Source of the DNA: Thermodesulfovibrionales bacterium
Lineage (GTDB): Bacteria > Nitrospirota > Thermodesulfovibrionia > Thermodesulfovibrionales > SM23-35
DNA length: 64,000 nucleotides
Direction of reading: 5' to 3'
NCBI GenBank assembly: GCA_049302065.1
Contig: JBAQLU010000249.1
Coordinates: 18,539 to 82,538 of the forward strand
The position numbers and the translations under genes were made by a program. Below the pieces are notes generated by a model, which saw only the letters and a list, made by a program, of their open reading frames with translations, was not told where the DNA came from and ran no database searches. This document shows, one piece after another, positions 1 to 64,000 of the stretch (position 1 is the first letter of the stretch; every line of letters begins with the position of its first letter).

Positions 1-428
1 GTAAAGAAAGAGAATTCCAGGAGATTCATTCTGCAGAGCCCTGCGGGAAACGATATATAATGCCTGACCCCAAGTATGAGTCTCCCGATAAAGGTACTTA
101 TATGCCCATGCTTCAGAAAAAAAGTCTCCCCTTTCTCAAAATGGTTCTGAGAAACACCGAAATATTTCCCATATTTCAGAATGAACGGTCTGCCGAAAAA
201 GACTGCAATTGCATAGTTGAATAGCGCCCCCAAAACACTGCCCATGGTACCGGACAGGATCACCCCTGCCCAGCTCATCTGGTTCTGTGAGATAAGATAT
301 CCGGCAGGTGGTATCACAAGTTCTGAGGGCAATGGAATGAAAGTGCTTTCTATAAACATCAGAAGCACTATACCGGGATAACCTACAGTGCCAATTGTAT
401 CAATCAACCAGTTTAGAAATGCGTGCAT
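1..428 (-). CDS. DedA/SNARE-associated family inner-membrane protein (3' end runs off the window)
   Basis: Hand translation of the minus strand from the ATG at 428-426 gives MHAFLNWLIDTIGTVGYPGIVLLMFIESTFIPLPSELVIPPAGYL...FFGRPFILKYGKYFG. The (F)xES..PxPxE...PxG motif and hydrophobic pattern are typical of DedA. It is absent from the ORF track because there is no stop inside the window. Confidence 0.75.
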   Translation of the reverse strand, partial: MHAFLNWLIDTIGTVGYPGIVLLMFIESTFIPLPSELVIPPAGYLISQNQMSWAGVILSGTMGSVLGALFNYAIAVFFGRPFILKYGKYFGVSQNHFEKGETFFLKHGHISTFIGRLILGVRHYISFPAGLCRMNLLEFSFF

Positions 429-680
429 TTACCTTCCATAACAAATCTTTTCAGAAATTGTGCCTACAGACATAAATCAAAATAACTTTGTAGTGTACCT
501 TTAAGCAAAGTATTTTGAAAAGTTATTTCGGGTAATTTGATTCCTGTTATTTGCATTTGACACATTATTTTAGCAAATGCTGATATTAATTATATGGCAG
601 TACAAAAAGGAATCTCGACAAAACCAGGCCATTCGAGAAGGAGGTAAAAATTAGCGGTTTTTTTAATTAATTTCTTATGG

Positions 681-3600
681 TTACCACGCCTGATACTGAA
701 ATTCTCTCAACACATCTGCTTGTGGTCCACCTGTCTCCAAATTGAATCTCATGTATCTTCCGGTCATTGGAGTGGCTGGTATTTCTGTCCACTGACCGAC
801 AGCAGGGTGCCAACCAGTCTTGATAGCAGGCCAATCAGTGCCACAAGATGTCAGACCATCACCGATTCTCAATCCCCATTGGCGGTCAATATTTTCCCAC
901 ACACGTATGAACCGAACTTTCTTGCTTGATCCCATATCGAATACTATAATGCCGCCCCCCCATAAATTACCTGTAGCCGTATTCCTATCAATGACATTTG
1001 CAGCTCCGTTCAAATCCGTACATGCAGCGTAAATTATCGGACTCTGCCAGTGAATTACCCAGATATACTTACTATCTGTAGCCGCAACAGTCGAGCCACC
1101 GTCAATCGAAAGCTGTAAGTGGTTCTTGAACGATTGATTAGAAAAATTCTTAAAACTCAACCCTGATATGGAGAGGGTGTCGCCTGCTGAAAAATTCTCG
1201 GTCACATTGATCAACAAAGTCTTATTGTCAGGATAACTTACTATGCTGCTTACCTTTGATGCTGCGCTGCCTCCGAAAGTGGCAGTTGTGTCCGTCGTAT
1301 CCCATGTCATGTTGAAAGAAGCTGGAATCTTGATCCGTATGTCGTTTACTGTTGTAATTGTTCCATTTGTAGGATAATATTTAATGTTTATCGGCTGAAT
1401 TGGCGTTGCAGACTGATCCTTTTCAAAGGTCTGATCAGCAAACGAAGAAATTGTCAGGTTTCTGTTCTCTGAGTTTTTATACCCCTGAAAATCAAATTCT
1501 CTGATAGTCATATTAGCTAAGCCTCCGCCAACCCCGAGAGCGTTAATCCTAATGTATCTGCCGGATACAGTGGGGTTGATTGCAGTCGCATGCCATGCAG
1601 AGTCACCAGGCGATGTCCATGAAAATTTGACTTGTGTCCCCATAGTACCAGTGCAGCCATCCAAATTATCACTCACATAGATATCCCAACCGTACTGAAC
1701 AGTGGTAAACATACGGATGCCAGTTACTGTATATGTGTCTCCAAGGTCAAAAACAACATAGCTACCAGCCACCCCTGTATTCCCAGTAGCTGTATTATTG
1801 TCAACTAAGTATCTTGAATTATTAAGGTTACAACAGTCAGGAGCGCTTACTGCGATTGTCTCATCGCCGCCTCCATTGAGAGGGGCAAAGTCTGCTGTAA
1901 CAATAGAGTCAATAGTTTCAAATATCTTATTCCCGACATGATACCCGGCGCCGGCAGAGCAGTCTATCACCTCTATCTGTCCCGGGCCGTCTGCAGTAGT
2001 GCCGGTAATTGTTACCGTTCCAGAATTGATTTTCGGCGCTATTGTATCAACAATTTTTACAGCTATAAATGTCGGATAATCCGGCTGATTTGCAAGTGTA
2101 AGCGTTGTGTTGGTCAGGTTTACAGTGTCAATTATGCTTTTTGGACTTTCTTCAGCAACATCTACCGGTGAGATCCAGTCCCAGATTTGTATGGACTTTG
2201 CATCAGTAGCTGCCAGGCTCATTCCTCCGTCCACAGAAAGACCAAGGTTGGCTGTATATGATTGCCCTAAAAAGTTCTTGAAACTCAAACCTTCCACAGT
2301 CAGAGTATCACCAGCGGCAAAATTTGATGTAACGTCAATCAGTAGTGTCTTATCGTCAGGATAGCTAACCGTTGAGCTTACCTTTCCTGAGGCTGTCCCG
2401 CCAATTGTAGCCACAGTATCACTCGTATCCCAGGACATATATAATGAGTATGGGATGACGATGCGGATATCGTTAGATGCGGTAATAGTCGGGCTGGTCG
2501 AGCTTTCAGTTATGGTAATCGGTGAAATGGAAGCAGCAGCCTGGCCAACCTCAAAGTCCTGGCCGGCCGCTGAAGACATTTTAACGTAATTATCTAAGGG
2601 TATCCCTAAGAACTCAACCTCCATAATTCCGTTATCAGGTGCATTCCCGGCATCAGCATATTGAATACGCATATATCTGCCGCTTGCCTGAGTTACTGCC
2701 TTTTCATACCACCCAGGGCCGACATATCCTACTTTCCATTTTCCGGTAACATCAATCCCGTCAGATAAACAATCGGAAAGTGTGTTGCCTACTTTGAAAT
2801 ACCAATTGTTATTTGTATTTGCATAAACTCTAATGTGGGTTACAAGATATTCCCTTCCAAGGTCAAGTATTCCATTGATTCCTCGAGCCAAGTTGCCGGT
2901 GGTCAGATCGTTGTCAATCAAGTAATCATAGCACCCCAACTCATTGCTGCAATATCCTCGGACAATAGCTATCGGTGTCATCCAGTGTTTGTCTTCAATA
3001 ATAATTGTTTTATCATCCAATGCGTCAGCCGTTGCGTCGAGGGCGCCATCTACGTACAGCTCTAAATTATCTGCAGCCGCTGACACATAAAAGTTCCTGA
3101 ATTTGAGACCTGATACGGTTATCTCATCCCCTTCGGAAAAGTCAGTGATTACAGTGAGAAGGAGCGTCTTGGTATCAGGATAACTTACCGTAGTACTCAC
3201 CTTAGCTGCAGCACTTCCACTAATTATGGCTGATATATCACTCGTATCCCATTCCATAGGGAATGCAGATGGTATTTTGATACGGATATCGTTGCCACTT
3301 TTAATATCAGCATCATCTGTTATTGCTTTGATCGTTATAGGGCTTATTGCAGTTGACCAGTCACCTATAGCAAAGGTCTGATCAGCAGTTGAAGAAATTA
3401 TCGCCTTTGTACCTATAAGTATTGTTTTGGCATTCTCAGTACAAAGGGTATGGCCGCCGTCTATATACAGCTCAAGGTTATCCTGTCCTGAGACGGCAGA
3501 AAAGTTAGTAAAGCTTAAACCTTCAACAGTAAGTGTATCTCCCGCTGCAAAATCACTGGTTACATCAATAAGCAAGGTCTTATTGTCTGGAAAACTTACT

Positions 3601-6128
3601 GTACTGTTTACCTTTGTTGCTGCGCTGCCTCCGAATGTGGCAGTCATATCCGTTGTATCCCAGGTCATGTTGAAGTTTCCCGGAATTCTTATGCGGATGT
3701 TGTTAGCAGCAGTGATGCTCGCGGTCTGAGGGTTGTCAGTAATTGTTATAGTGCTGATTGTCGTTGGAGGGTCGGCAACAGAAAAGTATTGATCTGCATC
3801 AGAAGAGAATGTCACAGTTCCCTTTGCCACACGGCTGTAAGTGCCGGAACTTGAATGACACGGACCGCAAACAGACTGACTCCAACGGCCGCCATCGCTG
3901 TCAGGAAGCTTTGTGGAGTTCGGGTAGCTGTATGGCGGCACATAGTAAAAACCGAGACTCCGCCCGCTAACCAGATTGCCGTCCCTTGCCATTCTGGGAA
4001 GTGTAGAGCCGTGGACATTGTGACAGGTCGGGCAACTGACAGTGCTGTCAAAGATTGAACCTGTCCAAGGAGGGGGACAGACGAGTGCATTATCATAGTC
4101 AGAATCCCATTTGCCGCAGTTGCCAAAGGGGTTCCATGACCCTCCATCAGTAGACTGGAGATGAGTCCAATGAGAGTTCACCTCCACCCGGTAATTGTTA
4201 CCTGGCTGAGCCCCATCTGAGAGCATCGATCCGTTCACTGTAATCGTAGTTGCGGTGTTGGAAATGATCAGGTAGACATTCCACGGCTTTTCTATATCGG
4301 GAATCAATGCTGAACCAGCAAGACCACCCCATGCTTTGGTAGTATCAGTCAGTATGGTTTCCGACAAGCCTGTTGAGGTACCACTGGTCTTTACAGATCG
4401 CAGATTCGTAGTCAGATTCGTTTGATCGAGGAACAGATCGAGATCATGGCACTGTCCGCACAAGGCAAAATCGGATTTTGGCATGCCAACATCGTTTCGA
4501 GGGATATCCATCGGAGGAGCTCCATTAACACTGTTAAGCCTATATCCTGCCTGATAATTATTTCTGGCCGCTACATAGGTTCTTGAATCATGATCAATGT
4601 GTGCATATGTAGTATTATGACAATCTGTGCATTTTGCATTAGCAGCAGGGCCGCCTGAAGCAGGATATGACCCGGTGGCAAGTCCGTGCCCGGTCTTATA
4701 AAAGCCGTATCCGGTACCATATTGAGTTGCGGCATCTTCGTCTCCGATTACATTTGGAGCAGCAACTCCTGAGCCGTCGGCTTTGCTGTTGGCGGGATTC
4801 TCGTCATGGCATCCGGCGCACCATTTTTCCTTGCCTGAACGAAGAAAGTTTCCACTATAAACTCCAAGGTTCCAGTTATTCTTGGCTCCTATTACTGGAT
4901 CACTTACTCCGTTATATGTCCCATTCGGGCTGTGGCATGTATTACAGACATCGGTTTCTGAGAGATCATATTTCCCATCTCCATTGCTATCAGTTCCTGT
5001 TTTGAAATATGGATAATTATTTGTATCATGACAGCCGCTACAGCCTATATTTGGCCCCTTCAGATCATCGCTGTCGTTCTCGGTATGTGTAGAATGACTC
5101 TTAAATGTACCTTCCCCCTGGTTGAAATTGCCGGTTTCATATTCATATCCGGCATCATGACCGTGACAAGCTTTACAGTTTGGCTTGAAGCCTTCCGTAT
5201 GAGGATGACAGGTTATGCAATTTGTGCCGGCTACTGCAACTCCGTTATGATTTACATGATTCGGGTCTGAACCTCCGCCATCATTCCTGAAGTGTTTTGT
5301 CTGTGTGTGGCACACCTCACATATGCCGTTGTATGTTGTATCCCCGTCTGCAAACGAGTTTGTTCCTGTCTGATCGAAAAACTTTACTGCCTTATATATA
5401 CTCTCAGGAGGTGGAGAAACAGAAGGATCTGCTTTAATGTCTATTGAATTTTTGATGTACTGACCATACATCACTGCAAAGGTGTTTGGAAGACTGAGAT
5501 TTGTACATGCATTACCTTTGACTGTTATTGCACCCGAATCCACTGCTGTGATTGGATAGTCATAGTTAAGATTATCTACATTGGGGAACAATACTGTACG
5601 TCGATAATCTGATGTCTTTTTTGTTAATTTCGTAGCATCCCACCCCGTCTTATACGTTATTGACGAATAGTTTAAAGTACTTGTACCATCGACGCCGTTG
5701 TACACACACGATGTGATTGTGCCCTGGGCAAGATATAGATTGCCTGCATCTGTACTTTTGTAATTCTTCTGTAGTTGGAAATGGGGGTTATGACAAGTAC
5801 GGCATTCTCTTGTCCATTCCCCATATTTATTGCTTATGCTCACACTTGAATGCGTCTTTACCCGAGGTGCAGTCCCGAAGTACGGACCAGATGAAGCAAC
5901 GTGACAGCTTAGACAGAGCATGTTGAAAGGAGTGTCATCTATGGTGTGTGGTGTAAAGATGGGAAACCAATAGAGTACCATAGGCCAGTCCGGTCCAATA
6001 TGACACTCTTGACAGGATACGTTATTGCTTTCATTGTGTGGAGTATCAATGGCAACACCGAACTGCGAACTGATTGCAACAATAAATCCTACGATGAATA
6101 CAATGATTACATGTGCCTTTATCCTCAT
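681..6128 (-). CDS. Giant multiheme c-type cytochrome (13 CXXCH) with a C-terminal tail of four ~140-aa repeats, one extra Ig-like module and three discoidin/F5-8-type-C-like jelly-roll modules
   Basis: Track ORF 681..6146 (1821 aa). I prefer the ATG at 6128 (MRIKAHVIIVFIVGF...), which has AGGAG about 9 nt upstream and lies 20 nt after the upstream stop. I counted 13 CXXCH in the first ~780 aa. The repeats share NDIRIKIPxxFxMxWDTxD...SYPDxKTLLIxVTxxFxAGDTLxVxGLSFxNF. The jelly-roll modules share YLxDNxxxTGN...GRYMRI/GRYIRI. Confidence 0.9.
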   Translation of the reverse strand: MRIKAHVIIVFIVGFIVAISSQFGVAIDTPHNESNNVSCQECHIGPDWPMVLYWFPIFTPHTIDDTPFNMLCLSCHVASSGPYFGTAPRVKTHSSVSISNKYGEWTRECRTCHNPHFQLQKNYKSTDAGNLYLAQGTITSCVYNGVDGTSTLNYSSITYKTGWDATKLTKKTSDYRRTVLFPNVDNLNYDYPITAVDSGAITVKGNACTNLSLPNTFAVMYGQYIKNSIDIKADPSVSPPPESIYKAVKFFDQTGTNSFADGDTTYNGICEVCHTQTKHFRNDGGGSDPNHVNHNGVAVAGTNCITCHPHTEGFKPNCKACHGHDAGYEYETGNFNQGEGTFKSHSTHTENDSDDLKGPNIGCSGCHDTNNYPYFKTGTDSNGDGKYDLSETDVCNTCHSPNGTYNGVSDPVIGAKNNWNLGVYSGNFLRSGKEKWCAGCHDENPANSKADGSGVAAPNVIGDEDAATQYGTGYGFYKTGHGLATGSYPASGGPAANAKCTDCHNTTYAHIDHDSRTYVAARNNYQAGYRLNSVNGAPPMDIPRNDVGMPKSDFALCGQCHDLDLFLDQTNLTTNLRSVKTSGTSTGLSETILTDTTKAWGGLAGSALIPDIEKPWNVYLIISNTATTITVNGSMLSDGAQPGNNYRVEVNSHWTHLQSTDGGSWNPFGNCGKWDSDYDNALVCPPPWTGSIFDSTVSCPTCHNVHGSTLPRMARDGNLVSGRSLGFYYVPPYSYPNSTKLPDSDGGRWSQSVCGPCHSSSGTYSRVAKGTVTFSSDADQYFSVADPPTTISTITITDNPQTASITAANNIRIRIPGNFNMTWDTTDMTATFGGSAATKVNSTVSFPDNKTLLIDVTSDFAAGDTLTVEGLSFTNFSAVSGQDNLELYIDGGHTLCTENAKTILIGTKAIISSTADQTFAIGDWSTAISPITIKAITDDADIKSGNDIRIKIPSAFPMEWDTSDISAIISGSAAAKVSTTVSYPDTKTLLLTVITDFSEGDEITVSGLKFRNFYVSAAADNLELYVDGALDATADALDDKTIIIEDKHWMTPIAIVRGYCSNELGCYDYLIDNDLTTGNLARGINGILDLGREYLVTHIRVYANTNNNWYFKVGNTLSDCLSDGIDVTGKWKVGYVGPGWYEKAVTQASGRYMRIQYADAGNAPDNGIMEVEFLGIPLDNYVKMSSAAGQDFEVGQAAASISPITITESSTSPTITASNDIRIVIPYSLYMSWDTSDTVATIGGTASGKVSSTVSYPDDKTLLIDVTSNFAAGDTLTVEGLSFKNFLGQSYTANLGLSVDGGMSLAATDAKSIQIWDWISPVDVAEESPKSIIDTVNLTNTTLTLANQPDYPTFIAVKIVDTIAPKINSGTVTITGTTADGPGQIEVIDCSAGAGYHVGNKIFETIDSIVTADFAPLNGGGDETIAVSAPDCCNLNNSRYLVDNNTATGNTGVAGSYVVFDLGDTYTVTGIRMFTTVQYGWDIYVSDNLDGCTGTMGTQVKFSWTSPGDSAWHATAINPTVSGRYIRINALGVGGGLANMTIREFDFQGYKNSENRNLTISSFADQTFEKDQSATPIQPINIKYYPTNGTITTVNDIRIKIPASFNMTWDTTDTTATFGGSAASKVSSIVSYPDNKTLLINVTENFSAGDTLSISGLSFKNFSNQSFKNHLQLSIDGGSTVAATDSKYIWVIHWQSPIIYAACTDLNGAANVIDRNTATGNLWGGGIIVFDMGSSKKVRFIRVWENIDRQWGLRIGDGLTSCGTDWPAIKTGWHPAVGQWTEIPATPMTGRYMRFNLETGGPQADVLREFQYQAW

Positions 6129-6148
6129 ATACCTGACTCCTGACATCG

Positions 6149-8893
6149 TTAATACCCTAATTCACCTGCCGATACAGCTATACCATACTGTACATTGTTA
6201 AAGGCAGTAAAGGTATTCATAAGGGTACCGTCTGCCTTATAAATTCTTACTATGGCCTGGTTCTTTGCATATGAGACAATTCCTGCTACGATCTCTGCTA
6301 TACCATCGCTGTTAAGGTCTGCTGATGCAATATTAAGACTATAACCTGCTGGAAGATCTTTTATCAGAAGACCAAACTCGGTCCCGTTTCCATAGAATGC
6401 CTTAATGATGTTTGTACCATTTCTTGTGTATGCACTGCTTACGATTATTTCGCTTATACCATCACCATTGAGGTCACCCGTTGTTACGTTAGCACTATAT
6501 AAACCGGGAAACAGAAAACGAATACCTGTATCGATGATTGACCATGAAGGCCCTGTTGTATTTATCTTCCATACCCTTATCTCCGGACTTGCAAAAGAGC
6601 CTGCACCAGATATAGTAATAAGCTCCGGTATACCGTCTCCATCTATATCGGCAGTTGCTACATTGACACCACCTTTTGACTTAGAGGCAATAAAGTCAAT
6701 GCCTGTATCTTTAATAACACCGCTGTCGTACTTGAATATCCTGACCTGTGCCGGGTTTTTAGGACCTGGACCAGCGCTTACCACTATCTCTGCTTTTCCA
6801 TCTCCGTCAAAATCAGCTGCAGCCACCTTTGCTCCGTACATTGTGTTCATGGCTATAAAATTACTCCCGGGTATTACTGTGCCGTCTGCCCTGTATACTA
6901 CAACTGCTGCAGGATTCTTCGATGATGCTCCAAGAGCAGCAACAATATCTGCTTTACCATCACCATCAATGTCTCCTACTGCAGTGTTTACAGCGTAATC
7001 AAAGTTGTATCTGCTCCCTGCTAAGGGTATAAGTGAGCCCAATAAAGCGCCACTCTTATTGAATATCCCTATCGTTTGGGGAGTCATTCGATTAGCGCCC
7101 CTGCTTACTACTATCTCTGCAGACATTGCAAGGCTGGTGTAATTTCCGGTAAAACTGATTGTTTTCTCCTGACTGCTGAGAACCTTTGTCTCAGCCTGAG
7201 GAGTTTTATACTTCCCTACAGGATTGTAAGTTATGGTGTATTCCCCATCAGGAACCTCGGTTGCTGTCCAGGTTTCACCACTCCCTTCATATCTACGAGG
7301 ACCTGTTATCGCAAAGGATGCCTCTGGAATACTACAGCTTACCTGAATAGTCCCACTGTATTTAACAGTTAGATTAACTTCTATATTTACTGGTGAACCG
7401 TCTGCCTTCGGCGCATCTATTGTGATATTGCCTTTATAGACTCCGGCCTCAAGGCCTGCCGGATTAATCCTCACCACTGCATATGTGGTTGTGTTGCCTG
7501 ACCCGGTTGTGGGTATAATGCTTAACCATGGAGAATCACTCGTAGCTGTCCATGTTGCCGTGCCATTTGATATTTCGACTGTTACTGTCTGTGAAGAAGG
7601 TTCAGGATCACCTATACTGTATGTGTAATTCAGTATTTGTGGTGTGACGGAAAGAAGAGGTGGCTCAGGCGGCGCTGTTATCTCAAGGGTTACTGTTACA
7701 ACTTCACTTATTCCCGAATTGTCAGTTATTGTTATCTCTCCGCTGTATGTCCCGGCGCTGAGCCCCGATATATTGACCCCGACAGGAAGAATCCCTGAGC
7801 CTCCAGCCCCGACTGTCCCGGATGGCCCATTGATCACTATCCAGCTTTCAGTACTTGTTACTTTATATGTCAATGTGCCTGTGCCTGAATTGCTTATGGT
7901 TATATCCTGAGGAGAAGGATTGGACTCGCCCTGCTGTGCTTCATATGATAGAGAAGAAGGTAATACATCCATGCTTATATATCCTTCAAGCCCAAATACA
8001 TATACGCTCGCTGTATTCATTGAGGCTGCAAATAGCCTCCTGTCTTGCCCTAATGCTATACCCATCGTTGTGAGCATCGGATTTGTTGGCGTCTGGATCG
8101 TCCCAAGAGAACTGCCGTCTTTATCAAAACATATCACTGCATTAAGAAATGAGTCGGTGATGTAAAGAATGCCTCCGCTATCTGATGTTATCCCCCGTGG
8201 CCGTATCATTTGCCCTGGGCCCGTGCCATAAAAACTAAATGTCCTCTGGAGAAGGCCATTCATGTCAAAAACACTGACCTGTACACCCCGTATTTTCTGC
8301 CCCCATTGGTTCGTGATCAATGGTTGGTCTAATACATATATTTCATTATTTATGAGCGTTACATCCTGAATGAGGTTCGGATAATCGTTTATCTTTAAAG
8401 GTATATTTTGATTTGTTAGTATAGGTTCGCCGTTTGACGTGTAAACCTTTATGGAATAATCAATCTGGTCAACAACATATACATTTCCCGTTGCCTTATC
8501 AACAGTTACGTTCCTTGGCAACTGGAATTCTCCGGCCCCTTTGCCCAGTGAGCCAATAATAGTATGAGATGAATTTAATATCTTTACAGAGAGGTCGTCA
8601 TTAGTGCTTATATAAATAGTGCCGTTATTATTTACAGCTACTGATGTGGGTTTCTGTATCGGGATACTGCCTGCTGACTGGCCTTTTCTGTCGTATATAA
8701 AAACTTTATTTTGATAACCATCTACGACATAAATCTTCCCATCTGAAGATACAGCCACATCCTCAGGGGCCTTCAGTCCATTCTTGATCGGATCTAATAC
8801 GTCATAGGTTATCTCAGAGTATCCGATACCAGGAATCAATAGGAAGATTACTATAGTAATAAGGTACAACAGCTTTATCCTGTTAACCATCAT
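6149..8893 (-). CDS. Secreted NHL-repeat beta-propeller / Ig-like (BACON-like) / PEGA-like / FG-GAP (VCBS) repeat protein
   Basis: 914-aa ORF with an N-terminal signal/anchor (LLYLITIVIFLLIPGIG). NHL-like blades are YVVDGYQNKVFIYDRKG, YVVDQIDYSIKVYTSNG and LYITDSFLNAVICFDKDG. C-terminal repeats are GDIDGDGKADIV, ADFDGDGKAEIVV, ADIDGDGIPELIT, GDLNGDGISEIIV and ADLNSDGIAEIVA. Confidence 0.85.
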   Translation of the reverse strand: MMVNRIKLLYLITIVIFLLIPGIGYSEITYDVLDPIKNGLKAPEDVAVSSDGKIYVVDGYQNKVFIYDRKGQSAGSIPIQKPTSVAVNNNGTIYISTNDDLSVKILNSSHTIIGSLGKGAGEFQLPRNVTVDKATGNVYVVDQIDYSIKVYTSNGEPILTNQNIPLKINDYPNLIQDVTLINNEIYVLDQPLITNQWGQKIRGVQVSVFDMNGLLQRTFSFYGTGPGQMIRPRGITSDSGGILYITDSFLNAVICFDKDGSSLGTIQTPTNPMLTTMGIALGQDRRLFAASMNTASVYVFGLEGYISMDVLPSSLSYEAQQGESNPSPQDITISNSGTGTLTYKVTSTESWIVINGPSGTVGAGGSGILPVGVNISGLSAGTYSGEITITDNSGISEVVTVTLEITAPPEPPLLSVTPQILNYTYSIGDPEPSSQTVTVEISNGTATWTATSDSPWLSIIPTTGSGNTTTYAVVRINPAGLEAGVYKGNITIDAPKADGSPVNIEVNLTVKYSGTIQVSCSIPEASFAITGPRRYEGSGETWTATEVPDGEYTITYNPVGKYKTPQAETKVLSSQEKTISFTGNYTSLAMSAEIVVSRGANRMTPQTIGIFNKSGALLGSLIPLAGSRYNFDYAVNTAVGDIDGDGKADIVAALGASSKNPAAVVVYRADGTVIPGSNFIAMNTMYGAKVAAADFDGDGKAEIVVSAGPGPKNPAQVRIFKYDSGVIKDTGIDFIASKSKGGVNVATADIDGDGIPELITISGAGSFASPEIRVWKINTTGPSWSIIDTGIRFLFPGLYSANVTTGDLNGDGISEIIVSSAYTRNGTNIIKAFYGNGTEFGLLIKDLPAGYSLNIASADLNSDGIAEIVAGIVSYAKNQAIVRIYKADGTLMNTFTAFNNVQYGIAVSAGELGY

Positions 8894-9106
8894 CGTTAAT
8901 GCTTTCCTTGTCCGATAATTAATACTGCAATAGCTGATTATTTCTATTATAAATTACGCAATTATCATGCCATAAATCGCTTGAGAAAATAGTAATAAAA
9001 TCAATTTTTTAAACACAATTTTCCGCAAAGCTCTTGCATTTAAAAATTAATGACTGACATTTTTTGGCATTTTTTATGGCAATTTGAGAATTTCAACAAC
9101 CATCCC

Positions 9107-9385
9107 CTATTTTTTTAATGGACTAATACTTTCTATACCTTTTTGGCCCGGAAGGTTTCCTTTGAGTAACTCTTGATGGCAGTCGGTACACTGAGTGACA
9201 TTCCCACCTGCTCTTTCTATCATAAATTGATGTTTTTGAGGGTTCTTAAGTTTCATTTTTTCGATATGGGCATTCATTTTCTGTTTAAATTCTTCCTGGC
9301 TTTTCATTGGTCCGGCGTGCACATTAGCCACCGCACTCAAAACCATGATTAAACAAGCAATTATAATATATAAACCTTTTGTCAT
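9107..9385 (-). CDS. Small secreted monoheme c-type cytochrome
   Basis: 92-aa ORF with a signal peptide (IIIACLIMVLSAVANVHA) and a single CTDCH motif. Confidence 0.65.
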   Translation of the reverse strand: MTKGLYIIIACLIMVLSAVANVHAGPMKSQEEFKQKMNAHIEKMKLKNPQKHQFMIERAGGNVTQCTDCHQELLKGNLPGQKGIESISPLKK

Positions 9386-9497
9386 ATTTACTGTACTCCT
9401 TTTAATTTTGTTATTTTGTCACAAAAATTTTTTAAATACTATTATTAATCATTTACCTGTTCAGCCAAAACACCTTCTTTTTTAAGCGAAAATAAAT

Positions 9498-10829
9498 TTA
9501 GAATGTTCGTTTGCTGAGAGTACCGTCAGTAACAACTGCGCCGTGATAGTGACATCTGCTACAGGTACGACATGCCCAATCATCAGCTAATATTCCATGA
9601 CACATCATGGCTGTGCCTCCGCAACCTTGGGCTAAAGTAACATCAGCATGATGAGTGTTCCACCAATTATTTGACCCAGGAGTATTCTCCTGATGACAGC
9701 GCCGGCAGAGGTATCCTAATTCTTTATTAAGTAGTGTGGTAAGTGTAGTTATTTGTCCGCTAAGTGCCCCTCCGTTTACCTCTTGCCTGATTAAAACAAC
9801 ATTCGGAGCGCCATGAGGCTCATGGCAATCTGTACACGCAAGCACTTTATTTGTCGTAGAATAAGGACTTAATATTCTTGCCGCACCATCATCCCCATCA
9901 GATACACCTATTCCATGTTTTTCAACATTCCAGTCAACGGGCCTCAACCATCTACTAAGTGTAGTGCTCCACACACTATTGGCAGTGCTGGTATGGCAAT
10001 CTGTACAAAATGTAACATAGTCTGGTAGTATTGATGGATCTGAGGAAGGAGAGTTATTTGGCTCATAGTTTGTCGAAGCATACCAATATGGAGCCTGATA
10101 GCCGCCTGTATAATCACTCATCTTCTCACCATCGCCCCACAGATTACCGTGATCGCTCGGTCTTGATATTGCAGACTTAGTTGTGTCGAAAGAACCAGAA
10201 GGTTTGCCACAGCTTCTTCGTGCAATATGGATATTATGGCAGCCAGAACATGGATTGCTGTCAGATGGGAAGTTGGTGAATGTTTTGGTACCAGAAAGGC
10301 CAGTGATGAGCCTCCATATATCATACAAATTATGGTAAGACAAACCATTAAATGCATCGAAGATATTATTTGGGGTAGCATCTGGATTTCCTCCAAACGT
10401 AATACTATAGCTGTAATTGCTAAAAGAAGGACTCTGGAGGGTACCTATACTGATATGGCAGTAAAAGCAGACACTGTCATTTTGGATATAAGGGTTCATA
10501 GTTTTTGACGTATTAAAATTATTTGCTAAAAGGCAGTATTTATCAGGGCCTCCAGTTGGGTTAGGCTCAGATCCTCCTATGCTCGCATGCTGCTCATGGC
10601 AGTGGACACAGTTCCCTTTTGAATAACCAAAAGAAGTAAGGCTTGTACGGTTGACCCCATAGGTGCTATTCCCGTGGGAGGAATTGAGATAAGGACCTGA
10701 TATGGCCTTGTCAGGATACAATAACCAGATAAAAGAGCAGATAGCTAAGAGCAGAGAGCTAAAAGCCAAGAGCTTAGAGCTCAGAGTGAATTTCTGAGAT
10801 TTTTTATTAAACCACTTATTCTTCAACAT
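9498..10829 (-). CDS. Multiheme c-type cytochrome (7 canonical CXXCH plus a possible atypical C-X6-CH)
   Basis: 443-aa ORF. Motifs are CVHCH, CFYCH, CSGCH, CTDCH x2, CRRCH and CSRCH, plus CGGTAMMCH. The h-region of the signal peptide (LSSKLLAFSSLLLAICS) is encoded by the heptamer array at 10743-10786. Confidence 0.85.
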   Translation of the reverse strand: MLKNKWFNKKSQKFTLSSKLLAFSSLLLAICSFIWLLYPDKAISGPYLNSSHGNSTYGVNRTSLTSFGYSKGNCVHCHEQHASIGGSEPNPTGGPDKYCLLANNFNTSKTMNPYIQNDSVCFYCHISIGTLQSPSFSNYSYSITFGGNPDATPNNIFDAFNGLSYHNLYDIWRLITGLSGTKTFTNFPSDSNPCSGCHNIHIARRSCGKPSGSFDTTKSAISRPSDHGNLWGDGEKMSDYTGGYQAPYWYASTNYEPNNSPSSDPSILPDYVTFCTDCHTSTANSVWSTTLSRWLRPVDWNVEKHGIGVSDGDDGAARILSPYSTTNKVLACTDCHEPHGAPNVVLIRQEVNGGALSGQITTLTTLLNKELGYLCRRCHQENTPGSNNWWNTHHADVTLAQGCGGTAMMCHGILADDWACRTCSRCHYHGAVVTDGTLSKRTF

Positions 10830-10909
10830 AAATCCTCTTTTTTATCAAAATTTGTTTATTTAAAATGATTTTGTCCTTATTCTCTCTTTCGTTTGCTCTA
10901 TGCTCTTTT
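10743..10909 (-). repeat. Heptamer-array inverted pair (AGAGCNN at 10743-10786; NNGCTCT at 10881-10909) flanking the start of cytochrome gene 9498..10829
   Basis: Read directly. The first arm is agctaag agcagag agctaaa agccaag agcttag agctcag. The opposite arm, tctctctttcgtttgctctatgctctttt, begins right after the stop of the upstream gene. Confidence 0.8.
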
Positions 10910-12088
10910 CTAATTCTTTGATGTATGACATACATTGCATCCATTTGTCTGACCGTTTCCCGGCCAGCCTTTATAATCCCATCTCATCATTTTGCAATAT
11001 GGCGATGCATGTGCCCGATGGCATGAAAGGCACGTAACCAGGTCTGTACCCAGCGTCACGGTACCGCTTGGTCCTGTCCAGCCACTCAAGCTAGGTCTTG
11101 CCACTGGAACTAATGGGTCATATGTACCTGTTCCACCGGAAGCACCGAAAGCGCTGGCGTATTCACCGGAATTTGGTATCAGCGCATCTGAAGGATGGCG
11201 AAACCATGGGCTCTGACCGCTTACTGTGTTGTCCTGTATATGAAAGTTCCTGTGGCATCCACAGCAAAAAGCTGTCATCGTATGATTCGTAAGACTTACT
11301 TGAGTAATCTTGCTAACAGAACCATCCCCTAAATACTCATTATGATCGCTTGCATTATAGGTGTATTGCCAGTCTTTATCTTCAATCCCTTCAACTCCGT
11401 GGCCATAAGTCGGCAGAGGTTCATGTCCCGCCAGAAAACGATACCATCCACCTGCTTCTCCTACCACCGTTGCCGAATCGTCTGCGTGATGATGTGGATA
11501 TACATGACAACCCTGACAACCGTACGTTCCAGCCAATACTCCAGCATCACTTTTTTCAGCTAAAGATTTATGGCAATTTTTTGTACTGCAGTTTTCCTCG
11601 CCAGATTTTCCCGGAGCAGCGGTAAGAGCTGGGTCTTTTTCATTCAAAAAAACATTATGACCTTTTGTGTCATCGGTCTTCACCCAGTAGAAATTGCCTG
11701 CGGCAAGCCCTTTTGTCGCATTATAGGATGGCTCAGTACTGTTGTAGACAATAGGAGCCATTGTGATAGGATCTTGCCAGGTAGTTCCGTCTGTCTTCGA
11801 ATGGCAACCTAAACATGATCCGCGCAGGAGGGATCGCTTAGTGTCTGTATCAGTCTCACTAGGAGCCAGATATTGCATATGGGCACCATTCTGACTGTTA
11901 TGCATGGTGTGGCATTTGAAACATTCACCGGTAACTTTTGCTTCTAATGGCAAGGTGTAACCCAACAAAACCATAATTATCGAGCACAAAGCAAGGCATA
12001 AAGAAGAAAAATGAAAAGTGCGTAACCTTTTTGCGTTTTTTTGCTCATGTTCTGCTTTCAGACACATTTTTTTTATGTTATGCTCCAC
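10910..12088 (-). CDS. OmcS-like multiheme cytochrome, paralog 1 (6 CXXCH + 1 CX4CH)
   Basis: 392-aa ORF. Motifs CFKCHTMHNSQNG, AAGNFYWVKTDDTKGHNV, FCCGCHRNFH..WFRHP, CLSCHRAHASPY and GCNVCHTSKN resemble my memory of G. sulfurreducens OmcS (CEGCHTMHNS, GGDFGWVK, KGHNIV, CLSCHRAHASGF, CNKCHAKD). The protein is paralogous to 25409-28939. Confidence 0.8.
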   Translation of the reverse strand: MEHNIKKMCLKAEHEQKNAKRLRTFHFSSLCLALCSIIMVLLGYTLPLEAKVTGECFKCHTMHNSQNGAHMQYLAPSETDTDTKRSLLRGSCLGCHSKTDGTTWQDPITMAPIVYNSTEPSYNATKGLAAGNFYWVKTDDTKGHNVFLNEKDPALTAAPGKSGEENCSTKNCHKSLAEKSDAGVLAGTYGCQGCHVYPHHHADDSATVVGEAGGWYRFLAGHEPLPTYGHGVEGIEDKDWQYTYNASDHNEYLGDGSVSKITQVSLTNHTMTAFCCGCHRNFHIQDNTVSGQSPWFRHPSDALIPNSGEYASAFGASGGTGTYDPLVPVARPSLSGWTGPSGTVTLGTDLVTCLSCHRAHASPYCKMMRWDYKGWPGNGQTNGCNVCHTSKN

Positions 12089-12367
12089 TCCCTATTCTCA
12101 TTCAATTTCAATAATCTTCTTTTCATATTATGCAAAAGATATACCATATATTTGTTTATATAAATATTAAGCATCAGATATAGATATGTTAATATTATCA
12201 AAAATTGCTCACCAGATACAATCGAAAACTTTACATTTATTATGAGTAAATGTTTATAAAATTAGGGGGTTAGATGTTGGAAGAAAAGATAATCAGTTTA
12301 AGTCAAGTAATTTGAAATGTAACAAATGCTAACATTTTGAATAATAGAATAGTCTCATTCTTATCTT

Positions 12368-13687
12368 TTACTTCTTATGACATTGGATACAAAGCTGTCT
12401 CTTTCTGTCAAAATAGAGCATAAATTCAGCCTTTGATGAATGCATGCTGTGACAGGTAATGCAGGTAATTGGCTGACCATTTCGTGGATCTTTCACATCC
12501 TGTCCGAGCGGATGCGTTACTTTATGCTGCTGAGTATGGCATCTTGAACATGTCTGAATCTTATCTGCTTTAAAATAAAGGGGATTAAGAGAATGAGGAG
12601 GAATATGACATTCAAAGCATCTTCTGTCTTTCACAGGAACGCACTTGATCGATTTCAATGCCTTCTCCATGAGGATCGTCCTCTTCTCCGTATCTTTGTG
12701 ACAGGTATAGCACAGTTGAGATTCCTTCACTGTCAGGTTCTTCCTTTTTGACGCATGGTAGCTATGACACAGCGAGCATCCACCTTTTTCATCATTGATA
12801 TGAACATCACCCTCTTTGAGTTTGGTAGTGTCCTTCTTATGACAACTAAAGCATAAATCCTTGCCTGATATCTTAGTAGTTATCTTCTTATCAGCTACAA
12901 TCGGGTTATGGCATTGTTCACATTTTTTATCCAAAAAAGCTGTGTGGCCATATGGGCCGAGAAGTCCGCTGGTGTTGGAGGAATGTCCACTGTGGCATTC
13001 ATCGCATTTCAGCTTTTCAATAGCTAAGGTTATGGAGACGTTACCCGCCTTACACTTCGCTGCATGACAGCTTTTACATAATTTGTTGGGGTTATCACGG
13101 ATCTGGTTCTCTTCTGAAGATGCATGTGGATCATGACAAGATGAACATTCACCATTCTTGAAAGGAACATGCACATAAGATTTCTTTAATTGCTCTTTTA
13201 AAGCATCGTGACAATCCCAGCAGAGATCCTTTTGCACCTTTACCAAAAGACGTTTATTATCTCCACTGTGTGCAAAATGGCAATCTGTGCACACCCCTTT
13301 TTTGATTGCAAGATGTACAAAATCCTTCTTGAGTGCTTTTTTGATCCCCTCGTGGCAACCGAGGCACAAGGAATTGATATCTTCCTTTACCAGTCCCTTC
13401 ATATTACCTGCATGTATGTTATGACAGGCGATACATTTACCGTCCTTGAAGGGGAAATGGACATAACTGCGGGACAGGCTTTCCTTTAATTTTACATGGC
13501 ATCGGTAGCAAAGATCCGGAGCTTTTTCCTTAAGATCGCCCTGAGCGGATGCGAAAACAGCGAATAGCGTAGAGCTAAGAGCAAAGAGTACGAAGCATAT
13601 AGCATATAGCATATAGCGTAGAGCGTAGATTTTTTGCTCCGTGCTCTTTGCTCTCTGCTCTCTGCTCTCTGCTTTTTGCTTATTCAT
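12368..13687 (-). CDS. Hexadecaheme c-type cytochrome (c7/c3-type repeated CXXCH-pair architecture)
   Basis: I counted 16 CXXCH, with repeated (Y/F)VHxPFKxGxCxxCH units. I prefer the ATG at 13687 (MNKQKAESREQRAKS...), which overlaps the upstream stop as cATGAATAA, over the track start at 13714. Confidence 0.9.
   Translation of the reverse strand: MNKQKAESREQRAKSTEQKIYALRYMLYAICFVLFALSSTLFAVFASAQGDLKEKAPDLCYRCHVKLKESLSRSYVHFPFKDGKCIACHNIHAGNMKGLVKEDINSLCLGCHEGIKKALKKDFVHLAIKKGVCTDCHFAHSGDNKRLLVKVQKDLCWDCHDALKEQLKKSYVHVPFKNGECSSCHDPHASSEENQIRDNPNKLCKSCHAAKCKAGNVSITLAIEKLKCDECHSGHSSNTSGLLGPYGHTAFLDKKCEQCHNPIVADKKITTKISGKDLCFSCHKKDTTKLKEGDVHINDEKGGCSLCHSYHASKRKNLTVKESQLCYTCHKDTEKRTILMEKALKSIKCVPVKDRRCFECHIPPHSLNPLYFKADKIQTCSRCHTQQHKVTHPLGQDVKDPRNGQPITCITCHSMHSSKAEFMLYFDRKRQLCIQCHKK
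13558..13680 (-). repeat. Heptamer-array hairpin element (arm 13558-13629, T6 loop, arm 13636-13680), fully inside the N-terminal coding region of the 16-heme gene
   Basis: The sequence reads ...agcgtagagctaagagcaaagagtacgaagcatatagcatatagcatatagcgtagagcgtaga tttttt gctccgtgctctttgctctctgctctctgctctctgctttttgct. It includes two perfect 3-unit runs (gcatata x3 and gctctct x3). Confidence 0.85.
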
Positions 13688-15650
13688 GACAAGCCCTGCA
13701 ATCACCTTTTGCAAAAGGACTATGTTTAATCTTTCTTAAAAGACCCTGCTTTTCTGTAACATGGGGTTCATGACAGTTGAGACAATGGTTGATTTTAGCT
13801 ATGGGTTTTATGTGCGCCTTCAAAAGAGCATCTGTATCAGTTGAATGACATTTGATACATAATGCCGGGTCTTTAGCGGTTATCAAATATTTAGATTCAG
13901 AAAAGTGGGCGACATGACAACCCAGGCAGTCTCCTTTTTCCATCTCAATATGCCCTTTTCTTACAGTTGTAGTTACTATTCTTTCATGGCATGAAAGACA
14001 GAGCTCCTTTGGCCTGCTTAGAAGGAGATTCTTCATTTTCGTTCCATGAGGACTATGACAGACTGAACATTTTCCTTCTTCAACAGGCAGATGTCTATTG
14101 TTGCTGGTCTTAACGTCGTTATCCATTTTCTTATGGCAGCTGTAACATAGCCCTGGCATTGAAATAACCGTGTGAGCAGTATATTCACTGGCATGAGCAT
14201 CATGACATATTCCACACGTCTTTTCTTTAAACGGCTTATGGATATCAGCGTCTTTCAGCTCAAGAAACATATTGCCATGGCAGCTCATACAGAGCTGATC
14301 AGGCGCATTATTCAATAAATTCTTGTAAGCGGAAGCATGCGGACTGTGACACGAGATACATTTTTTATTATTTACAGGGGTATGTATGTATGTTTTAAAG
14401 AATTCTTTTTGTTCTTTCTTATGACAGGTATAACAGAGATCTGTAATGGCAACTTTCATCATGCGTGGGTTATTGCTGCCATGCGAATCATGACACTTTT
14501 TGCATTCAAATTTCGAAAATGGTATATGTGAATACTTTTCCTTCGATTCCTTTTCAGTCTTGACATGGCAGGTAAAACAGATCTGCTTCTCGGATGCTTT
14601 CAAGTAAAATGGATTTGGAGAAGCATGAGGATTATGGCAGGCAGTGCAGCCTTTATCCTTAATTGGCGCATGTAAACTGCTCACCTTTAATAAATCTGCC
14701 TTTTTCTTATGGCAGTTTATGCACAGGTCGTTTTTGTCCATGAGGGTGACCTTTGCATAATCAGTTGCATGGGGGCTGTGGCAGCTCAGACATTTATCTT
14801 CATCAACGGGGCGATGTCTGTGTGCCTCTTTAAATCCTTTCTCCTCCTTTTTATGACAGGTATAGCAGAGCTTTCCATCCGGCGCAATAACAGCAAGCGG
14901 ATTGGGGTCGGTCACAGATTTATGGCATGAAGAGCATTGCCCGAGTTTAAGCGGCGGATGTACCGATTCCCTGAGTAACTTATCATTTGTTGAACTATGG
15001 GCTGTATGGCAACCTGTACACTTTCCTTTCTGAACAGGATAGTCTTTATGTGCCGTCCTGAATTTGTCTGCCGTGAAATTGTGACACGACTGGCAGAGTT
15101 CTAATTCCTGCTTTATAAGATTATTTTTATATTGCGAACCGTGTGCTGAATGGCACGTAAGGCATCCGTCTGACATCGGTTTATGCCGTTTGGCACGCAT
15201 GAAAGGCGTTTGATTGTGACAGGTAAAGCACTGTTCACTCCCCGTCTTTTTCTGGAGGAACTTATTATCTGAAGCATGAGGATTATGGCATGGAAGACAT
15301 TTACCTTGCTTAAGTGCAGTATGGACATTTGCAGTCTTATCCATATTTAAAGCCATCTGCTTATGGCAGATGTAACAGAGTTTTCTTTCTTCTCTTTCCT
15401 TTAAAGATAAAACCGCAATCTTTCCATGACGCAAATGACATGCCTCGCAGTCCTTTTTAGCCATCGGTGAATGGATATACTTCTTCTGGAACTCGTTCAA
15501 TTTTACTTTGTGGCAATCCAGGCAGGGTTTTGCCTCAAAACCTCTTCGCACTGTTTGTTCAGGTGCACAGGTAAAAAAAAGAATACCGAAGATGAAGAGC
15601 ATCAAAAAAAGGTTAATCAATCTTTTCATAATCTTTTCCATGAGTTCCAA
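13680..15650 (-). CDS. 26-heme c-type cytochrome (polymer of c7/c3-like units)
   Basis: 656-aa ORF with an N-terminal signal/anchor (LINLFLMLFIFGILFFTCA). I counted 26 CXXCH at regular spacing. Confidence 0.9.
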   Translation of the reverse strand: MELMEKIMKRLINLFLMLFIFGILFFTCAPEQTVRRGFEAKPCLDCHKVKLNEFQKKYIHSPMAKKDCEACHLRHGKIAVLSLKEREERKLCYICHKQMALNMDKTANVHTALKQGKCLPCHNPHASDNKFLQKKTGSEQCFTCHNQTPFMRAKRHKPMSDGCLTCHSAHGSQYKNNLIKQELELCQSCHNFTADKFRTAHKDYPVQKGKCTGCHTAHSSTNDKLLRESVHPPLKLGQCSSCHKSVTDPNPLAVIAPDGKLCYTCHKKEEKGFKEAHRHRPVDEDKCLSCHSPHATDYAKVTLMDKNDLCINCHKKKADLLKVSSLHAPIKDKGCTACHNPHASPNPFYLKASEKQICFTCHVKTEKESKEKYSHIPFSKFECKKCHDSHGSNNPRMMKVAITDLCYTCHKKEQKEFFKTYIHTPVNNKKCISCHSPHASAYKNLLNNAPDQLCMSCHGNMFLELKDADIHKPFKEKTCGICHDAHASEYTAHTVISMPGLCYSCHKKMDNDVKTSNNRHLPVEEGKCSVCHSPHGTKMKNLLLSRPKELCLSCHERIVTTTVRKGHIEMEKGDCLGCHVAHFSESKYLITAKDPALCIKCHSTDTDALLKAHIKPIAKINHCLNCHEPHVTEKQGLLRKIKHSPFAKGDCRACHE

Positions 15651-15702
15651 AATTATTAGATAATTATCAATAAGCGTATGCTATATGTCAAGCAAAAATA
15701 TT

Positions 15703-17379
15703 TTACTGCTTAAATTTTTTTTCAATAGCCCGAATCTCTTCTTCATTTATCTTTATCTCAGCATCTTTCTTCAGTTTATCTATATACCTGTTTAATGTGG
15801 TGTTCACCTGTTCATTTACGTATGCTTTATGCACGTTATTCTTAACCTTGGCATATTCTTCGATCACTTCGCCTGTTATATCCTGTATTCTGAATATTTT
15901 ATAAAGTGATTCAATCTCGATTATCGGGCTTGTATCTCCTGCTTTCATGGAATCTATAATCTCCCCAAGAGGTTTAGGAAGTTCAGCCTTTGTAAACAAT
16001 CCCGCATCTCCGCCCTTTTCAGTTGCTGAATCTGCAGACTTTCTTTTTGCCAGCCATAAAAAATCAGCGCCTTTCTGCAAGCTGTCTAATATTTCCTGAG
16101 CCTCTTCTCGAGATTTTACTGTAATCTGTTGGATCTTATAACGGACAGGTTTGATAAAGCTTTTCTGATGTGTTGCATAGTACTCTTCTAAATTCTTACC
16201 TGTTACAACGATCTGAGGGATTATTACTCTCTTAATAAACGTATTCTTGAGAAGTTGATTCTCATAACGATATGCCATTTTCTTTAAGCCGGGCTTCATT
16301 TCGTAATGTCTGCTGAGTGCCTCATTGTCTATCACCTTGCGGTCAATCCAGCTCTCAAGGATATTCTCTTTCGATATTTTGGGAGAAGGTTTAATCATAG
16401 CCATAAAATCTTCAACAGTTAAAACAGCGCCATTTACCTCGACTAAATGTCTTTTATCCTTAGACCATTTTTCCCTCTCGCTATCACCATCCAGTTTAAT
16501 AGCAGAGAGAAGCTTCTCATCAATCTTTATGTTTGCCTTCTCACGAAGGTATTTCAGATATTCATCACTACGCTCTTTTTCCCTTTGTTTCCTGATGGCT
16601 TTCTGCAGGCTGCCTTTTACCTTTTCGAATTCCTCGTCCGGCGCCTCTTTTCTGCTCATTAACTTTACTATGTAAAATTTTTCTGACAATTTGATAATAT
16701 CACTGACTTCATCAGGTTTTAAAGGGGAAACAGCTTTTTGTATTTCAGTCGATAGAGAACCTCTTGTAAAAACAACTTCACTCTCATCTTTCTTGGATGG
16801 ATAGGTTGAGTATTTCTGAGCAAGCTCCTTGAAATTTTTTCCATTCTTAATTTGTTCTAAGATTTCTATAGCTTTCTCCTCCAATGATATTTCTATGATG
16901 CCCAGGGTAAACCGCTCATAATTTCTCTTGTAATAGTCTTTAATTTCTTCTTCTGTTATGAAAACCTTTTGCACAATCTCCTCATCATGAAGTATGACAA
17001 CAGATTCCCTCAGGATATATGCCTCAATGGCCTGTTTCACCTCAGGATACTGATCCATACCTGCATTGCGGGCCTCATGAATAATTAATCTATCATCTAT
17101 TAGCTTTTGAACATATTGTGATAAATTTAAGGCGCCTGCTGATGAAAGGTCTTCTCTGCGGTGAGCTATATTTAAAGCATATTTAAGATCTTCTTCTGTT
17201 ACAGGTTCACCATCAACAACCGCCAGTACTGCCTCCTTTTGTGAAAGCGATGCACAGCCACCCCAAAAAATCAGCAAACAGCATAGAGCGCAGAGCATAG
17301 AGCTTAAAACATAGAATTTTTTACTCTTAGCTCTTAGCTCTTTGCTCTTAGCTCTTTGCTCTTTGCTCTTTATCTCCAT
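15703..17379 (-). CDS. Peptidyl-prolyl cis-trans isomerase, SurA/PrsA/PpiD-like lipoprotein with two parvulin-type domains
   Basis: 558-aa ORF with a lipobox-like LIFWGGC. Two parvulin-like segments are present (...NGKNFKELAQKYSTYPSKKDE... and ...KGADFLWLAKRKSADSATEKGGDAGLF...). The ATG overlaps the upstream stop (aaATGGAGATAA). Confidence 0.85.
   Translation of the reverse strand: MEIKSKEQRAKSKELRAKSKKFYVLSSMLCALCCLLIFWGGCASLSQKEAVLAVVDGEPVTEEDLKYALNIAHRREDLSSAGALNLSQYVQKLIDDRLIIHEARNAGMDQYPEVKQAIEAYILRESVVILHDEEIVQKVFITEEEIKDYYKRNYERFTLGIIEISLEEKAIEILEQIKNGKNFKELAQKYSTYPSKKDESEVVFTRGSLSTEIQKAVSPLKPDEVSDIIKLSEKFYIVKLMSRKEAPDEEFEKVKGSLQKAIRKQREKERSDEYLKYLREKANIKIDEKLLSAIKLDGDSEREKWSKDKRHLVEVNGAVLTVEDFMAMIKPSPKISKENILESWIDRKVIDNEALSRHYEMKPGLKKMAYRYENQLLKNTFIKRVIIPQIVVTGKNLEEYYATHQKSFIKPVRYKIQQITVKSREEAQEILDSLQKGADFLWLAKRKSADSATEKGGDAGLFTKAELPKPLGEIIDSMKAGDTSPIIEIESLYKIFRIQDITGEVIEEYAKVKNNVHKAYVNEQVNTTLNRYIDKLKKDAEIKINEEEIRAIEKKFKQ
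17276..17371 (-). repeat. Heptamer-array hairpin element (arm 17276-17316, T6 loop, arm 17323-17371) encoding the N-terminus of the PPIase
   Basis: The sequence reads gcatagagcgcagagcatagagcttaaaacatagaa tttttt actcttagctcttagctctttgctcttagctctttgctctttgctcttta. In sense orientation it translates to KSKEQRAKSKELRAKSKK-FYVLSSMLCALCCLL. Confidence 0.85.
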
Positions 17380-18398
17380 TTTGCCTTTCTCATTCCTTTT
17401 ACTAAGTTTGCTATTGCTTTATATGATACACTTTCTGCTGAATACATTCTTCCCCAATCAAGCATAAATATATTGTCGTCGCCTTTTAACTGGAAGCTAT
17501 CACTCCATAAGATTTTATTTTTATGGGCGTCTATGAGTCTCGCACTGATAGAAGCTTCAGGTGGTGCAGTGCCCTCACCCTCTTTGTAAACTTCAACAGT
17601 GCCTACTATAATTCCATCTACTCCTGTAGTCCCTGATATAGCTTCTGTTTTTTCGAAGTCCAGTTCTCCTTTATCTCTGATCCTTAAATTCACTATTAAA
17701 AACCTGACGTCACCATATTCAAGGGGAACAAATTTTTTATTCTTGAATAATTCGTCTATAAACATATATGTTGCTATCATACCCACATCTTTCATCTTGC
17801 TTTTGTTCTGAAATGGCATTACAGCAATCCTGTAAGTCGACTCCGTCTCTTTTCCTGATGGAGCGGTATTAAAGGAGTCAAATAACTTATCTATGACCTT
17901 GGAGATAAGTCTGTCAATAGTTGTTATCCTGCCAAGTCCTAAGATTGTCGTAAAATCTTCTACCGTAGCAGCGGCATGATTTGCCCATAAAATAGTGTTA
18001 TCTGAAGAATCAACAAGACGGGCTGAAAAACCTACACGTGGATTCTCTCCTGAGGTAAATGAATTAACAGATCCTACTAAGATTGCCTTTACATTCAGCT
18101 CTTCACCTATTTTTTTTGCAATATCTTTTGAAATATATCCTGTTGATCTGATTCTTTCCTTAAGCAAAAATTTATTCAAACTATCATCATCCAGCACCTC
18201 AAACCCTTTTTCTTCTAATTTACTTCTTATCAAAGGCATAACCGTTGGTAGGGCATTCCTGTCTTCGCTGAAGTTTTCAAAAGGGAACAGGGCAATTTTT
18301 ACCTTCTGGTGTGTCTGAGAGGCACAACATACACTGGTGGCATAGAGTAAAAAACAAAAAGCTAAAATTAAAAAGTTTCTTGGGTTTCTTGGGTTCAT
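17370..18398 (-). CDS. Secreted protein with two tandem domains related to the two small lipoproteins downstream (motif-level resemblance to FlgO/CsgG/LpoB-type envelope lipoproteins)
   Basis: 342-aa ORF with a signal peptide. The two halves start with KIALFPFENFSED and RIAVMPFQNKSKM, the same (V/I)A(V/I)(L/M)PFxN motif as ORFs 18568 and 19205. The family assignment rests on this motif only. Confidence 0.6.
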   Translation of the reverse strand: MNPRNPRNFLILAFCFLLYATSVCCASQTHQKVKIALFPFENFSEDRNALPTVMPLIRSKLEEKGFEVLDDDSLNKFLLKERIRSTGYISKDIAKKIGEELNVKAILVGSVNSFTSGENPRVGFSARLVDSSDNTILWANHAAATVEDFTTILGLGRITTIDRLISKVIDKLFDSFNTAPSGKETESTYRIAVMPFQNKSKMKDVGMIATYMFIDELFKNKKFVPLEYGDVRFLIVNLRIRDKGELDFEKTEAISGTTGVDGIIVGTVEVYKEGEGTAPPEASISARLIDAHKNKILWSDSFQLKGDDNIFMLDWGRMYSAESVSYKAIANLVKGMRKAKWR

Positions 18399-18566
18399 TG
18401 GGTTTCTTGAGTTTGCTGTGTCAATTTTCTTTTTTTATAACGTTTTTCGTTTTTAACATTGCCCATATTTACCAGAATTCTTGCTTCCTTCCAACACTCT
18501 AAATCTTCAAACCTTTCAATTTTCATAACCCGATACACTGTGTAAACTCAAGAAACTCAAGAAACT
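18376..18566 (-). repeat. Inverted arrays of a 9-mer (TTTCTTGGG x5 degenerate at 18376-18420; CTCAAGAAA x2 at 18545-18566) around the start of gene 17370..18398
   Basis: One array reads tttcttggg tttcttggg ttcattggg tttcttgag tttgctgtg. The other reads aaactcaag aaactcaag aaac. About 120 nt of spacer separates them. The proximal array is translated as NPRNPRN. Confidence 0.75.
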
Positions 18567-18567
18567 T

Positions 18568-19149
18568 TTAATATTTATAAAGCGTCTTGATCGCTTCTCT
18601 TACAACCTTTAACATAGCCTCACTCATCGTATCTGCCCGTGCACCAAAATGTCTTGCCCAGAAACCAGCACCTCCGCGTGTCTTTGTAACTGACCAAATA
18701 ATACTGCCAGAGCCTGTATCTGCCATCATCAGTGTAATAGAAACTTCGGGCGCAGATACGTTTCCTTCCCTAATCTCTCCGTATTTACTAACCGCGCCGA
18801 TAATAACAGCCTGTACCTTAAGGGCTTTCCCTATAGCCTTTATCTGGTCTGCATTTGGAGATTGACCTGTTTTAAGCTTAAGGGTTTCGAGTGCAGCTAC
18901 CGCATCTCCGGGGCATACTACATCAACAAGACCCGAGGCTAAAAGCTCACTGATTACCACCTGTCTTACAGCATCACCTGCAAATTTATCGTTCGTCAGA
19001 TTATCCAGAGGCAATACCGCTACCCTTTTTATAAAACTTAAGTCTATATCCTGACTTACATAATGGGAAGGAGAGGCTTTTCCACCACAGCCCGTCAAAA
19101 AATATAATAAAAGCATCCAAATTATGAAAAATATCTTCAGCATTCTCAT
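18568..19149 (-). CDS. Small lipoprotein (VAVLPLDNLT motif; FlgO/CsgG/LpoB-like class)
   Basis: 193-aa ORF with lipobox LTGC. It is paralogous to 19205..19846, sharing the C-terminal G(G/P)xFWxRHFGxxxxxxSEA motif. Confidence 0.65.
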   Translation of the reverse strand: MRMLKIFFIIWMLLLYFLTGCGGKASPSHYVSQDIDLSFIKRVAVLPLDNLTNDKFAGDAVRQVVISELLASGLVDVVCPGDAVAALETLKLKTGQSPNADQIKAIGKALKVQAVIIGAVSKYGEIREGNVSAPEVSITLMMADTGSGSIIWSVTKTRGGAGFWARHFGARADTMSEAMLKVVREAIKTLYKY

Positions 19150-19204
19150 CTTTTCTTACCTCTCAAAAACTTTCTGTTAGTAATGTTCACAACAATAAAC
19201 AACA

Positions 19205-19846
19205 TTAAAATAATGAACCGATAGACTCCCTTACTACCTTCCCGGCAGCTTCACTCAGTGAAGGTCCTTCTGAACCAAAATGTCTGGTCCAGAAGTCAGG
19301 GCCGCCGGTTGTATGACGCACCGACCAGACAATATTTCCTGAATTTACCTCAATCATTCTTAAATTTATGGTAACCTCCGGATAACTGACCGAAATACCC
19401 CTGCCTGTCCCGAATGCCTCTACAGATCCTAATATTACTGCTTCTACATTTAAAGCTTTTCCGATCTCCTGGATTTCTGAAACTTTTACAGATCCGAGGG
19501 ACTTGATCTTCATTTCCCTAAAAAGTCTTGTTACCTCACCCGGCTCAATCACATCAACATCCCTTGAAAGAAGTTCTGTAATTGCTATTCTCCTTATCTT
19601 TTCACCAGCATAATCATCCTGAGTAAAGTTTTCAAAAGGTAAAATAGCTACTTTTTTGACGCTTTCAACATCAGTTTTTGGACGGACAAAATGTGTGGGT
19701 CCACATCCTTGTATAAAAAACAGCAAAAAACATATGGCATAGAGCATAGAGCATAGAGCTAATCCCCCCACCCCCCCTTTTGTAAAGGGGGGTAAGGGGG
19801 GATTAACGTATAGAGTTTTTTTCATTTTGTTCTTTGCTATTTTCAT
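19205..19846 (-). CDS. Small lipoprotein, paralog of 18568..19149
   Basis: 213-aa ORF with lipobox IQGC and motifs VAILPFENFTQDDYAG and GGPDFWTRHFGSEGPSLSEA. The N-terminal ~33 codons run through a heptamer array and a GC palindrome. The true start is uncertain (ATG at 19846, 19825 or 19747). Confidence 0.6.
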   Translation of the reverse strand: MKIAKNKMKKTLYVNPPLPPFTKGGVGGLALCSMLYAICFLLFFIQGCGPTHFVRPKTDVESVKKVAILPFENFTQDDYAGEKIRRIAITELLSRDVDVIEPGEVTRLFREMKIKSLGSVKVSEIQEIGKALNVEAVILGSVEAFGTGRGISVSYPEVTINLRMIEVNSGNIVWSVRHTTGGPDFWTRHFGSEGPSLSEAAGKVVRESIGSLF

Positions 19847-19887
19847 TTTACTCTCTACTCTTAGCCCTTTGCTCTTCGCTCTTTGCT
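19731..19887 (-). repeat. Heptamer-array inverted pair (19731-19761 and ~19850-19887) with a nested GC-rich palindrome (19761-19803)
   Basis: The first arm is catatggcatagagcatagagcatagagcta. The palindrome is aatcccccccaccccccctttt g taaaggggggtaaggggggatt. The second arm is actctctactcttagccctttgctcttcgctctttgct, beginning just after the OMP stop codon. Confidence 0.8.
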
Positions 19888-19891
19888 ATTG

Positions 19892-22216
19892 TTACCAGAA
19901 TCTGCACGTCAGATTACCTCCGATATTATATGTCTTCAACTTTTTTTCTTTCTCATCACGTGTATAGATATAGTTTAACTGAAGATCTGAAAATTTCGTT
20001 ATGTACCACATTACATAGCTGCTCAGTGAATGAACAGTATTTGGTCCTGGTTCTGTTTTACTATGCTGGTAGCTTAAATTCATCCTGATTGCCGGCAAAA
20101 AAAGCCAGTCAATAATCATTCCTTCCGAGATATTTGTATCTCCATCCGTATCTGATACCTTAATATTACCCGAAAGATTGATAAACCTTCCAGGTCGATA
20201 GGTTAAAATAAAATAACCGTCCTTTGAAGTTGTGGAAGTGGTGCCTGATGTTCGTGTAAGACCAAACGAAAGATTTCCTGATAGTTTTTGGGTAAGGCGG
20301 GCGTCAAGCGTATTTCTTATATATTTTGTAGAAGTTCCGGTCTTTTCAGTAATTGTTGTTTCAGAAATTTGACGTTCTGTCGGAAAACTCTCTGATCGTG
20401 TATAACCAATATCAGTAATCATGTTGACATCCCTGTATAAGCGGGAACCGATTGTCAGGAAATACAGGGTATTCATGGATTGTTTCTCATCGAAACTGTA
20501 ACTGTAGGTTCTGATGAAAGATAAGTTTGTATTAAGTGTCGGCAGAGGAGATGAATTAAAGGTTAAGGAATATGTATCAGACACGATATCGGTTTTACTG
20601 ATATCCGTTTCGTCTTTATTGTCAAATGCTTCATTCCTTTGAAAACGCACTGTTGTTGTCAGCAGCCTGTGGGTAAGCCATGTTGAGCTTATCCCGTAGG
20701 TCCTTGTTATATTGCTTCTTAATTTATTGTCTTCTTCATTTGTAGGTTTTTTGAATATGCTTTGAAATGCACTCCCGATGGAACCCAAAACTGAATCGGG
20801 GTTTTCGTCTGCCTTGTTTAAAAAGTAATTAAGCGAAAAGGTGAGTCTGTTGAAGGGTCTTAAGTTAGCTAACAGGTTAATACCATGCGTAAAGAATGTG
20901 GTGACGTCCGTAATCTTTCCTGACTGTGGTATTACATCCGTACCGAATGCCTCGATTTCCGTCACTAAGACATCATTTATCGAAGCATTTTCCCTATTGA
21001 TCACTCTGAAATATGAACCACTTTGTGGATTAAAAAATCGTATCTCATACCGATAAACCGTATTCAGGATATCAAATGCAGATACTGTTACAGTCTGGAC
21101 AGGTATTTCCGTCCATGTAGCAGGCAGATTAAAGTCACTCAGGTATACCCTCCAGTTGTTTACATTGATGAGATTTGTATCTGATCTAACATCTTTATTT
21201 ACATAAATAAATAGTGTATCTACAGGTTTTGTTGTTGAAAATAATTGAATACCTATGTTATGGAATTTATTTCCGTTCTGGCCGATATTAATCGTACCTG
21301 CAGCAGTAGTTACCGGGACATTGTAAATATTATCAATCAGTGCATTGGCGGGGATCAATGTATCAACGTCTGGTTGGAGTTGTGTCCCCAGTCCATACCT
21401 GCCGGATGAGGGTGTACGCTCAAAAGGCACATTGCCGGTCTGAGTAGCATACTGGTCATTTTTGTTCCGGACATAATTTCCCTGATAGCCGGCTGATACA
21501 TTGGCTCTGCCGCTCCAGAAAGACTTATTGTAACCAAGGCTGTATAATGCATTAAGGCTGTTGTTGATTGTTTTTGAAATTGTACCTATCGGTGTTTTAC
21601 TCTCATTTCGTGTGTATGTGAGGTTATATGATATTTTTATATCTTTGTACAATACATCATACCAGGAACTACCTGAAAATCTATTATTAGTGGTATCAAT
21701 TTTCCTTTCTGAAAGATGGTCGTAATCCTTCTGCCTGTCAAACTGAAGTGACAGGGAAGGTAAATCATAAGGTCTCACATTCAAGCGTGCATAATAAAAT
21801 TCAGTGGTTTTTCTGCTGTCATCACTCAGATTTGCCGTTGACCACTGCTCCAGGCGCCGCGTTCCGACATCCAGACCATAAATAGGGTTTCGAAAAGAAA
21901 GATCTAATGCAGGCTCTATCGCCCTCTGGTAAGTCTTTGTTGTTTTATCCTGAGAATCGGTAGTATGCGAGTTTGTAAGATTAGTCCTGAGATATAGCTG
22001 ATAAGAGATCAGCGGGGTGATTGATTTGTCCAAACGAAGATAATAATTCTGATTAAGATTATCTGAGGTCTGACTCCTTTTGTCATCTTCGAACTGTTTC
22101 ATATAAGTATAATTTATATTAAACCATGCACTTGGGCCTTCAGCATAAGCTGATGAACAAAAAAAAAGCATAAAGCATAGAGCGAAGAGCATAGAGCGAA
22201 GAGCATAGAGTTTCAT
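19892..22216 (-). CDS. Large outer-membrane beta-barrel protein with an inserted discoidin-like jelly-roll domain
   Basis: 774-aa ORF with a signal peptide ending AYA/EG. Alternating amphipathic strands run throughout and the C-terminus is ...NLTCRFW (aromatic terminal residue typical of OMPs). Residues ~262-427 (ALIDNIYNVP...NWRVYLSD...GSYFRVIN...VLVTEIEAFG) look like the jelly-roll modules of the giant cytochrome. Confidence 0.75.
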   Translation of the reverse strand: MKLYALRSMLFALCFMLFFCSSAYAEGPSAWFNINYTYMKQFEDDKRSQTSDNLNQNYYLRLDKSITPLISYQLYLRTNLTNSHTTDSQDKTTKTYQRAIEPALDLSFRNPIYGLDVGTRRLEQWSTANLSDDSRKTTEFYYARLNVRPYDLPSLSLQFDRQKDYDHLSERKIDTTNNRFSGSSWYDVLYKDIKISYNLTYTRNESKTPIGTISKTINNSLNALYSLGYNKSFWSGRANVSAGYQGNYVRNKNDQYATQTGNVPFERTPSSGRYGLGTQLQPDVDTLIPANALIDNIYNVPVTTAAGTINIGQNGNKFHNIGIQLFSTTKPVDTLFIYVNKDVRSDTNLINVNNWRVYLSDFNLPATWTEIPVQTVTVSAFDILNTVYRYEIRFFNPQSGSYFRVINRENASINDVLVTEIEAFGTDVIPQSGKITDVTTFFTHGINLLANLRPFNRLTFSLNYFLNKADENPDSVLGSIGSAFQSIFKKPTNEEDNKLRSNITRTYGISSTWLTHRLLTTTVRFQRNEAFDNKDETDISKTDIVSDTYSLTFNSSPLPTLNTNLSFIRTYSYSFDEKQSMNTLYFLTIGSRLYRDVNMITDIGYTRSESFPTERQISETTITEKTGTSTKYIRNTLDARLTQKLSGNLSFGLTRTSGTTSTTSKDGYFILTYRPGRFINLSGNIKVSDTDGDTNISEGMIIDWLFLPAIRMNLSYQHSKTEPGPNTVHSLSSYVMWYITKFSDLQLNYIYTRDEKEKKLKTYNIGGNLTCRFW

Positions 22217-22282
22217 GCTCTTTTTCCTTTGCTCTTAGCTCTTAGCTCATTGCTCATTGCTCTTTGCTCATTGCTCTTCGCT
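22167..22282 (-). repeat. Heptamer-array hairpin with the OMP start codon in the loop (arm 22167-22210, loop tttcat = ATGAAA, arm 22217-22282)
   Basis: The sequence reads agcataaagcatagagcgaagagcatagagcgaagagcatagag tttcat gctctttttcctttgctcttagctcttagctcattgctcattgctctttgctcattgctcttcgct. Confidence 0.85.
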
Positions 22283-23936
22283 AATAAGGAAACATCGCTA
22301 TCCCATACGGTTTTTTCCCTACAGGGATAACCTTTTCTTCCCTGCTCGTAGTTTTATCTATTACCGAGACATTATCCGAACCCCTATTGACTACGTAAAT
22401 CTTTCTACCTTCGGGATCTAAGATTAAGGATCTTGGAGAATTCCCTACCGTGATTGTTCCCATTACCGGTGCTATGGTTGTTTTAACCGTGCTTAATGCT
22501 TCGGAAAATGGCCTAATGATCATTATCTCGCCGGAGATCTCCTTTAATAAATAGATTCTGTCAAGATCAGGGTCAGAGATAATCCCTACAACAGAAGTCC
22601 CGACATTTGTAATAGAACTGACAGCTCCGGGTCTATTAATAATCTGAATAATATCAATAACCGAGAGATTGTCATAATTATAATTACCTACATAAACCTT
22701 TGCCCTTTGATAATCGGCTGCAATCGCTATTGGTCTCCAGTCAACACTTAATTGCATAATTCCATCAACCCTGCTGTTATGAATATCCATTCTTATAATC
22801 GAGACATCCCTGGAATTCTTATTCGCAACATATACATTGAAAAACTTCTCACGATAATTTCTTAATAAAAGGAGATCATCAAAGCTGAGAAATCTTGAAC
22901 CTGACAGACTCTCAATCGGTGGGTCTGCGGCGATTGCGATAGGTCCACTCCCTACATTTATTTTTTCAATCTCCTGATAGGTTGAGGTATCAATAACAGA
23001 GACGTTGTCAGAACCATAATTTGTTACAAATATAAGTTCTTTTTTAGGAGATATCTTTGTAACAGCTACCCCTTCTGGTTCCCTGCCAAACCTTATCGGT
23101 ATTTCCATCTCAACCTTATGGACAGTAGGGTCTATAACGGAAATACTGTTTGAGCCTGAATTAGCCACATAAACCCGTGGATATTCTTTAACCTGGCTCA
23201 CTGCAACGCCCCTCGGTTTCTTTCCCACCATTATAGTTGCAACGATTTCACCTGATTGTCTGTTAATGACAGAGACATTATTTGAACCTTCATTCGTCAC
23301 ATAGATAAGCAAAGTACTTAATTCCGGGACCTGACCTTTGACAGCGAATACAGGATTGAAAAGGTATCCGTCTGCAACGGAAGCATCGGCGTTCCAGTTT
23401 AAAAATAATGACGTGTTCTGGTTTCTTGTTATCGTAATATCTATACTTATCTCTATCCCTTCGGGTGGAAGCGCCAGATTTGCTGTTTTGTCTTTTTTCC
23501 GGATCAAAGCTTGTTTCACTATGAGCTGAAGTTTCTTGTATCTGCCCTCGGGCAGATATCTCTCACCCAGACGCACCTGACGACCCGTAAGAGATATTGA
23601 ATTTATATTCACCGGGGTATTCATAATCTCTCTGTATGTACCGTCTTCTGACAGAATATTGACTGCTGCAAGTTCAAATGTTAAATCCGTTGAGGTTATA
23701 TCAGGCCCTTTCAGAAGAACAGTAATCTGCCCATTGGTTGTACCCGGAGACTCAATGTACTCCTGAACAGATGCACACCCCACCCCGAAAACAAGCAAAG
23801 AGCAAAGAGCTAATAGCAAAGAGTTCTTAGCAAAGAGCTTAGAGCGAAGAGCAAAAAGTTTAGAGCCGCCGACTAAAAGCCTAAAGCGAATAACTAAATT
23901 TTGAGATTTTTTATAAAGCCGCTCATCATTCGACAT
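22281..23936 (-). CDS. Lipoprotein with an N-terminal DUF4382-like domain and a YVTN-family beta-propeller
   Basis: 551-aa ORF with lipobox VFGVGC. Six YVTN-type blades are visible: YVTNEGSNNVSVI, YVANSGSNSISVID, FVTNYGSDNVSVID, YVANKNSRDVSII, YVGNYNYDNLSVID and YVVNRGSDNVSVID. Confidence 0.85.
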   Translation of the reverse strand: MSNDERLYKKSQNLVIRFRLLVGGSKLFALRSKLFAKNSLLLALCSLLVFGVGCASVQEYIESPGTTNGQITVLLKGPDITSTDLTFELAAVNILSEDGTYREIMNTPVNINSISLTGRQVRLGERYLPEGRYKKLQLIVKQALIRKKDKTANLALPPEGIEISIDITITRNQNTSLFLNWNADASVADGYLFNPVFAVKGQVPELSTLLIYVTNEGSNNVSVINRQSGEIVATIMVGKKPRGVAVSQVKEYPRVYVANSGSNSISVIDPTVHKVEMEIPIRFGREPEGVAVTKISPKKELIFVTNYGSDNVSVIDTSTYQEIEKINVGSGPIAIAADPPIESLSGSRFLSFDDLLLLRNYREKFFNVYVANKNSRDVSIIRMDIHNSRVDGIMQLSVDWRPIAIAADYQRAKVYVGNYNYDNLSVIDIIQIINRPGAVSSITNVGTSVVGIISDPDLDRIYLLKEISGEIMIIRPFSEALSTVKTTIAPVMGTITVGNSPRSLILDPEGRKIYVVNRGSDNVSVIDKTTSREEKVIPVGKKPYGIAMFPY

Positions 23937-24289
23937 AATTCCTCGAGTTTTAACAAGATTGTTTGTTTAACGTGATTTTGTATATATTCTCTTTTTTCGA
24001 AAAGAATCATCATGTTTGCATTTTCGAAACAAGATCTTTTAGCAATATTTAAAAATTGAACAAATTCCTTTTTGGAATTACTTCCCGAACCTTCTGCTAT
24101 ATTATTTGATATTGATAGAGCAGCTCCTCTTAACTGCTCAGCAAATTTATATAACTTTTTCCTTTCAAGATCATCAGAAATATCAAACAAATTTCCCGCA
24201 ATCTCTATTGATTTTTTCCATATCTCTAAATTCTCAAATCTAAACATCTGTATTTCCTACTCTTTGCTCTATGCTCTTTGCTCTTCGCT
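23793..24289 (-). repeat. Split heptamer-array pair (long arm 23793-23892, short opposite arm 24259-24289) bracketing the four-helix-bundle gene
   Basis: The long arm is aagcaaagagcaaagagctaatagcaaagagttcttagcaaagagcttagagcgaagagcaaaaag.... The opposite arm is actctttgctctatgctctttgctcttcgct. The 354-nt ORF 23894..24247 lies between them. Confidence 0.75.
23894..24247 (-). CDS. Four-helix-bundle protein (23S rRNA intervening-sequence protein family)
   Basis: 117-aa ORF: FENLEIWKKSIEIAGNLFDIS...FAEQLRGAALSISNNIAEGSGSNSKKEFVQFLNIAKRSCFE. The FxxLxVWQKA...QLxRAAxSIxxNIAEG...FL..A.GS..E pattern is diagnostic of this family. Confidence 0.85.
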   Translation of the reverse strand: MFRFENLEIWKKSIEIAGNLFDISDDLERKKLYKFAEQLRGAALSISNNIAEGSGSNSKKEFVQFLNIAKRSCFENANMMILFEKREYIQNHVKQTILLKLEELCRMMSGFIKNLKI

Positions 24290-25271
24290 ATTCATTTGCT
24301 TTAAACACCTGTATCCTGTCATTAAAGGTATCGGCAACAAGTACCCTGCCCTGAGAGTCAACAGCTATATCCCTCGGATACTGAAACCATCCTTCACCCC
24401 AGCCCAGGCCGCCAAATTCAAATAAATATTTCCCATCCTTATCATAGGCAGATACAGTATGACGCATATAATCTACCACATACATCCTGCCATTGCGATT
24501 ATCCACACCAACTGCCCGAGCCCGGCTTAGCTTACCCTTGCTTCCTCCCTTTTGCCCGAATTTAAAAAGAAATTTTCTATTTTCATCATATACATAGATG
24601 TGTCCTTCCTCCTCGCTTACAAGATATATCCTGCCTTCTTTATCCACAGTCACGTAGTCTAATTTCACCTTCTTCCCTTCTTCCTCGGGTGATAAGATCT
24701 CCAATAGCTCCCCCTGATTATTCAGAATCAGAATGCCTGAAAAGTATGACCCGGCTACGTAAATATTTCCATTTTTATCCGTAGACAGGCGATAGGGCAT
24801 AAATGAATCGGCTCCCTCAAAACCCTTTAAATAGATATCACGCTCCCATTTAAAACATGCATTAAAAACCGAAATCTTATGTCTGGGATTCTCCTTTGTT
24901 GCGCTATGAGCAACATAAAGGTTACCTTCAGCATCTACAGTCAAGCCCTGTGGTGTTTCAATACCGTACTTTTTGCTAAGGGTAAAGACGGGGAAAAAAT
25001 CTGATGTATATATTATTATCTTAGTTTGACTAATAACATAAATCTCATTACTGATCGGGTCTGAGAACACAAAAGAAGGGAAGTGTATCTTACCCCCTTC
25101 CTCATCCTCAGTTATAACATCAAGATAGGTTACCGAGGTAACGGCCTGCTGTGCAACGAGTTTGTGAGGAATACATAGCACATAGCAAAGAGCAAGGAGC
25201 AAACAGCTAAAAGCTAACAAAGTAGCACGTTTTTTTCTCTCAAGATCATTTAAATTCTCAAACCTAAACAT
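24288..25271 (-). CDS. Secreted NHL-repeat six-bladed beta-propeller protein
   Basis: 327-aa ORF. NHL blades include LYVAHSATKENP, IYVAGSYFSGILILNNQG, IYLVSEEEGHIYVYDENRKFLFKFG, MYVVDYMRHTVSAYDKDGKYLFEFG and VLVADTFNDRIQVF. The first 14 codons are a remnant of a four-helix-bundle gene. Confidence 0.85.
   Translation of the reverse strand: MFRFENLNDLERKKRATLLAFSCLLLALCYVLCIPHKLVAQQAVTSVTYLDVITEDEEGGKIHFPSFVFSDPISNEIYVISQTKIIIYTSDFFPVFTLSKKYGIETPQGLTVDAEGNLYVAHSATKENPRHKISVFNACFKWERDIYLKGFEGADSFMPYRLSTDKNGNIYVAGSYFSGILILNNQGELLEILSPEEEGKKVKLDYVTVDKEGRIYLVSEEEGHIYVYDENRKFLFKFGQKGGSKGKLSRARAVGVDNRNGRMYVVDYMRHTVSAYDKDGKYLFEFGGLGWGEGWFQYPRDIAVDSQGRVLVADTFNDRIQVFKANE
25173..25226 (-). repeat. Single heptamer array encoding the h-region of the NHL protein signal peptide
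   Basis: The array reads acatagcacatagcaaagagcaaggagcaaacagctaaaagctaacaaagtagc. In sense orientation it translates to ATLLAFSCLLLALCYVLC. Confidence 0.75.
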
Positions 25272-25408
25272 CTTAATCTCCTATATGCCATTTACTATCC
25301 TTAGCTTGGACAGGTATGATCAATTATGTCAATTATTTGCTCTTAAAAAAATAAGATAAGGAGAGCAGAAATTTCTGCTCTCCTTATCTTCAGTGTCTCA
25401 AGTTCTAA

Positions 25409-26422
25409 CTACCGCTGAGCAACATGGCAGGTTTCACAGCCATTGTTGTTTGTTGAATTCCCTGCATTCATAGTACTGTAGGTAAACCTCAGGATGTCTT
25501 TCTGGGTAGTACCGTGGGCCCTGTGGCAGCTCATGCACGAGGCCTTCCCATTAGCTGTTGTGTATGCCGTACCGGTAGTCATGTCCGTAGTCAACATGCC
25601 GGCAATCTGTGCAGTTGTAAATGCGAACGGGGTCTCATTAAGCTCTGCGTTTGTTGGTGTAAATAATGTAGCCACAATATTGGTTATCAAAGCTTCTTCG
25701 TCAGTCGGATGGCGTTTGAAGGGACTTGTTCCAGTGTCAGTTGTATTGGCCGACCCGTGGAAGTTCCCGTGGCAGTTGCCGCAGAAGGCGCTTATACTAT
25801 CAGTGCCGTCGCCGTCGTATACGTTGTGGTTGCCAGATGTAGCGCCGCCCGCTTCATAAATAGAAGACTCCTTACCACCTACTAAAGTTCCGGCTGCACC
25901 GGTATTGCCTGCTTGTACATACAGCCATCTGAAGGCAGTGGAAGTACCGTGATGCATACCATGTACACCCAGGTCCGGGGAGGTACCATGTTTGCCGTGG
26001 CATCCGTATGTGCCCTCACATGTCACCTTGTTTGAAGCCCAGGTTAATCCGGCAGTGTAGCCGGGCGGAGTCTTAACCCAGACATCACCAGCGACAATAT
26101 CGTGTCTCGTGTCTTGATCAGCAGCACCAACATCGTAATCCCCACCTGCTGTAGAAAGGGCACCGGCACCAACACCACTAGCATTGGCAGTTCCATCGAT
26201 CTTGGGAGCAAGCGCTGCGCCGCCACTGACATGACAGGCCAAACAAGAGTACAATGTGAGATAGGGTTGCTGGCCAGTGGTACCCAAGTCGCTCACCCCA
26301 TTTTGGCTATCGTGCATAGTGTGGCAGGTGACGCATGTTCCGGTAACCGCAGCATTAGCAAAGCCATACGTTAGGACAAGAGAAAGAAGAGCAATAACAC
26401 CTACGATTAATATCTTTTTCAT
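25409..26422 (-). CDS. OmcS-like multiheme cytochrome, paralog 2 (5 CXXCH + 1 CX5CH)
   Basis: 337-aa ORF with a normal signal peptide (ANA/AV). Motifs are CVTCHTMHDSQNG, CLACH, CEGTYGCHG, FCGNCHGNFH..FKRHP, CMSCHRAHG and GCETCH. Confidence 0.8.
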   Translation of the reverse strand: MKKILIVGVIALLSLVLTYGFANAAVTGTCVTCHTMHDSQNGVSDLGTTGQQPYLTLYSCLACHVSGGAALAPKIDGTANASGVGAGALSTAGGDYDVGAADQDTRHDIVAGDVWVKTPPGYTAGLTWASNKVTCEGTYGCHGKHGTSPDLGVHGMHHGTSTAFRWLYVQAGNTGAAGTLVGGKESSIYEAGGATSGNHNVYDGDGTDSISAFCGNCHGNFHGSANTTDTGTSPFKRHPTDEEALITNIVATLFTPTNAELNETPFAFTTAQIAGMLTTDMTTGTAYTTANGKASCMSCHRAHGTTQKDILRFTYSTMNAGNSTNNNGCETCHVAQR

Positions 26423-26759
26423 CTCTTTTCACCTCCTTTCTTTTTGTATTAGCAAAAAAGCTTGCCAGTTTTAGAAAACTTCTAATTTATCATTTGATAA
26501 TTTTTAATTGCTTAATATTAGGATTATATGACCTGTCTTTTACCTATTATTAACATATAAATGCAATATCCGTTCCACTATACTAAGTATTTGATTCTAC
26601 TAAAATTTAAGTGCCATTACTAAGCAATTGCTTAATATAATATATTTACTATACTACTTGTCAAGATAAAATTATTATTTGCTTAATATTGTAAAGTATC
26701 CTGCATTCTCAAAAATGAGAATGAGAATGAGACGGAAATGAGAATGGCAGGAAAGCTGG

Positions 26760-27896
26760 CTATTGGTTTTTTTTGGTATGACAGGCAAGGCAGCCCTTTT
26801 TTGTCACATTCCGAGTATCCATTTTTGAATAATCCCATCTCAGGATATCAGAATATTGGCTTGCATGTGACCTGTGACAGGAAAGGCACATAAGTATACT
26901 GTTTGAATCAACAACTTCTTCTCCACCTGTGGGCTGTCCAAAAGCAACAGGGGCTTCGAGACTGTACGTAACATAACCCTGATACTCAGAACTTGCAAAA
27001 CCACCATGTACAGTTGCAAAGGCAATATCAGCAGGATGCCTGCGCCATATGGAGTTATAAGCTTGCCCAACCTCCCTGCTGCCGCCAAGATTGGGATTGG
27101 GATGGAACTTGGCATGACATTCGCCGCAGAGATAACTTATGGTATCCATGGTATCATGAGCGATATCACCCTTGTAGCCGTTATGATTATTGATAGTGGC
27201 CAGATATTCCCAGTCTCTATGTTCCGTGCCTTTTATTCCGTAAAGAAAGCGATAACTTTTGCCAACTGTTGAGCCATCGATAATACGGTCATCTGAATGG
27301 TGCGCCCCATATAGAGATTGATAAAGGTTTTCAATTGTCCTGTTCCCATGACATCCCCATGTTCCTGCACAGGTAAGCTGCTGCTGGCCAGGCCAATATG
27401 CAGGCCCGGTTCCTCCCGGTATCAGTACATTCTTCATAAATCCAGGAGGGACATCCATTGGAGGGTTTTCCTGGCGGGAGATGCCTTTGATATTGTGCCC
27501 CTTTGAATAATCAGGATTATATTCATCTGCAACGTAATAAAAATTCCCGCCTGCCAGATCATCGTTTTGCAGATGATGCAGTATCTGAGGAATCCTGGTC
27601 TTTCCAGTGGTGATGATGCTTTTTGTGCCGTTCGGATTCCGGCCATGACAGCCGATACAGCCGCCTTGCGTGAGGGCAGGAAATGGTCCCTGACGATCTC
27701 CATAGGTAACCTCCTTGCCTTCATAACTGTAATGCATGCTATGGCAATCTTTGCATTTCCCTTTTACCCTTGCATCAACAACAGAAGCAAAGAGCATATA
27801 GCATAGAGCAAAGAGTAAAATATAGAAAACCCTTGCTCCTTGTTCTTTGCTCTTTGCTCTTAGCTCTTTGCTCTTGGCTATTTTCCTGTATGGCAT
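26760..27896 (-). CDS. OmcS-like multiheme cytochrome, paralog 3 (5 CXXCH + 1 CX5CH)
   Basis: Track ORF 26760..27905. I prefer the ATG at 27896 (MPYRKIAKSKELRAKSKEQ...). Motifs are CKDCHSMH, CIGCH, AGGNFYYV..KGHNI, CAGTWGCHG, YRFL, CGECHAKFH..WRRHP, CLSCHRSHAS, ILRWDY and GCLACHT. Confidence 0.8.
   Translation of the reverse strand: MPYRKIAKSKELRAKSKEQGARVFYILLFALCYMLFASVVDARVKGKCKDCHSMHYSYEGKEVTYGDRQGPFPALTQGGCIGCHGRNPNGTKSIITTGKTRIPQILHHLQNDDLAGGNFYYVADEYNPDYSKGHNIKGISRQENPPMDVPPGFMKNVLIPGGTGPAYWPGQQQLTCAGTWGCHGNRTIENLYQSLYGAHHSDDRIIDGSTVGKSYRFLYGIKGTEHRDWEYLATINNHNGYKGDIAHDTMDTISYLCGECHAKFHPNPNLGGSREVGQAYNSIWRRHPADIAFATVHGGFASSEYQGYVTYSLEAPVAFGQPTGGEEVVDSNSILMCLSCHRSHASQYSDILRWDYSKMDTRNVTKKGCLACHTKKNQ
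27783..27879 (-). repeat. Heptamer-array hairpin element (arm 27783-27826, loop aaaccct, arm 27834-27879) encoding the N-terminus of OmcS-like paralog 3
   Basis: The sequence reads agaagcaaagagcatatagcatagagcaaagagtaaaatataga aaaccct tgctccttgttctttgctctttgctcttagctctttgctcttggct. It translates to AKSKELRAKSKEQGARVFYILLFALCYMLFA. Confidence 0.85.
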
Positions 27897-28939
27897 ATCA
27901 AACAACCACCTTTTCCATCTTCCCCCGTATAAATATTGTCATAATCCCATCTTAAGACAGAATCATACGGACTTGAATGTGCTACATGACATGAGAGACA
28001 GATAACAATATCTTCGCCGGGTCTGACCTCTTCACCCGGCGATGCAGGAACCTTTACTCGCCCAACCGGGGCATCGATGCTATAAATCCTGATATCATCC
28101 CTATCAGATGGAGGAGGAATATCAGGATTATAATTCGCATACTCGCCTCTCTTTGGGAGAATGATGCCTGCCGGATGCCTAAACCATGGGCTCGGTTCTT
28201 TATCCATTTTCATATCCTTCTTGTGAAAGTCTGCATGACAGCTTGCACAGAGAAAATCCATTGTTGGAGAATATTCATTATGCTTTGTTGAAGAACTATC
28301 TTGATTCCAGTCTCTATCCTCAAGCCCCAGAACACCTTTTATTTTATCCGTATTTTTTAAAAACCTGTAACTCTTTGCTGTTGTGCTTCCATCCAGTGGT
28401 TTATCAACCGCATGATGAGTGCCGTAAACTGCTTCAAAGGGGTCTTCAATATTTCTATTTCCATGGCAGCCGTTAGAACCTGCGCATGTCAGAGGATTCT
28501 CAGGATTATAGCCGATACTTGAAATATCTGATGCCCTTACATATCCTGGAGGGGATCCTTTGAATTTTGCATCCATAGAAGATATACCATTTACATTATG
28601 TCCCTTTCTATCACCAAAATCCTTAGCTACATAATAAAAATTGCCACCCGCTAAGGGACGGACCGGCTTAACATTGCTGAAAACCACCGGAACCCTATTC
28701 CCACCAAGCATCTTTATAGTATCACTTGTATTATTTGAGTGACAATTTACGCAGAAAGTGTCTTTTAAGACATACTCAAATGGTTTGGCACGATAGGTTT
28801 TCTCCATCATGCCCGGGTAAACGGTATGGCATGCATCACAGTCTCCACCCACTTCAGCGATACTAATACCTGAGTATAAGATTATGACTAATAGACATAG
28901 AAACAGAATATTGATTATAAGTCTTGTCTTTTTTTGCAT
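27878..28939 (-). CDS. OmcS-like multiheme cytochrome, paralog 4 (5 CXXCH + 1 CX5CH)
   Basis: 353-aa ORF with a signal peptide. Motifs are CDACHT, CVNCH, AGGNFYYV..KGHNV, CAGSNGCHG, YRFL, CASCHADFH..WFRHP, CLSCHVAHSSPY, VLRWDY and GCLICHT. Confidence 0.8.
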   Translation of the reverse strand: MQKKTRLIINILFLCLLVIILYSGISIAEVGGDCDACHTVYPGMMEKTYRAKPFEYVLKDTFCVNCHSNNTSDTIKMLGGNRVPVVFSNVKPVRPLAGGNFYYVAKDFGDRKGHNVNGISSMDAKFKGSPPGYVRASDISSIGYNPENPLTCAGSNGCHGNRNIEDPFEAVYGTHHAVDKPLDGSTTAKSYRFLKNTDKIKGVLGLEDRDWNQDSSSTKHNEYSPTMDFLCASCHADFHKKDMKMDKEPSPWFRHPAGIILPKRGEYANYNPDIPPPSDRDDIRIYSIDAPVGRVKVPASPGEEVRPGEDIVICLSCHVAHSSPYDSVLRWDYDNIYTGEDGKGGCLICHTGK

Positions 28940-29168
28940 ACTCTACTACATAGCATTTGCACAAATTATGCCATCATTCGAATATTTTATGAAAACAGAA
29001 TGTTCATTTTTAATAAAGTTTTACTTTTATTATTATGCTTTAAATACATATTATAATTATATTTATTTAATATGTTTATTATTCCCACCCAGTTACTATT
29101 ATTAGCTTTAGCTTAATTTATCAATAATAAATCACTTAACCAATAAAATGCAATTCTTAATATAATAT

Positions 29169-29455
29169 GGCAGGTATGTATGCAGAAAAACCTTTACTTT
29201 CCACCTCGGCGGATCCGCTGTGGCGGACGCCACCTTTGCAAGACAACTGCAAACAATGATAAAAATGTCTGGATTCCCGCCTCCGCGGGAATGACTATAA
29301 AAATGCACTTAAGAATGTCATTCCCCGACTTGCCTGCCCTCGACTCCGATCGGGGGATCGGGGAATCCAGGGTTCCTCCAACTTAAATACGAAAGACATA
29401 TACTTTTTAAAGCCAGATTGCGATTTGTAAAGGTTTTTCTGTATGCATACCTGCC
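29169..29455. mobile_element. MITE-like non-autonomous element with 28-bp terminal inverted repeats and internal REP-type hairpins
   Basis: The left end is ggcaggtatgtatgcagaaaaaccttta (29169-29196). The reverse complement of the right end (29428-29455) is ggcaggtatgcatacagaaaaaccttta, a 26/28 match. The interior has ggattcccgc-ctcc-gcgggaatgac and gtcattccccga...tcggggaatcc hairpins. It has no protein-coding capacity and I saw no clear target-site duplication. Confidence 0.5.
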
Positions 29456-29514
29456 AACAACTGCATTGGGGGACAAGTAAATCTATGTCTAATATTTTAC
29501 TTTAATATTCGGCG

Positions 29515-30288
29515 CTAACTGGTCGGAGATAAAGGAGTAATTTCTGAGGTCTGCTCTGCTGCAGCTGACTGTTTTGCAGGGTTAATTACCCATATTTTTC
29601 CGAATGTTTTTTCCTGATAAACCCTGACAAGACCGAGTCTGATGAGCTCAAGAAGCGCCACAAAGGTCACGATAAGCTGAACCCTTGTTATTTCGTCCTT
29701 AAAAAGCTCTTCAAATCTGACCGAATCATGTCCTTCGATGATCTCCATTATTACCGATATCTTATCCTTTACAGTCAGGGTCTCTTTAGTAATCGAAACC
29801 ATTTCTGGTGGAACCTTATCGAGTATTTTTTTAAAGGCATTGATAAGATCGAAAAGGCTGAGATCAAAGAGGTACAGTTCTCCGCCTTCTTCTTCATCTG
29901 CCTCAGATAACGGGTCACGGTGAAATACCCTTAACCACTCATCTTCTCTTTTTCTGAAGTCGCCTGCTGCTTCCTTGTATTTCTGGTATTCAATAAGCCT
30001 CTGAACAAGTTCACGCCTTGGGTCCTCAGGCTCTTCTGAAGGAGTTTCTTCGTCAGGCGGAAGCAGCATCCTCGATTTGATTTGGATAAGGGTTGCTGCC
30101 ATGACGATAAAATCCCCTGCTATTTCGAGGTTAAGCTCTTTCATCATGTCGATATACTGGAGGTACTGGCCTGTGATTACAGCAATGGGTATATCATAGA
30201 TATCAAGCTTGTTTTCCCTTATGAGGTGGAGAAGAAGATCAAACGGCCCTTCAAAGACAGGGATTTTTATGTTAATGCTTTCTTCCAT
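29515..30288 (-). CDS. scpA: Segregation and condensation protein A (kleisin of the SMC complex)
   Basis: The sequence MEESINIKIPVFEGPFDLLLHLIRENKLDIYDIPIAVITGQYLQYI is a classic ScpA N-terminus. I prefer the ATG at 30288. The track start at 30408 reads through a REP element (AAAFRLRQTTQAKACGYK). Confidence 0.85.
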   Translation of the reverse strand: MEESINIKIPVFEGPFDLLLHLIRENKLDIYDIPIAVITGQYLQYIDMMKELNLEIAGDFIVMAATLIQIKSRMLLPPDEETPSEEPEDPRRELVQRLIEYQKYKEAAGDFRKREDEWLRVFHRDPLSEADEEEGGELYLFDLSLFDLINAFKKILDKVPPEMVSITKETLTVKDKISVIMEIIEGHDSVRFEELFKDEITRVQLIVTFVALLELIRLGLVRVYQEKTFGKIWVINPAKQSAAAEQTSEITPLSPTS

Positions 30289-30342
30289 TTTTCCATGAAT
30301 ATTATACACCAAAAGTAACCTTTCATTAGCAGGTGTAATTTT

Positions 30343-30396
30343 GTAGCCGCAGGCTTTAGCCTGCGTTGTTTGGCGCAGCCTAAAGGCTGCGGCTAC
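30343..30396. repeat. Structured REP-like palindrome (outer stem GTAGCCGC/GCGGCTAC enclosing two small hairpins), copy 1
   Basis: The sequence reads gtagccgc aggctttagcct gcgttgtttggcgc agcctaaaggct gcggctac. A second copy is at 39675-39728. Confidence 0.8.
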
Positions 30397-30482
30397 CTCG
30401 TGACTCAAAGGTTATCACCAAAAAAGGAGAATGATAATGTTGCCCAAATGCTTTTTTTCCTGTATAGTCTTAATGAAAAAGC

Positions 30483-31328
30483 ATGAAGAATGCAGAACGA
30501 TTCAAAACATTATTGCTTTCATTACTGAGGATTATGGTTGGAATTTTAATTGGTTTATTGGCTTTACTGGCTCTCCTGTATTTTCTTCAGGATAAGTTAA
30601 TCTTTTTCCCGCAGAAACTTCCAAAAGAAGAAGCAGACAGACTCTCGATAAGATATTCTCACATTGAGAATGTAAATCTCAAAACCGGGAATAACATCAG
30701 CATTAAAGGATGGCTTGTAAAAAATTCAACCCTGCTGAAATCTCCACTTATCATTTATTTTGGCGGCAATGCAGAGGAATTGTCATATCTGATTTATTAT
30801 GCAGATAAGGTCAAAGGCTGGTCACTGGCTTTGATAAATTACAGGGGCTATGGCTTGAGTGAAGGAAAACCCTCTGAAAAGGATTTATATACTGATGCAG
30901 TTTCTATCTATGATTATTTTTCAAAAAGAGATGATATTGATAATACAAGAATAGTTCTTATTGGAAGGAGCCTCGGCACCGGCGTTGCCACATACCTTGC
31001 ACAGATGAGACCTGTAAAGGCACTGATACTCGTCTCTCCTTATGACAGCATTATAAGTATAGGGAAACATCATTATCCTCTTCTGCCTGTTAATCTTCTC
31101 CTCCGGCACCGGTTTGATTCACTCTCAAGGGCGCCCCTGATATCAGCGCCATTGCTTGTGATAACTGCAGCAGACGATACGATAATCCCTCTTAAGCACT
31201 CAAAAAAACTTTTGGAGAAATGGGGAGGACCGCATTCTTTCAAAATCATAGAAGGCGAAGACCATAACACAATCCATGATAATGCAGAGTACTGGAAAAC
31301 GATAAATGAATTCTTAGAGAAGTTTTAA
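30483..31328 (+). CDS. Alpha/beta-fold hydrolase with an N-terminal membrane anchor
   Basis: 281-aa ORF with an N-terminal TM helix, a nucleophile elbow GRSLGTG, and later D and H residues (AADDTIIP, EDHNTI) spaced as expected for a Ser-Asp-His triad. Confidence 0.8.
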   Translation: MKNAERFKTLLLSLLRIMVGILIGLLALLALLYFLQDKLIFFPQKLPKEEADRLSIRYSHIENVNLKTGNNISIKGWLVKNSTLLKSPLIIYFGGNAEELSYLIYYADKVKGWSLALINYRGYGLSEGKPSEKDLYTDAVSIYDYFSKRDDIDNTRIVLIGRSLGTGVATYLAQMRPVKALILVSPYDSIISIGKHHYPLLPVNLLLRHRFDSLSRAPLISAPLLVITAADDTIIPLKHSKKLLEKWGGPHSFKIIEGEDHNTIHDNAEYWKTINEFLEKF

Positions 31329-31448
31329 TCTTGCTAAATGTCATGCTGAATTTATTTCAGCATCTCTTCAGTTTCTTATAATACCGAATTATTATGAGAC
31401 CCTGAAACAACTTCAGGATGACAAAACATACTTTTGCAGCAGTATTTT

Positions 31449-33503
31449 CTAAACCGCCACAGCCTTTTCAGTCTCCTTAAGCCATAAGAGTCTTGATCCA
31501 TTGATCAATGATGCATTGATGGATTCGATGAATTCATTGGGTGCAACATCAAGGCCTTCTTTTTTAGCAAAAGGACTGAATGAGAGTTTGGTTTTTATCC
31601 TGACCGCCTTATTAACCTCAGCCTCTGTGGGCAGTTTTATTGTCGTGCCCATAACCTTCGCAAGAGCGATGAAAATCTCTCTGTGGCTTTTTGATTCACC
31701 CTGAGGCTCGATTACTTTGGGTAAATATTTCAGCCTTCCCATGTAATCAACTATAGTGCCGGCAGCTTCGAGGAATGTTGCTGAAGGCAGAACAATATCA
31801 GCCTGCCTTGCGAGTCCGGATAGATGTGAGTTCTGCACAATAAGAAATTCAAGTCCCTCAGGCCTTGTCTGCAATGGCACTTCTCCAAGTGTATAAAGGA
31901 CTTTAACAGCGCTCTTTGCGCCCTGCCCTTTTCCCGATTCTATGCCGGCCATCTCTTTATACGTTTTATCTTCGGTTGTCAGACCCATCAATACGACACC
32001 ACGCACATTGCTTTCAAGCCCGACAGATATCACTTTTCCTTTGATCAGTGCAATATTGGCGGATGCTTCAAACAGGGAAGGAGAAGAAAAGATAAGTGGT
32101 TTATTTGCTTTGGAAATAAGATCAGCTGCCTTTTCAATATCTTCCGTAATCTCTTCATCTTTTACAGCAGCCAGGATCTTCTTATCTGCCTTATGTCCTT
32201 TTCCTGTTAAAGCCTTTGCAATACGTTTCAGATTGGATGTGATATTTCCTTTGAGAGTTACTGCTGCGACCTCTTCTATTTTTGTATCAGATGAATTAAT
32301 GATAATGAGTTTCGCTCCCCTGTTAACCCTCCTTCTCACAGATGCATCGAGAGCAGGCAAAGCCCTCTCCCACTGTGAAGGGTTCAGATCAACAAGTAAA
32401 ATAAGGTCAGCCTTATCAATATCTGTTTTTTGGGAGTTCCTGAAAGACTCACTATCTCCATACAGACTTAATGTTGTATCAAGGTTCTTTGTTTTCACAA
32501 CGTTTTTAGCAATCTTTTTTAATATCAGCGCATCTTCGTTTTCTATGCCTGCAACGCTTATAAAACCCGCTTCTTTACCGGCCTTCGTGAGTTTATCAGC
32601 AGCTATGGTGAGTGCGTCTTCCCAGGTAGTCTCTTTGAGTTCACCGTCTATCCTTTTCATGGGAACTCTAAGCCTCGACTCTGCCTCAATAGAGTCAAAG
32701 CCGAATCTCCCGTAGGCGCAGATATACTTTTCAGCTGAACCTGCCTCTGCTCCTGAATTTATCTTCTGTATTCTGCCGTCTTTGGTACTTACACTAATCT
32801 CACAGCCGTTTCCGCATAAAAGGCAGACAGAGTTTACCTTCTCATATTCCCATTCCCTTCCCTTGCGCCTCCTGTCCGACTCAAGGAGAGCATTCACAGG
32901 ACAGGCGTCGACACAGCTTCCGCAGAATGTGCATCCCGATTCCTGAAGCGGACTGTCAATTGCGGTAATAACCTTTGATTCAATGCCCCTGCCCATGAAT
33001 TCAAGGATATTCGTCCCCTGTTCCTTGCAGACCCTGACACACCTGCCGCACAGTATGCAGTAGTCTGGGTCTCTCTTGATAAAGGGGTTTGCTTCATCAA
33101 CAGGATAGCCAAACTTTTTCCTTGTAAAGCTCGATTCTTTAAGATCAAATTCATATGCATATTTCTGAAGATTGCATATCCCTGCCTTTGTACAGGTCAT
33201 ACAGTCAAGCGGATGCATGGAAAGGATAAGGTCTATAATGAATTTCCTTATCTCCAGGACTTTTTCTGTCTTCGTATTTATGACCATCCCCTCCCTGGCC
33301 TTTGTATTGCATGCTATCATCGGCGCTTTCAACCCCTCTATTTCTACAAGGCAAAGCCTGCATGCCCCGATGCCCTTCATGCCTTTGAGGTAACAGAGAT
33401 TCGGTATATAAACGCCAGCAAGCTCCGCTGCATCTATGAGATTCATGCCTTCGGGAGCCTGAACCATTGTGCCATCTATTGTAAGCTTAACCGTCTTTTC
33501 CAT
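31449..33503 (-). CDS. NuoG/FdhA-like iron-sulfur subunit (2Fe-2S ferredoxin domain, His/Cys 4Fe-4S, 2x[4Fe-4S], molybdopterin-oxidoreductase-like domain)
   Basis: 684-aa ORF. The N-terminus KLTIDGTMVQAPEGMNLIDAAELAGVYIPNLCY...GACRLCLVEIEG is the NuoG/HydA-type 2Fe-2S fold. It also has CILCGRCVRVC and CTFCGSCVDACP clusters and a MopB-type CLLCGNGC motif. I cannot tell from sequence whether the pterin site is catalytic. Confidence 0.85.
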   Translation of the reverse strand: MEKTVKLTIDGTMVQAPEGMNLIDAAELAGVYIPNLCYLKGMKGIGACRLCLVEIEGLKAPMIACNTKAREGMVINTKTEKVLEIRKFIIDLILSMHPLDCMTCTKAGICNLQKYAYEFDLKESSFTRKKFGYPVDEANPFIKRDPDYCILCGRCVRVCKEQGTNILEFMGRGIESKVITAIDSPLQESGCTFCGSCVDACPVNALLESDRRRKGREWEYEKVNSVCLLCGNGCEISVSTKDGRIQKINSGAEAGSAEKYICAYGRFGFDSIEAESRLRVPMKRIDGELKETTWEDALTIAADKLTKAGKEAGFISVAGIENEDALILKKIAKNVVKTKNLDTTLSLYGDSESFRNSQKTDIDKADLILLVDLNPSQWERALPALDASVRRRVNRGAKLIIINSSDTKIEEVAAVTLKGNITSNLKRIAKALTGKGHKADKKILAAVKDEEITEDIEKAADLISKANKPLIFSSPSLFEASANIALIKGKVISVGLESNVRGVVLMGLTTEDKTYKEMAGIESGKGQGAKSAVKVLYTLGEVPLQTRPEGLEFLIVQNSHLSGLARQADIVLPSATFLEAAGTIVDYMGRLKYLPKVIEPQGESKSHREIFIALAKVMGTTIKLPTEAEVNKAVRIKTKLSFSPFAKKEGLDVAPNEFIESINASLINGSRLLWLKETEKAVAV

Positions 33504-33560
33504 TTATCCCTCCATGTATAAATCATCAAATATCTTAAAGGTTGTTACGTTTTTTAATTC

Positions 33561-33678
33561 TGTCATTCTCCGGCTTGACCCCCGTATCAAGTACGGGGCA
33601 GGCTCCAAATCCAGTTCCTTTCTCTGGATTGCCCGATCAAGCATGCCCTCGACTGCGATCGGGGGTCAGGCAATGACG
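33561..33678. repeat. REP/MITE-like palindromic intergenic element (GTCATT...AATGAC family)
   Basis: The outer inverted repeat pairs tgtcattctccggcttgacccccg with cgggggtcaggcaatgacg. Inner hairpins are ccccgta-tcaag-tacgggg and aatccag-N9-ctggatt. Confidence 0.7.
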
Positions 33679-33708
33679 ATTGTTGGATAATTTCATGCAA
33701 CATTTAGT

Positions 33709-36048
33709 TTAATATACTTCCTTTGCAATATAGCAGATCTCCGGCAAGAGGTATGAGACTAAATCTCTGAAAGTAACCATCCCAATAATCTTTTCCCCTT
33801 CAACAATAGGCAGATGTCTGATATTCTTTCTTAATACGATAGCTATTGCCGAACTTATCTCTGTTGATGGGTCAAAGGTTGTGAGATCGGTTCTCATGAT
33901 ATTCCGTATGACTTCGTCCTCTAAAGATATGCCTTTCACAACACAACGCACGATGTCCCTCTCGGTAAATATCCCCACCAATTTATCATTCTCATCAACA
34001 ATGAATACCCCGCTAACATTCTTTTCACCCATAACTTTTACCGCATCAGAGATCTTCTGATCCTTATGTACGGTTACTACTATTAATGGTTTCGATTTTA
34101 TAATATTTCCCAATATCATCTTGAATCTCCTTTCAAATATGTCTATACTTTTAAAAGATAACTTCAGTTCTTCTTTAAGCCTTACCTGTCTTGGGCTCAT
34201 AAGCATAACTGCATTGACAGGACAGGCACGATAGCATGCCTTGCATTTCGTGCAGTAATCGCGGGCGATAAAGTATTTATCCTTTGTTTCAATAACAGCG
34301 CCAATGGCACATGCGTCTTTGCAGAGTCCACATTTGATGCATTCAGCCTGATTAATCACAAAAATGCCCATGCCGCTGCAGACCTTCGCCCTGCAGTATT
34401 TATCCTTCACATGCTCCTCGTATTCGTCACGGAAATATCGTATCGTTGTAAGAACAGGATTCGGTGCGCTCTGGCCAAGACCGCAGAGAGAGCCTGCTTC
34501 TATAAGCCTTCCAAGCCTATCGAGTCTTTCTATATCCCCTTCCTCACCCTTTCCCGTTGTTATCCTTTCGAGTATCTGCAGCATCTGGTATGTGCCTATT
34601 CTGCAGGGTGGACACTTCCCGCAGGATTCGGACTTGGTGAATGAAAGGAAGAATTTGGCAATATCAACCATGCAGTTGTCTTCATCCATGACAACCATGC
34701 CGCCCGAGCCCATCATCGAACCGACCTTCCGGAGTGAATCGAAATCTACCGGGAGATCAAGGTACTGCGATGGAATGCAGCCTCCGGAAGGACCACCCGT
34801 TTGTACTGCCTTGAATTTCTTATTGTCAATGATACCTCCGCCGATATCAAAAATAATCTCTTTGAGGGTTATCCCCATGGGAACCTCAACAAGCCCTGTA
34901 TTTTTAACCTTGCCTGTAAGGGCGAATACTTTTGTTCCAGGCGAGCCTTCAGTTCCTATACTCCTGAACCAGTCAGCGCCTTTCTCAATAATCGGTGGCA
35001 CACATACATAGGTCTCCACATTATTCAGATTTGCCGGATAGCCCCATGGACCGCCGCCGGGTTCAGAAACCCTTGGAGGACGTGCATGAGGGAAACCCCT
35101 GTTGCCCTCGATAGATGCAATAAGTGCGGTAGCCTCACCACAGACAAACGCACCAGCCCCTTCCTTGATATGAATGATAAAATCAAATCCTGTACCAAGG
35201 ATATTTTTTCCTAAAAGGCCGATCTCCTCTGCTTGCTTGATAGCCGTATTTAAATTCTTGACCGCAAGCGGATACTCATGACGCACATAAATAAAACCGT
35301 AATGTGCGTCAATTGTATAGGCACAGATTATCATGCCTTCAAGCAGGCTGTGCGGGTCGCCTTCCATGATCGACCTGTCCATAAAAGCACCAGGGTCGCC
35401 CTCATCACCATTGGCAATGACCATCTTAATGTTACCTGGAGCCTTTTTCGTATGCGCCCACTTGATGCCGGCAGGGAATCCTGCGCCGCCCCGTCCCCTG
35501 AGATTTGCCTCTTTTACCTCTTCAAGCACCTGTTCAGGACTCATAGAGGAAAATATCTTCTCAACAGCATTATATCCGCCGACAGCAATGTAATGATAGA
35601 TATTACATGGATCTATGTTTCCATTGTTCCTGAGAGCAATCCTCATCTGTTTTTTGTAAAACGGTATACCGTCCATTACTTCAACAGGCTTTTCAAGAAA
35701 AGTGCCTCTGTAGAGTAAATTCCTTACCGGGTAACCTGCCTTATAGGTAATCGGAATAACTCCCTTTATGTTTTCCCGATTTACCTTCTGATAGAAATAA
35801 CCATGGGGCTCAATCTTCATAACCGGACCTTTCTGGCAAATCCCCTGGCAACCTGTTTTTACAACTTCAAGATCAAGGCCATGTTTTACAATCTCTTCCT
35901 CAAGCACATGAACAACATCTCCAGAGCCTGAAGCCGTACAGGCGGTCCCGCAACATATCCTGACCCTGTTTTTTTCCGGATCGAATGTTTCACTGCTTAC
36001 CCGTGACCTCAGCTTCCGGAGATCATCTAAATTGTTAAGCCTCTCCAT
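33709..36048 (-). CDS. NuoF/HydB-like NAD(P)H-FMN iron-sulfur flavoprotein with an N-terminal thioredoxin-like 2Fe-2S domain, a C-terminal 2x[4Fe-4S] ferredoxin domain and a terminal CBS-domain pair (copy 2)
   Basis: 779-aa ORF with RGRGGAGFPAGIKW (NADH/FMN site), ANGDEGDPGAFMDR, ESCGKCPPCRIGT (N3 cluster) and CIKCGLCKDAC/CTKCKACYRACP. The C-terminus is VSGVFIVDENDKLVGIFTERDIVR...IRHLPIVEGEKIIGMVTFRDLV (CBS pair). Confidence 0.88.
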   Translation of the reverse strand: MERLNNLDDLRKLRSRVSSETFDPEKNRVRICCGTACTASGSGDVVHVLEEEIVKHGLDLEVVKTGCQGICQKGPVMKIEPHGYFYQKVNRENIKGVIPITYKAGYPVRNLLYRGTFLEKPVEVMDGIPFYKKQMRIALRNNGNIDPCNIYHYIAVGGYNAVEKIFSSMSPEQVLEEVKEANLRGRGGAGFPAGIKWAHTKKAPGNIKMVIANGDEGDPGAFMDRSIMEGDPHSLLEGMIICAYTIDAHYGFIYVRHEYPLAVKNLNTAIKQAEEIGLLGKNILGTGFDFIIHIKEGAGAFVCGEATALIASIEGNRGFPHARPPRVSEPGGGPWGYPANLNNVETYVCVPPIIEKGADWFRSIGTEGSPGTKVFALTGKVKNTGLVEVPMGITLKEIIFDIGGGIIDNKKFKAVQTGGPSGGCIPSQYLDLPVDFDSLRKVGSMMGSGGMVVMDEDNCMVDIAKFFLSFTKSESCGKCPPCRIGTYQMLQILERITTGKGEEGDIERLDRLGRLIEAGSLCGLGQSAPNPVLTTIRYFRDEYEEHVKDKYCRAKVCSGMGIFVINQAECIKCGLCKDACAIGAVIETKDKYFIARDYCTKCKACYRACPVNAVMLMSPRQVRLKEELKLSFKSIDIFERRFKMILGNIIKSKPLIVVTVHKDQKISDAVKVMGEKNVSGVFIVDENDKLVGIFTERDIVRCVVKGISLEDEVIRNIMRTDLTTFDPSTEISSAIAIVLRKNIRHLPIVEGEKIIGMVTFRDLVSYLLPEICYIAKEVY

Positions 36049-36114
36049 TCTTATTCCTCTTCTACAATTTTATTACTAAGACGGCTATAAGTAAAACAAC
36101 ATGCTTAGTAAATT

Positions 36115-36178
36115 TCTGTCATTCTGGCTTGTCCAGAATCCTTCTGAAGAAAGATTCCCGACAAGCGGGAATGACAGA
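36115..36178. repeat. REP-like long hairpin (GTCATTC...GAATGAC family)
   Basis: The sequence reads tctgtcattctggcttgtccagaatc cttctgaagaaa gattcccgacaagcgggaatgaca ga. It lies between the ferredoxin gene and NuoF-like copy 2. Confidence 0.75.
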
Positions 36179-36229
36179 CGAGTGTCCTTATTAATGACCG
36201 CATTATTAACTCGTCAAATCTATATTTCC

Positions 36230-36823
36230 CTAAACCTTAACCTCAGCCTCAGCCTTAGCCTTTACATCTACTATCTCGATCGCCCCGGTTGGGCATACAT
36301 TAATACATTCACCGCATTTGGTACATCTCTTCAGTCTTATTTCAAAAGGCAGATAACCGCTGAGATACGGTTTTCTCTTTTCCCCGATAATCGCATCATA
36401 TTTACAGACAACCTTACATTCACCGCATATGATACATTTTTCAGGATCAATTCTGTACTCTATAAAGGCAAAGCATTCCTTTTCACGGCATACACCTTCT
36501 ACGTGATTATAAAAGTCATCCGTATCCATCCACCCAAGGATAAACTTTGCCGTGTCTTTACCTTTCTTGCACCGGGAGGCTTCGATCATCCCATGCGCAA
36601 TCCGCTTAAGAGCAAAAAAATCATCTTTCGTACCTCTACCGGACAAAATCTCCTTGAGCCTTATTTTTGCCTCGTAGGCGCCAAATGAGCATGGAAAGCA
36701 CTTTCCACACATGGGATCTGCAAGAAACTGCTCTATATAATACATTGCCTTTTGAACGGGACAACGCTTCTCTTCCGCCTCATTTTTTATGTCTTCCACC
36801 TTTACCTCTTTGTGATCTGACAT
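36230..36823 (-). CDS. Iron-sulfur protein: NuoF-C-terminal-like 4Fe-4S module plus 2x[4Fe-4S] ferredoxin domain
   Basis: 197-aa ORF. MCGKCFPCSFGAYEA resembles the NuoF ESCGxCxPCR cluster motif. CIICGECKVVC and CTKCGECINVCP are classic ferredoxin motifs. Confidence 0.75.
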   Translation of the reverse strand: MSDHKEVKVEDIKNEAEEKRCPVQKAMYYIEQFLADPMCGKCFPCSFGAYEAKIRLKEILSGRGTKDDFFALKRIAHGMIEASRCKKGKDTAKFILGWMDTDDFYNHVEGVCREKECFAFIEYRIDPEKCIICGECKVVCKYDAIIGEKRKPYLSGYLPFEIRLKRCTKCGECINVCPTGAIEIVDVKAKAEAEVKV

Positions 36824-36839
36824 GCTCTCTCCATTAAAT

Positions 36840-39170
36840 TTATTTCGACATGTAGAGAATCTCTGGCAAGAGATAGGAGATCAAATCTCTAAAAGTGATC
36901 ATCCCCACGATCTCACCATGCTCAACAATGAGCAGATGTCTGATATTCTTTCTTAATGCGATAGCTATTGCCGAACTCAACACCATCGAGGGATCAAATG
37001 TTATAAGATCGGTTCTCATAATATTCTGTATTACTTCGTTCTCTAAAGATATGCCTTTCACAACACAACGCACGATGTCCCTCTCGGTAAATATCCCTAC
37101 TAATTTATCCTTCTCATCAACAACGAATACCCCGCTGACATTCTTCTTGCCCATAACCTTTACCGTATCAGAGACCGTCTGATCCTTATGGACGGTTACT
37201 ACTATTAACGGTTTCGATTTTATGATATTCTGTAACGTCATCTTACACCTTCGATCGATCATATCCAGACTTTCGAGCGGCAATTTTAATTCCTCCTCAA
37301 GCCTTATAAGTTTCGGGCTCAGAAGCTTGACTGCATTGACAGGGCAGACATAGTAGCATGCCTTACATCTGGTGCAGTAATCGCGGGCGATGGAGTATTT
37401 ATCCTTTGTTTCAATAATGGCATCAAAGGCACATGCCTCTTTGCAGAGTCCACATTCGATGCATTCAGCCTGGTTGATTTCAAAAATGCCCATGCCGCTG
37501 CAGATCTTCGCTCTGCAGTATTTATCCTTCACATGCTCCTCGTATTCTTCACGGAAATATCGTATCGTTGTAAGAACAGGGTTCGGTGCACTCTGGCCAA
37601 GACCGCAGAGAGAGCCTGCTGCTACGATCTTCCCAAGCCTCTCGAGTCTTTCTATATCCCCTTCCTCACCCTTTCCCGTTGTTATCCTTTCAAGTATCTG
37701 CAGCATCTGGTATGTGCCTATTCTGCAAGGCGGACACTTCCCGCAGGATTCGGACTGGGTGAATGAAAGGAAGAATTTGGCAATATCAACCATGCAGTTG
37801 TCTTCATCCATGACAACCATGCCGCCAGAGCCCATAATGGAACCGACCTTCCGGAGTGAATCGAAATCAACCGGCAGATCGAGATATTGTGTTGGTATGC
37901 ATCCTCCCGAAGGACCACCCGTTTGCACTGCCTTGAATTCCTTATTGTCAATGATACCCCCGCCGATATCAAAAATAATCTCTCTTAGGGTTATCCCCAT
38001 GGGAACCTCGACAAGCCCTGTATTTTTAACCTTGCCGGCGAGGGAAAAAACCTTCGTGCCCGGTGAGCCTTCAGTCCCGATACTCAGAAACCACTCAGCG
38101 CCCTTCTCTATAATGGACGGGACACAGGCATACGTTTCGATATTGTTTAGATTCGAAGGGTATCCCCAGGCCCCACCACCTTTTTCAGAAAGTCGTGGAG
38201 GCCTTGGGTTTGGGAATCCTCGGCCGCCCTCTACAGATGCAACCAGTGCGGTAGATTCACCACATACAAACGCACCTGCACCTTCTCTGATACCAACAGT
38301 AAAATCAAATCCTGTACCAAGGATATTTTTTCCTAAAAGGCCGCTCTCCTCTGCTTGCTCGATAGCCGTTTTCAGAGTTTTAATGGCAAGTGGATATTCA
38401 TGACGGACATAGATAAAACCATAATGTGCGTCAATTACATATGCGCAGATTAGCATGCCTTCAAGCAGGCTATGCGGGTCGCCTTCCATGATCGATCTGT
38501 CCATAAAAGCGCCTGGATCGCCCTCGTCACCATTGGCAATGACCATCTTGATCGCACTTTGAGCCTTTTTCGTATGTGCCCACTTGATGCCGGCAGGGAA
38601 TCCTGCGCCGCCCCGTCCCCTGAGATTTGCCTTTTTTATCTCCTCCAGCACCTGTTCAGGACTCATAGAGGAAAACATCTTCTCAACAGCATTATATCCG
38701 CCTACAGCAATGTAATGATAGATATTAAAGGGATCTATGTTGCCTGTATTTCTGAGTGCAATCTTCAACTGCTTTTTATAAAAGGGCAGTTCTTCCATCA
38801 CCTCAACAGGTTCTTCAAGAAAAGTGCCTCTATAGAGAAGCTCTCTTACCGGATAGCCTGCCTTATATGTGGTCAGAACAATGTCCTTTACATATTTTTG
38901 TTTGACTCTCTGGTAAAAATAACCATGCGGTTCAACCTTCATAACAGGACCGCTTTGACAAAGACCCTGACAACCCGTCTTTACCACTTCAATATCCATA
39001 CCGCTTTTGGAGATGTCTTCTTCTAAGACCTTAATAATTTTATGAGAACCTAAGACACTACAGGGAAGGCCACAGCAGACCCTCAATCTGTCTTTTTTCG
39101 GGTTGAATACTTCTTCGCTCAACCGTGATCTCAGGTTCTTAAGATCGTCTATGCTTTGAAGCCTCCCCAT
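36840..39170 (-). CDS. NuoF/HydB-like NAD(P)H-FMN iron-sulfur flavoprotein with a C-terminal CBS-domain pair (copy 1, tandem paralog of 33709..36048)
   Basis: 776-aa ORF, collinear with copy 2 over its full length and with long stretches of identical residues. It has the same motifs and the same CBS pair. Confidence 0.88.
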   Translation of the reverse strand: MGRLQSIDDLKNLRSRLSEEVFNPKKDRLRVCCGLPCSVLGSHKIIKVLEEDISKSGMDIEVVKTGCQGLCQSGPVMKVEPHGYFYQRVKQKYVKDIVLTTYKAGYPVRELLYRGTFLEEPVEVMEELPFYKKQLKIALRNTGNIDPFNIYHYIAVGGYNAVEKMFSSMSPEQVLEEIKKANLRGRGGAGFPAGIKWAHTKKAQSAIKMVIANGDEGDPGAFMDRSIMEGDPHSLLEGMLICAYVIDAHYGFIYVRHEYPLAIKTLKTAIEQAEESGLLGKNILGTGFDFTVGIREGAGAFVCGESTALVASVEGGRGFPNPRPPRLSEKGGGAWGYPSNLNNIETYACVPSIIEKGAEWFLSIGTEGSPGTKVFSLAGKVKNTGLVEVPMGITLREIIFDIGGGIIDNKEFKAVQTGGPSGGCIPTQYLDLPVDFDSLRKVGSIMGSGGMVVMDEDNCMVDIAKFFLSFTQSESCGKCPPCRIGTYQMLQILERITTGKGEEGDIERLERLGKIVAAGSLCGLGQSAPNPVLTTIRYFREEYEEHVKDKYCRAKICSGMGIFEINQAECIECGLCKEACAFDAIIETKDKYSIARDYCTRCKACYYVCPVNAVKLLSPKLIRLEEELKLPLESLDMIDRRCKMTLQNIIKSKPLIVVTVHKDQTVSDTVKVMGKKNVSGVFVVDEKDKLVGIFTERDIVRCVVKGISLENEVIQNIMRTDLITFDPSMVLSSAIAIALRKNIRHLLIVEHGEIVGMITFRDLISYLLPEILYMSK

Positions 39171-39173
39171 TTT

Positions 39174-39659
39174 TTATTCCTCTTTTATAAGTTTTATTAA
39201 CCTGTCCAGTTTCTTTGTACTTATTTCCCCTTTCACTTCATCGTTTACAGTTGCAACAGGTGCGAGGCCGCAGCATCCGATGCAGCCGACTGTTTCCAGG
39301 GTCATAGCAAAATCTTCAGTTGTTTCACCGGCTTTCACATTGAACCTTTCCTCAACCGTGTTCAGGATCTCCTTAGCACCCCTTACATAACATGCCGTCC
39401 CCATACAAATCTTAACAATCTTTCTTCCCCGCGGTTTGAAATGAAATAGTTTGTAAAAACTCGCGACGCTATAAATTTCTGCGAGCGGGAGATTGAGTTT
39501 CTTCGAAAGATTCCTCAGGACATCCTCGGGTAAATACCCATTGTCCTCCTGAATTTTCTGAAGGACATGTATCAGGATTCCCCTTTTCTTTTCGTCGTTA
39601 CGAAGGATTCGGCCTACCTCACCTATCTGTTCGTTGACGTTAATCTCTTCTACTATCAT
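39174..39659 (-). CDS. NuoE/HydC-like thioredoxin-fold 2Fe-2S subunit
   Basis: The sequence is MIVEEINV...ILIHVLQKIQEDNGYLPEDVLRNLSKKLNLPLAEIYSVASFYKLFHFKPRGRKIVKICMGTACYVRG...CIGCCGLAP. I prefer the ATG at 39659, which has GGAGG 8 nt upstream. The track start at 39827 overlaps cooS and reads through a REP element. Confidence 0.85.
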   Translation of the reverse strand: MIVEEINVNEQIGEVGRILRNDEKKRGILIHVLQKIQEDNGYLPEDVLRNLSKKLNLPLAEIYSVASFYKLFHFKPRGRKIVKICMGTACYVRGAKEILNTVEERFNVKAGETTEDFAMTLETVGCIGCCGLAPVATVNDEVKGEISTKKLDRLIKLIKEE

Positions 39660-39674
39660 TGTGCCTCCAAAATT

Positions 39675-39728
39675 GTAGCCGCAGGCTTCAGCCTGCGATA
39701 ATACACGCACCCTAAAGGGTGCGGCTAC
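39675..39728. repeat. Structured REP-like palindrome, copy 2 (same family as 30343-30396)
   Basis: The sequence reads gtagccgc aggcttcagcct gcgataatacacgc accctaaagggt gcggctac. It fills the cooS-nuoE-like intergenic gap. Confidence 0.8.
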
Positions 39729-39729
39729 A

Positions 39730-41715
39730 CTAATAAATTCCGATATGCGGTTTTGCTGCCCTTTCAATTTCGCGGCGTGCAGCCATATCCATGAGGACCC
39801 TTTCGGCACCGAATTTTCCGGGTTCATACTTTTTCAGTTTCAGTGCCTCCCTCGCCTCATCGATATATTTGAGAGTAAGATCGAGGATTTTTTCAGGATC
39901 CGGCTCAAAGTGAAGTGCTCCCTTGAACCGTTCAAGCCACACCTCCGTTATGATCTTCGTTACTTCTTCACTTGCTCCAACCGGGGACTCACCACCAAAT
40001 ATGACGGGAACACCTGAGGCTGCAAAATAGCAACCGATAGCAATAGCCTTTTCACTCATCCATTCAGGAGCGATACCAACAGCCGGCATCCCACCTATCT
40101 CGTCAGAAAGCCCCCCTTCTTCAGCCATAGCGGTTACTATGGTCAAAATCCTCGAATTATCCACACATGAACCAACGTGAAGGATTGGAGGAATACCTAT
40201 TGCCTCACAAACTTCCTTTAATCCAGGCCCTGCATTCTCCAATGCCATCTCAGGTGTCAGATACCCGGCAGTACTACACGCAGCAGAGCCACAGCCGGTA
40301 GAAACGACCAGTACATCATGCTTGATCAATTCGAGTGCAAGAAAACGGTGAAGTCCCTGCGAAGGGACCCTTGGATTATCACAACCTGCAAGGCCAACAA
40401 CCCCTCGAATTCTCCCTGCTATAATCGCATCATTGAGCGGTCTGAACGATGCCCTCCAAGAACCACCCTGCATGTATTCGATATATTCGTGCGAAAACCC
40501 TGCTATTAACGGAAACTTATCTGAAATATGGCTACCTTCTGCTTTTCTGTTGGCATAGTTGTCAATAGCGAGCTTGACAATCTCCCGAGCGATTTCTTTT
40601 GCTCTATGCTCATCATATTGAATATGAATAGCGCCTGGGATTTTTGCTTTATAAGAAGTAGTTATTACCTTTGTATGGAACTTTTTTGAAAGTTCTGCTA
40701 TAGCAGGCATTATGCACTGCACATCAACTGTTATTGCATCAACAAGTCCTGTCAAAATTGCCAGTTCCTGATTTGTAAAACCTCCTGCCGTTGGAATGCC
40801 GTGCCTCATCAACAATTCATTTGCAGTACAACACATTCCCCCAAGATTGATGCCTTTTGCACCTTTTGATTTCGCATATTCGATCATCTCCGGTTCATTG
40901 ACTACATTTACGATTACCTCTGCCAGTGAAGGCTCATGTCCATGAACCACGAGGTTGACTTCATCTTCTTTGAATATTCCAAAACCTGCCTCTGCCTTTA
41001 CAGGTTTAGGAGTTCCAAAGAGGATATCGGTAATATCTGACGAGATCATGGACCCGCCCCACCCATCAGCGAGGGAAACCTTGAGCGCACTCAGAAGAAG
41101 ATTGTCAGGGTCATGGTCAACACCCATGTTCGTACGGTGCATTGACTCTGCTATTTCTCGATCTATGCCTCTTGGAGTTATCCCCCACTTCTTCCACCTT
41201 TCCTGCGTCTTCTTGGGCGCCCGTTTTATATAATTCAGCTCACCTTTCTGACGTCTGAAATCCTCAAGGAGTTTCATTGCTACATCCCTGGCAACATCAT
41301 TGACAGAACGACCTTCGAACTCTATTTCAAGGATTCCTGCGATCTTATATAGCTTTTTTACATCGGTTATCCTAAAATCACTTGCTTCTCCATTTGCAAC
41401 TGCAAGTAATGTAAAAGCCATATCCCGAGCGTGGTCTGAATGTGCTGCTGCACCTGCTACAGCCATTCGCACAAGATTTCTTGAAGCAACTGTCGGGAGC
41501 GTTGCTCCACATACCCCCCTTGCTTCCTCCTCTGCGTTCTGGCCAACAAACCTGCATGGTCCTATATGGCATGTCCTGCAACATGCACCACTAGATCCGA
41601 TAGGGCACGGTTTCATTTTTTGTGCCCTGTCAAAGCACGTCTCTATCTCTTGGGATTCGCTCCACTCGATAATCTTCTCTGCAGCCTCGTTTGCACTTTT
41701 TATAATCTTATCCAT
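39730..41715 (-). CDS. cooS: Anaerobic Ni-Fe carbon monoxide dehydrogenase catalytic subunit
   Basis: 661-aa ORF. It has the N-terminal cluster motifs CPIGSSGACCRTCHIGPCR and GVCGA and is collinear with the CooS/AcsA family. It sits directly downstream of acsB. Confidence 0.9.
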   Translation of the reverse strand: MDKIIKSANEAAEKIIEWSESQEIETCFDRAQKMKPCPIGSSGACCRTCHIGPCRFVGQNAEEEARGVCGATLPTVASRNLVRMAVAGAAAHSDHARDMAFTLLAVANGEASDFRITDVKKLYKIAGILEIEFEGRSVNDVARDVAMKLLEDFRRQKGELNYIKRAPKKTQERWKKWGITPRGIDREIAESMHRTNMGVDHDPDNLLLSALKVSLADGWGGSMISSDITDILFGTPKPVKAEAGFGIFKEDEVNLVVHGHEPSLAEVIVNVVNEPEMIEYAKSKGAKGINLGGMCCTANELLMRHGIPTAGGFTNQELAILTGLVDAITVDVQCIMPAIAELSKKFHTKVITTSYKAKIPGAIHIQYDEHRAKEIAREIVKLAIDNYANRKAEGSHISDKFPLIAGFSHEYIEYMQGGSWRASFRPLNDAIIAGRIRGVVGLAGCDNPRVPSQGLHRFLALELIKHDVLVVSTGCGSAACSTAGYLTPEMALENAGPGLKEVCEAIGIPPILHVGSCVDNSRILTIVTAMAEEGGLSDEIGGMPAVGIAPEWMSEKAIAIGCYFAASGVPVIFGGESPVGASEEVTKIITEVWLERFKGALHFEPDPEKILDLTLKYIDEAREALKLKKYEPGKFGAERVLMDMAARREIERAAKPHIGIY

Positions 41716-41731
41716 AAAACCTCCAAAATCT

Positions 41732-41812
41732 AATCAGGATTTGAGGAGTCAAGGGGCCCAGGGTTCAAGTGTTCATTTCTCTTTTAACTCGAAACCTTGA
41801 ATCCTTGACCAC
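41732..41812. repeat. Inverted short-repeat array (CAAGG-type units) in the acsB-cooS intergenic gap
   Basis: The sequence reads aatcaggatttgaggagtcaaggggcccagggttcaagtg ...loop... ctcgaaaccttgaatccttgaccac. Confidence 0.75.
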
Positions 41813-41818
41813 TATTCT

Positions 41819-44017
41819 TTATAAAATCGGTTCCATTTCCAATGCCGGATGTCCGGCGCTGGCGAGGAACTCGAGTAATTTCTCGGAATCTTCACATACG
41901 GTCTCATCAGCAATCTTGGCTAAAAGGTCCGGCACCCCTTCCTCGGCTGCTCTCTTATCAAAAGCTTCTTTAAGGCTTTCTTTCAGATTTTTGGTCATCC
42001 AGACAATTCTCTTAATCCCTCCATCACCGGCAAGAAATTTCTTGCTGACAATAAAAATCCTGCCAACGCCCATAAATCCGGGGTTTTGGGTGCCTCCACC
42101 TACAGTTCCCGCTAATGTAGAAAACTTCATCCCTGCAGGTGTCATTCCGGTATGACCGCGGTTAACGATCATTACACCATTAGCTTCCGGAATGATCGCT
42201 ACGATACACTCGAAGCAGCCGCATGAGGTCATGGGATTCTCCATAATCGTATAAAGGTTCAACGTCTCTAACGCACCGCCTGATGCCTTTTTGAGATATT
42301 CATCGATACCGGTATACCTCCCGTATTTTGTATCGATAAGGTCTCCCTTGAGTATGGGCTGGTTCCCTCCTGTTGGGTCTATCTCAAAGGCCGCCTTACA
42401 GTCGAGCCAGTTATATGCTCCACAGAGACCGAGACGTTCGGGGCTGATGACGCAAACATGACTCGGAGCAAAGGACTGGCAGAGAAGACAGGAATAAAAT
42501 GTGTCCACCGCATCGTCGACAAGTCCGCCCAGTCTCCGGTCGCGTTCTTTGTATGCCGCCCTCGCCTCCTCCTGCAATCTCAGCACATCTTTCTCATCGG
42601 TATAGATCGTCACCTGAACCTTATCCACAATCGACTTGAACCTGTGGTGTGTCATCGTAGCATTGAGTATTCCGAGATGCTCAAGGGTGAATCCGTCCTT
42701 TTTTGCGTTTTGGTTGATCCTTATCCAGTTGATATCGCGCTGGCCCATGTGCCAGATGCCCTGGGCCTCATTGATATTATGATGCACTTTCCTTTCTATG
42801 ACAGACTCAAAATCCTTCTGCATCTTTCTGCCTGCCACATCAATGACAATGGCCAAAGGCATCTTCCCGCCTTTCTCATACTGTTCCTGCCAGTTATTGC
42901 CAATCAGGGTGACCTTGCCATCCTCGATATCTTCCATTTCACGCATCCTTACCCACTCAAACGAAGGGGTACGCGCACCACCGAATTCTATGAACATATC
43001 TTCTTTCCGTATCCGCTCACCTTCGAATGCCGGGCCGTAGGAAACGGGTATAGGAGGTTTATCAACAACGATTTTCAAACCCCTCACCTCTATCGCCTTC
43101 TGAACAATCTTATTATGGTCAAATTCTTTATCGACCGCTTCATAAATACACACACCTGTCGGATGTATAACCGGAACATCAGTATCACAAATAGCAGGAA
43201 AGCCCATATTTATAGCGCCGGCTCCTGTTGACCATTTAATGTCATCAAAATCTCCGAGGGCAATTGCAAATGCAAAGACCCTATCTTTTTGGTACTTTAG
43301 ATGCTCCTTAAAATCTCCTGGTTTTTTGCCTCCAAATATAAGTGACGCCCTTATCGCCCAATCAAGGGCGTAAAGGGTATGTTCCGTATCAGGACCGAGG
43401 GGGACGATTCTTGTATCCCAGCCCAGTTCAACACCTTTTCTCTGAAGCTGTTTCGTTACACTATTACCATTGGTGTGGCCTGAAAGAAAGGTAAGGATAT
43501 TCTTCTCCTGAAGTTCTCGTATTATCTTTACTGCAGTATCATCATCAGGCGCTGCTCCGATAACTGCAGCAAAACCCGGCATTGTCCCATCGACAAGCTG
43601 GATGCCCAGATTCCTCTGAATAGTATCTGTTACAAAACCATTATAGACATATCCTGTTTCAGGATCTGTTACAGGTTCAAGGCCATTTATATAACGTAAT
43701 GCCATGATAATCTCTTCAGCAAAGAGCGTAGCCATCCCTGAATCAAGTGCTTCACCCAAATATGGTTTCCAGAGGTGTTCCTCAGGTTCCGGATGGAGTA
43801 ATTCTCTTGCCATACCGAGAGCCACCTTCATATCCGACAGCGTTTTAACAGGAAAACCTGTCATGGCATATATCATGGGAAGATAATATGCTGTATCAGG
43901 GAATTCAAATGGAAAACTTAATCCCTTTTCAGTAATAGTTTTTTCGAGCATTTCCTCAGCCTGCCTGACAAGCCTGTGTGCGCCTCTTATAGCTGCTGAG
44001 GCTATTAACTTAGACAT
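41819..44017 (-). CDS. acsB: CO-methylating acetyl-CoA synthase (ACS, A-cluster subunit)
   Basis: 732-aa ORF. It has the A-cluster motif region ...MTSCGCFECIVAI... and is AcsB/CdhC-like over its full length. Confidence 0.9.
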   Translation of the reverse strand: MSKLIASAAIRGAHRLVRQAEEMLEKTITEKGLSFPFEFPDTAYYLPMIYAMTGFPVKTLSDMKVALGMARELLHPEPEEHLWKPYLGEALDSGMATLFAEEIIMALRYINGLEPVTDPETGYVYNGFVTDTIQRNLGIQLVDGTMPGFAAVIGAAPDDDTAVKIIRELQEKNILTFLSGHTNGNSVTKQLQRKGVELGWDTRIVPLGPDTEHTLYALDWAIRASLIFGGKKPGDFKEHLKYQKDRVFAFAIALGDFDDIKWSTGAGAINMGFPAICDTDVPVIHPTGVCIYEAVDKEFDHNKIVQKAIEVRGLKIVVDKPPIPVSYGPAFEGERIRKEDMFIEFGGARTPSFEWVRMREMEDIEDGKVTLIGNNWQEQYEKGGKMPLAIVIDVAGRKMQKDFESVIERKVHHNINEAQGIWHMGQRDINWIRINQNAKKDGFTLEHLGILNATMTHHRFKSIVDKVQVTIYTDEKDVLRLQEEARAAYKERDRRLGGLVDDAVDTFYSCLLCQSFAPSHVCVISPERLGLCGAYNWLDCKAAFEIDPTGGNQPILKGDLIDTKYGRYTGIDEYLKKASGGALETLNLYTIMENPMTSCGCFECIVAIIPEANGVMIVNRGHTGMTPAGMKFSTLAGTVGGGTQNPGFMGVGRIFIVSKKFLAGDGGIKRIVWMTKNLKESLKEAFDKRAAEEGVPDLLAKIADETVCEDSEKLLEFLASAGHPALEMEPIL

Positions 44018-44030
44018 CCCGACCTCCTAT

Positions 44031-44140
44031 ATAATCAGAATACAGAACTCAGAATACAGAGCACAGATTACAGAACACAGATTTTAATTTCTTATTAGAC
44101 TTCTTTGGTCTATGCTCTGTGTTCTGTCTTCTGTGATCTC
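44031..44140. repeat. Inverted heptamer arrays (CAGANNN x7 / NNNTCTG x4) in the acsC-acsB intergenic gap
   Basis: The sequence reads cagaata cagaact cagaata cagagca cagatta cagaaca cagattt ...loop... tctatgc tctgtgt tctgtct tctgtga tct. Confidence 0.85.
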
Positions 44141-44146
44141 TTTAAT

Positions 44147-45490
44147 TTATGCTGCTCTCGATTTCAGGAATGCAGGCAACCCGTTTGCTTCCCGGGGACC
44201 GACTGTTATCTTCCATCCCTCAAGTTTATCTTCTATTGCTCCGCTCAGTATCGAAACATAACCAGGGATAATAAGCTCCCGGTGTTTTATATTGTTCTCA
44301 ACTCCGCTTTCTTTAATAAATTGTGCGATCTTTGATGCTGTAAATTTCCCTGCTGCCCATGCTGTAAGCACAGACAGGCCTTCGCAGTCCATGACAGCGA
44401 GATAACCCGGCACCCTGCTGTTTTCAATCTCACCGGAGACGATAAAATATGTAAGTGAGAAGTTTGTTGTAATCATGAGCGGCGATTCCGGATTCGGCTC
44501 TCCTATCTTATATATCTTTTGCTCGACCTGCATCGGCACCTGGGGGTCTGTGTAGATATTCTGTCTTAAGGTGAACAGAGAAAGATTCTTCCATTTTTCT
44601 ATACTGCTCAGGACGACTATTGAAGAATATTTTGCGACACCTATGGATGCAATAAGTGATTCAACAAGACTGTCTTCACGCTGTGCAAAAGTTATCACCG
44701 GATATCCGAGAGGCTTAAAATTCTTCTTGACAGCAGCCCTCCTGATTAATGTATTGTGCTCTAAAATTTCCTTCGCCTTTCTTGCGCCGGAATCCATTAC
44801 CATATCTTCAACACCGAGTGATTTGATCTTTTCAGTAAGGTTAGCAAGTTCATCCAGCCCATTCGCCATAATCCCGAGTGCTGTTTTATATGTCTTTGCA
44901 ATGCCTGTCATTGCTTCTGCATTTTCTGAATTCACTCCGTAAATGACTGGTTTCTTGTTTGAGAATATTATTGCTGCGGTCTCGGCAGACCGGGGGTCTG
45001 TCGCGCAGATAATAACAGGGACTTCAGGCGCCTTTGCCGCAACAGTTTTTGCAAGAGACTCAAATCTGCCTGTATCATTTGAAGTATTCTTCAGTGCAAT
45101 TGCATCAATCCTCAGCTTCTGACCTACCCTGTCGATCTCAGAATCAAGAACCTCCTTAATCTTAAGATCGATTTCAGAATCCGAAAGCGTATCCTGTATC
45201 TCAAGCGCAAAAACACACGGATTGACAAAACGCTTGTCATGCCTGAAAAGCACTGTCTCTTCTCCGAGTTTGACTGCCTTCTCACCTGTCCCCATGATAA
45301 TTGGTCTTACAGGCGGAGCTGAGGCCTCACCGAGTTTCTGTTTTGCCTCTTCAGAGACATCAGGACATGCGTCAAGAGTTACCTGTCTCTGAGCAAGTTT
45401 CATAGCAAAGGCAAGACAGGTAGGGAAGCCGCATTTCTTACAATTTGTCTTTGGCAGGAGTTTGAATATTTCTACACCGGTTAAAGCCAT
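44147..45490 (-). CDS. acsC: Corrinoid iron-sulfur protein, large subunit
   Basis: 447-aa ORF. The N-terminus MALTGVEIFKLLPKTNCKKCGFPTCLAFAMKLA carries the characteristic 4Fe-4S motif of AcsC/CdhE. Confidence 0.9.
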   Translation of the reverse strand: MALTGVEIFKLLPKTNCKKCGFPTCLAFAMKLAQRQVTLDACPDVSEEAKQKLGEASAPPVRPIIMGTGEKAVKLGEETVLFRHDKRFVNPCVFALEIQDTLSDSEIDLKIKEVLDSEIDRVGQKLRIDAIALKNTSNDTGRFESLAKTVAAKAPEVPVIICATDPRSAETAAIIFSNKKPVIYGVNSENAEAMTGIAKTYKTALGIMANGLDELANLTEKIKSLGVEDMVMDSGARKAKEILEHNTLIRRAAVKKNFKPLGYPVITFAQREDSLVESLIASIGVAKYSSIVVLSSIEKWKNLSLFTLRQNIYTDPQVPMQVEQKIYKIGEPNPESPLMITTNFSLTYFIVSGEIENSRVPGYLAVMDCEGLSVLTAWAAGKFTASKIAQFIKESGVENNIKHRELIIPGYVSILSGAIEDKLEGWKITVGPREANGLPAFLKSRAA

Positions 45491-45509
45491 TTCTAAACCT
45501 CCAAGATCT

Positions 45510-45600
45510 AAAGGATTCCAGGATTTAAGTGGTCAAGGGTTCAAGCGATTAAACTTTCATTTATATGAACCCTCGAATCCTTGAATCCTCGACCCCTTAT
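45510..45600. repeat. Inverted short-repeat array (CAAGG-type) in the acsD-acsC intergenic gap
   Basis: The sequence reads aaaggattccaggatttaagtggtcaagggttcaagcg ...loop... gaaccctcgaatccttgaatcctcgaccccttat. Confidence 0.8.
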
Positions 45601-45610
45601 GTTTTTCAGC

Positions 45611-46552
45611 TTAAGTCAGTTCTTCTATTACTTTTTCCACTGCATCGATTGCCTTTGGGTGTCTCATGATGAGAAGCTCAGTTCCAGCCATAAGCAGGGC
45701 CATGGCAGTAGTTGCCTCCCATGCTATACCTCTTTCTTCCAGACTTCCCCATTGCGGGACATCTGATTCAGCAGCCTGGGTCTCCTTAACCTTCCAGACG
45801 TACATGCCTACATCACCCAGCAGCGGCTGCTGCATGGTAGAATCATTCTGTGTAAGCGCAGCAAGCCGTATCCGCTCCATAACCGAATACGTATATTCAA
45901 GACCATACCCGAGAGCAGAACACATAGGGTCTGTAATGATTCTTTCTTTATCAAACCCCATCTGTGAAATAAGAATATTCAGCTGCTTCGAGAGGTTGAT
46001 ATCAAGCTCTGACATTGCGATCAGTTTATGGTTGTTAGCCATTGCAGCAGCAGCGATCGTCTTATAATTCGCTTCCTGTGCTTTGCCGATAATACAATTC
46101 CTGTCTTTGGCAGCCTCTGCTGCAGAGATTAAAACAGAAGCATCTTTCTCTGCGTGATTGCTTCCAAGAATAATCAGGGGGAGATCAGTCGCTGAAATTA
46201 CATCCCTGACGGTTTTTGCTGCGTCTTCCGGTGAGCGATTCTCTCTGTCGGGGTGCGTACCTGTGAGCCTGAGTGCGATAGCCTTTGCCTTTAATGTTTC
46301 CTGACAGAATTTGGCCCATGAGACAGGATTATGCGATACATCCTTATAAGGCTTCTGTACTTCCTCAGGCCAGTCATCCGGTGGAACATCCTGTATTTCG
46401 CAGGCTATAACCGGACTGTTTGGCGATGAACCTTCAAAGGTATGGAATGGAAGAACATTTTCACCCCCGAAGGTAAGCGCCCGGGGACCGGTACCGATTG
46501 TTACAGAATAGACCTTACCTGAATAAGTTTCTTTCGGCAGTGCCAAAGCCAT
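45611..46552 (-). CDS. acsD: Corrinoid iron-sulfur protein, small subunit
   Basis: 313-aa ORF of the size and position expected for AcsD/CdhD, between acsE and acsC. A good SD (GGAGGAG) precedes the ATG. Confidence 0.8.
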   Translation of the reverse strand: MALALPKETYSGKVYSVTIGTGPRALTFGGENVLPFHTFEGSSPNSPVIACEIQDVPPDDWPEEVQKPYKDVSHNPVSWAKFCQETLKAKAIALRLTGTHPDRENRSPEDAAKTVRDVISATDLPLIILGSNHAEKDASVLISAAEAAKDRNCIIGKAQEANYKTIAAAAMANNHKLIAMSELDINLSKQLNILISQMGFDKERIITDPMCSALGYGLEYTYSVMERIRLAALTQNDSTMQQPLLGDVGMYVWKVKETQAAESDVPQWGSLEERGIAWEATTAMALLMAGTELLIMRHPKAIDAVEKVIEELT

Positions 46553-46570
46553 GTCTCCTCCTTTACATTT

Positions 46571-46641
46571 AAGGATTCAAGGGGCCAAGGGGTCAAGGGG
46601 TCGGGAGTTTTTTTACTTGAACCCTCGAATCCTTGAACCCT
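46571..46641. repeat. Inverted short-repeat array (CAAGGGGN units) in the acsE-acsD intergenic gap
   Basis: The sequence reads aaggattcaaggggccaaggggtcaaggggtcggg agttttttta cttgaaccctcgaatccttgaaccc. Confidence 0.85.
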
Positions 46642-46646
46642 ATCTG

Positions 46647-47429
46647 TTACATTTCTAAGTACGAATGGGCATACAGTGTTTTACCCAGCAGCACATCTAT
46701 CGTTTTAACTGTTGGTGATATCTCATGCGCATCTGCTATCGCAGCAGTAAGACCTTCATAGATTAAGAGAGAAAGATAATAATTGTTCAGGACAGGTCTC
46801 AGGTGTTTCGGGCAGCCATTTGAGACATTACTGAGACCAACAACCGTTTTCATAGGCGGATCATTCAGTTCCTGAAACATCTTTACTGCCTTTATGACCT
46901 TTAATGCATGGTCCTGGGAAGTCGCTATCTGAAGGACAAGAGGGTCGAGGAATAAATCTTCGAGCGGCACTCCATATTCTGCAGCCCTTGCCATGATATC
47001 CGCAGCAATGGCAGCCCTTTCTTCTGCATCTGCAGGCAATCCACCCTTGCCTACTGTAAGGCCGATTATCTGAGAATTATATCTGGCTGCAAGTTCAAGC
47101 ATTGCAAATCTCTCAGGATCATTTGATGTAGAATTTATCAAAGGCCTCCCCCATTGATTGTTATGAATTTGGAGACCGGCCTCTACCGCTTTATAGTTTG
47201 TTGTATCAAGACAAACCGGCAGCGGGACAACCTCCTGTATGGCAGTAACCATCCATTGCATCAAATCCTCACCGCCATCTTCAGCCGGTCCTATGTTAGC
47301 GTCTATCATCCCTGCGCCTGATTTCCATTGAGAAATTGCGATATCCTGTATAGGGCCTTTATCTTTTCTCATCATGGCTTCCCTTACTTTTTTTGCTATT
47401 ATGCTTAACTTTTCACCGATGATTAACAT
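46647..47429 (-). CDS. acsE: Methyltetrahydrofolate:corrinoid/iron-sulfur protein methyltransferase
   Basis: 260-aa ORF. The N-terminus MLIIGEKLSIIAKKVREAMMRKD...DANIGPA resembles the Moorella AcsE N-terminus as I remember it (MLIIGERING...LDLNVGPA). It has a pterin-binding-domain pattern. Confidence 0.88.
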   Translation of the reverse strand: MLIIGEKLSIIAKKVREAMMRKDKGPIQDIAISQWKSGAGMIDANIGPAEDGGEDLMQWMVTAIQEVVPLPVCLDTTNYKAVEAGLQIHNNQWGRPLINSTSNDPERFAMLELAARYNSQIIGLTVGKGGLPADAEERAAIAADIMARAAEYGVPLEDLFLDPLVLQIATSQDHALKVIKAVKMFQELNDPPMKTVVGLSNVSNGCPKHLRPVLNNYYLSLLIYEGLTAAIADAHEISPTVKTIDVLLGKTLYAHSYLEM

Positions 47430-47455
47430 TTTTCTGATGCTCCTTTCCGACTATA

Positions 47456-47489
47456 AGGGGCGATTCGAGGATCTTCGATAATCGCCCCT
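47456..47489 (-). promoter_or_regulatory. Stable hairpin in the acsE 5' leader
   Basis: aggggcgatt (47456-65) pairs perfectly with aatcgcccct (47480-89), and the interior is partly self-complementary. It lies ~26 nt upstream of the acsE ATG and just upstream of the SD (GGAAAGGAG). Confidence 0.55.
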
Positions 47490-47705
47490 GTAATTTATTT
47501 CATCTAAAAAACTTTTCATCTCTCACCCTTCCTCAAATTAAAGAGATGAGTTTGCATAATAGCATAATTATATTTTTCAGGTAAAGAGCTTTTTTTAGCA
47601 TTCGTTATTTTTTGCAATAATTTGCAATAAAATACACTTAATGATATCATTATACGAAAAATTATCTTGATTTTTAAAAAAGATACGTTATAAAATTTCT
47701 TGTAT

Positions 47706-47736
47706 TTGACATTTGATAAAGATTCGCTGTTATAAT
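47706..47736 (+). promoter_or_regulatory. Sigma-70-type promoter candidate for the small lipoprotein gene
   Basis: TTGACA (47706-11), a 19-nt spacer, then TATAAT (47731-36), ~50 nt upstream of the ATG at 47786. Confidence 0.5.
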
Positions 47737-47785
47737 ATCTTTTTAAGATATTAAGTAAGTATTCTTGGAAGGAGGTGATATTTTT

Positions 47786-47971
47786 ATGAAGAAGATTATA
47801 GCATTAGTTTTATCATTAATGTTATTGGTGGCATTTACCGTTGGTTGCAAGCCGGCAGAAACACCAAAACCTGAGGCACCAGCACCGGCACCGGCAACAG
47901 CACCAGCACCGGAGAAGCCAGCTGAGGCACCAGCACCGGCACCAGCACCGGAGAAACCAGCACATAAATAA
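47786..47971 (+). CDS. Small Pro/Ala-rich lipoprotein
   Basis: The sequence is MKKIIALVLSLMLLVAFTVGC (lipobox VGC) followed by PEAPAPAPATAPAPEKPAEAPAPAPAPEKP. A strong SD (GGAAGGAGGTG) precedes the ATG at 47786, and a terminator follows. Confidence 0.6.
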   Translation: MKKIIALVLSLMLLVAFTVGCKPAETPKPEAPAPAPATAPAPEKPAEAPAPAPAPEKPAHK

Positions 47972-47984
47972 TTTATGTGTAGAT

Positions 47985-48032
47985 ATTCAGGGGATAGGTA
48001 ATACTTACTTATCCCCTGAATTTGCTTTTTTT
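47985..48032 (+). terminator. Rho-independent terminator
   Basis: The stem pairs attcaggggatagg with cttatcccctgaat (13/14 bp) and is followed by ttgcttttttt. Confidence 0.8.
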
Positions 48033-48050
48033 ATAAAAATCTGGTATATT
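48022..48050 (+). promoter_or_regulatory. Sigma-70-type promoter candidate for rimP-nusA
   Basis: TTGCTT (48022-27), a 17-nt spacer, then TATATT (48045-50). Confidence 0.45.
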
Positions 48051-48079
48051 TTTTAAAATCCTATTATTAGTTTAATCGA

Positions 48080-48108
48080 AGAGTGGGTCGTCCCACTCTT
48101 TTGTTTTA
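48080..48108 (+). terminator. Leader hairpin with a weak U-tract immediately upstream of rimP (possible attenuator)
   Basis: The sequence reads agagtggg tcgt cccactct followed by tttgtttta, between the candidate promoter and the rimP ATG at 48131. Confidence 0.5.
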
Positions 48109-48130
48109 TAGGGCTTTTTCAGGTTTCTAT

Positions 48131-48586
48131 ATGAACGACAGTATTAAGAAAAAGGTTTTTATGTTTGCTGAACAAGTTGCTGATGAGCAGGGTGTAGAAA
48201 TTTTCGATATTGAGCTGTTAGGAAAGGGGAAGCTGTTGCTCAGAGTCAGAATAGATAGAGAGGGAGGCGTTACTCTCGATGACTGTGAAAATTTCAGCAG
48301 AGCTTTTGGGGCTCTGCTCGATGTCGGAGACATTTTCCCCGGGCGATATAACCTTGAGGTTTCTTCTCCTGGAATCGACAGACCTTTGAGAAGCTTACAG
48401 GAGTTTGAAAAACATAAGGGAAAACTGGCACGAATTGTTACCGTGGAAAAAATTAATAATCAGAATTTCTTCACCGGCAGGATATCAGCAGTCAGCAGCA
48501 ATTTTGTAAAAATCCTGGTGAACAACCAGGAAATAGATATACCATTTGACAGGATATCAAAGGCAAAACTGGAGATAGAGATCTAA
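48131..48586 (+). CDS. rimP: Ribosome maturation factor RimP
   Basis: The sequence is ...GVEIFDIELLGKGKLLLRVRIDREGGVTLDDCENFSRAFGALLD...YNLEVSSPGIDRPL. This is the conserved RimP pattern, immediately upstream of nusA. I prefer the ATG at 48131 to the track's non-ATG start at 48083. Confidence 0.85.
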   Translation: MNDSIKKKVFMFAEQVADEQGVEIFDIELLGKGKLLLRVRIDREGGVTLDDCENFSRAFGALLDVGDIFPGRYNLEVSSPGIDRPLRSLQEFEKHKGKLARIVTVEKINNQNFFTGRISAVSSNFVKILVNNQEIDIPFDRISKAKLEIEI

Positions 48587-49674
48587 TGTCCAAAGAACTC
48601 TGTTATGTAGTAGACCAGATCAGCAGAGAGAAAGGTATAACAAGAGATGTGCTTCTTGAAACCTTACGCTCCGCCTTGCTCTCCGCTGCAAGGAAAAAGT
48701 TCGGTGGCAGAACGAATATCGACCTCACAATTGATCCCAGGACATGTGATATATCAGCATTTGAGATAAAAAAGATTGTGTCAGTGGTATCAAATAAAGA
48801 TGAAGAAATTTCCCTTGATAAGGCAAGAAAGATTTCTCCTGAGGCAGCAGAGGGTGATACAGTCAATATTCCCTTAGATCTGCATGACTTCAGCAGAATC
48901 GCCGCCCAAACAGCAAAACAGGTTATTTTTCAGAGGGTACGCGAGGCGGAAAGGGATGTAATTTACAATGAATTCAAGGGCAAGGTCGGTCAGGTTGTCG
49001 GTGGTACAATCATGAGAAAAGAAAAAGGAATATACTTCCTGAATATCGGCAAAACAGAGGCATTACTTCCGGTAAAAGATATCCTTCCGAATGAAAACCT
49101 GAAGAGAGGCGACACGATCAGGGCATATATAGAAGCCGTCAGGATTACCCCAAGGGGACCGGCTATTATGGTGACAAGGTCAAGCCCGCAATTTGTTGCT
49201 GCCTTATTCAAAATGGAGGTTCCGGAAATCAATGACGGACTTGTTATTATTAAAGATACTGTCAGAGAACCCGGTGAGAGGACAAAACTCGCTGTATTTT
49301 CAAAAAATCCGTCTATTGATCCAGTAGGCGCATGTGTCGGTATGAAAGGTACAAGGGTTCAGTCAATAGTTCGTGAACTCAGGGGAGAAAGGATCGATAT
49401 CATCCCATGGACTGATGACCCAAGACAGCTTGTTTCGAGGGCGCTGAGCCCGGCAACAGTGGACAAAGTAGGAATTAATGAAGAATCCAAGACAGCGATG
49501 GTTGTTGTGAATGACCAGCAACTTTCCCTCGCTATAGGCAAAAGAGGTCAGAATGTCAGACTTGCGATGAAACTTACAGGCTGGGATATCGATATACTTA
49601 GTGAATCCGAATATTCCAAGATGCGCATAGAAGAAGCAGACAAGACATTCTCTCCTCCTTCTGCTGATGGCTAA
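48586..49674 (+). CDS. nusA: Transcription termination/antitermination factor NusA (short form, no acidic C-terminal repeats)
   Basis: 362-aa ORF with the N-terminal domain, S1 domain and two KH domains (GACVGMKGTRVQSIVRELRGERIDII; AIGKRGQNVRLAMKLTGWDIDI). Confidence 0.92.
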   Translation: MSKELCYVVDQISREKGITRDVLLETLRSALLSAARKKFGGRTNIDLTIDPRTCDISAFEIKKIVSVVSNKDEEISLDKARKISPEAAEGDTVNIPLDLHDFSRIAAQTAKQVIFQRVREAERDVIYNEFKGKVGQVVGGTIMRKEKGIYFLNIGKTEALLPVKDILPNENLKRGDTIRAYIEAVRITPRGPAIMVTRSSPQFVAALFKMEVPEINDGLVIIKDTVREPGERTKLAVFSKNPSIDPVGACVGMKGTRVQSIVRELRGERIDIIPWTDDPRQLVSRALSPATVDKVGINEESKTAMVVVNDQQLSLAIGKRGQNVRLAMKLTGWDIDILSESEYSKMRIEEADKTFSPPSADG

Positions 49675-51757
49675 AGACCTATCAGATTTTCAAATCCAAT
49701 ATATAAAAGGCGTAGGACCTCACAGGGCAAAACTTCTCAACCGGCTCGGTATTCAATCAGTTAAAGACGCTCTCTATTACCTTCCTTACAGATATGAAGA
49801 CAGAAGTAATATCAAAAAAATCAGCGACCTCACATACGGCAATCTTGAAACCGCATATGGAAAAGTAATTTCTGCTGAAGTCATCAAATTGCCGGGCAGG
49901 AACCTGAAGATATTTGAGCTCACCGTTAACGACGGCAGCGCTCTTTTAAAGGGCAAATGGTTCAATCAGCCTTTTATGAAAAAGAACTTCAAGACAGGGC
50001 AGGAAGTTTTGCTCTGCGGAACTGTCAGGAGAAATCCTTACCAGGGAATCGGACTCGAGATGGACAACCCTGAGTACGAGATCATCAGTAATGCCGGTGA
50101 TTCTTTTATTCATATGAACAGAATTGTTCCTGTATACAGGGTGACCAGTGGTCTTACCTCAAGACAGATGCGGTCAATAATGCACAACATGGTACATACC
50201 TGTATTAAGGATGTCTGCGAGACAATACCCGGAGAGATTCTGAAAAGGCACGCATTGCCGGATATCTCCGCAAGTCTTGCACAGGTCCACTTCCCTGAAA
50301 TAAATGTCGATGTCGAACTTCTCAACAGGGGAGCGACTGAATTTCATAAAAGGCTCTCGTTTGATGAGCTTTTTATGCTCGAGCTCGGCCTTGCCGCACT
50401 GAAAAAGGGAAACGTACTCGAGAAAGGAATCGCTTTTAATCCTGACAGAAGGCTTTTGAAACAACTCCTCAGCATACTTCCATTCAGATTGACCGGCGCC
50501 CAGGAGAGAGTCTTCAATGACATACTGATTGATATGAAAAGGCCCCACCCTATGAACAGGCTCATACAAGGTGATGTTGGTTGCGGGAAGACTGTTGTTG
50601 CATTGATGGCGATGATGATAGCAGCCGAATGCGGTTATCAATCAGCCCTCATGGCGCCCACAGAAATACTCGCAGAACAGCACTTCATTAATATATACAG
50701 GGTCGTAGAGGATATGGGTTTGAAAATCTGTATTTTGACAGGAAGCAAAAAAGAAAGGCCCCTCGACAGTATTGCTTCAGGAGAGATTGATCTGATTGTC
50801 GGAACCCATGCCCTGATACAGGAAGGAGTGGTATTCAAAAACCTCGGCCTTGCCATCATAGATGAACAACACCGGTTTGGTGTCATGCAGAGGGCATTGC
50901 TCAAGAAAAAGGCAATGAACCCTGATGTCCTTGTCATGACAGCAACTCCTATACCGAGGACACTTGCACTTACACTTTATGGTGACCTCGATTACTCTGT
51001 TATCGACGAACTGCCTCCTGACAGAAGACCTGTGACTACTCTTTTGTTTCATGAAAAACAGAAGGAATCTATCTACCGTCTTATCAGAGAAGAAGTACAA
51101 AAGGGAAGACAGGTTTATGTGGTTTATCCGGTCATCGAGGAATCTGAAAAGACTGATCTAAGGTCAGCAACAACAGGCAAGAGCGCCCTGGAAAAACTGT
51201 TTCCTGAATTCAGGATAGGTCTCATTCACGGCAGAATGAAGCCACAGGAAAGAGAAAATATCATGGCATCTTTTAAACAGGGAGAGATGGATATACTTGT
51301 AAGTACGACGGTAATTGAGGTCGGCGTAGACGTGCCAAATGCCACACTTATGATTATAATACATGCAGAGAGGTTTGGCCTCTCACAGCTTCATCAGCTG
51401 AGGGGAAGGATTGGCAGGGGAGCATATCAATCATATTGTATATTGCTGGCATATGAACACTACGGAGATGAAGCGCGCAGAAGACTTGATATAATGGCAA
51501 AGAGCAATGACGGTTTCAGGATAGCCGAAGAAGACCTGAATATCAGGGGGCCCGGAGAATTCTTCGGAACCCGTCAATCCGGCATTCCGGACCTGAGAAT
51601 TGCAAATATTGTCAGAGATGCTATACTCCTGAATGAAGCAAGGAAAGAGGCCTTTACCTTAATTGACAAAGACCCGGACCTTAAGGGATATCCCCTCCTG
51701 AGGGAATCTCTCGAGAATTTCTGGGCAGGAAAGATCGAACTCTTCAAGACCGGTTGA
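49667..51757 (+). CDS. recG: ATP-dependent DNA helicase RecG
   Basis: 696-aa ORF with an N-terminal wedge domain. Helicase motifs are GDVGCGKT, DEQHRFG, MTATPIPRT and LHQLRGRIGRG. Confidence 0.92.
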   Translation: MAKDLSDFQIQYIKGVGPHRAKLLNRLGIQSVKDALYYLPYRYEDRSNIKKISDLTYGNLETAYGKVISAEVIKLPGRNLKIFELTVNDGSALLKGKWFNQPFMKKNFKTGQEVLLCGTVRRNPYQGIGLEMDNPEYEIISNAGDSFIHMNRIVPVYRVTSGLTSRQMRSIMHNMVHTCIKDVCETIPGEILKRHALPDISASLAQVHFPEINVDVELLNRGATEFHKRLSFDELFMLELGLAALKKGNVLEKGIAFNPDRRLLKQLLSILPFRLTGAQERVFNDILIDMKRPHPMNRLIQGDVGCGKTVVALMAMMIAAECGYQSALMAPTEILAEQHFINIYRVVEDMGLKICILTGSKKERPLDSIASGEIDLIVGTHALIQEGVVFKNLGLAIIDEQHRFGVMQRALLKKKAMNPDVLVMTATPIPRTLALTLYGDLDYSVIDELPPDRRPVTTLLFHEKQKESIYRLIREEVQKGRQVYVVYPVIEESEKTDLRSATTGKSALEKLFPEFRIGLIHGRMKPQERENIMASFKQGEMDILVSTTVIEVGVDVPNATLMIIIHAERFGLSQLHQLRGRIGRGAYQSYCILLAYEHYGDEARRRLDIMAKSNDGFRIAEEDLNIRGPGEFFGTRQSGIPDLRIANIVRDAILLNEARKEAFTLIDKDPDLKGYPLLRESLENFWAGKIELFKTG

Positions 51758-52074
51758 AGGAGACCATGATAAAGAGACTAAAAACTAATTTCGACACCGG
51801 AGTAGAAAAGATAAAGTGGTTTTCATCGATACTCTCGGACAGACTGAAGATAGAGTTTTCCTTAATAAAACTGCTCTATCAGTCAGATCAGCTTGAGAAA
51901 AAAAGAGATGAACTGATGAAAAACATAGGCCGTCGGGTTTATGAGCTGAAAGAAACATCTGATAGGTCCATACTTAAAGACAGAGTCATCATGGATGCCC
52001 TGAATGAGATCGCAAAGATCGACAGTGATATAGAATCGACCAAAAAGAAGGCCTCAGAAATAAGCAGCACGTAA
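51754..52074 (+). CDS. Hypothetical coiled-coil protein
   Basis: 106-aa ORF whose start overlaps the recG stop. I recognise no motif. Confidence 0.45.
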   Translation: MKETMIKRLKTNFDTGVEKIKWFSSILSDRLKIEFSLIKLLYQSDQLEKKRDELMKNIGRRVYELKETSDRSILKDRVIMDALNEIAKIDSDIESTKKKASEISST

Positions 52075-52087
52075 GCTATTCTGAATA

Positions 52088-52864
52088 ATGCAGAATATAA
52101 TTCCATATATAATATTTTTTATATTTGGTTCTGCTATTGGTTCATTTCTGAATGTATGCATTTACAGACTGCCCAGAAATCTCTCAATAATCTCACCGTC
52201 TTCACGGTGTCCTTCATGCAATATCCCAATAAAACCCTATGATAATATCCCAATGCTAAGCTATATCTTTCTTGGCGGCAGATGCAGGGTATGCAAGGCC
52301 GGGATATCACTCAGATATCCACTGGTCGAGACTCTGAATGCATTGCTTTATGTATTCGTCTTATGGAGGTTCGGTTTCGGGTTGCAGACTATCGTCTATT
52401 CCATGTTTTGTTCTGGGCTTATTGTAATAACCTTCATTGATCTGGACTTTCAGATAATCCCTGACAGAATTACCCTTCCGGGGATATTGATAGGACTTAT
52501 TACAGGATCATTCCTGATGCCTGACCCGTTTATGAGGTATTCTCTCCTTGGAATAAAGGCATCTATCATCGGGTTATTGGCCGGCGGAGGACTCTTCTAT
52601 GCTATAGCTGTTCTCAGCAGGGGTGGAATGGGCGGCGGGGACATAAAGATGATGGCAATGGTCGGCTCCTTAATGGGATGGAAATCTGTACTTCTGACAA
52701 CATTTCTCGGCAGTCTGTCCGGGGCTGTCCTGGGAATATTCCTCATGATTGCTAAGGGCAAAGGCCGGAAGACCAAGGTTCCATTCGGACCATTTCTTGC
52801 CCTCGGCACACTGATTACGCTCTTTTACGGTCAGGAAATACTTTACTGGTATTTTAACAGATGA
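52088..52864 (+). CDS. pilD: Prepilin peptidase / N-methyltransferase (peptidase A24)
   Basis: 258-aa polytopic ORF with the N-terminal CPSC...C..C zinc motif (SSRCPSCNIPI...GGRCRVC) and the catalytic-Asp regions FIDLDFQIIPD and GGGDIKMMAMVG. Confidence 0.88.
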   Translation: MQNIIPYIIFFIFGSAIGSFLNVCIYRLPRNLSIISPSSRCPSCNIPIKPYDNIPMLSYIFLGGRCRVCKAGISLRYPLVETLNALLYVFVLWRFGFGLQTIVYSMFCSGLIVITFIDLDFQIIPDRITLPGILIGLITGSFLMPDPFMRYSLLGIKASIIGLLAGGGLFYAIAVLSRGGMGGGDIKMMAMVGSLMGWKSVLLTTFLGSLSGAVLGIFLMIAKGKGRKTKVPFGPFLALGTLITLFYGQEILYWYFNR

Positions 52865-54114
52865 ATAATTCGTTGGATACCGGAATAATATTTTTCTATT
52901 CGATCCTGTTCCTTATTGTACTCATCATTCTTTTATATCTCATCAGGCTGTTCATCGGCTTTTACCGGACAAGTAAAAATCTGAAACAAAAGGACGCATC
53001 TCAGGTCGGTTTTGTAGTTGATACATTTCATGAACTGGTATCGCAACTAAAAGAAAAAGAGAAAGAACTTGAGATCCTGGGAAAAAAGGCAGAAGACAGA
53101 GCGATAGCAATCGAAGGGTATAATGAAAATATCCTGCAGAGTGTTCCAAGCGGGGTGATCAGCTTTGACCAGGAGATGAGAATAACAAAAATCAATCTCG
53201 CTGCTGAAAAGATACTGGAGGTAAGAGGAGAGAATATTATCGGTGAATATCATACAGATGTATTGAACAAACCGATAATTGATTTTTTAAACGACAGGAA
53301 GATAATTGAAAGAGGTGAGATAGCGTATACAACCCCGTCAGGGAAGAGGATATGGTTAGGTCTCACACTCTCCCCTTTAAAAGACAGGGAGGGCATGATA
53401 ATCGGCCAGATACTCGTTTTTACAGACCTTACCCATCTCAAGGCTGTCGAGTCACAGATAAAGCTCAGAGACAAACTTTCGAGCCTCGGTGAGATATCAG
53501 CAGGGATCGCACATGAGCTCAGAAACCCTATGGGTGTTATTGCAGGGTACACAAAACTACTCTCAAAAAAGGCTGATAACTCTCTCAAACCTACTGTAGA
53601 AGCCATATCAAAGGAAATCGTTGTCATGGACAGGATTATCTCTGATTTCCTCTCTTTCGCAAAACCTGCTGAACTAAATATAGCCAGAAGCAATCTTAAG
53701 GCAATCATAGAAAACTGTGTTGCATCAGTCGCGGTGAAAAGAACAGATATTAGTCTTAATATCGATATAAATGCCCTGCCTGCCCTCAAAGGGGATGAAG
53801 TGCTTTTAAGGCAGGCTTTTATAAACCTTATACAGAATGCTGTCGATGCAATGCCTCAGGGAGGTAATCTGAAGATTAAGGCTTTGCCTTCAACAGGGGA
53901 TTTTATGGATATACTGATATCTGATACAGGTCATGGTATTTCAGAAAATATAAAAGATAAGATCTTTCTTCCATTTTTTACTACCAAAGAACAGGGAACA
54001 GGCCTCGGCCTTGCAATAGTCCACAAGATAGTTATATCTCACGGAGGGAGTATTTCTGTTGACAGCAGTGAGAAAGGAACAACATTCAGCATACGTCTGC
54101 CGTTGAGTAATTAA
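52861..54114 (+). CDS. PAS-domain sensor histidine kinase
   Basis: 417-aa ORF with an N-terminal TM helix, a PAS region, the H-box [11 protein letters not shown], the N-box LIQNAVDAM and the G-boxes DTGHGI and GTGLGLAIV. Confidence 0.88.
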
Positions 54115-54115
54115 A

Positions 54116-55441
54116 CTATTTCTTATCCACCGCAAATCCAACCTTCTGAGCACCTATTTTATCCAGAGGCTTGCAGCTGTTTTTAATCTGATCTTTTAGT
54201 CTTTCCAGTGCATGGAACAAATCATCTTCAGAAGGGACAGAAGATTTCTCATTCAGAGCAATCATAGCCGAATATATGTAAAGCTCTTTTAAATACGCCA
54301 TGGTAAAATCAGCAGTTACAGAAGCGATATCTTTTAGGGTATTTTCAGCAAACAAATTTCCCATGTATTTCTTCAACATGAGCAGCCTGCAGTTATAATC
54401 CGGATTCGGTATCCTGAAAACCCTGTCGAACCTGCTCGGCCTGTTGCATAACGCTGGATCGATCTTCTCAGGCTTGTTTGTCGTCGCAAGAATCAGAATG
54501 CCTTCCAATGGTTCAAATCCATCCAGTTTATTGAGGAAATTGCTGAGAGTCTGACGGGAATTGCCTATTGAATCCATATCCTCAAAACAGATAATAGCCG
54601 GCGAGAGTTCCTCTGCTTTTTCAAAAGCCCGCTCAATATCATAATCCATTGATTCATCATCAAAGTTGAATAAAATAAAGGGAAGGCAACTCTCTTTTGC
54701 AATAATCTTGCACAGCATGGTTTTACCATTGCCCGGCATCCCAGTGAAAATCAGCCCTCTTTTGTAGGGGATGCCCATTTTTTGATAGATTTGCCTTCCT
54801 TTAAGAAAATTTTCTGCACACAAACGTATGTCATTTTTCAGGGCATCAGGTAATATAATATCGTCCCAGCATATATTTTCCTTGATCATTTCCTTTTTAC
54901 CCTGGAAAATGATTTTATTTCCGTTACGCTTGGCTTTCCTGTAATACCCTTTCATCCCCGTAAGAATATTTTGAAGAGACTCAGCTTTTTTGTATGCAAC
55001 AAAAACGAGCGTTTCCTTATGGAAATCGCCTGATTCACAAAAATAGAAAAAGAGTTCGTTATCCGAGAGAGGGAAAAGACAATAAAAACCATAACTCTGC
55101 TCTTTCTTCAATTCAGCATCCTTGTTGATACTAAGTGAGCAGCGGAGCGGTATCTCTCTCCGGTTAGGGATATCAAACCCTTTGGCAATAAAATGCATAT
55201 CGTTATCCTGAAGAAAATCTTCAAAACAATCGATATGAACATGTTTTGTGTTGAGAGTCGCTAAAGAATAATCTCTTATATCCCTGACGAAAATCTTCTC
55301 GATTCCCTGAATAAAATAGCTGAACATAACTTCGTTTGTTTCACCAAGAAAATTGTCAAAAATAAGTTTGTTAGAAATGCACATGCTGAATCTGCTCCTC
55401 CATCCTGTTAGTCCCCATACCCGCCCTCGCCAAACTGTCAT
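54116..55441 (-). CDS. AAA+ ATPase with an unrecognised N-terminal domain
   Basis: Walker A is GMPGNGKT, Walker B is AIICFEDMD, and sensor/second-region motifs include LATTNKPEKIDPALCNRPSRFDR. An alternative start at 55384 (MCISNK...) is possible. Confidence 0.8.
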   Translation of the reverse strand: MTVWRGRVWGLTGWRSRFSMCISNKLIFDNFLGETNEVMFSYFIQGIEKIFVRDIRDYSLATLNTKHVHIDCFEDFLQDNDMHFIAKGFDIPNRREIPLRCSLSINKDAELKKEQSYGFYCLFPLSDNELFFYFCESGDFHKETLVFVAYKKAESLQNILTGMKGYYRKAKRNGNKIIFQGKKEMIKENICWDDIILPDALKNDIRLCAENFLKGRQIYQKMGIPYKRGLIFTGMPGNGKTMLCKIIAKESCLPFILFNFDDESMDYDIERAFEKAEELSPAIICFEDMDSIGNSRQTLSNFLNKLDGFEPLEGILILATTNKPEKIDPALCNRPSRFDRVFRIPNPDYNCRLLMLKKYMGNLFAENTLKDIASVTADFTMAYLKELYIYSAMIALNEKSSVPSEDDLFHALERLKDQIKNSCKPLDKIGAQKVGFAVDKK

Positions 55442-55619
55442 ATCTGAATGCTGGTGGTAACAGTAACATTAAACCGGTTTTTCACCTGCTCTTGTAACAG
55501 TAAACTGTCACAGTAAAAGGAGTTGAACCTTGCTCCGATTATCAGTCGGGTCCCTAATGTAGTTTCAAGCTACTTGGGATGCATTCCACAATATAACAGC
55601 AAGCTACCTACTATCATTA

Positions 55620-56081
55620 TCACTTAAATTCTACTTCAATACCCCAGTTTCCTGCCTGAATTTTATTATCGATTTCTCTCCCTTTTTTAGAATAAGTATC
55701 AGCCTCTTTCCTCAATTCTTTTATGTTCACTGCGGCAATAAAACGGATTTCATTTCTTGAGAACCTTGCTTCCTTAGGTGTAGCATCTTCTGCCAGCCCA
55801 TGAAGTGCCGCAGCAACAGCGATATTTTTGTCCCGCTCTGCTATCATTTCCATAAGGCTCTTCCCTTCAATCAGGACATCAACATTTGTGCGGTTTATTT
55901 TGACGATTAGTTTTCTAAGCTTTTCAAATAACTGGATCAATGACTGTTTTAGTTCTTCCGGTGATTCTGCGGGGTCTTTATCGCCTTCCTGAACTTTGGC
56001 TGACAGCTCCAACCTTTGTTTCGTCTTTTTAATTTCCTCCTTTACTGCTTTTCTCTCGTTCAACAGTTCAGCAAGTTTCAT
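55620..56081 (-). CDS. DIP1984-family-like small helical protein
   Basis: 153-aa ORF. The sequence MKLAELLNERKAVKEEIKKTKQRL...IAERDKNI... resembles the DIP1984/septicolysin-like family as I remember it. This is an assignment from memory only. Confidence 0.5.
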   Translation of the reverse strand: MKLAELLNERKAVKEEIKKTKQRLELSAKVQEGDKDPAESPEELKQSLIQLFEKLRKLIVKINRTNVDVLIEGKSLMEMIAERDKNIAVAAALHGLAEDATPKEARFSRNEIRFIAAVNIKELRKEADTYSKKGREIDNKIQAGNWGIEVEFK

Positions 56082-56176
56082 AGCTGTTATACCTCCTCGA
56101 ATGAAATTAGGATTTAATTATACATCTATGTATTTTATATGTCAAGTATATTATTCATGTATGATATTGATTAAGT

Positions 56177-56821
56177 ATGCTTTTACATGTGAATCTATTG
56201 GCAATAGTGAATATCGGGAAGCGTCTGAAAGAATTACGAACAAAACATGGCCTCTCACAGCTTGAGCTATGCCAGAGAAGCGGGATCTCTCAGGCAAGTA
56301 TTGCCCGTATAGAGGCAAACAAGCAAAAGAATCTGAAATCAGAAACTATTCAAAAATTGGCGGAAGCCCTTGATATTCCTCTTTTGGGGTTCCTCGAAAA
56401 GCCCCAATATATTAAAGAAGAAACTCCGCCTTACGGTGCAATCAGAATGCTGCCTGTTATCAGCCTTCAAGACCTCCTTTCAAATAAAATCCCTTCTCTT
56501 TTAAAGGAAATCGCAATCACATTTGAACCTGTTTTAACTCATGCTGAGAATGCTTTTTTCCTGAAGGGAACTGTTCCCCTTGTATGTTCCCCCTATATCA
56601 ATGAGGGGGATTTGCTTCTTGTCGAGCCGCATGCTCAAATACAGGACAGCGATCTTGTTCTCGTCCTTTCTTATAATGAAGTTTTTATTGGTAAAATATT
56701 TTTCGACCTCCCGTTATATATCCTTCAGCCTCTTAACCAATTGCAAAAACCTGTTGTGTTCACCAGAAAAAAACGTTATGTAAAAATAATGCGAATCGGA
56801 GAAATGAGGAAAAAGTTTTAA
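56177..56821 (+). CDS. XRE-family HTH regulator with a C-terminal S24/LexA-like peptidase-fold domain (CI-type repressor architecture)
   Basis: The HTH is IGKRLKELRTKHGLSQLELCQRSGISQASIARIE. The C-terminal GDLLLVEPHAQIQDSDLVLV...FIGKI resembles an S24 domain. The start codon is uncertain. Confidence 0.7.
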   Translation: MLLHVNLLAIVNIGKRLKELRTKHGLSQLELCQRSGISQASIARIEANKQKNLKSETIQKLAEALDIPLLGFLEKPQYIKEETPPYGAIRMLPVISLQDLLSNKIPSLLKEIAITFEPVLTHAENAFFLKGTVPLVCSPYINEGDLLLVEPHAQIQDSDLVLVLSYNEVFIGKIFFDLPLYILQPLNQLQKPVVFTRKKRYVKIMRIGEMRKKF

Positions 56822-56905
56822 TACTCTTCTTGCAAACGGTCGGCTATTCAGATGGACATTGGGAATCAGCAAATGCTGAAAGGGGATCAGGCGATTTCGC
56901 TGAGG

Positions 56906-57673
56906 TCAACCAACTATCTTCAGCATCTTTCTAAAAAGCACGTCAAAAGATTCCAGCGCCTCTTTTGCGGTCTTTTTAAATGAGCAGAGAGACAATTCTG
57001 ACAACTGGCTCATCAAATAGTCTTCGAAAATGGCCGATCTGTCTATTTCCGCCAATTCTATACCATCCTTCTTCATCCTTATGATTCTATCAACATATCT
57101 GCGTATTTCGTCTCCTGTGTCAGGCAGAAATACAAGCAATAAGTCATCGATAAGTATCGGAGGCTGACTATCAAACATCCTTATCCATTTACAGCAGAGC
57201 ATTGGTCTCAGGGCATAAAGATATGATTTTATTCCTGGCGTCTCAGTATCCTGGACCTTGGATAGGTTGTTCCTTGACATTGACAAGTAATGGTGGAAAG
57301 AGGATTCAGGAAGAAATGCCTTTTTTAACAGTACAAGTAAAGGGTTGACAGCGGCCTCTATAAAACGGTATTTAATCGGCGACACCAGCCATTCCATTAA
57401 GGGGGAGTTTGATCTCCTGAGAAGCTGCAATGCCTTACGGATGTCCCAGCCGTTAATATCAAGAAGTTTGTCTACAGGCATTTCGATCACATCCCTTTTA
57501 TCAGCTATGGATAGATACCAGTCGCTGGGATGTACATAAATGAATCTAACATCAAAATCACTGTCTTGAGACGCAAACCCCCATGCCCTGCTTCCCGATT
57601 CACAGGCGTAGATTATCCTGACATTGTGCTCATCTTCAATCTGAAGAAGCGCCTCAGATATTCTTTTTTCCAT
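56906..57673 (-). CDS. Pol-beta-superfamily nucleotidyltransferase (PF10127-type)
   Basis: It has the motif IIYACESGSRAWGFASQDSDFDVRFIYV. I prefer the ATG at 57673 (MEKRISE...), a 20-nt overlap with the upstream gene, to the track start at 57775. Confidence 0.75.
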   Translation of the reverse strand: MEKRISEALLQIEDEHNVRIIYACESGSRAWGFASQDSDFDVRFIYVHPSDWYLSIADKRDVIEMPVDKLLDINGWDIRKALQLLRRSNSPLMEWLVSPIKYRFIEAAVNPLLVLLKKAFLPESSFHHYLSMSRNNLSKVQDTETPGIKSYLYALRPMLCCKWIRMFDSQPPILIDDLLLVFLPDTGDEIRRYVDRIIRMKKDGIELAEIDRSAIFEDYLMSQLSELSLCSFKKTAKEALESFDVLFRKMLKIVG

Positions 57674-58706
57674 ATTTTCCAAACAACTCCCGTTCAAGAG
57701 TATCACAGATGAACCTTTCCCAATAGGCTGTATCAACTTTTTCAGGCAAATTGCTGCCAGATGCCAATTCTTCAACCTCGGTCATAAGCCCTTCAAGGAC
57801 AGGCGCTACCTCATTTAAATAATCAAGTTTTCCTTCTTTCACCTTTACCAGAAAAGCTGCTTCTTTTAAAGGAAACGTGATTGTACGTTGGGTAAATATT
57901 TCTTTCACCTGAAAGGCTGCCCTAAGGGCATGAGATATGGCTTTCCAGTCGATATTTTTGTTTTCAGCCGCTTGTTTTGCCCTGGCTCCGTAATCATCAT
58001 AGAACTTCTCTAAAATTGGAATCACATAGCCTATTTCGGCAGACTCTTGAAAATGCTTTCCGCATACCTGATACTGCCGCATGCCGTTTGGATCGGTTTC
58101 GGCCACATAACAATGTTCCATTTGCGGCAGTTTATCCCACACAGAGCGAAGCTTCTGTGTGATAACCGCTGATTTCAGGACATTCAATACATCTGATACG
58201 GCATTCAGACGGGACCCCTTAATGCCGTATTTACTTGCCTGACGCCTCGCATAATTTATAAACGATTTCAGGTTCTTTGTATAAAATCTGTCCCGTTCGC
58301 CGACTATTGTTCTCCATATTTCTGAACTTACTTCAATGACCGAATCAGGTGCGTGGAGCATATCAAGAGCCACTGTCTGCCCCTCGCACGCAAGGTTGAT
58401 GAAATAATGCAATGAATAAATCTCCACATCAATATCATGGGGCGTGTTCTTTGCTTTGCAATTGCTGGAAGAATAATTATGGCATTTCGGGATTCTTCCC
58501 AATAGCACCTCATTCTTTGAAGGCAAAAAAACTCCCTTATAGTCAACATCGGATTTCGATGTGCTCGTTCCATAAAGATAAGAACCGAATTTCATTTTTA
58601 CGATAAGGTCCATGCCTAATCTGTCCTCGCTGAAAAAATGGTATTTCAATAATATAACATTAGCTCTCGTGAATGAAAATTCACCGGTGCAATTTGGCGG
58701 GTGCAT
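57654..58706 (-). CDS. Pol-beta-superfamily nucleotidyltransferase (PF10127-type), second tandem copy
   Basis: It has the motif MKFGSYLYGTSTSKSDVDYKGVFLP. The true start is possibly at 58613 (MDLIVKMKFGS...). Confidence 0.7.
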   Translation of the reverse strand: MHPPNCTGEFSFTRANVILLKYHFFSEDRLGMDLIVKMKFGSYLYGTSTSKSDVDYKGVFLPSKNEVLLGRIPKCHNYSSSNCKAKNTPHDIDVEIYSLHYFINLACEGQTVALDMLHAPDSVIEVSSEIWRTIVGERDRFYTKNLKSFINYARRQASKYGIKGSRLNAVSDVLNVLKSAVITQKLRSVWDKLPQMEHCYVAETDPNGMRQYQVCGKHFQESAEIGYVIPILEKFYDDYGARAKQAAENKNIDWKAISHALRAAFQVKEIFTQRTITFPLKEAAFLVKVKEGKLDYLNEVAPVLEGLMTEVEELASGSNLPEKVDTAYWERFICDTLERELFGKYGKKNI

Positions 58707-59082
58707 AGAACATGCGTAAACTGTCTCCAGTTGCGTGCTGTTACAATATTGTAACTCGCCTTCCTAACTATCTTCTCATCATTAACCCAAGGTAATCCCG
58801 AAAGCTTTCGTGCCTGCAACTACCAATTTTCAACCCTCCTGAATGGTTGCAAACGGAAAATTAGTAGTATTGTATTCCTATTAATTTTCTTTTACGATAG
58901 TAACGTATTACTAACAGGAGGATAATATGCTGGAAGAATTAGTCCGTCCCAGCCATAATCTTATCAAAATAAACATCAGGGATTAAATAAGGTATTTTCT
59001 GAAATCGCATCCCTTGAGAAACCGCTTTTCTATTGTTGTTGGCAGCAGAGCATCGAGGAATTTCTTGATTAAAATGTGCATT

Positions 59083-59369
59083 TCAGATAAGGGTATATTG
59101 CTTTGGCCTATTTGCTATATACCGCCTTTTAGCTTCTTCAATATCATATAGTGATTGCAGATTCATCCAGAACTCGGGTCCAGTATTAGGAAGCACCCGA
59201 TCTTGATGGCAGCTTCAGCTGTGACACCACAGCTCCCCCTGATGATATGACCGATCCGCGTCGGCGATAGGCCCGTTTCCTTGGCAATCCGGTACTCAGA
59301 TATCCCCATCGATACCAGGAACTCTTCCTGCAAAACCTCTCACGGGTGAATGTTCTTTAACTGTCTCAT
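59083..59369 (-). pseudogene. higA: HigA-type antitoxin (XRE HTH) pseudogene
   Basis: Hand translation gives MRQLKNIHP*EVLQEEFLVSMGISEYRIAKETGLSPTRIGHIIRG...AAIKIG. After a frameshift it continues NTGPEFWMNLQSLYDIEEAKRRY. There is an in-frame TGA where Gly is expected (IHPGE) and one frameshift. Confidence 0.7.
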
Positions 59370-59382
59370 TTTTGCGCTTCTC

Positions 59383-59535
59383 TTAATGATAATCGGCTAT
59401 CTCACTGTTATAGGCGCTTCCATGTTGCCATTCAAAGCAAATACGCCGCTGGTCGTTCATGCGAATGCTCCTCTGCTGCTCTTTCCTATCTCCCTTTAAA
59501 GCTTCGAGCCTGTTGGATTGTGCTGATTTTGATCG
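59383..59535 (-). pseudogene. higB: HigB/RelE-type toxin remnant (N-terminally truncated)
   Basis: Hand translation gives ...SAQSNRLEALKGDRKEQQRSIRMNDQRRICFEWQHGSAYNSEIADYH*. This matches the C-terminal consensus of HigB 'killer' proteins. A stop codon lies immediately upstream and no N-terminus is present. Confidence 0.65.
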
Positions 59536-59613
59536 CTACTCTGCTTTATGGTTTTTAGTATCTTATATTGATATTTTTTTGCGGTTCGGAATATCAAAGC
59601 TGAGGGGACATCT

Positions 59614-59991
59614 TTATTTTTTCTTGAGGGAATCGATTATCTTGGCGATATACGATTTCTTCTTGGCCTCATAGTCCTTATTATAATCGATAATCTCTAT
59701 GGGGCCGTCGGGAATCTCTTCGCCTGCTTTAAGACTGGAAATCATTTCCCGGTTGACAATGGCAGGCTCATAACGAGGGTTTATCTCAAGCGCCATGTCG
59801 AGTGCGGCTATTGCCTCTCCTTTTTCCCCTAATTTGGCGTAACAGAGACCCATATTGCCGCAAGACTGGTAGTGCCCTTTTACAATATTCAGGCAATCTT
59901 TAAAGCACGATATCGCCTCTTTCCACTTTTCTGATTCCATATAGTCGCAGGCCTTCCCGAAAATATCCATCCCTTTTAGATATGCATCCAA
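59614..59991 (-). CDS. TPR-repeat protein (possibly the C-terminal half of a frameshifted gene)
   Basis: 125-aa ORF with a non-ATG (TTG) start. TPR-like helices include WKEAISCFKDCLNI, GNMGLCYAKLGEKGEAIAALDMALEINP. Confidence 0.5.
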   Translation of the reverse strand: MDAYLKGMDIFGKACDYMESEKWKEAISCFKDCLNIVKGHYQSCGNMGLCYAKLGEKGEAIAALDMALEINPRYEPAIVNREMISSLKAGEEIPDGPIEIIDYNKDYEAKKKSYIAKIIDSLKKK

Positions 59992-60440
59992 GCCGATTCC
60001 ATGATCCTTCCGAATTTGCTTATATCCATATCAGAAAGGAAGTCCCGTGATTGCCTCACTAAAGCGTCATCGGGAGAGCCGATATCTACAACTCTTTGAT
60101 AGGCCCTTATGCTATTCCCAACGTCCAGTTTCTTCTGGTATGAAACTGCCAGGTTGAATTGAGCATCGAGAAAATAGGGAAATATATCCACCGCCTTCTT
60201 GAAGCATTTTATTGCTTCATCATACTGCTTCCTAAAACCCCATACAACGCCCATGGCGAATTGTACGGTATGATAATCTGAATGGCTCACCATTAGTTCC
60301 TCTATAGTAGATGCTCCTTTATCAATGAAACCCCTTTCGACCATCATCAGCGCCTCGTCGATCTTCTTGTCTATCTCATCGTTGAGAGCTATTATGAACG
60401 GCTTTTTAGCAGCTTTTTTAAATTTCTTTATCTTCTTCAT
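59976..60440 (-). CDS. TPR-repeat protein (possibly the N-terminal half of a frameshifted gene)
   Basis: 154-aa ORF with the TPR-like stretch YDEAIKCFKKAVDIFPYFLDAQFNLAVSYQKKLDVGNSIRAYQRVVDI. It overlaps the next ORF by 16 nt in a different frame. Confidence 0.55.
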   Translation of the reverse strand: MKKIKKFKKAAKKPFIIALNDEIDKKIDEALMMVERGFIDKGASTIEELMVSHSDYHTVQFAMGVVWGFRKQYDEAIKCFKKAVDIFPYFLDAQFNLAVSYQKKLDVGNSIRAYQRVVDIGSPDDALVRQSRDFLSDMDISKFGRIMESAWMHI

Positions 60441-60525
60441 TTATCAACCTTTAATAGAGAGAAGGGGGACATATTCTCCCCTTTGGCGGGCTGAGGTTCC
60501 AAACCTGCTTCCTCCAGATCGAGTA

Positions 60526-60837
60526 TTAGGCGGCTTCACAGGTATGCGGCTCAGCTTCTATGGCAAGTCTCAACCCCATGGCATGAAGAAGAGTGTAAAG
60601 GCTCTTGATCTCTGGGTTGCCTTTTTTTGAAAGCATCCGGTAGAGACTTTCGCGGCTAAGATTTGCCTTTTCCGCAAGAGCTGCCATCCCGCCGCACGCC
60701 TCTGCCACATTACGCAAAGCCAGTAAGAAAACGGAGCGGTCTCCCTCCTCAATGGCTGCGTTGAGATAGGCCGCTGCCTCGCACGGGTCTTTTAGCGACT
60801 CGATCAGATCTTTTTGATAGGAAGATATTCTAGGCAT
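60526..60837 (-). CDS. Addiction-module antidote protein (HTH; partner of a RelE/ParE-type killer protein)
   Basis: The sequence is [91 protein letters not shown], the family pattern for this antidote. The ATG is at 60837. Confidence 0.8.
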
Positions 60838-61170
60838 GTCTTTCCCTCCTTTTGTGGTCATTCCAGTATTCCTTTGCCGTTTCAATATCCTCCTCCTGAC
60901 TTGACTTGTCACCCCCAAGGAGAAGAAGGATGATATTGGTGCCTTCTTGAGCAAAATATATCCGATAGCCGGGGCATAGTCTACCTTCAGTTCACGCACG
61001 CCTTCGCCGACAGCACGGTTTTTACCCAAATTGCCGAGCCTCACACGATCAAGTCTGACGCGGATATTAGCTCTGGGAGAAACATCCCGAAGCCCTTCCA
61101 ACCATTCCTTAAAAGGTATCTTGCCCATATCGTTAACATAATATTCAAGCTCAAAGGGAAAGGCTATCAT
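60830..61170 (-). pseudogene. RelE/ParE-superfamily 'addiction module killer' toxin with a 1-nt frameshift
   Basis: The N-terminal part is in frame: MIAFPFELEYYVNDMGKIPFKEWLEGLRD...[22 protein letters not shown]. After tatgccccggctat the expected continuation [42 protein letters not shown] appears only in another frame. This artificially fuses the track ORF 60526..61206. Confidence 0.75.
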
Positions 61171-61273
61171 TGTATTTATTGTAACTTTTAAGCTACATAA
61201 TGTCAATTGACTAATTGATACAGTAAGACGTTGACAAGGTAAGCATCCGCCAATTTTGTGATCAGTTGATCGC

Positions 61274-61303
61274 GGTTCGACTCGACTCCCACCACCAGCA
61301 CCA
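61274..61303 (+). other. tRNA/tmRNA 3'-end-like fragment (possible integration-site remnant)
   Basis: The sequence is ggttcgactcgactcccaccaccagcacca. It has a T-loop-like GGTTCGACTC, a 5-nt internal duplication, and an acceptor-like end terminating in CCA. I could not find a matching 5' half upstream, so this is not a complete tRNA. Confidence 0.4.
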
Positions 61304-61309
61304 TTTAGG

Positions 61310-62449
61310 CTACTTCTCCAGAAACTGCTTCCAGTTCATAACAAGTATATTCCCAAGCCTGTAAGGCTCATCAGCATTGCACACGACATAACACGGAACA
61401 TCCGGATAGTCTTGCTGAAAAGATTTCAAGCCGGTAAGCTGCGCTGTGGTAATTGTCCTGGACCATTTGATTTCATAAGCACCAGTGAGCTTTCCTGATT
61501 GCTCCATCAGCAGATCTACCTCTGCTCCGGTGTTTGTCCGCCAGTAGTATAGATTGATCAGCTTCTGCGATGTCTTTATCCGTTTTATTGTTTCTACGAT
61601 GATAAACTGCTCAAATAATCTGCCGAGGAGATACGGGTCTGAAATGGCATGATCATAACGGTTAATGATGTTTGTAACGCCGTTATCGAACAGGTAAAAT
61701 TTGGGATGTCCTGAAAGGCGTTTCCTAACGCTCTTTCTCCATGGCTCAAGGCGAAAACCGATGAGGGTGTCAACGAGTATTTCATAGTATGTCTTGACGG
61801 TCATGACTGCCTGCCGGCACTCTCGTGCAACTGTCGAATAGTTAACGATCTCCCCGAACTGACTGGCCGCCATATCGAGAAATCTCGAAAATGCTCCTAT
61901 CTGGCGGACAATGCCCTCGGCCTGGATTTCTTCACGTAAATAAATATCGACGTATGCGTTTAGAAGGTCGATCTTGTCTGCCTCTGTTTTAGCAAGAAAA
62001 ACGGGAGGAAGCGACCCAAAACGCAGGAAATGCATGAGATGAGCATTCCTGGAGACTTCATTCCACAGAAAGGGAAACAGAAAACGCTGCACTGCCCGTC
62101 CGCCGAGAAGATTTGCATAGCCTCGCCTGAGTTTTCTTGCGCTCGAACCGGACATGAGGAAATTTAGTGAGGTGCTGTCAATAAGATATTGGACCTCGTT
62201 GAGAAGTTCAGGGACGCGTTGTATCTCATCTATAAATACGTGCTTTATGCTCTTCTTTTTTTCAATGACTTCTCTTCTCAGAAGTGAAGGGTCTTTTGAA
62301 TATTTAAAGAATTGATCGCTCAGCAGCAGATTGATCCCATAGACCTTATCCTTGAAGACACTGTTGATCAGGGTGGTCTTCCCTGTTTGCCTGGGACCAA
62401 AGAGGAAAAATGATTTGTTCACCGGCAGCTTCAGGGTTCTCTTTACCAT
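61310..62449 (-). CDS. AAA-family ATPase with a C-terminal DUF4143-type domain
   Basis: 379-aa ORF. Walker A is FLFGPRQTGKTTL and Walker B is VFIDEIQ. The overall pattern is that of the common 'ATP-binding protein, DUF4143' family. Confidence 0.8.
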   Translation of the reverse strand: MVKRTLKLPVNKSFFLFGPRQTGKTTLINSVFKDKVYGINLLLSDQFFKYSKDPSLLRREVIEKKKSIKHVFIDEIQRVPELLNEVQYLIDSTSLNFLMSGSSARKLRRGYANLLGGRAVQRFLFPFLWNEVSRNAHLMHFLRFGSLPPVFLAKTEADKIDLLNAYVDIYLREEIQAEGIVRQIGAFSRFLDMAASQFGEIVNYSTVARECRQAVMTVKTYYEILVDTLIGFRLEPWRKSVRKRLSGHPKFYLFDNGVTNIINRYDHAISDPYLLGRLFEQFIIVETIKRIKTSQKLINLYYWRTNTGAEVDLLMEQSGKLTGAYEIKWSRTITTAQLTGLKSFQQDYPDVPCYVVCNADEPYRLGNILVMNWKQFLEK

Positions 62450-62632
62450 AATGTAAAAGTGTAAAGTATAATTACAGCTATGTCAATAGATTGCACGGAG
62501 GAATTTTAATTTTTTATCAAACATATGCGAATTACTTTTTCCATATTTGGACTAATTATGGAAATAATAATACCAAATTAAGTGCAACAAGCTCACAATA
62601 TTCTTTAAGTCTCAACCTTATAGGGGCTCCCA

Positions 62633-62938
62633 TTATATCAGTATTTCTTCAGTTTCAGGATTCTGTGCAATTTTATCGATTCTTTTTTTCTGCCCAGAAT
62701 ATAAAGGTTCGTCCAATGAATATTCAGTTATTGGTCTTAATCCTTTGCCTGCATATTCAAGTGTTTTGAATAAATAACCCATGAACGATCCCGAATAGCG
62801 ATAGCATCGTATGCAGCCTTCAATACGCTTTTTAATCAAATACTCATATCCTTTCCAACGAGAAATTTTGGGACAATGTTCGATCCACTCATCAATAGTG
62901 AACCTTACCAACTTGATAATTTCTTGTTTGGCTGTCAC
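62633..62938 (-). CDS. Hypothetical protein (possibly a 5'-truncated gene)
   Basis: 101-aa ORF with a GTG start. The frame stays open ~170 nt further upstream without any ATG, so the gene may be truncated or use an unusual start. Confidence 0.3.
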   Translation of the reverse strand: MTAKQEIIKLVRFTIDEWIEHCPKISRWKGYEYLIKKRIEGCIRCYRYSGSFMGYLFKTLEYAGKGLRPITEYSLDEPLYSGQKKRIDKIAQNPETEEILI

Positions 62939-63367
62939 ATTTCCTTTTTGAGCAATTCTTACTAACGCAATACTAATAATATCTCGTATAGAATTATTAT
63001 CTTTATCATCCGGAGTCAGAAAGGTATAAAGTTTGCCATCGTATTTATGAAGAATAATTTTAACCTCAGTTTTACACCGATATAGTTTTGTTCCCTTGCG
63101 CAGGTCAGGAACTGATGCTTGATTGCTTCTTTATCAATGAGCTTAGGTCAGAAGCTCATACCGGAATTGGAAGCTACCAAAGAACACCCCGCCAGTCATT
63201 GGGGAAGCATTGTGTTCATTTATTTTATAAGTTCATTTTTAGTGAACAGTACATATTACTGAACATGGCAAAAAGTTTACATGTAAACCTTCAGGGTTGG
63301 TTGACTCTCTTAGAAGGTACAAATATTACCTATTGGATTGAAAAATAATTCTCACATAGAAGATTTT

Positions 63368-63460
63368 CGTTCAAGAAGTGACAATTTTTGTTCAAGAAGT
63401 TGACTTTTGTTCATTATTTTGCTATGTTCATAGTAAATGAACATAATAAATAAGTGAACA
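63368..63460 (+). promoter_or_regulatory. Cluster of GTTCA/TGAAC repeats (two 16-nt direct repeats plus a palindrome) overlapping a promoter candidate
   Basis: The direct repeats are cgttcaagaagtgaca and tgttcaagaagttgac. The palindrome is tgttcat-agtaa-atgaaca, with an extra gtgaaca. The promoter candidate is TTGACT-17 nt-TATGTT at 63399-63427, just upstream of the ATG at 63466. Confidence 0.5.
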
Positions 63461-63465
63461 AAACT

Positions 63466-64000
63466 ATGGACAGAAACAATATAGATACACAAGAAGAAAT
63501 CTTCAACCTTGCCATTGAGGCGTTTCGAAAAAACGTCCCGGTCCAGATCGAGATTGAGATTTTAGCTCAGGAGCCTGCCTGTGCAATAGGATTTCGGACA
63601 GACCGGCGAATAAAGATGATGGTGCAGGGGAAGGCCCTGGATTATTATGCCGAAATAAAAACAATCGTTACGAAACCACACAAGCTCTTATTACTGATGC
63701 ATAGAGAGAAATTAAACTACCCTCTTTTATTGGTTGCAAAATATGTAAATGCGCAGATGGCAGAGCAGCTTAGGCTTGATGGCATAGAATTTATCGACAC
63801 AGCCGGTAATGCCTTTATAAACCAGCCGCCAATATATATTTTCCTCAAGGGTAACAGACCCCCTGAGAATGTCAGAAAAGCTCCACTCAAAAGAGCATTT
63901 AAACCCGCAGGTCTCAAAATCATTTATGCTTTCCTGTGCAACCCCGGCTTTGAGAATAAGGCATACCGTGAGATAGCTGCTGCTACAGATGTAGCCCTCG
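63466..64000 (+). CDS. Hypothetical protein, 3' end runs off the window
   Basis: Hand translation gives MDRNNIDTQEEIFNLAIEAFRKNVPVQIEIEILAQEPACAIGFRTDRRIKMMVQGKALDYYAEIKTIVTKPHKLLLLMHREKLNYPLLLVAKYVNAQMAEQLRLDGIEFIDTAGNAFINQ.... The frame is open to the window end. It is absent from the track because there is no stop. Confidence 0.55.
   Translation, partial: MDRNNIDTQEEIFNLAIEAFRKNVPVQIEIEILAQEPACAIGFRTDRRIKMMVQGKALDYYAEIKTIVTKPHKLLLLMHREKLNYPLLLVAKYVNAQMAEQLRLDGIEFIDTAGNAFINQPPIYIFLKGNRPPENVRKAPLKRAFKPAGLKIIYAFLCNPGFENKAYREIAAATDVAL

Follow-up and report, generated by a model that had tools for sequence, protein, structure and literature searches.

[quoted passage not shown]

In Geobacter sulfurreducens, the cytochrome OmcS is encoded together with an omcS-companion operon, osc (GSU2504–GSU2493), for which folding by OscH, secretion by OscEFG and a role of OscD in morphology have been proposed, according to the accounts of Shen et al. 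2025 (Cell Chem Biol 32:239) given in PMC12977616 and PMC13194489. Wire formation is known for G. sulfurreducens OmcS alone, and the functions of OmcT, OscC and OmcJ are listed as unknown (PMC12977616). A related arrangement, OetABI, was described in ANME-partner sulfate reducers and consists of the barrel OetI, the periplasmic cytochrome OetA and the cytochrome lipoprotein OetB; it is adjoined by OmcX/OmcS-like genes and was explicitly linked to the Geobacter omcS region in a survey that covered the Desulfobacterota only (PMC10553843). Desulfovibrio ferrophilus carries the outer-membrane cytochrome cluster DFE_0461–0465, whose products are expressed and were recovered from the outer membrane (PMC5815863), and deletion of either DFE_0461–0462 or DFE_0464–0465 left Fe(III) oxide reduction unimpaired (PMC9769857). 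Finally, OmcS/DFE genes in Thermodesulfovibrionia have already been flagged by FeGenie-based surveys (PMC8478452).

Here, we compare these systems with a 28-kb block (positions 681–28939) in a 64,000-nucleotide stretch of Thermodesulfovibrionales DNA, the whole of which is referred to as the window. In our assessment, the block is likely the Thermodesulfovibrionales ortholog of osc, OetABI and DFE_0461–0465, coding for a machine in the outer membrane through which electrons are exchanged with the surroundings of the cell. It is a real system, but of a kind already described, in its Nitrospirota copy.

Gene content of the locus

A six-frame listing of the block returned 18 minus-strand ORFs instead of the nineteen genes counted in the initial annotation, including a 23S_rRNA_IVP-family gene missing from that count:

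27878–28939, minus: S1, OmcS-like paralog, 353 aa, signal peptide, 5 CXXCH and 1 CX5CH
26760–27905, minus: S2, OmcS-like paralog, up to 381 aa, 5 CXXCH and CX5CH, CHSMH motif
25409–26422, minus: S3, OmcS-like paralog, 337 aa, 5 CXXCH and CX5CH, CHTMH as in OmcS
24288–25271, minus: NHL-repeat beta-propeller, signal peptide; Geobacter/Geotalea NHL homolog, DFE_0463 by position
23894–24247, minus: 23S_rRNA_IVP-family four-helix-bundle gene (E 2.6e-29), within the loop of a heptamer hairpin
22281–23936, minus: OscD-like, DUF4382 plus YVTN/lactonase-type 7-blade propeller (TIGR02276, E 2.7e-51), probable lipoprotein
19892–22216, minus: OscE-like (BLASTP) outer-membrane beta-barrel, 774 aa, OetI-like by position and description
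19205–19846, minus: OscF-like lipoprotein 1 (OscF, E 3e-27), lipobox IQGC, LpoB/CsgG/GNA1162-like fold
18568–19149, minus: OscF-like lipoprotein 2 (OscF, E 4e-31), lipobox LTGC
17370–18398, minus: OscG-like (E 5e-39), two tandem OscF-like domains, probable lipoprotein
15703–17379, minus: OscH-like periplasmic chaperone, SurA_N-like region plus two parvulin PPIase domains, lipobox WGGC
13680–15650, minus: OscI-like 26-haem cytochrome, 656 aa, OetB-like by position, paired-CXXCH repeats, MtrA/DmsE-type, 26 CXXCH
12368–13714, minus: 16-haem cytochrome matching OscJ, OetA-like by position, type I signal peptide, 16 CXXCH
10910–12088, minus: S4, OmcS-like paralog of DFE_0464 type, 6 CXXCH and CX4CH (seven haem sites), CHTMH
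9498–10829, minus: 7-haem cytochrome, DFE_0465 by position (35%, E 7e-58 to the D. ferrophilus gene after DFE_0464), 7 CXXCH
9107–9385, minus: monohaem cytochrome, 92 aa, signal peptide, 1 CXXCH
6149–8893, minus: secreted 914-aa protein, NHL propeller with BACON-like and FG-GAP repeats (Pfam/NCBIfam)
681–6146, minus: secreted 1821-aa 13-haem protein, 13 CXXCH within residues 45–760

The CXXCH motifs of the block amount to exactly 84, all on the minus strand, in agreement with the approximate number first reported; with the conserved CX5CH of three paralogs and the CX4CH of the fourth added, the haem total predicted from the motifs is likely 88. No further multihaem ORF was found in the other 35 kb of the window. 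A signal peptide/lipobox scan detected Sec or lipoprotein signals on all 17 system proteins, and the original reading as an envelope or extracellular multihaem system is supported.

Comparison with osc, OetABI and DFE_0461–0465

With respect to osc, the NHL, OmcS-like, OscD, OscE, OscF, OscG, OscH, OscI and OscJ genes correspond gene by gene and collinearly, and the window contains the components of that cluster (OmcS-family gene(s), OscD, OscE, OscF/OscG, OscH, OscI/OscJ). Every pair is significant (BLASTP E ~1e-9 to 2e-144), with OscJ, and the S paralogs against OmcS/OmcT/OscC, at 1e-9 to 1e-15. Yet the window proteins share a low identity (23–38%) with their counterparts, and the host belongs to another phylum, the Nitrospirota. 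The S-type genes number four and form two groups, with three members upstream of oscJ and one downstream; OscF is duplicated, as it is across Nitrospirota loci; the NHL gene separates the upstream S genes from oscD; and a spermine-synthase-like gene is lacking. Moreover, the distal 7-haem, monohaem, NHL/BACON/FG-GAP and 13-haem genes are additions.

For the distal half of the window locus, DFE_0461–0465 of D. ferrophilus IS5 is the closest sequence match. When the window proteins were searched by tblastn against AP017378.1, positions 495521–516657 (21 kb), matches were obtained for the 26-haem (34%), 16-haem (33%), NHL (25%), S4 (49%) and 7-haem (35%) proteins (E 4e-11 to 4e-115), and the 26-haem, multihaem, NHL, DFE_0464-type and DFE_0465-type genes occur together in the window; the set corresponding to osc is present in D. 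ferrophilus and also in an Ignavibacteriales MAG. The DFE_0464-type protein shares the pattern of 6 CXXCH plus CX4CH with S4, and OscF/G-like lipoproteins and a PPIase are likewise encoded upstream. In addition, a barrel homolog (E 9e-17) lies just upstream of DFE_0461, even though D. ferrophilus was described as lacking apparent porin–cytochrome genes (PMC9769857). D. ferrophilus differs in that its NHL gene sits after the 16-haem gene and that neither a three-gene S1–S3 array nor an OscD-like match is present in the 21 kb examined. OetABI has the same architecture, matched by position and description with the link running via Geobacter, but homologs of OmcX and Apc2a were not identified at the window locus. 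The three literatures on osc, Oet and DFE evidently deal with one system under different names.

The OmcS-like paralogs

The four OmcS-like paralogs recognized at the outset withstand closer scrutiny. S1–S4 are related to one another (E 1e-22 to 3e-66) and each aligns over its full length with OmcS at 22–27% identity, with E values of 4.9e-5 for S1 (against 6ef8) and 2.5e-5 for S4. A profile of the family identified OmcS (6ef8, E 2.5e-24) as the sole solved structure matched in the PDB, the next hit having an E value of 0.13. Five non-motif histidines and the order of the haem motifs align with OmcS as well. However, none of the paralogs has six CXXCH sites in the succession seen in OmcS, as haem motif 3 is replaced by CX5CH in S1–S3 and by CX4CH in S4, which also has a seventh site; they are homologs rather than orthologs of OmcS. 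The AlphaFold model of S4 (mean pLDDT 52) was below the level usable for a fold search.

Of particular relevance is OmcS His16, three residues past the first haem-motif histidine, which ligates a haem of the neighbouring subunit in 6ef8. Its equivalent is kept in S2, S3 and S4 and replaced by Tyr in S1. In related loci, a histidine occupies this position in 34/38 S2-type, 11/11 S3-type and 31/31 S4-type proteins, as compared to 15/30 of the S1 type, and across the S4 family its conservation is 90% or higher.

S3 appears to be the best candidate for a bulk subunit, because it has its own promoter-like site, a strong ribosome-binding site (GGAGG) and a terminator, and, judged from these signals, it is a candidate for the major secreted subunit. 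The true start of S2 probably lies downstream of a heptamer hairpin.

Barrel, partner proteins and large cytochromes

The 774-aa barrel with an insertion, as initially annotated, was recovered in an AlphaFold model of good quality (mean pLDDT 87) with 11 + 17 long strands (~28 in total) and an all-beta insertion of ~175 aa (residues ~258–433). It matches OscE over its full length (BLASTP E 1.5e-23 and 7e-20), and its insertion aligns with residues ~245–430 of Geobacter OscE, which is interrupted by this insertion at the corresponding point; the jelly-roll decoration, once taken to be distinctive, is hence a family trait. The barrel matches no Pfam or NCBIfam family, that of MtrB included.

Foldseek returned MtrB of Shewanella MtrCAB (6r2q_B, E 5.5e-10) as the best PDB match. 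The two barrels are of similar size, and the companion cytochromes in the window are of MtrA/DmsE type. But the structural match is generic (8% identity, TM 0.32), sequence homology to MtrB is absent, and the window barrel with its ~28 strands and internal insertion domain contrasts with the 26 strands of MtrB. Furthermore, Mtr is without lipoprotein, PPIase and propeller partners, and no window protein reaches the family cut-off for OmcA/MtrC-type decahaem proteins.

The three related small lipoproteins of the initial annotation gave weak LpoB/CsgG/GNA1162-like matches (Pfam/NCBIfam) besides their homology to OscF and OscG. Likewise, the predicted PPIase contains two rotamase domains and a SurA_N-like region (Pfam/NCBIfam) and matches Geotalea OscH (BLASTP E 6e-26). 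Two NHL propellers (24288–25271 and the N-terminus of 6149–8893) and one YVTN propeller (22281–23936) were found by Pfam/NCBIfam, as expected; the latter, encoded directly upstream of the barrel, corresponds to OscD of Geotalea (E 1e-35) and Geobacter (E 1e-28). An NHL gene next to omcS, as mentioned in the initial annotation, indeed exists: the protein at 24288–25271 matches a 320-aa NHL protein of Geotalea daltonii encoded directly before an OmcS-like gene (E 4e-19) and a 327-aa homolog of G. sulfurreducens subsp. ethanolicus encoded before omcS (E 1e-17).

Among the cytochromes, the 26-haem protein is 38% identical to the 657-aa Geotalea OscI (E 2e-144), scores 283 bits with TIGR03508 (DmsE/MtrA family; cut-off 192) and carries a lipobox-like FFTC. 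The 16-haem protein, compared with the N-terminal part of OscJ only, is probably periplasmic. For the 7-haem cytochrome, no relative was found in the PDB. The monohaem cytochrome is weakly conserved: in the flanking sequence available, only one of the related loci has it. The 914-aa protein, assigned to the system only by adjacency, has a 78% homolog in a related locus, where a homolog of the 1821-aa protein follows. This giant itself continues past its haem region with ~1000 aa of non-haem repeats and an Ig-like domain; its F5/8-type-C (discoidin)-like match is weak and stays below threshold. It is a lineage-specific accessory part.

Proposed working of the system

By analogy with Geobacter, the locus most likely provides extracellular cytochromes of the OmcS family with a machine for export or anchoring at the outer membrane and with a haem conduit. 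Judging from their signals, all 17 system proteins act in the envelope. S1–S4, with six or seven haems, may mature in the periplasm aided by the OscH-like double-parvulin chaperone, as proposed for Geobacter OscH, and would then cross or anchor at the outer membrane via the 28-strand OscE-like barrel with the OscF, OscF' and OscG-like lipoproteins as putative helpers. The surface-located form of the cytochromes might be the target of two propellers, the OscD-like YVTN protein and the NHL protein. The presumably periplasmic 16-haem and the MtrA-type, lipoprotein-like 26-haem cytochromes may make up a chain of haems leading from the periplasm to the cell surface, an idea adopted from OetA/OetB. 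Since the His16 equivalent is retained in S2, S3, S4 and nearly the entire S4 family, the S-type subunits probably polymerise extracellularly as OmcS does, with S3 as the best candidate for the bulk of the polymer. Electrons could flow outwards in mineral reduction or be taken up from minerals or partner cells; sequence cannot give the direction.

A serious yet unlikely alternative is a mere porin–cytochrome conduit, in which the barrel sheathes the 26-haem cytochrome like MtrB does MtrA, the OmcS-like proteins stay monomers or small oligomers at the outer end, no filament arises, and PPIase and lipoproteins just aid assembly of barrel and cytochromes. MtrB as the nearest PDB neighbour of the barrel and the scoring of both the 26- and 16-haem proteins as DmsE/MtrA family would fit, and so would the published reading of OetABI (PMC10553843), the proof of polymerisation for OmcS alone (PMC12977616) and the fact that PMC9769857 and PMC5815863 report no cytochrome filament for D. 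ferrophilus. Conservation of the His16-type inter-subunit ligand in most family members argues for a filament instead, as do the arrangement of S3 in the manner of a gene for a high-copy structural subunit and the reported involvement of the Geobacter barrel, lipoprotein and PPIase homologs in OmcS folding and secretion (PMC13194489, citing Shen 2025).

Going beyond the export-and-conduit machine, osc might conceivably have been expanded in Thermodesulfovibrionales to a multi-polymer surface network of three CX5CH hexahaem polymers and one heptahaem polymer, tipped or anchored by the 1821-aa 13-haem protein, whose discoidin-like and Ig-like domains would bind minerals or partners. We consider this extension quite doubtful; if true, no cytochrome-filament system would precede it in Nitrospirota, and in none before it would the conductive chain include a haem site other than CXXCH.

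Conservation and transcription signals

This gene order is shared by 60 species-level genomes, 59 from Nitrospirota and one Ignavibacteriales MAG. In the Nitrospirota genomes, the succession NHL-D-E-F-F-G-H-I-J-S is nearly invariant at barrel identities of 31–65%, and the order is also retained in Geobacter, Geotalea and Desulfovibrio; the genes for the barrel, the lipoproteins, the propellers and the PPIase are thus conserved partners, as surmised initially. A recently characterised nanowire-assembly/electron-conduit cluster is herewith extended to uncultured Thermodesulfovibrionia, and its conservation in Nitrospirota lends support to the idea that minerals or partner cells take part in electron exchange with these relatives of sulfate reducers. 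The established understanding of the way in which such systems operate is unchanged.

The initial annotation had not recognized the combination as a described module. A genuinely new mix of OmcS-like genes, decorated barrel, propellers and dedicated PPIase might be suspected from a barrel that belongs to no Pfam or NCBIfam family and from source-named homologs that are all annotated as "hypothetical protein". This reading is, however, refuted by the one-to-one collinear homology with the Geobacter osc genes and the DFE cluster, with OetI, OetB and OetA matched by position and description, and publications already cover the block of eight genes and connect it to OmcS, in part through secondary accounts (PMC12977616, PMC13194489, PMC10553843, PMC5815863).

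The spacing of the genes is less uniform than the initially stated 4–20 nt gaps implied. It ranges from apparent overlaps to gaps of 337 nt, and several gaps measure 140–340 nt. Several of the apparent overlaps stem from ORFs that run on through repeat hairpins situated before the probable start; such heptamer-repeat RNA hairpins are located at gene starts. A 17-bp terminator-like hairpin after S3 (25390–25353) and a promoter-like site before it (26664–26637, 11/12; one of several in the block) argue against a single transcript and, together with the spacing, weaken the notion of a single operon with tight coupling. That periplasmic redox genes and envelope genes with no common function came together by chance, as the wide gaps, these signals and the unrelated IVP gene might suggest, is nonetheless excluded by the recurrence of the order in 60 species-level genomes and beyond the Nitrospirota. 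The 23S_rRNA_IVP-family gene, whose position varies among genomes, is an insert and no functional part of the system.

Composition of the locus

The locus at window 681-28939 is a member, in an uncultured lineage, of a known system that includes the omcS-companion (osc) gene cluster of Geobacter (Shen et al. 2025). The initial annotation had proposed an extracellular electron-transfer or cytochrome-filament system, which was right in kind; the novelty it saw in the gene combination is not borne out, since the osc, Oet and DFE systems (the latter two being names used in other organisms) have already been described and BLASTP matches are collinear. ORF listing gives 18 minus-strand ORFs, and a motif count returns exactly the 84 CXXCH motifs claimed earlier, while no ORF with more than one CXXCH was found in the other 35 kb of the window.

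Genes of the locus (CXXCH by motif count, domains by Pfam/NCBIfam; S1-S4, OmcS-like paralogs)
27878-28939, minus, S1, 5 CXXCH
26760-27905, minus, S2, 5 CXXCH
25409-26422, minus, S3, 5 CXXCH
24288-25271, minus, NHL propeller
23894-24247, minus, intact 23S_rRNA_IVP-family gene (E 2.6e-29), missing from the earlier gene listing
22281-23936, minus, DUF4382 and YVTN propeller
19892-22216, minus, barrel protein (774 aa)
19205-19846, minus, small protein, weak LpoB/CsgG/GNA1162-like match
18568-19149, minus, small protein, weak match of the same kind
17370-18398, minus, small protein, weak match of the same kind
15703-17379, minus, PPIase, SurA_N-like region and two parvulin domains
13680-15650, minus, 26 CXXCH
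12368-13714, minus, 16 CXXCH
10910-12088, minus, S4, 6 CXXCH
9498-10829, minus, 7 CXXCH
9107-9385, minus, 1 CXXCH
6149-8893, minus, NHL, BACON and FG-GAP protein (914 aa)
681-6146, minus, 13 CXXCH (1821 aa)

Every system protein carries an N-terminal signal peptide or lipobox, and all parts are predicted to be located in the envelope. The 26- and 16-haem proteins score 283 and 147 bits against TIGR03508 (cut-off 192) and, judged by sequence, have an MtrA/DmsE-type build. In Pfam/NCBIfam, the 1821-aa protein has cytochrome c7/c3-like segments; its Ig-like match (BppU_IgG) passes the threshold, and its F5/8-type-C match falls below it. Among PDB sequences, this protein has no relative at E <= 0.01, and the 7-haem protein none at E <= 1 except one chance lectin match. 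Anammox-type or nitrite/sulfite-reductase cytochromes were considered and discarded, since scores for catalytic-type families all stayed below the cut-offs and the set as a whole maps onto osc. Neither Rfam families nor tRNA genes were found when the window was scanned for them.

OmcS-like cytochromes

The four paralogs are mutually related (E 1e-22 to 3e-66), and their claimed likeness to OmcS holds up on alignment. In PDB searches with two of them singly, OmcS (6ef8) was the sole significant match (E 4.9e-5 for one, and 2.5e-5 over the full length for the other), and a profile of 33 family members retrieved it at E 2.5e-24, with the second-best match at 0.13. In a joint alignment, the haem motifs follow the OmcS order and five non-motif OmcS histidines are conserved. 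The CHTMH histidine, three residues past the first motif, is kept by all but one of these paralogs and by at least 90% of the family; it corresponds to OmcS His16, which ligates a haem in the adjoining subunit.

Where OmcS has its motif 3, S1-S3 have C-x5-CH, a putative haem site with the spacers C-AGSNG-CH, C-AGTWG-CH and C-EGTYG-CH, and S4 has C-x4-CH together with an additional CXXCH, giving seven putative sites. The cysteine pair with a 5-residue spacer is kept in essentially all orthologs (about 60 genomes), and the overall pattern extends throughout the family. Among 116 matches to S4, 65 combine six CXXCH with CX4CH, 23 with CX5CH and 12 with CX3CH; across the wider DFE_0464-type family the cysteine-pair spacer varies (3, 4 or 5 residues), and six plain CXXCH are found in 111 of 120 close OmcS relatives. 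The AlphaFold model of S4 reached a pLDDT of 52, which is too low for use.

The 337-nt gap ahead of S3 contains the region's best promoter-like site (TTGACA-16-TATTAT, 26637-26664, 11/12), the gene has a GGAGG ribosome-binding site, and a terminator-like hairpin with a 17-bp perfect stem and T-run (25353-25390) follows directly after it. We infer from this layout that S3 is a candidate bulk structural subunit. The 26-haem gene, too, is preceded by an 11/12 promoter-like site (15691-15663).

The outer-membrane barrel

The 774-aa barrel protein has no Pfam or NCBIfam match. In its AlphaFold model, built from 34 homologs (mean pLDDT 87.3), 11 long strands are separated from 17 further ones by an all-beta insertion at about residues 258-433. 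Foldseek placed MtrB of the Mtr complex first among solved structures (E 5.5e-10), followed by TonB-dependent receptors and pilus ushers; since TM-scores were low throughout, the protein resembles large barrels in general. Strands and Foldseek matches together agree with the barrel and insertion described earlier, and the barrel is big enough to hold a protein. The insertion occurs at the same place in both Geobacter barrel proteins. The family comprises 769 cluster representatives (E <= 1e-3) in 1.84 billion proteins, and an annotation was found for none of its homologs.

Correspondence with described systems

An eight-gene block, GSU2500-2493, is present in every Geobacter genome with the OmcS-like GSU2501 and includes GSU2495, a 26-haem protein of about 70 kDa (Starwalt-Lee et al., PMC12977616). 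In a further report, oscC is the OmcS-like gene, oscI is GSU2495 and oscJ is GSU2494, and roles in morphology (OscD), secretion (OscE/F/G) and folding (OscH) are assigned (PMC13194489). In sulfate reducers that partner ANME, Murali et al. (PMC10553843) described the OetI/OetB/OetA conduit, which has OmcS-like genes next to it, and tied it to the Geobacter omcS region; going by the description, it appears to consist of the same barrel and cytochromes as osc. In D. ferrophilus, the clusters DFE_0448-0451 and DFE_0461-0465 have been reported with NHL propellers (Deng et al., PMC5815863).

A search with OmcS residues 7-352 (rebuilt from PDB alignments) led to contigs in Geotalea daltonii and in G. 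sulfurreducens subsp. ethanolicus, which were compared with the window. The Geotalea order is NHL, OmcS-like, 474-aa propeller, 739-aa protein without Pfam match, 188-aa and 372-aa lipoproteins, 580-aa PPIase, 657-aa cytochrome and one more cytochrome, and the window proteins give collinear matches.

BLASTP matches of window proteins to Geobacter/Geotalea
NHL: Geotalea NHL, E 4e-19; Geobacter 327-aa protein upstream of omcS, E 1e-17
YVTN propeller: OscD, E 1e-35
Barrel: OscE, E 1.5e-23, full length, 23% identity
Two small lipoproteins: OscF, E 3e-27 and 4e-31
Third lipoprotein: OscG, E 5e-39
PPIase: OscH, E 6e-26
26-haem protein: OscI, E 2e-144, 38% identity
16-haem protein: OscJ, E 7e-22, best stretch, on 142 OscJ residues compared

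At the sequence level, these matches establish homology of parts of the window to each osc component; the 327-aa match also confirms that omcS stands beside an NHL gene.

The same gene set is found in D. ferrophilus around DFE_0464, with OscF/G-like genes, an NHL gene and homologs of the 26-haem (34% identity), 16-haem (33%), S4-type (49%) and 7-haem (35%) genes. The genes immediately upstream of DFE_0461-0465, at coordinates 1-5882 of the compared locus (L069, AP017378.1 495521-516657), encode a barrel homolog (E 9e-17), a pair of OscF-like lipoproteins, a 491-aa protein and a PPIase. The window locus is distinguished by S genes in two groups, variant haem-3 motifs, a heptahaem member and a duplicated OscF.

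Conservation in related genomes

One genome per species was scanned with very specific peptide patterns derived from the barrel alignment, and ORFs of the related loci were classified against the window proteins (locus tags WA126_16240 and WA126_16275 in the window MAG). The scan yielded 60 loci, 59 from Nitrospirota/Thermodesulfovibrionia and one from Ignavibacteriales; patterns of this specificity did not return Geobacter. The barrel and lipoprotein genes are present in the related loci in a near-invariant order of one to four S, NHL, D, E, F, F, G, H, I, J, S (letters for OscD- to OscJ-like and OmcS-like genes), often with the 7-haem gene, and this order persists to 31% barrel identity. Two loci without the distal genes have masked N runs. 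A chance juxtaposition is excluded by the gene order kept across the 60 loci. The distal monohaem, 914-aa and 1821-aa genes look lineage-specific. When metagenomes were scanned with the 914-aa protein, a single contig was informative; on it 914-aa and 1821-aa homologs are again adjacent (78% and 60% identity), and by adjacency these two proteins are putative members of the system.

Proposed working

By analogy with the literature on Geobacter and ANME partners, the PPIase would chaperone the S-type cytochromes, which the barrel and lipoproteins may export or anchor, the propellers might act on their surface form, and the 26- and 16-haem cytochromes would move electrons between periplasm and surface. 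Secretion-channel and electron-conduit readings of the barrel are compatible with each other. Proposed uses of the homologous systems are Fe(III) oxide reduction (Geobacter), electron uptake (D. ferrophilus) and interspecies transfer (ANME partners).

Heptamer hairpins and the IVP insert

Many genes of the locus have at their 5' ends long imperfect hairpins made from a repeated heptamer, which reads (AAAGAGC)n ... (GCTCTTW)n along the coding strand. Their RNA folds lie between -40 and -65 kcal/mol (z between -3.5 and -8).

Heptamer hairpins
10718-10911
13548-13690
17250-17385
19715-19898
22144-22293
23780-23900 with 24243-24307
25156-25227
27779-27897

Nearly all arrays of at least three units in the 64-kb window lie within 10.7-27.9 kb, with one further at 44107. 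The barrel gene start codon adjoins the apical loop of its hairpin, the 3' arm of which encodes the hydrophobic core of the signal peptide (L-Y-A-L-R-S-M-L-F-A-L-C); in extended ORFs, the 5' arm reads K-S-K-E-Q-R-A, inflating ORF lengths and creating false overlaps. Among the related loci, only those of closer relatives contain the repeats: for the most part L001-L020, while at least one array is also present in L026, L029, L030, L032, L036, L046-L048 and L062. The repeats are thus lineage-specific and outside the osc system. A second, G/C-rich palindrome (AAUCCCCCCUUACCCCCC ... GGGGGGGUGGGGGGAUU, 19761-19804) is nested in the hairpin upstream of the first OscF-like gene, and both fold together (-64.9 kcal/mol, z -7.95); as it is read as PPLPPFTKGGVGG in the longest ORF, the true start of this gene is probably further downstream.

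The IVP gene, which sits in the loop between hairpin arms 23797-23852 and 24259-24293, is an insertion and no component of the system. The NHL gene start copies its first residues, MFRFENL (33-nt repeat, 88% identical; remnant 25251-25283). Intact IVP genes at differing junctions of related loci suggest a mobile insert that targets heptamer hairpins. Between the second and third lipoprotein genes lies a 47-aa ORF remnant (18395-18538) with a FEDLECW motif, IVP-like by eye.

Neighbouring DNA

Several related genomes conserve the ScpA gene beside the locus, and the GC content is similar, which together suggests a stable chromosomal location and not a recent island. The non-coding DNA that separates the ScpA gene from S1 contains a 30-nt inverted repeat (29168-29197 / 29427-29456) with 93% complementarity and 229 nt between its arms. 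Window 31449-45490 holds several genes for redox reactions and carbon fixation. They encode a formate-dehydrogenase/NuoG-like molybdopterin protein, a pair of NuoF-like flavoproteins that share near-identical architecture and have CBS domains (33709-36048, 36840-39170), a prismane/CODH-family protein and, from the Wood-Ljungdahl pathway, the beta and delta subunits of CODH/ACS.

What the first reader, a model, noticed from the sequence alone, without database searches (positions are those of the whole stretch)
17276..17379. Signal peptides encoded by the two arms of a heptamer-repeat hairpin
In sense orientation the PPIase gene starts ATG GAG ATA, then (NNAGAGC)x7, A6, then (CTCTNNG)x~6. This translates to MEI-KSKEQRAKSKELRAKSKK-FYVLSSMLCALCCLLIFWGGC.
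- The first arm gives a Lys/Arg-rich n-region.
- Its near-complement gives the hydrophobic h-region.
- A lipobox follows directly.

The same design occurs at two other genes: the 16-heme gene at 13558-13687 (MNKQKAESREQRAKSTEQK-IYALRYMLYAICFVLFAL) and OmcS-like paralog 3 at 27783-27896 (MPYRKIAKSKELRAKSKEQGARVFYILLFALCYMLFA). In all three the ATG overlaps or abuts the upstream stop, and the array begins right after that stop. Units with NN=TA never fall in the frame that would read TAA, which argues the arrays are under coding constraint. Complementary codons giving charged versus hydrophobic residues (AAG/CTT, GAG/CTC, AGC/GCT) is known chemistry. I do not know of a described repeat family acting as a portable export-signal cassette. 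Pairing is periodic (5-bp AGAGC:GCUCU helices separated by variable dinucleotides), and I have not computed a folding energy.
Basis: partly seen in the sequence, partly recalled or inferred. Interest (0 to 1): 0.85.

Follow-up and report, generated by a model that had tools for sequence, protein, structure and literature searches.

The report
Repeat hairpin translated into signal peptide
A hairpin built from 7-base repeats lies inside the start of a secreted-protein gene and is most likely translated into the disposable export signal, but the same hairpin element also sits untranslated in front of ordinary genes in many bacteria, so it is a generic repeat reused for export, not a purpose-built export cassette.

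Summary
On the minus strand, 17379-17273 reads ATG, (AGAGCNN)x7, a short loop, then (NNGCTCT)x~6. It folds at -49.8 kcal/mol (z -6). It translates to a Lys/Arg-rich n-region, a hydrophobic h-region and a lipobox Cys.

The window holds about ten such arrays, not three.

Raw DNA of orthologous loci shows the spacer between the upstream stop and the signal peptide is stop-free in the gene's frame in 21/28 loci. The other two frames give 5 and 4 (P~1e-11). So the arms are very probably translated.

The "portable export cassette" reading is only partly supported:
- h-arm-only arrays outnumber hairpins.
- The n-arm is out of frame or interrupted in two window genes and in some orthologs.
- Arm pairing is not register-specific.
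- A metagenome scan finds the same AGAGC/GCTCT hairpin in contigs of 32-76% GC. There it often lies untranslated, just upstream of cytoplasmic genes. It lies inside ORFs only in cleaved leaders (Sec, lipoprotein, prepilin).

Near-identical proteins carry completely different repeat-built N-termini, so turnover is fast.

Unexpectedly, PF05635 (23S rRNA IVS protein) genes sit inside such heptamer hairpins in Nitrospirota, cyanobacteria, Bacteroidota and high-GC metagenome contigs.

The parts
17377..17379 (-). ATG start of the PPIase (SurA-like lipoprotein) gene. It overlaps the TAA stop (17370-17372) of the upstream CsgG/GNA1162-like lipoprotein gene.
   Evidence: NCBI annotates the same 558-aa product. 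A start at -10 relative to the end of the upstream stop recurs in 14 orthologous loci.
17323..17369 (-). 5' arm (n-arm): seven AGAGCNN heptamers, translated as KSKEQRAKSKELRAKS (n-region, net charge +6).
17318..17322 (-). Apical loop of the predicted stem (inside the A6/TTC spacer).
17273..17317 (-). 3' arm (h-arm): NNGCTCT-type heptamers, translated as FYVLSSMLCALCCLL (hydrophobic h-region).
17254..17272 (-). End of the h-region plus the lipobox (IFWGG-C). Cys42 is the first residue of the mature protein.
   Evidence: C42 is >=90% conserved in 27 orthologs. The mature sequence GGCASLxQKExVLAVVDGEP is shared by 120 orthologs. A lipobox-like core pattern matches.
13552..13687 (-). Same hairpin type at the start of the 16-haem cytochrome gene (both arms in frame).
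27783..27896 (-). Same hairpin type at the start of a 5-haem cytochrome gene. Both arms are in frame and there is no alternative start.
22165..22277 (-). Same hairpin type, but the n-arm (22231-22277) is non-coding, with stops in frame. The SD and ATG 22216 sit in the loop region. The h-arm encodes MKLYALRSMLFALCFMLFF.
   Evidence: The ortholog L039 has the n-arm in frame.
19734..19889 (-). Same hairpin type. The n-arm lies mostly upstream of ATG 19846. A G/C-rich palindrome is nested in the loop, in frame (NPPLPPFTKGGVGG).
23792..24291 (-). n-arm (24259-24291), then the PF05635 IVP gene (23894-24247), then the h-arm (23792-23866) of the beta-propeller lipoprotein gene. This is a hairpin with a gene in its loop.
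10733..10787 (-). h-arm-only array in the signal peptide of a 7-haem cytochrome. It is preceded by a decayed IVP 3' end that supplies the start codon and n-region.
25173..25207 (-). h-arm-only array in the NHL-repeat protein. The n-region MFRFENLNDLERKK is a truncated IVP N-terminus.
44036..44134 (-). Heptamer hairpin with a different unit (CAGAACA/TGTTCTG). It is wholly intergenic, between cdhD and the ACS beta gene (both cytoplasmic), and has stops in all frames.

Best explanation
What it is: 17273-17379 is one copy of a family of heptanucleotide-repeat hairpins, 5'-(AGAGCNN)n-loop-(NNGCTCT)n-3', that occupy the junctions between cistrons.

How it works here: the junction has no non-coding space. 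Translation of the PPIase gene starts at ATG 17379, which overlaps the stop of the upstream gene, and runs through the whole hairpin.
- The purine-rich arm reads as a Lys/Arg/Ser/Glu n-region.
- The complementary pyrimidine-rich arm reads as a Leu/Cys/Ala/Ser/Phe h-region.
- A lipobox follows, and signal peptidase II would remove everything repeat-derived.

Why it is tolerated: the element is not specialised for export. It is a cross-phylum element that normally sits just upstream of start codons of any gene. It is tolerated inside ORFs only where the encoded peptide is discarded (Sec, lipoprotein and prepilin leaders). One orientation of the unit happens to give an acceptable n-region and the other an acceptable h-region.

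In Thermodesulfovibrionales this has made such arrays the common, rapidly exchanged building material of signal peptides.

Shown: the sequence, the fold energy, frame openness across species, the distribution, strain-level turnover, and the link to PF05635 genes.

Inferred: the start codon used, export, cleavage, and any RNA-level effect of the stem.
For: Structure and chance:
- 58 matches against 0.12 expected.
- MFE -49.8 kcal/mol, z -6.

Coding of the arms:
- The stop-to-lipobox spacer is stop-free in frame in 25/32 orthologous loci, against 3 and 5 in the other frames.
- Excluding a 22-codon minimal signal peptide, the count is 21/28 against 5 and 4. Expected is 3.6, P~1e-13. With one locus per group it is 18/25, P~1e-11.
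- AGAGC hairpins are open in frame in 12/16, against 3/16 and 4/16.
- A close relative (L180) carries a +120-nt in-frame, stop-free palindromic insertion in the n-arm.
- The focal gene has no other start that would give a charged n-region.

Signal-peptide features: net charge +6; 20-aa h-region with mean KD 1.99; lipobox-like match; Cys conserved.

Position bias: 80/108 AGAGC arrays lie in the first 240 nt of long ORFs, which make up 19% of the sequence.

Generic nature of the element:
- More than 120 metagenome loci, GC 0.32-0.76.
- Non-coding copies lie directly upstream of ATP synthase beta, Gmd, glycerate kinase, Ddl, GT1, ComB and Sua5.
- Coding copies lie in leaders of TolB, a solute-binding protein (SBP), a PEP-CTERM protein, a lipoprotein, and two pseudopilins (N_methyl motif right after the arms).

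Turnover: proteins >=90% identical carry unrelated repeat-built N-termini, and there is a 21-nt indel.

Lineage-wide heptamer excess: 242 period-7 TRF rows against 27 (period 6) and 35 (period 8).
Against: - No experimental start-site, export or cleavage data exist. SignalP and LipoP were not available.
- The Cys lies at position 42, beyond the usual <=35. Some orthologous extensions imply leaders of 60-90 aa, which is unusually long.
- The upstream ATG/GTG could be conserved partly because it overlaps the upstream protein's conserved Lys-Trp codons.
- 7/28 loci carry stops in the extension and use a downstream start. One widespread population has a single TAG in it. So translation of the extension is not obligatory.
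- The Thermodesulfovibrionales sample (781 kb) is centred on one cluster rich in exported proteins, which inflates the apparent bias to exported genes.
- A -50 kcal/mol stem starting at +13 should hinder initiation or elongation. The 'tolerated passenger' view does not explain this cost.
Confidence: 0.6

Rival explanations
1. One reading: the hairpin is a dedicated, portable export-signal cassette. It moves between genes as a unit and confers a ready-made n-region plus h-region.
For: - The n-then-h design recurs with at least three different heptamer families at the PPIase junction: AGAGC/GCTCT; AGTCA../TTACTG. in L012/L020; CAGAAG./.CTTCTG in L026.
- Near-identical mature proteins carry swapped N-terminal modules.
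- The same family heads unrelated exported proteins in the window.
Against: - The same hairpin is non-coding upstream of cytoplasmic genes.
- h-arm-only arrays are commoner than paired ones.
- The n-arm is lost, frameshifted or interrupted without loss of the gene.
- No target-site duplications or unit-like boundaries were seen.
- Arm pairing is not register-specific.
- The polarity is the same in non-coding copies.
Confidence: 0.2
2. The stem is primarily an RNA-level device at cistron junctions, and its coding capacity is incidental. Possible roles: a stabiliser or processing site (RNase III-type, as in rRNA intervening sequences), or a structure that ties translation of the downstream gene to ribosomes arriving from the upstream gene. 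This is not exclusive of the best explanation.
For: - The stems start right after the upstream stop and at +13 from the ATG.
- Fold z-scores are -3.5 to -6.8 at six window sites.
- Stop-rich heptamer hairpins (GTCA/TGAC type) occupy the same junction in genomes where the PPIase has its own SD and start.
- Non-coding copies end 0-25 nt before start codons.
- The layout with a PF05635 gene in the loop mirrors 23S rRNA IVS stems. That IVS stems are cut by RNase III is from my own knowledge.
Against: - Only 13/32 orthologous junctions fold significantly better than shuffles.
- There is no optimisation of pairing beyond unit complementarity.
- The terminator scan does not flag them, and terminators are not enriched.
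- No Rfam family matches.
- There are no transcript data.
Confidence: 0.3
3. The arms are not translated. The true start lies downstream (for example the Met in SSMLCAL), and the open frame is a by-product of stop-poor units.
For: - AGAGCAA and its complement are stop-free in all frames.
- At 13687 all three frames are open.
- At 22216, 19846 and in L048-50, translation must start after or within the arms.
Against: - Off-frame stop density in the same spacers is 0.076 per codon, yet the gene frame is open in 21/28.
- The focal off-frames have 2-3 stops.
- The internal Met would give MLCALCCLLIFWGGC with no charged n-region and no SD.
- At 27896 there is no internal start at all.
Confidence: 0.1
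4. The heptamer arrays are contingency loci. Gain or loss of one 7-nt unit shifts the frame and switches exported proteins on and off, as with CTCTT repeats in the Neisseria opa signal-peptide region (own knowledge).
For: - The unit length is not a multiple of 3, and the arrays lie in leader-coding DNA.
- The frame relation of the n-arm to the gene differs between the window (22216) and its ortholog L039.
- Strain-level length variation exists.
Against: - Units are degenerate at 2 of 7 positions and often in the core, which disfavours slippage.
- The only clear within-cluster indel is 21 nt, which is in frame.
- No population-level frameshift variants were seen.
- Downstream starts can bypass the n-arm.
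Confidence: 0.1

Closest known systems
Intergenic heptanucleotide direct repeats: TAACTGA repeats of Beggiatoaceae, cyanobacteria and Bacteroidetes (MacGregor 2015, PMC4679880); cyanobacterial STRR and 'contiguous heptamer repeats' near start codons (bioRxiv 10.1101/2022.06.06.494920).
   Same: - Lineage-specific excess of tandem 7-nt units.
- Arrays lie immediately upstream of or overlapping start codons.
- Function is unknown, possibly translational.
- The stop-rich GTCA/TGAC arrays seen here behave the same way.
   Different: - Here the arrays come as inverted pairs forming 35-45-bp stems with fixed polarity.
- The AGAGC family is stop-poor and lies inside ORFs.
- It is translated into leader peptides. 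The TAACTGA paper contains no occurrence of the term 'signal peptide'.
Coding repeats in signal-peptide DNA: CTCTT pentamers in Neisseria opa genes (own knowledge).
   Same: Tandem units not divisible by 3, located in the hydrophobic-core coding part of a signal peptide and rich in CTCT.
   Different: - opa repeats are perfect and are single direct arrays, without a complementary arm.
- They act by documented on/off frameshifting.
- Here the units are degenerate, paired with an inverted arm, and no switching is shown.
23S rRNA intervening sequences carrying an S23p/IVP ORF (Pfam PF05635) inside a stem of inverted repeats (own knowledge of Leptospira and Coxiella IVS).
   Same: A PF05635 gene is enclosed by inverted repeats that can form a long stem: 24291-23792 in the window, plus 4 other MAGs, 6 metagenome loci and 9 plasmid loci.
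   Different: - The location is between protein-coding genes, not in rRNA helices.
- The arms are heptamer arrays.
- Most hairpins, including the focal one, have no ORF in the loop.
- Cleavage is untested.
REP/BIME-type intercistronic palindromes (own knowledge).
   Same: Dispersed imperfect palindromes just downstream of stop codons in operons. They can stabilise upstream mRNA.
   Different: REPs are single ~35-nt units, not heptamer arrays. They are not translated. Association with RAYT transposases was not examined here.
Extended signal peptide region (ESPR) of autotransporters (own knowledge).
   Same: A cleavable leader with a long N-terminal extension ahead of a normal n/h/c signal.
   Different: ESPR is a conserved peptide motif. 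Here the extension is hypervariable repeat DNA with no conserved peptide.

Membership tests
Lipoprotein (SPase II) signal peptide | Positively charged n-region | tested here: met
   MEIKSKEQRAKSKELRAKSKK has net charge +6.
Lipoprotein (SPase II) signal peptide | Uninterrupted hydrophobic h-region of roughly 7-22 residues | tested here: met
   FYVLSSMLCALCCLLIFWGG: 20 aa, mean Kyte-Doolittle 1.99, no charged residue.
Lipoprotein (SPase II) signal peptide | Lipobox ending in an invariant Cys, with Cys within about the first 35 residues (PROSITE PS51257 rule, recalled from memory) | tested here: inconclusive
   The core pattern matches LCCLLIFWGGC, and the Cys is >=90% conserved in orthologs. But the Cys is at position 42 and -3 is Trp. 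SignalP and LipoP were not available.
Lipoprotein (SPase II) signal peptide | Actual export, lipidation and cleavage | not testable with these tools
   Needs experiment.
Heptanucleotide tandem-repeat elements (STRR / TAACTGA class) | Tandem 7-nt units, over-represented in the lineage | tested here: met
   TRF finds 242 period-7 rows, against 27 (period 6) and 35 (period 8), in 781 kb. There are 252 distinct arrays.
Heptanucleotide tandem-repeat elements (STRR / TAACTGA class) | Intergenic position just upstream of start codons | tested here: not met
   The focal array and 80/108 AGAGC arrays lie inside long open frames. Non-coding copies elsewhere do meet the feature.
Phase-variable coding repeats (opa type) | Homogeneous perfect repeats | tested here: not met
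   Units vary at NN and sometimes in the core. TRF gives 68-88% matches for the focal arms.
Phase-variable coding repeats (opa type) | Copy-number variants that shift the frame within a population | tested here: inconclusive
   Only a 21-nt in-frame difference was seen within a 90% cluster. There is a frame difference between the species-level orthologs 22216 and L039. No read-level data.
IVS-like element with a PF05635 ORF | PF05635 ORF in the loop of the inverted repeats | tested here: not met
   The focal loop is 5-20 nt and has no ORF. The feature is met at 24291-23792 and in other loci.
IVS-like element with a PF05635 ORF | Insertion in 23S rRNA and excision by RNase III | tested here: not met
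   The element lies between protein-coding genes and there is no rRNA in the window. Cleavage is not testable.
Intrinsic terminator / attenuator | G+C-rich stem with a short loop followed by a U-tract | tested here: not met
   The consensus scan does not report the heptamer hairpins, and terminators are not enriched: 15 found against 14.4 expected. U6-U9 runs do follow three of the stems.
Known RNA families (Rfam 15) | Match at gathering score | tested here: not met
   There were 0 matches at gathering score. Only sub-threshold hits to eukaryotic miRNA-precursor models appeared.

The most novel reading that the evidence does not exclude
Heptamer-repeat hairpins may be the inverted-repeat ends of a cross-phylum, IVS-like selfish element.
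- Full copies would carry a PF05635 four-helix-bundle (Avd/S23p-like) gene in the loop.
- ORF-less copies, such as the focal hairpin, would behave like its miniature derivatives.
- In Thermodesulfovibrionales these elements, and even decayed fragments of the PF05635 gene, would have been domesticated as fast-evolving, exchangeable leader-peptide modules for exported proteins.
Probability: 0.3. Interest if true: 0.85.

Novelty: new variant of a known kind. Interest (0 to 1): 0.68.

Why it matters
- It would show that signal peptides, because they are discarded, can act as landing pads for repeat DNA. A hairpin element can then supply both halves of an export signal through the hydrophilic/hydrophobic complementarity of the code.
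- It explains why gene callers give wildly different N-termini (up to about 90 extra residues) for near-identical proteins in Nitrospirota MAGs.
- It warns that start-codon and signal-peptide predictions in this group are unreliable.
- The link between heptamer arrays and PF05635 genes gives a concrete, testable lead on two old puzzles: what bacterial heptanucleotide repeats (STRR, TAACTGA) are, and what the '23S rRNA IVS protein' family does.

Tried and rejected
- Protein search with a synthetic repeat peptide. It returned only short spurious ORFs made of perfect (AAGAGCA)n arrays from assorted organisms. It says nothing about which long proteins carry the module.
- Whole-spacer fold z-scores at orthologous junctions. 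Only 13/32 fall below -2, so 'a conserved hairpin at every junction' was dropped.
- Unit-permutation test for register-specific pairing. Mean z was -0.39, so there is no evidence that the arms co-evolve or arose by recent inverted duplication.
- The n->h polarity of 18:0 was at first taken as evidence of coding selection. This was rejected, because non-coding copies in unrelated metagenome contigs show the same polarity, 17:1.
- The attenuator/terminator idea got no support from the scan.
- Rfam gave nothing.
- Literature searches found no description of AGAGC heptamer hairpins, of repeat-built signal peptides in Thermodesulfovibrionales, or of PF05635 genes flanked by heptamer arrays.
- Phase variation could not be tested, because there are no read-level data.
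Full report
**1. Observation**

The genes of 9.4-29 kb all lie on the minus strand. In sense orientation the PPIase gene reads:
- ATG GAG ATA;
- seven AGAGCNN-type units (the last AGAGT);
- A6;
- then TTCTATG TTTTAAG CTCTATG CTCTGCG CTCTATG CTGTTTG.

The ATG (17379) overlaps the TAA (17372-17370) of the upstream lipoprotein gene. The same holds at 13687 and 27896.

AGAGCNNAGAGCNNAGAGC with up to 2 mismatches occurs 58 times in the window, against 0.12 expected.

The focal RNA folds into a 37-pair stem at -49.8 kcal/mol, z = -6.0. The 5' arm is 17367-17323 and the 3' arm is 17317-17273. The stem starts at +13 from the A of the ATG. Five other sites fold with z from -3.5 to -6.8.

**2.

There are about ten AGAGC-family sites, not three.
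- Three genes (starts 10829, 23936, 25271) have only the GCTCT (h) array, behind an ordinary n-region.
- At 22216 the n-arm (22231-22277) has stops in the gene's frame. The SD and ATG lie between the arms, and the protein starts MKLYALRSMLFALCFMLFF.
- At 19846 most of the n-arm lies upstream of the ATG. A G/C-rich palindrome is nested in the loop, in frame.
- At 24259-24291 an n-arm stands alone in front of a cytoplasmic PF05635 gene.
- At 44036-44134 a hairpin of a different heptamer (CAGAACA/TGTTCTG) lies wholly between two cytoplasmic CODH/ACS genes, with stops in all frames.

All genes with an in-frame array have independent marks of export:
- CXXCH haem sites;
- SurA-like, CsgG-like or LpoB-like domains;
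- a Cys that follows a lipobox-like sequence.

Several exported proteins in the cluster have ordinary, repeat-free signal peptides.

**3. Organism and orthologs**

The product is identical to a 558-aa protein annotated by NCBI in a Thermodesulfovibrionales MAG.

The 120 orthologs (52-66% identical) share the mature start GGCASLxQKExVLAVVDGEP. Their N-termini are hypervariable and are visibly translations of different repeats:
- AKSKEQR/LCSMLYA;
- FTQFTRF + VNSVNQVN;
- NSINSIN + LLFTVYC;
- TVTMPVSVT + NGDV..NDVTV;
- the palindrome peptide NPPLPPFSKGGxGG.

Within clusters of >=90% identity the N-terminal module is swapped outright. One pair differs by 7 aa, which is 21 nt.

**4. Are the arms translated?**

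I fetched 47 orthologous loci (716 kb) as raw DNA, so gene callers play no part in these counts.
- The region from the upstream gene's stop to the lipobox Cys is stop-free in the PPIase frame in 25/32 loci, against 3 and 5 in the other frames.
- Leaving out a 22-codon minimal signal peptide, the extension is open in 21/28, against 5 and 4. From the off-frame stop density (0.076 per codon) 3.6 are expected, giving P~1e-13. With one locus per redundancy group it is 18/25, P~1e-11.
- The distribution is bimodal. A locus has either no in-frame stop or many stops in all frames. The second class has a classical short leader with its own start.
- For 16 AGAGC hairpins with a long downstream ORF, the n-arm plus loop is open in the gene frame in 12, against 3 and 4.
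- A close relative (L180, flanks ~95% identical) has a 141-nt palindrome replacing 21 nt of the n-arm. That is +120 nt, in frame and stop-free.
- In the focal gene the only in-frame start upstream of the h-region is ATG 17379. The internal Met would give MLCALCCLLIFWGGC, with no charge and no SD.

I conclude that the arms are very probably translated.

The leader has net charge +6, a 20-residue h-region (mean KD 1.99) and a lipobox-like core. The Cys sits at 42, later than usual.

The extension is nevertheless dispensable. Seven of 28 loci do not use it. One population (20 contigs) carries a single TAG in it and has a good downstream start. The window's 22216 gene has lost the frame link that its ortholog L039 keeps.

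**5. Is it an export cassette?**

In 781 kb of Thermodesulfovibrionales DNA, period-7 repeats dominate: 242 TRF rows, against 27 for period 6 and 35 for period 8. The AGAGC family gives 108 of 252 arrays.
- 80 of the 108 lie in the first 240 nt of long open frames, which are 19% of the sequence.
- 56 are h-oriented and only 24 n-oriented, so most h-arrays have no partner.
- A second family (GTCA/TGAC), rich in TGA and TAA, is always non-coding. It occupies the same junction in genomes where the PPIase has its own start.
- Shuffling the order of units within the arms does not weaken the fold (mean z -0.39). Stability comes from unit-level complementarity, not from co-evolved arms.
- Only 13/32 orthologous junctions fold better than shuffles at z < -2.

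Their GC content ranges from 0.32 to 0.76, and 66 are at or above 0.6. I ran Pfam on 20 downstream ORFs.
- Many are cytoplasmic enzymes: ATP synthase beta, GDP-mannose dehydratase, glycerate kinase, D-Ala-D-Ala ligase, a GT1 glycosyltransferase, ComB and Sua5.
- In these, the Pfam domain begins 17-56 residues (mostly 17-28) after the h-arm. So the hairpin is a non-coding element ending just before the start.
- Where the hairpin lies inside the ORF, it lies in a cleaved leader: TolB, a solute-binding protein, a PEP-CTERM protein, a GNA1162-like lipoprotein, a cytochrome, and two pseudopilins. In the pseudopilins the N-methylation motif follows the arms directly.

The polarity AGAGC...GCTCT is 18:0 in the Nitrospirota loci. 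It is also 17:1 among non-seed pairs in the metagenome loci. So polarity is a property of the element, not a result of coding.

The element is therefore generic. It is translated only where the product is thrown away. That is why I score the interpretation 'partly supported'.

**6. Mechanism**

Most likely (0.6): translation coupled to the upstream stop reads through the hairpin. The arms give the n- and h-regions, and SPase II removes them. The repeat persists because the leader tolerates almost any open, polar-then-hydrophobic sequence. Slippage, nested insertions and exchange between the many copies drive rapid turnover.

An added RNA-level role (stabiliser, processing site or coupling device) is plausible (0.3) but unsupported. 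There is no Rfam match, no terminator signature and no transcript data.

A pure non-coding reading (0.1) and phase variation (0.1) are less likely, for the reasons given under rivals.

**7. Unexpected link to PF05635 genes**

The 117-aa ORF 23894-24247 is a PF05635 '23S rRNA intervening sequence protein'. It sits between an n-arm and the h-arm of the next gene. The same layout occurs in four other MAGs, at three different junctions.

Decayed pieces of such genes supply the start codon and n-region of three window proteins.

In the hairpin-seeded metagenome loci, six independent PF05635 genes have flanking AGAGC-family arrays. In most the AGAGC array is upstream and the GCTCT array downstream.

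On plasmids of Nostoc, Geminocystis, Stanieria and Riemerella, 9/9 'four helix bundle protein' genes have a heptamer array downstream. Most of them (about 7/9) also have the complementary array upstream, with lineage-specific units: AGGGAAC/GTTCCCT, GGTTTAA/TAAACCT, AAAAGGG/CTTTTCC, AAGGCAG/CCTTCTG and GGGAAAA/CCCTTTT.

These are the phyla in which heptamer repeats were described (PMC4679880). I found no paper describing this association.

This suggests, but does not show, that the hairpins are the ends of an IVS-like element, and that ORF-less copies derive from full ones.

**8. Known relatives and novelty**

The closest described systems are:
- intergenic heptamer repeats (TAACTGA, STRR);
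- opa-type coding repeats in signal peptides;
- rRNA IVS with an S23p ORF;
- REP elements;
- ESPR-type long leaders.

The focal feature fails at least one defining feature of each (see the membership table). I rate it a new variant of a known kind. The broader PF05635-hairpin reading is the novel case.

**9. Verdict**

The feature is real and very probably translated, so it is interesting. It is a generic repeat hairpin co-opted into disposable leaders, not a dedicated export cassette. Interest 0.68.

Noticed in passing
window 23792-24291 (-); L004 1824-2317; L013 15283-15860; L014 ~4040-4480; L030 ~2570-3150; L111, L116, L121, L139, L155, L165; plasmid loci L171-L179: PF05635 (23S rRNA IVS protein / 'four helix bundle protein') genes sit inside inverted heptamer arrays, purine-rich arm upstream and complementary arm downstream. 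This holds in Nitrospirota MAGs, high-GC metagenome contigs, and plasmids of Nostoc, Geminocystis, Stanieria and Riemerella, with lineage-specific units. I found no description of this in the searched literature.
   Followed up: partly
window 25230-25271, 23894-23936, 10793-10888 (-): Decayed fragments of PF05635 genes provide the start codon and n-region of three exported proteins. MFRFENLNDLERKK is fused in frame to an h-arm. MSNDERLYKKSQNL and MLKNKWFNKKSQKF are read from the IVP 3' end in another frame.
   Followed up: partly
window 19770-19812 (-); many ortholog N-termini (P0005, P0016, P0018, P0020, P0022, P0024, P0027): A G/C-rich palindrome (CCCCCCTTACCCCCC...GGGGGGGTGGGGGG) is nested in the hairpin loop and kept in frame. 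Its translation NPPxPPFxKGGxGG recurs in the leaders of many orthologs. It is a second repeat family that also inserts into these leaders.
   Followed up: partly
window 44036-44134 (-): A heptamer hairpin with a different unit (CAGAACA/TGTTCTG) lies between cdhD and the ACS beta-subunit gene, with stops in all frames and an SD right after it. It is a non-coding counterpart in front of a cytoplasmic gene.
   Followed up: partly
L004 9876-9965, L010 9888-9970, L036 and L038 (several sites): A second, stop-rich heptamer family (AGTCANN/NNTGACT, carrying TGA and TAA) forms intergenic hairpins at the same junctions in related genomes. It is always outside ORFs and has fixed polarity. It resembles the TAACTGA repeats of Beggiatoaceae.
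   Followed up: partly
window 18375-18414 and 18544-18566; all loci: Period-9 tandem repeats are also over-represented (128 TRF rows). One example is GTTTCTTGG x4.4, which encodes the NPRNPRN n-region of the 342-aa lipoprotein.
   Followed up: no
window 22217-22262 (-): A small ORF, MSNELRAKSKGKRA, read from the n-arm ends in a TGA that overlaps the ATG of the 774-aa gene (ATGA). It may be a coupling leader left by a frameshift relative to ortholog L039.
   Followed up: no
window 17370-17372, 13680-13682, 27878-27880, 22281-22283, 24288-24290 (-): The stop codon of the upstream gene often lies in a degenerate first unit of the array (ATAGC or AATAAGC). The arrays seem to fill all the space up to the last needed codon of the upstream gene.
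   Followed up: no
window 25353-25390 (-): A classical intrinsic terminator (17-bp stem followed by T7) lies after the cytochrome gene 25409-26422. It likely splits the cluster into two transcription units.
   Followed up: no
proteins P0121-P0184: Perfect (AAGAGCA)n arrays, called as short spurious ORFs (KSKEQRA repeats), occur in unrelated bacteria, including Pseudomonas entomophila and a Bacteroidaceae MAG.
   Followed up: no
window 47875-47964: An array with a 6/12/39-nt period (GGCACC-type, about 12 copies) of unknown context.
   Followed up: no

Follow-up and report, generated by a model that had tools for sequence, protein, structure and literature searches.

Inverted heptamer arrays at the start of an outer-membrane barrel gene: a probable gene-less copy of an IVS-like palindromic element with one arm encoding the signal peptide

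The gene for an outer-membrane β-barrel protein in the window (the whole 64,000-nt stretch of DNA analysed) starts inside a long hairpin made of two inverted heptamer arrays. We conclude that this hairpin is probably a gene-less copy of an IVS-like palindromic element, whose second arm has been recruited as signal-peptide coding sequence. No ORF is present in its loop, whereas one is found in a sibling at 23790-24294 and at the orthologous junctions L004 and L057; we therefore class the barrel-start copy as a gene-less derivative and not as a full member of the IVS-like elements.

The hairpin lies on the minus strand, and the TAG stop codon (22281..22283) of an upstream YVTN β-propeller lipoprotein gene (22281..23936) opens arm 1, which starts TAGC. 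Arm 1 (22217..22280, 64 nt) is non-coding for the barrel and was identified by TRF and a period-7 array scan. From 22280 to 22217 it reads C followed by nine NNAGAGC-type heptamers, GAAGAGC, AATGAGC, AAAGAGC, AATGAGC, AATGAGC, TAAGAGC, TAAGAGC, AAAGGAA and AAAGAGC, of which one is degenerate. A Shine-Dalgarno-like AGGA (22225..22228) is positioned 8 nt 5′ of the ATG, at -12 to -9. The ATG itself occupies 22216-22214 and is followed by AAA; with an in-frame TAA seven codons upstream, it is the earliest possible start of the barrel. Arm 2 (22162..22210), also picked up by TRF as a tandem array, comprises seven CTCTNNG-type heptamers, from 22210 to 22162 CTCTATG, CTCTTCG, CTCTATG, CTCTTCG, CTCTATG, CTTTATG and CTTTTTT, and its translation, LYALRSMLFALCFMLFF, forms the hydrophobic core of the signal peptide. 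It holds a 14-nt period, with 2.6 copies at 100% identity; as a 7-mer, 75-78% of positions match. The sequence-only reading had described two inverted heptamer arms flanking ATG AAA, the upstream one a 5′ UTR beginning on the previous gene's stop codon and the downstream one coding for the signal peptide, and this description holds. Directly after arm 2, a T9 run (22159..22167) read from the sequence falls within L-F-F-C codons and doubles as code for the conserved LFFC. A consensus terminator scan did not call the hairpin with its T9 (22167-22159); the same scan found a canonical terminator at 25390-25353.

The barrel gene (19892..22216, minus strand) encodes 774 residues and matches no Pfam family; its homologues, where named, are Nitrospirota. 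The AlphaFold model (pLDDT 85.8) has a helix at residues 2-19 followed by β-strands, with a top structural match to MtrB of the Shewanella Mtr porin-cytochrome complex (6r2q_B, E 3.9e-9, TM 0.36-0.41). The signal-peptide coding region (22142..22216) gives MKLYALRSMLFALCFMLFFCSSAYA, with cleavage predicted before EGPS in keeping with a conserved AEGPS mature N-terminus, and the product of arm 2 lies within it. The NCBI annotation puts the barrel start at Met39, an example of how repeat-encoded signal peptides are missed by gene callers. Two mini-ORFs cross arm 1 (22213..22271, minus strand), beginning 10 nt past the YVTN stop. The one from ATG 22271 reads MSKEQ*, and its TGA overlaps ATG 22257; the one from ATG 22257 reads MSNELRAKSKGKRA*, ending in a TGA (22215-22213) that shares bases with the barrel ATG as ATGA.

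Comparison with shuffled controls, a check set beforehand by the sequence-only reading, found the stem to be significantly stabler. By RNAfold, a 161-nt segment reaches -59.8 kcal/mol against a mean of -44.6 (sd 4.1) for dinucleotide shuffles (z = -3.7), with none of 200 shuffles folding as well, and a 141-nt segment reaches -52.4 kcal/mol (z = -4.2); over the segments folded, the energy ranges from -52 to -62 kcal/mol with z about -4. From -60 to +60 the barrel start scores -45.8, making it the most structured of the 41 ORF starts in the window, where the next scores -33.1 and the median is about -19. The predicted stem consists of coaxial helices of 12, 5, 4, 5, 7, 3 and 9 bp, the last being an apical helix, AAGAGCAUG/UAUGCUCUU (22199..22222, minus strand), that includes the start codon and is closed by a 6-nt loop, AAACUC, corresponding to barrel codons 2-3. 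In the predicted ensemble the AUG is paired within this helix (P unpaired 0.01-0.10), and the AGGA sits in a half-open internal loop (P unpaired 0.36-0.75). The start codon is thus part of the hairpin, as had been proposed, but not of its loop. Pairing of the AUG in the favoured structure is also what an RBS-sequestering operator would display.

Related arrays recur in the window, the siblings named below all on the minus strand. A scan at period 7 found 12 arrays (547 nt), whereas lags 5, 6 and 8-11 yielded 0-4, and inverted AGAGC/GCTCT arrays occur at eight minus-strand gene starts in the cytochrome cluster. The sibling at 23790..24294 bears a gene: arm 1 (24257-24294) and arm 2 (23790-23860) enclose 23894..24247, 1.7 kb upstream of the barrel start, which matches PF05635 (E 2.6e-29) and TIGR02436 and encodes a 117-residue four-helix bundle (IVP/S23p). 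Its arms form a duplex of -53.2 kcal/mol (z -6.1), with arm 2 continuing into the YVTN signal peptide. Gene-less siblings were located by repeat scan and translation at 13587..13685 and 17276..17374, where both arms are translated (MNKQKAESREQRAKSTEQKIYALRYMLYAICF... and MEIKSKEQRAKSKELRAKSKKFYVLSSMLCALC..., respectively). Both arms are also translated at 27786..27883, where arm 1 begins at the TAG of the upstream cytochrome gene. At the junction of the barrel and a CsgG-like lipoprotein gene, the repeat scan found a further gene-less hairpin (19729..19891), the loop of which holds a nested G/C-rich palindrome. A second heptamer type, GACAGAA/TTCTGTN, builds the gene-less hairpin at 44036..44134 (-45.7 kcal/mol), in the 5′ UTR of 41819..44017. 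The suggestion that the barrel-start hairpin and the array at 17276 are built from one repeat family, with one arm non-coding at the barrel start, is borne out by these arrays and their translations.

Two siblings are decayed. At 25172..25271 the beginning of an NHL gene is an IVP remnant that has lost an internal part (MFRFENL..DLERKK; matching IVP at 20/21 nt and 17/19 nt), followed by arm 2, and at 10733..10888 an IVP C-terminal remnant (10793-10888) together with arm 2 (10733-10786) forms the N-terminus of a heptahaem cytochrome gene. The 6-nt loop of the barrel-start hairpin contains no PF05635-family ORF and no detectable IVP remnant, and so it is on the sibling copies that we base its inferred descent by deletion. 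Separately, we rejected the barrel Shine-Dalgarno sequence and ATG as a captured IVP start region: the GGAAAxA..ATG similarity is too weak, unlike that of the remnants at 25271 and 10888. No Rfam family was matched in the window, which places none of these elements in a 23S rRNA helix, and a tRNA scan was likewise empty.

The association between IVP genes and heptamer arrays extends to other genomes. Four Thermodesulfovibrionia IVP subtypes, with 25-33% identity to the window IVP, each have their own inverted heptamer unit. For metagenomic loci we searched with a type-A IVP alignment, a mixed-subtype A2 alignment being too divergent; the 80 loci retrieved are therefore biased towards MFRFE-type IVPs. 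A period-7 array lies upstream in 45 of them, downstream in 48 and on both sides in 30, with about three-quarters having one on at least one side. Such arrays cover 19.0% of the 150-nt flanks and 0.77% of sequence at >300 nt, while lags 5, 6, 8 and 9 cover ≤0.1% of the flanks. The heptamer unit co-varies with IVP divergence (rho -0.36, Mantel 0/2000), a correlation that could owe partly to shared descent and host base composition. Around IVP ORFs the two arms pair at -23 to -65 kcal/mol (z -2.9 to -7.7). Of the pairs of neighbouring arrays in 483 kb of Thermodesulfovibrionia sequence, 25 are inverted-complementary and 3 direct. The gaps between inverted arrays are bimodal, with 20 at ≤101 nt and 5 at 350-431 nt, and gene-less copies outnumber gene-bearing ones by about 4 to 1; compact elements have 4-6 units per arm. 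Of six four-helix-bundle genes examined on plasmids of Nostocales, Geminocystis and Riemerella, five are flanked by arrays, the exception being that of PCC 7120. A blastn comparison with E. coli rrn placed none of the fetched loci in rRNA, and PADLOC returned no defence-system match for IVP. The solved IVP homologues 2gsc and 2rld were each deposited with five chains, and Xanthomonas S23p is described as a homopentameric toroid (PMC4990558). Searches of a literature library returned no paper linking IVP genes generally to inverted heptamer arrays or signal peptides, which is no proof of novelty.

Orthologous YVTN-to-barrel junctions vary widely in what they carry. Just 16 of the 50 contain arrays, and the start codon is found in the apex, 3′ of the hairpin, 5′ of the hairpin or at a junction with no hairpin. 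A gene-less hairpin occupies the junction in the window, L016 and L025; an IVP gene sits between AGAGC arms at L004 and between AAATTGT/ACAATTT arms at L057; L011 and L012 have no element. TGACCAA/TTGGTCA units also occur at these junctions, and we take them to match the STRR2 unit. The YVTN stop is mostly TAG-C in element-bearing orthologues and TAA in the element-free L011 and L012, the two read in detail. A relative sharing 90% barrel-protein identity has a degenerate arm 1 that a further insertion interrupts (z -1.1), with the coding arm 2 and the ATG-AAA start conserved. Despite about 60% protein identity, L016 has an apical helix, with its AUG and loop, identical to that of the window, and L054 retains a shorter hairpin around the AUG; judged by sequence, both could reflect selection on structure. 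The AUG-in-hairpin arrangement is conserved only in the window and L016, is weak in L054 and is different or absent elsewhere. No conserved relation of structure to start codon with compensatory changes was found among the orthologues; around the apex the three related copies hardly differ, leaving no covariation to score. The arm 2 arrays of the window and L016 are exactly three units apart in length (21 nt; 7 versus 10 units), in frame, and L054, L055 and L056, from three samples with independent assemblies, are identical at the junction.

Among the closest known counterparts is the 23S rRNA IVS with an S23p/IVP ORF, as in Coxiella burnetii and Leptospira (PMC4990558). RNase III cuts a 28-bp stem of the Coxiella IVS, in which tandem heptamers separate the Shine-Dalgarno sequence from the S23p ATG (PMC4990558). 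Shared features are terminal inverted repeats that can pair into a long stem, as those of the barrel-start copy also can, a PF05635-family ORF in the loop of intact copies, and tandem heptamers of variable copy number in the stem adjoining that ORF; both are held to be selfish elements with a decay-prone ORF (PMC4990558). The elements described here, however, reside in a protein-coding operon and not in helix 9, 25 or 45 of 23S rRNA, and the barrel-start copy lacks the ORF, has its arm 2 translated as signal peptide and contains the host start codon in its stem. RNase III excision is known for Coxiella but is only a candidate process for the barrel-start stem. A second precedent is Haemophilus influenzae hmw1A, whose heptamer-repeat 5′-UTR hairpin is targeted by RNase III and modulates expression (PMC12721329). 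There too, a long hairpin ahead of a surface-protein gene has one arm made of tandem heptamers transcribed within the 5′ UTR, although the partner arm is G-rich instead of being a second, inverted array, the repeats are both perfect and phase-variable, and neither an IVP association nor signal-peptide coding by an arm is seen.

REPIN-RAYT systems (PMC3116915) share short, hairpin-forming inverted repeats dispersed between genes, a single-copy gene flanked by its cognate repeat and a majority of gene-less copies, all of which we find here. The flanked gene, however, is PF05635/TIGR02436, encoding a 117-residue four-helix bundle without known catalytic activity, and not a RAYT (an IS200/IS605-like Y1 transposase); the arms are tandem heptamer arrays and not a unique REP sequence, and mobility is putative. 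Heptanucleotide arrays of cyanobacteria (STRR), Xanthomonas (GGGAATC, PMC4692102) and Beggiatoaceae (TAACTGA, PMC4679880) are likewise concentrated in intergenic DNA and often lie just 5′ of start codons. In Xanthomonas, 70-75 pairs are convergent, or inverted (PMC4692102), and convergent pairs of tandem 7-nt arrays also lie between co-directional genes in the window. Neither these papers nor that on REPIN-RAYT (PMC4692102, PMC4679880, PMC3116915) draw a link between arrays and IVP/S23p genes or signal peptides. The unit here differs in being AGAGC-type.

The signal-peptide region of Neisseria opa genes contains CTCTT repeats that are perfect, highly variable and without an inverted partner. 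The resemblance lies in a pyrimidine-rich repeat, its unit not a multiple of 3, that codes for the hydrophobic core of the signal peptide of an outer-membrane protein. Unlike in opa, phase variation is not seen in arm 2, whether among L054, L055 and L056 or between the window and L016.

On the reading we favour, an intact element comprises two inverted tandem-heptamer arrays forming a long stem around a PF05635/TIGR02436 gene (an S23p, Avd-like four-helix bundle). Such elements lie right after host-gene stop codons, inside operons, and take up most cistron junctions of the extracellular-electron-transfer cluster. In whatever frame, AGAGC-type arrays yield a K/E/R/Q/S-rich peptide and their complement an L/A/C/F/Y/M-rich one; because this composition holds in all frames, a gene reading through gains a charged n-region and then a hydrophobic h-region, and the arms have thus been co-opted as signal-peptide coding sequence. 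Only arm 2 is put to such use at the barrel start, leaving arm 1 as 5′ UTR. Protein-level selection was rejected as the origin of the repeats, since the same arrays are also non-coding and surround IVP genes. The order of events may also have been the reverse, with the IVP gene inserted into pre-existing hairpins. Within the polycistronic transcript, the two arms are expected to fold into an imperfect ~45-bp stem in which the AUG is paired, and this would lower independent initiation at the barrel. We infer that the stem forms in vivo, where it may lower translation and undergo cleavage; occlusion of the start codon is plausible from the modelled fold, as is, by analogy, cleavage of the stem by RNase III. 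We regard the placement of the start codon in the stem as a side effect of element decay that has been tolerated, and not as an evolved switch. What stands of the regulatory structure envisaged by the sequence-only reading is its stability, and its RNase III idea gains from the architecture shared with the Coxiella IVS and from the hmw1A hairpin; a dedicated translational switch is unproven, since the start-codon position varies among orthologues, arm 1 decays in a relative and the AUG lies in a helix and not in the loop. A palindromic element spread over many junctions also argues against a private riboregulator.

Could the hairpin nonetheless be a dedicated translational throttle? Its stem would bar free ribosome entry, with the barrel fed through a mini-ORF relay from the YVTN gene or after a melting signal, and the stoichiometry of porin-cytochrome components would thereby be fixed. 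We consider this unlikely. The paired AUG in the most structured start region of the window favours it, as do the apical helix, identical in L016 and reduced in L054, and the mini-ORF chain ending in ATGA at the barrel start, an ending shared by a single 21-codon uORF in L016. This relay hints, from its sequence, at an organised coupling route, but it arises in 22% of unit-permuted arms and is missing from L054; because of the former, the uORF evidence is weak and is kept only as a lead. The inconstant relation of start codon to hairpin over the 50 junctions, with arrays in 16, the decayed arm 1 of a close relative and near-identical apices that offer no covariation to score all weigh against a throttle. 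Quite unlikely, too, is a main function as an RNase III processing site, proposed by analogy, that would separate the YVTN and barrel segments and set their relative stability, the barrel perhaps being translated from in-frame AUGs of the CTCTATG units. The architecture is homologous to the excised Coxiella IVS, in which the 5′ cleavage site lies at the first heptamer (PMC4990558), the hmw1A hairpin is processed with an effect on expression (PMC12721329), and the predicted helices are long and coaxial. Yet a cut on both strands would detach the Shine-Dalgarno sequence and AUG from the coding region, a destructive outcome unless downstream AUGs serve, frequent internal loops of 1-4 nt may prevent cleavage, and none of the sampled IVP loci is in rRNA.

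We regard as very unlikely that the arrays are operators for IVP, with a pentameric protein binding cognate AGAGC arrays, as RNA or DNA, and co-regulating or maintaining array-bearing genes in the manner of REPIN/RAYT. Subtype-specific heptamer units that co-vary with IVP divergence, the excess of gene-less copies, the 4-6 units per arm of compact elements, and the five chains of 2gsc and 2rld alongside the pentameric Xanthomonas S23p (PMC4990558) would all suit such binding, but joint inheritance of arms and ORF predicts the co-variation equally well, and S23p is reportedly not expressed in Coxiella (PMC4990558). Most improbable is a contingency locus, in which slipped-strand changes of copy number in arm 2 toggle the barrel by frameshift. 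The 7-nt unit is not a multiple of 3, the 14-nt period is perfect over its 2.6 copies, copy number differs between species (7 versus 10 units), and heptamer number varies among Coxiella strains (PMC4990558). The arrays are, however, short and, as 7-mers, imperfect, and no frameshifting copy-number polymorphism was found among close strains: the sole difference observed is the in-frame one of three units, and the three independent assemblies of the L054 lineage agree at the junction. Nor is there an obvious selection of the host-immune type on a sediment or groundwater anaerobe.

Our preferred reading, a gene-less copy with a recruited arm, offers a concrete route from selfish palindrome to host coding sequence, the purine-rich arm supplying the n-region and its complement the h-region in any frame or orientation. 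In Nitrospirota, Cyanobacteriota, Bacteroidota and uncultured lineages, an IVP gene typically has inverted heptamer arrays on its flanks, in operons and not in rRNA, and this locus ties together two questions standing since about 1990, the role of the ORF in rRNA IVS and that of bacterial heptanucleotide arrays. From this tie, IVP is predicted to bind its cognate heptamers and RNase III to cut the stems. More tentatively, and with rather less than even confidence, we propose that IVP/S23p genes and inverted heptamer arrays make up one cross-phylum class of element, in which every protein subtype would recognise, or co-evolve with, a heptamer unit of its own, and hairpins lacking the gene would be non-autonomous copies, as in REPIN/RAYT systems. 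If so, the 23S rRNA IVS, the cyanobacterial STRR, the Xanthomonas convergent heptamer pairs and the hairpins described here would belong to one system, which in Thermodesulfovibrionia would repeatedly, and in either orientation, have supplied the extracellular-electron-transfer cluster with Sec signal peptides and start regions.

The hairpin (22283-22159, minus strand) lies among genes that all run on the minus strand. Upstream is a YVTN β-propeller lipoprotein gene (22281..23936; TIGR02276 and PF10282), whose TAG stop sits at the 22283 end of the hairpin. Arm 1 (22280-22217) follows this stop directly with nine NNAGAGC-type heptamers, and a Shine-Dalgarno-like AGGA (22228-22225) occurs between its start and the barrel ATG at 22216. 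The ATG is followed by AAA and then by arm 2 (22210-22162), which comprises seven CTCTNNG-type heptamers and ends in a T9 run (to 22159). The barrel ORF (19892..22216) encodes 774 residues with the N-terminus MKLYALRSMLFALCFMLFFCSSAYA followed by EGPS. No earlier start is possible, given an in-frame TAA seven codons upstream, and ATG 22216 is credible because a secreted barrel requires a signal peptide. The Met39 start annotated by NCBI for an identical protein (P0001, WA126_16275, 736 residues) was rejected, as it omits the repeat-encoded signal peptide; many database orthologues of the barrel are similarly shortened.

Both arms are reported as tandem repeats by TRF, and 12 arrays in the window have period 7, whereas neighbouring periods yield 0-4. 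The predicted fold of the hairpin region measures -59.8 kcal/mol, compared with -44.6 ± 4.1 kcal/mol for dinucleotide shuffles (z -3.7; 0/200 as stable), with z -4.2 for a tighter 141-nt segment. Among 41 ORF starts across the window, that of the barrel is the most structured. The long heptamer hairpin proposed in the sequence-only reading thus holds up against shuffles. Its placement of the start codon and Shine-Dalgarno in the apical loop does not: the AUG is base-paired in a predicted 9-bp apical helix capped by the loop AAACUC, and the Shine-Dalgarno falls inside a half-open internal loop. The start codon would therefore be locked within a very stable predicted stem.

Sibling copies in the window, all on the minus strand, have an NNAGAGC array and, after it, a GCTCTNN array, and the hairpin does belong, as had been suggested, to one repeat family with the array at 17276. 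In the hairpins at 13587-13685, 17276-17374 and 27786-27883 the start codon is 5' of arm 1, such that both arms are translated, e.g. as MEIKSKEQRAKSKELRAKSKKFYVLSSMLCALC. A fourth hairpin (19729-19891) carries in its loop a nested G/C-rich palindrome, CCCCCCTTACCCCCCTTTACAAAAGGGGGGGTGGGGGG (19770-19815), translated as NPPLPPFTKGGVGG. This palindrome also occurs in loci L001, L004, L010, L063 and L067, the NPPLPPFTKGGVGG motif recurs in many barrel-orthologue N-termini, and the palindrome represents a second repeat family that recalls GGGGATT-type repeats. Arm 2 stands alone at 10733-10786 and 25172-25217.

The same inverted heptamers (arm 1, 24257-24294; arm 2, 23790-23860; minus strand) enclose an intact 117-residue ORF (23894-24247) for a four-helix-bundle 23S rRNA intervening-sequence protein, IVP or S23p (PF05635, E 2.6e-29; TIGR02436, E 2.7e-29), with PDB homologues 2gsc and 2rld, each deposited with five chains. 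Pairing between these arms is predicted at -53 kcal/mol (z -6.1), and the start of the YVTN gene (23936) overlaps the 3' end of the IVP gene in a different frame. The NHL gene start (25271; element 25172-25271) comprises an internally deleted copy of the IVP ORF, matching it at 20/21 and 17/19 nt, followed by arm 2; the heptahaem cytochrome gene at 10829 starts inside a C-terminal IVP remnant, again followed by arm 2 (element 10733-10888). The N-termini of both proteins are chimeras of element sequence. A gene-less hairpin of another unit (GACAGAA/CACAGAA ... TTCTGTN; 44036-44134, minus strand; -45.7 kcal/mol) occupies the 5' UTR of 41819..44017.

The search gave 160 homologues of the barrel, of which those with a source name are from Nitrospirota or Thermodesulfovibrionales. 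At the N-terminus they are hypervariable, often with sequence that derives from repeats. Period-7 arrays occur in 16/50 orthologous YVTN-barrel junctions, covering 5.1% of junction sequence versus 0.02% of gene bodies and about 0-1% at other lags, with units that vary by species (AGAGC, TGACCAA, GTTTAC, GGTAACG, AGCTGAT). The start codon lies at the apex in the window and L016, downstream (3') of the hairpin in L008 and L009, and on its 5' side in others; some species, including L011 and L012, lack the element and carry a signal peptide of the ordinary type. At the same junction, L004 carries an IVP gene enclosed by AGAGC arms and L057 (barrel homologue P0019) a divergent IVP with AAATTGT/ACAATTT arms. 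L016, with a barrel of about 60% protein identity, retains the full stem (z -5.95), with an apical helix identical to that of the window; arm 2 in L016 is longer by exactly three units (21 nt). L054-L056, three independent samples with a 90% identical barrel, keep the ATG-AAA start and arm 2; their arm 1 is degenerate and interrupted by a MITE-like palindromic insert of ~165 nt (2624-2788 in L054/L055; terminal inverted repeats TACTAAGGAGTTCATAAGTAA, G/C-rich internal hairpins), and the local z drops to -1.1. Arm 2, which encodes the signal-peptide core, is under coding selection; arm 1 is 5' UTR, free to decay.

The purine-rich arm translates to K/E/R/Q/S and its complement to L/A/C/S/M/F/Y, so that the palindrome encodes a charged and then a hydrophobic stretch in either orientation; as three heptamers equal seven codons, every frame yields an identical cyclic peptide. 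Such a palindrome supplies a ready-made signal peptide.

The barrel product matched no Pfam or NCBIfam family. Its predicted structure (pLDDT 85.8) is a large β-barrel behind an N-terminal helix, with MtrB of the Shewanella porin-cytochrome complex as best PDB match, which fits neighbouring genes with 5-26 CXXCH motifs each. Very haem-rich cytochromes with 13, 16 and 26 motifs (681-6146, 12368-13714 and 13680-15650, minus strand) adjoin the genes for the barrel, the YVTN and NHL proteins, two CsgG/LpoB-like lipoproteins and a SurA-like PPIase, and the neighbourhood looks like a candidate porin-cytochrome cluster for extracellular electron transfer. A tandem repeat of period 6/12/39 (47875-47964, plus strand) encodes an APAPAPEKPAE-type low-complexity C-terminus. 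Between a pentahaem cytochrome gene and the NHL gene, a strong canonical intrinsic terminator (25390-25353, minus strand; 17-bp stem and T run) defines the beginning of the operon holding the hairpin, placing the NHL, IVP, YVTN, barrel and following genes in one transcription unit.

Four IVP subtypes occur among these loci, 25-33% identical to the window IVP, and the inverted heptamer unit is particular to each subtype. In a metagenomic sample of 80 IVP loci (35-95% identity), arrays lie upstream in 45/80, downstream in 48/80 and on both sides in 30/80, covering 19.0% of the 150-nt flanks versus 0.77% beyond 300 nt and 0.4% within the ORF; coverage of these flanks at lags 5, 6, 8 and 9 is ≤0.1%. 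The unit sequence tracks IVP divergence, with a mean unit distance of 1.05 at >70% IVP identity versus 3.15 at 30-40% (Mantel 0/2000). Across 483 kb of Thermodesulfovibrionia DNA, 25 neighbouring array pairs are inverted-complementary versus 3 direct, and the inverted gaps are bimodal (20 at ≤101 nt, 5 at 350-431 nt). Plasmid four-helix-bundle genes in Nostoc edaphicum, N. punctiforme, Calothrix, Geminocystis and Riemerella have such inverted heptamer flanks (5/6 genes examined); the sixth, in Nostoc PCC 7120, has heptamers only downstream, non-complementary to its upstream flank. No IVP locus examined lay in rRNA. By a reading of translated flanks, ABC-transporter permease/ATPase and rpmG (L33)/tRNA junctions are two further conserved sites at which IVP elements recur in unrelated uncultured lineages (L070, L072, L079, L082; L113, L117, L119, L127, L128). 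The arms there are non-coding, marking the signal-peptide role as a local co-option.

In the Coxiella 23S intervening sequence (IVS), an S23p ORF occupies the loop above an RNase III-cut 28-bp terminal stem, and two or three tandem GACAGAT heptamers are located between SD and ATG, with the 5' cleavage site at the first of them (PMC4990558). Its GACAGAT/GACAGAA repeats resemble the unit of the 44036-44134 hairpin. One arm of a 5'-UTR hairpin in H. influenzae hmw1A consists of (ATCTTTC)n, and RNase III processes this hairpin (PMC12721329). In Xanthomonas, 70-75 convergent pairs of GGGAATC arrays are described and are not connected to S23p (PMC4692102), and TAACTGA arrays lie directly upstream of start codons in Beggiatoaceae, cyanobacteria and Bacteroidetes (PMC4679880). 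Our literature search found no paper tying IVP genes in general to inverted heptamer arrays or signal peptides.

The cell could use the stem for occlusion, mini-ORF chain coupling or RNase III cleavage. A mini-ORF chain (22271 to 22257 to 22216; 22213-22271, minus strand) spans arm 1 with stop and start codons overlapping as ATGA, the last of them at the barrel ATG, and L016 has one 21-codon uORF (about 2937-3004) beginning 2 nt past the YVTN stop; such a relay also arises in 22% of unit-permuted arms. The regulatory interpretation in the sequence-only reading is partly supported: RNase III processing is the part that gains most from homology, and the comparative pattern speaks against a dedicated switch that is conserved. 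On the best-supported reading, the hairpin derives from an IVS-like IVP element, has no gene and is seated in an operon junction. What is new here is that an IVS-type element lies outside rRNA, carries no gene, overlaps a start region and has been co-opted to serve as a signal peptide; the broader association of IVP genes with heptamer arrays is a more interesting result than the hairpin itself.
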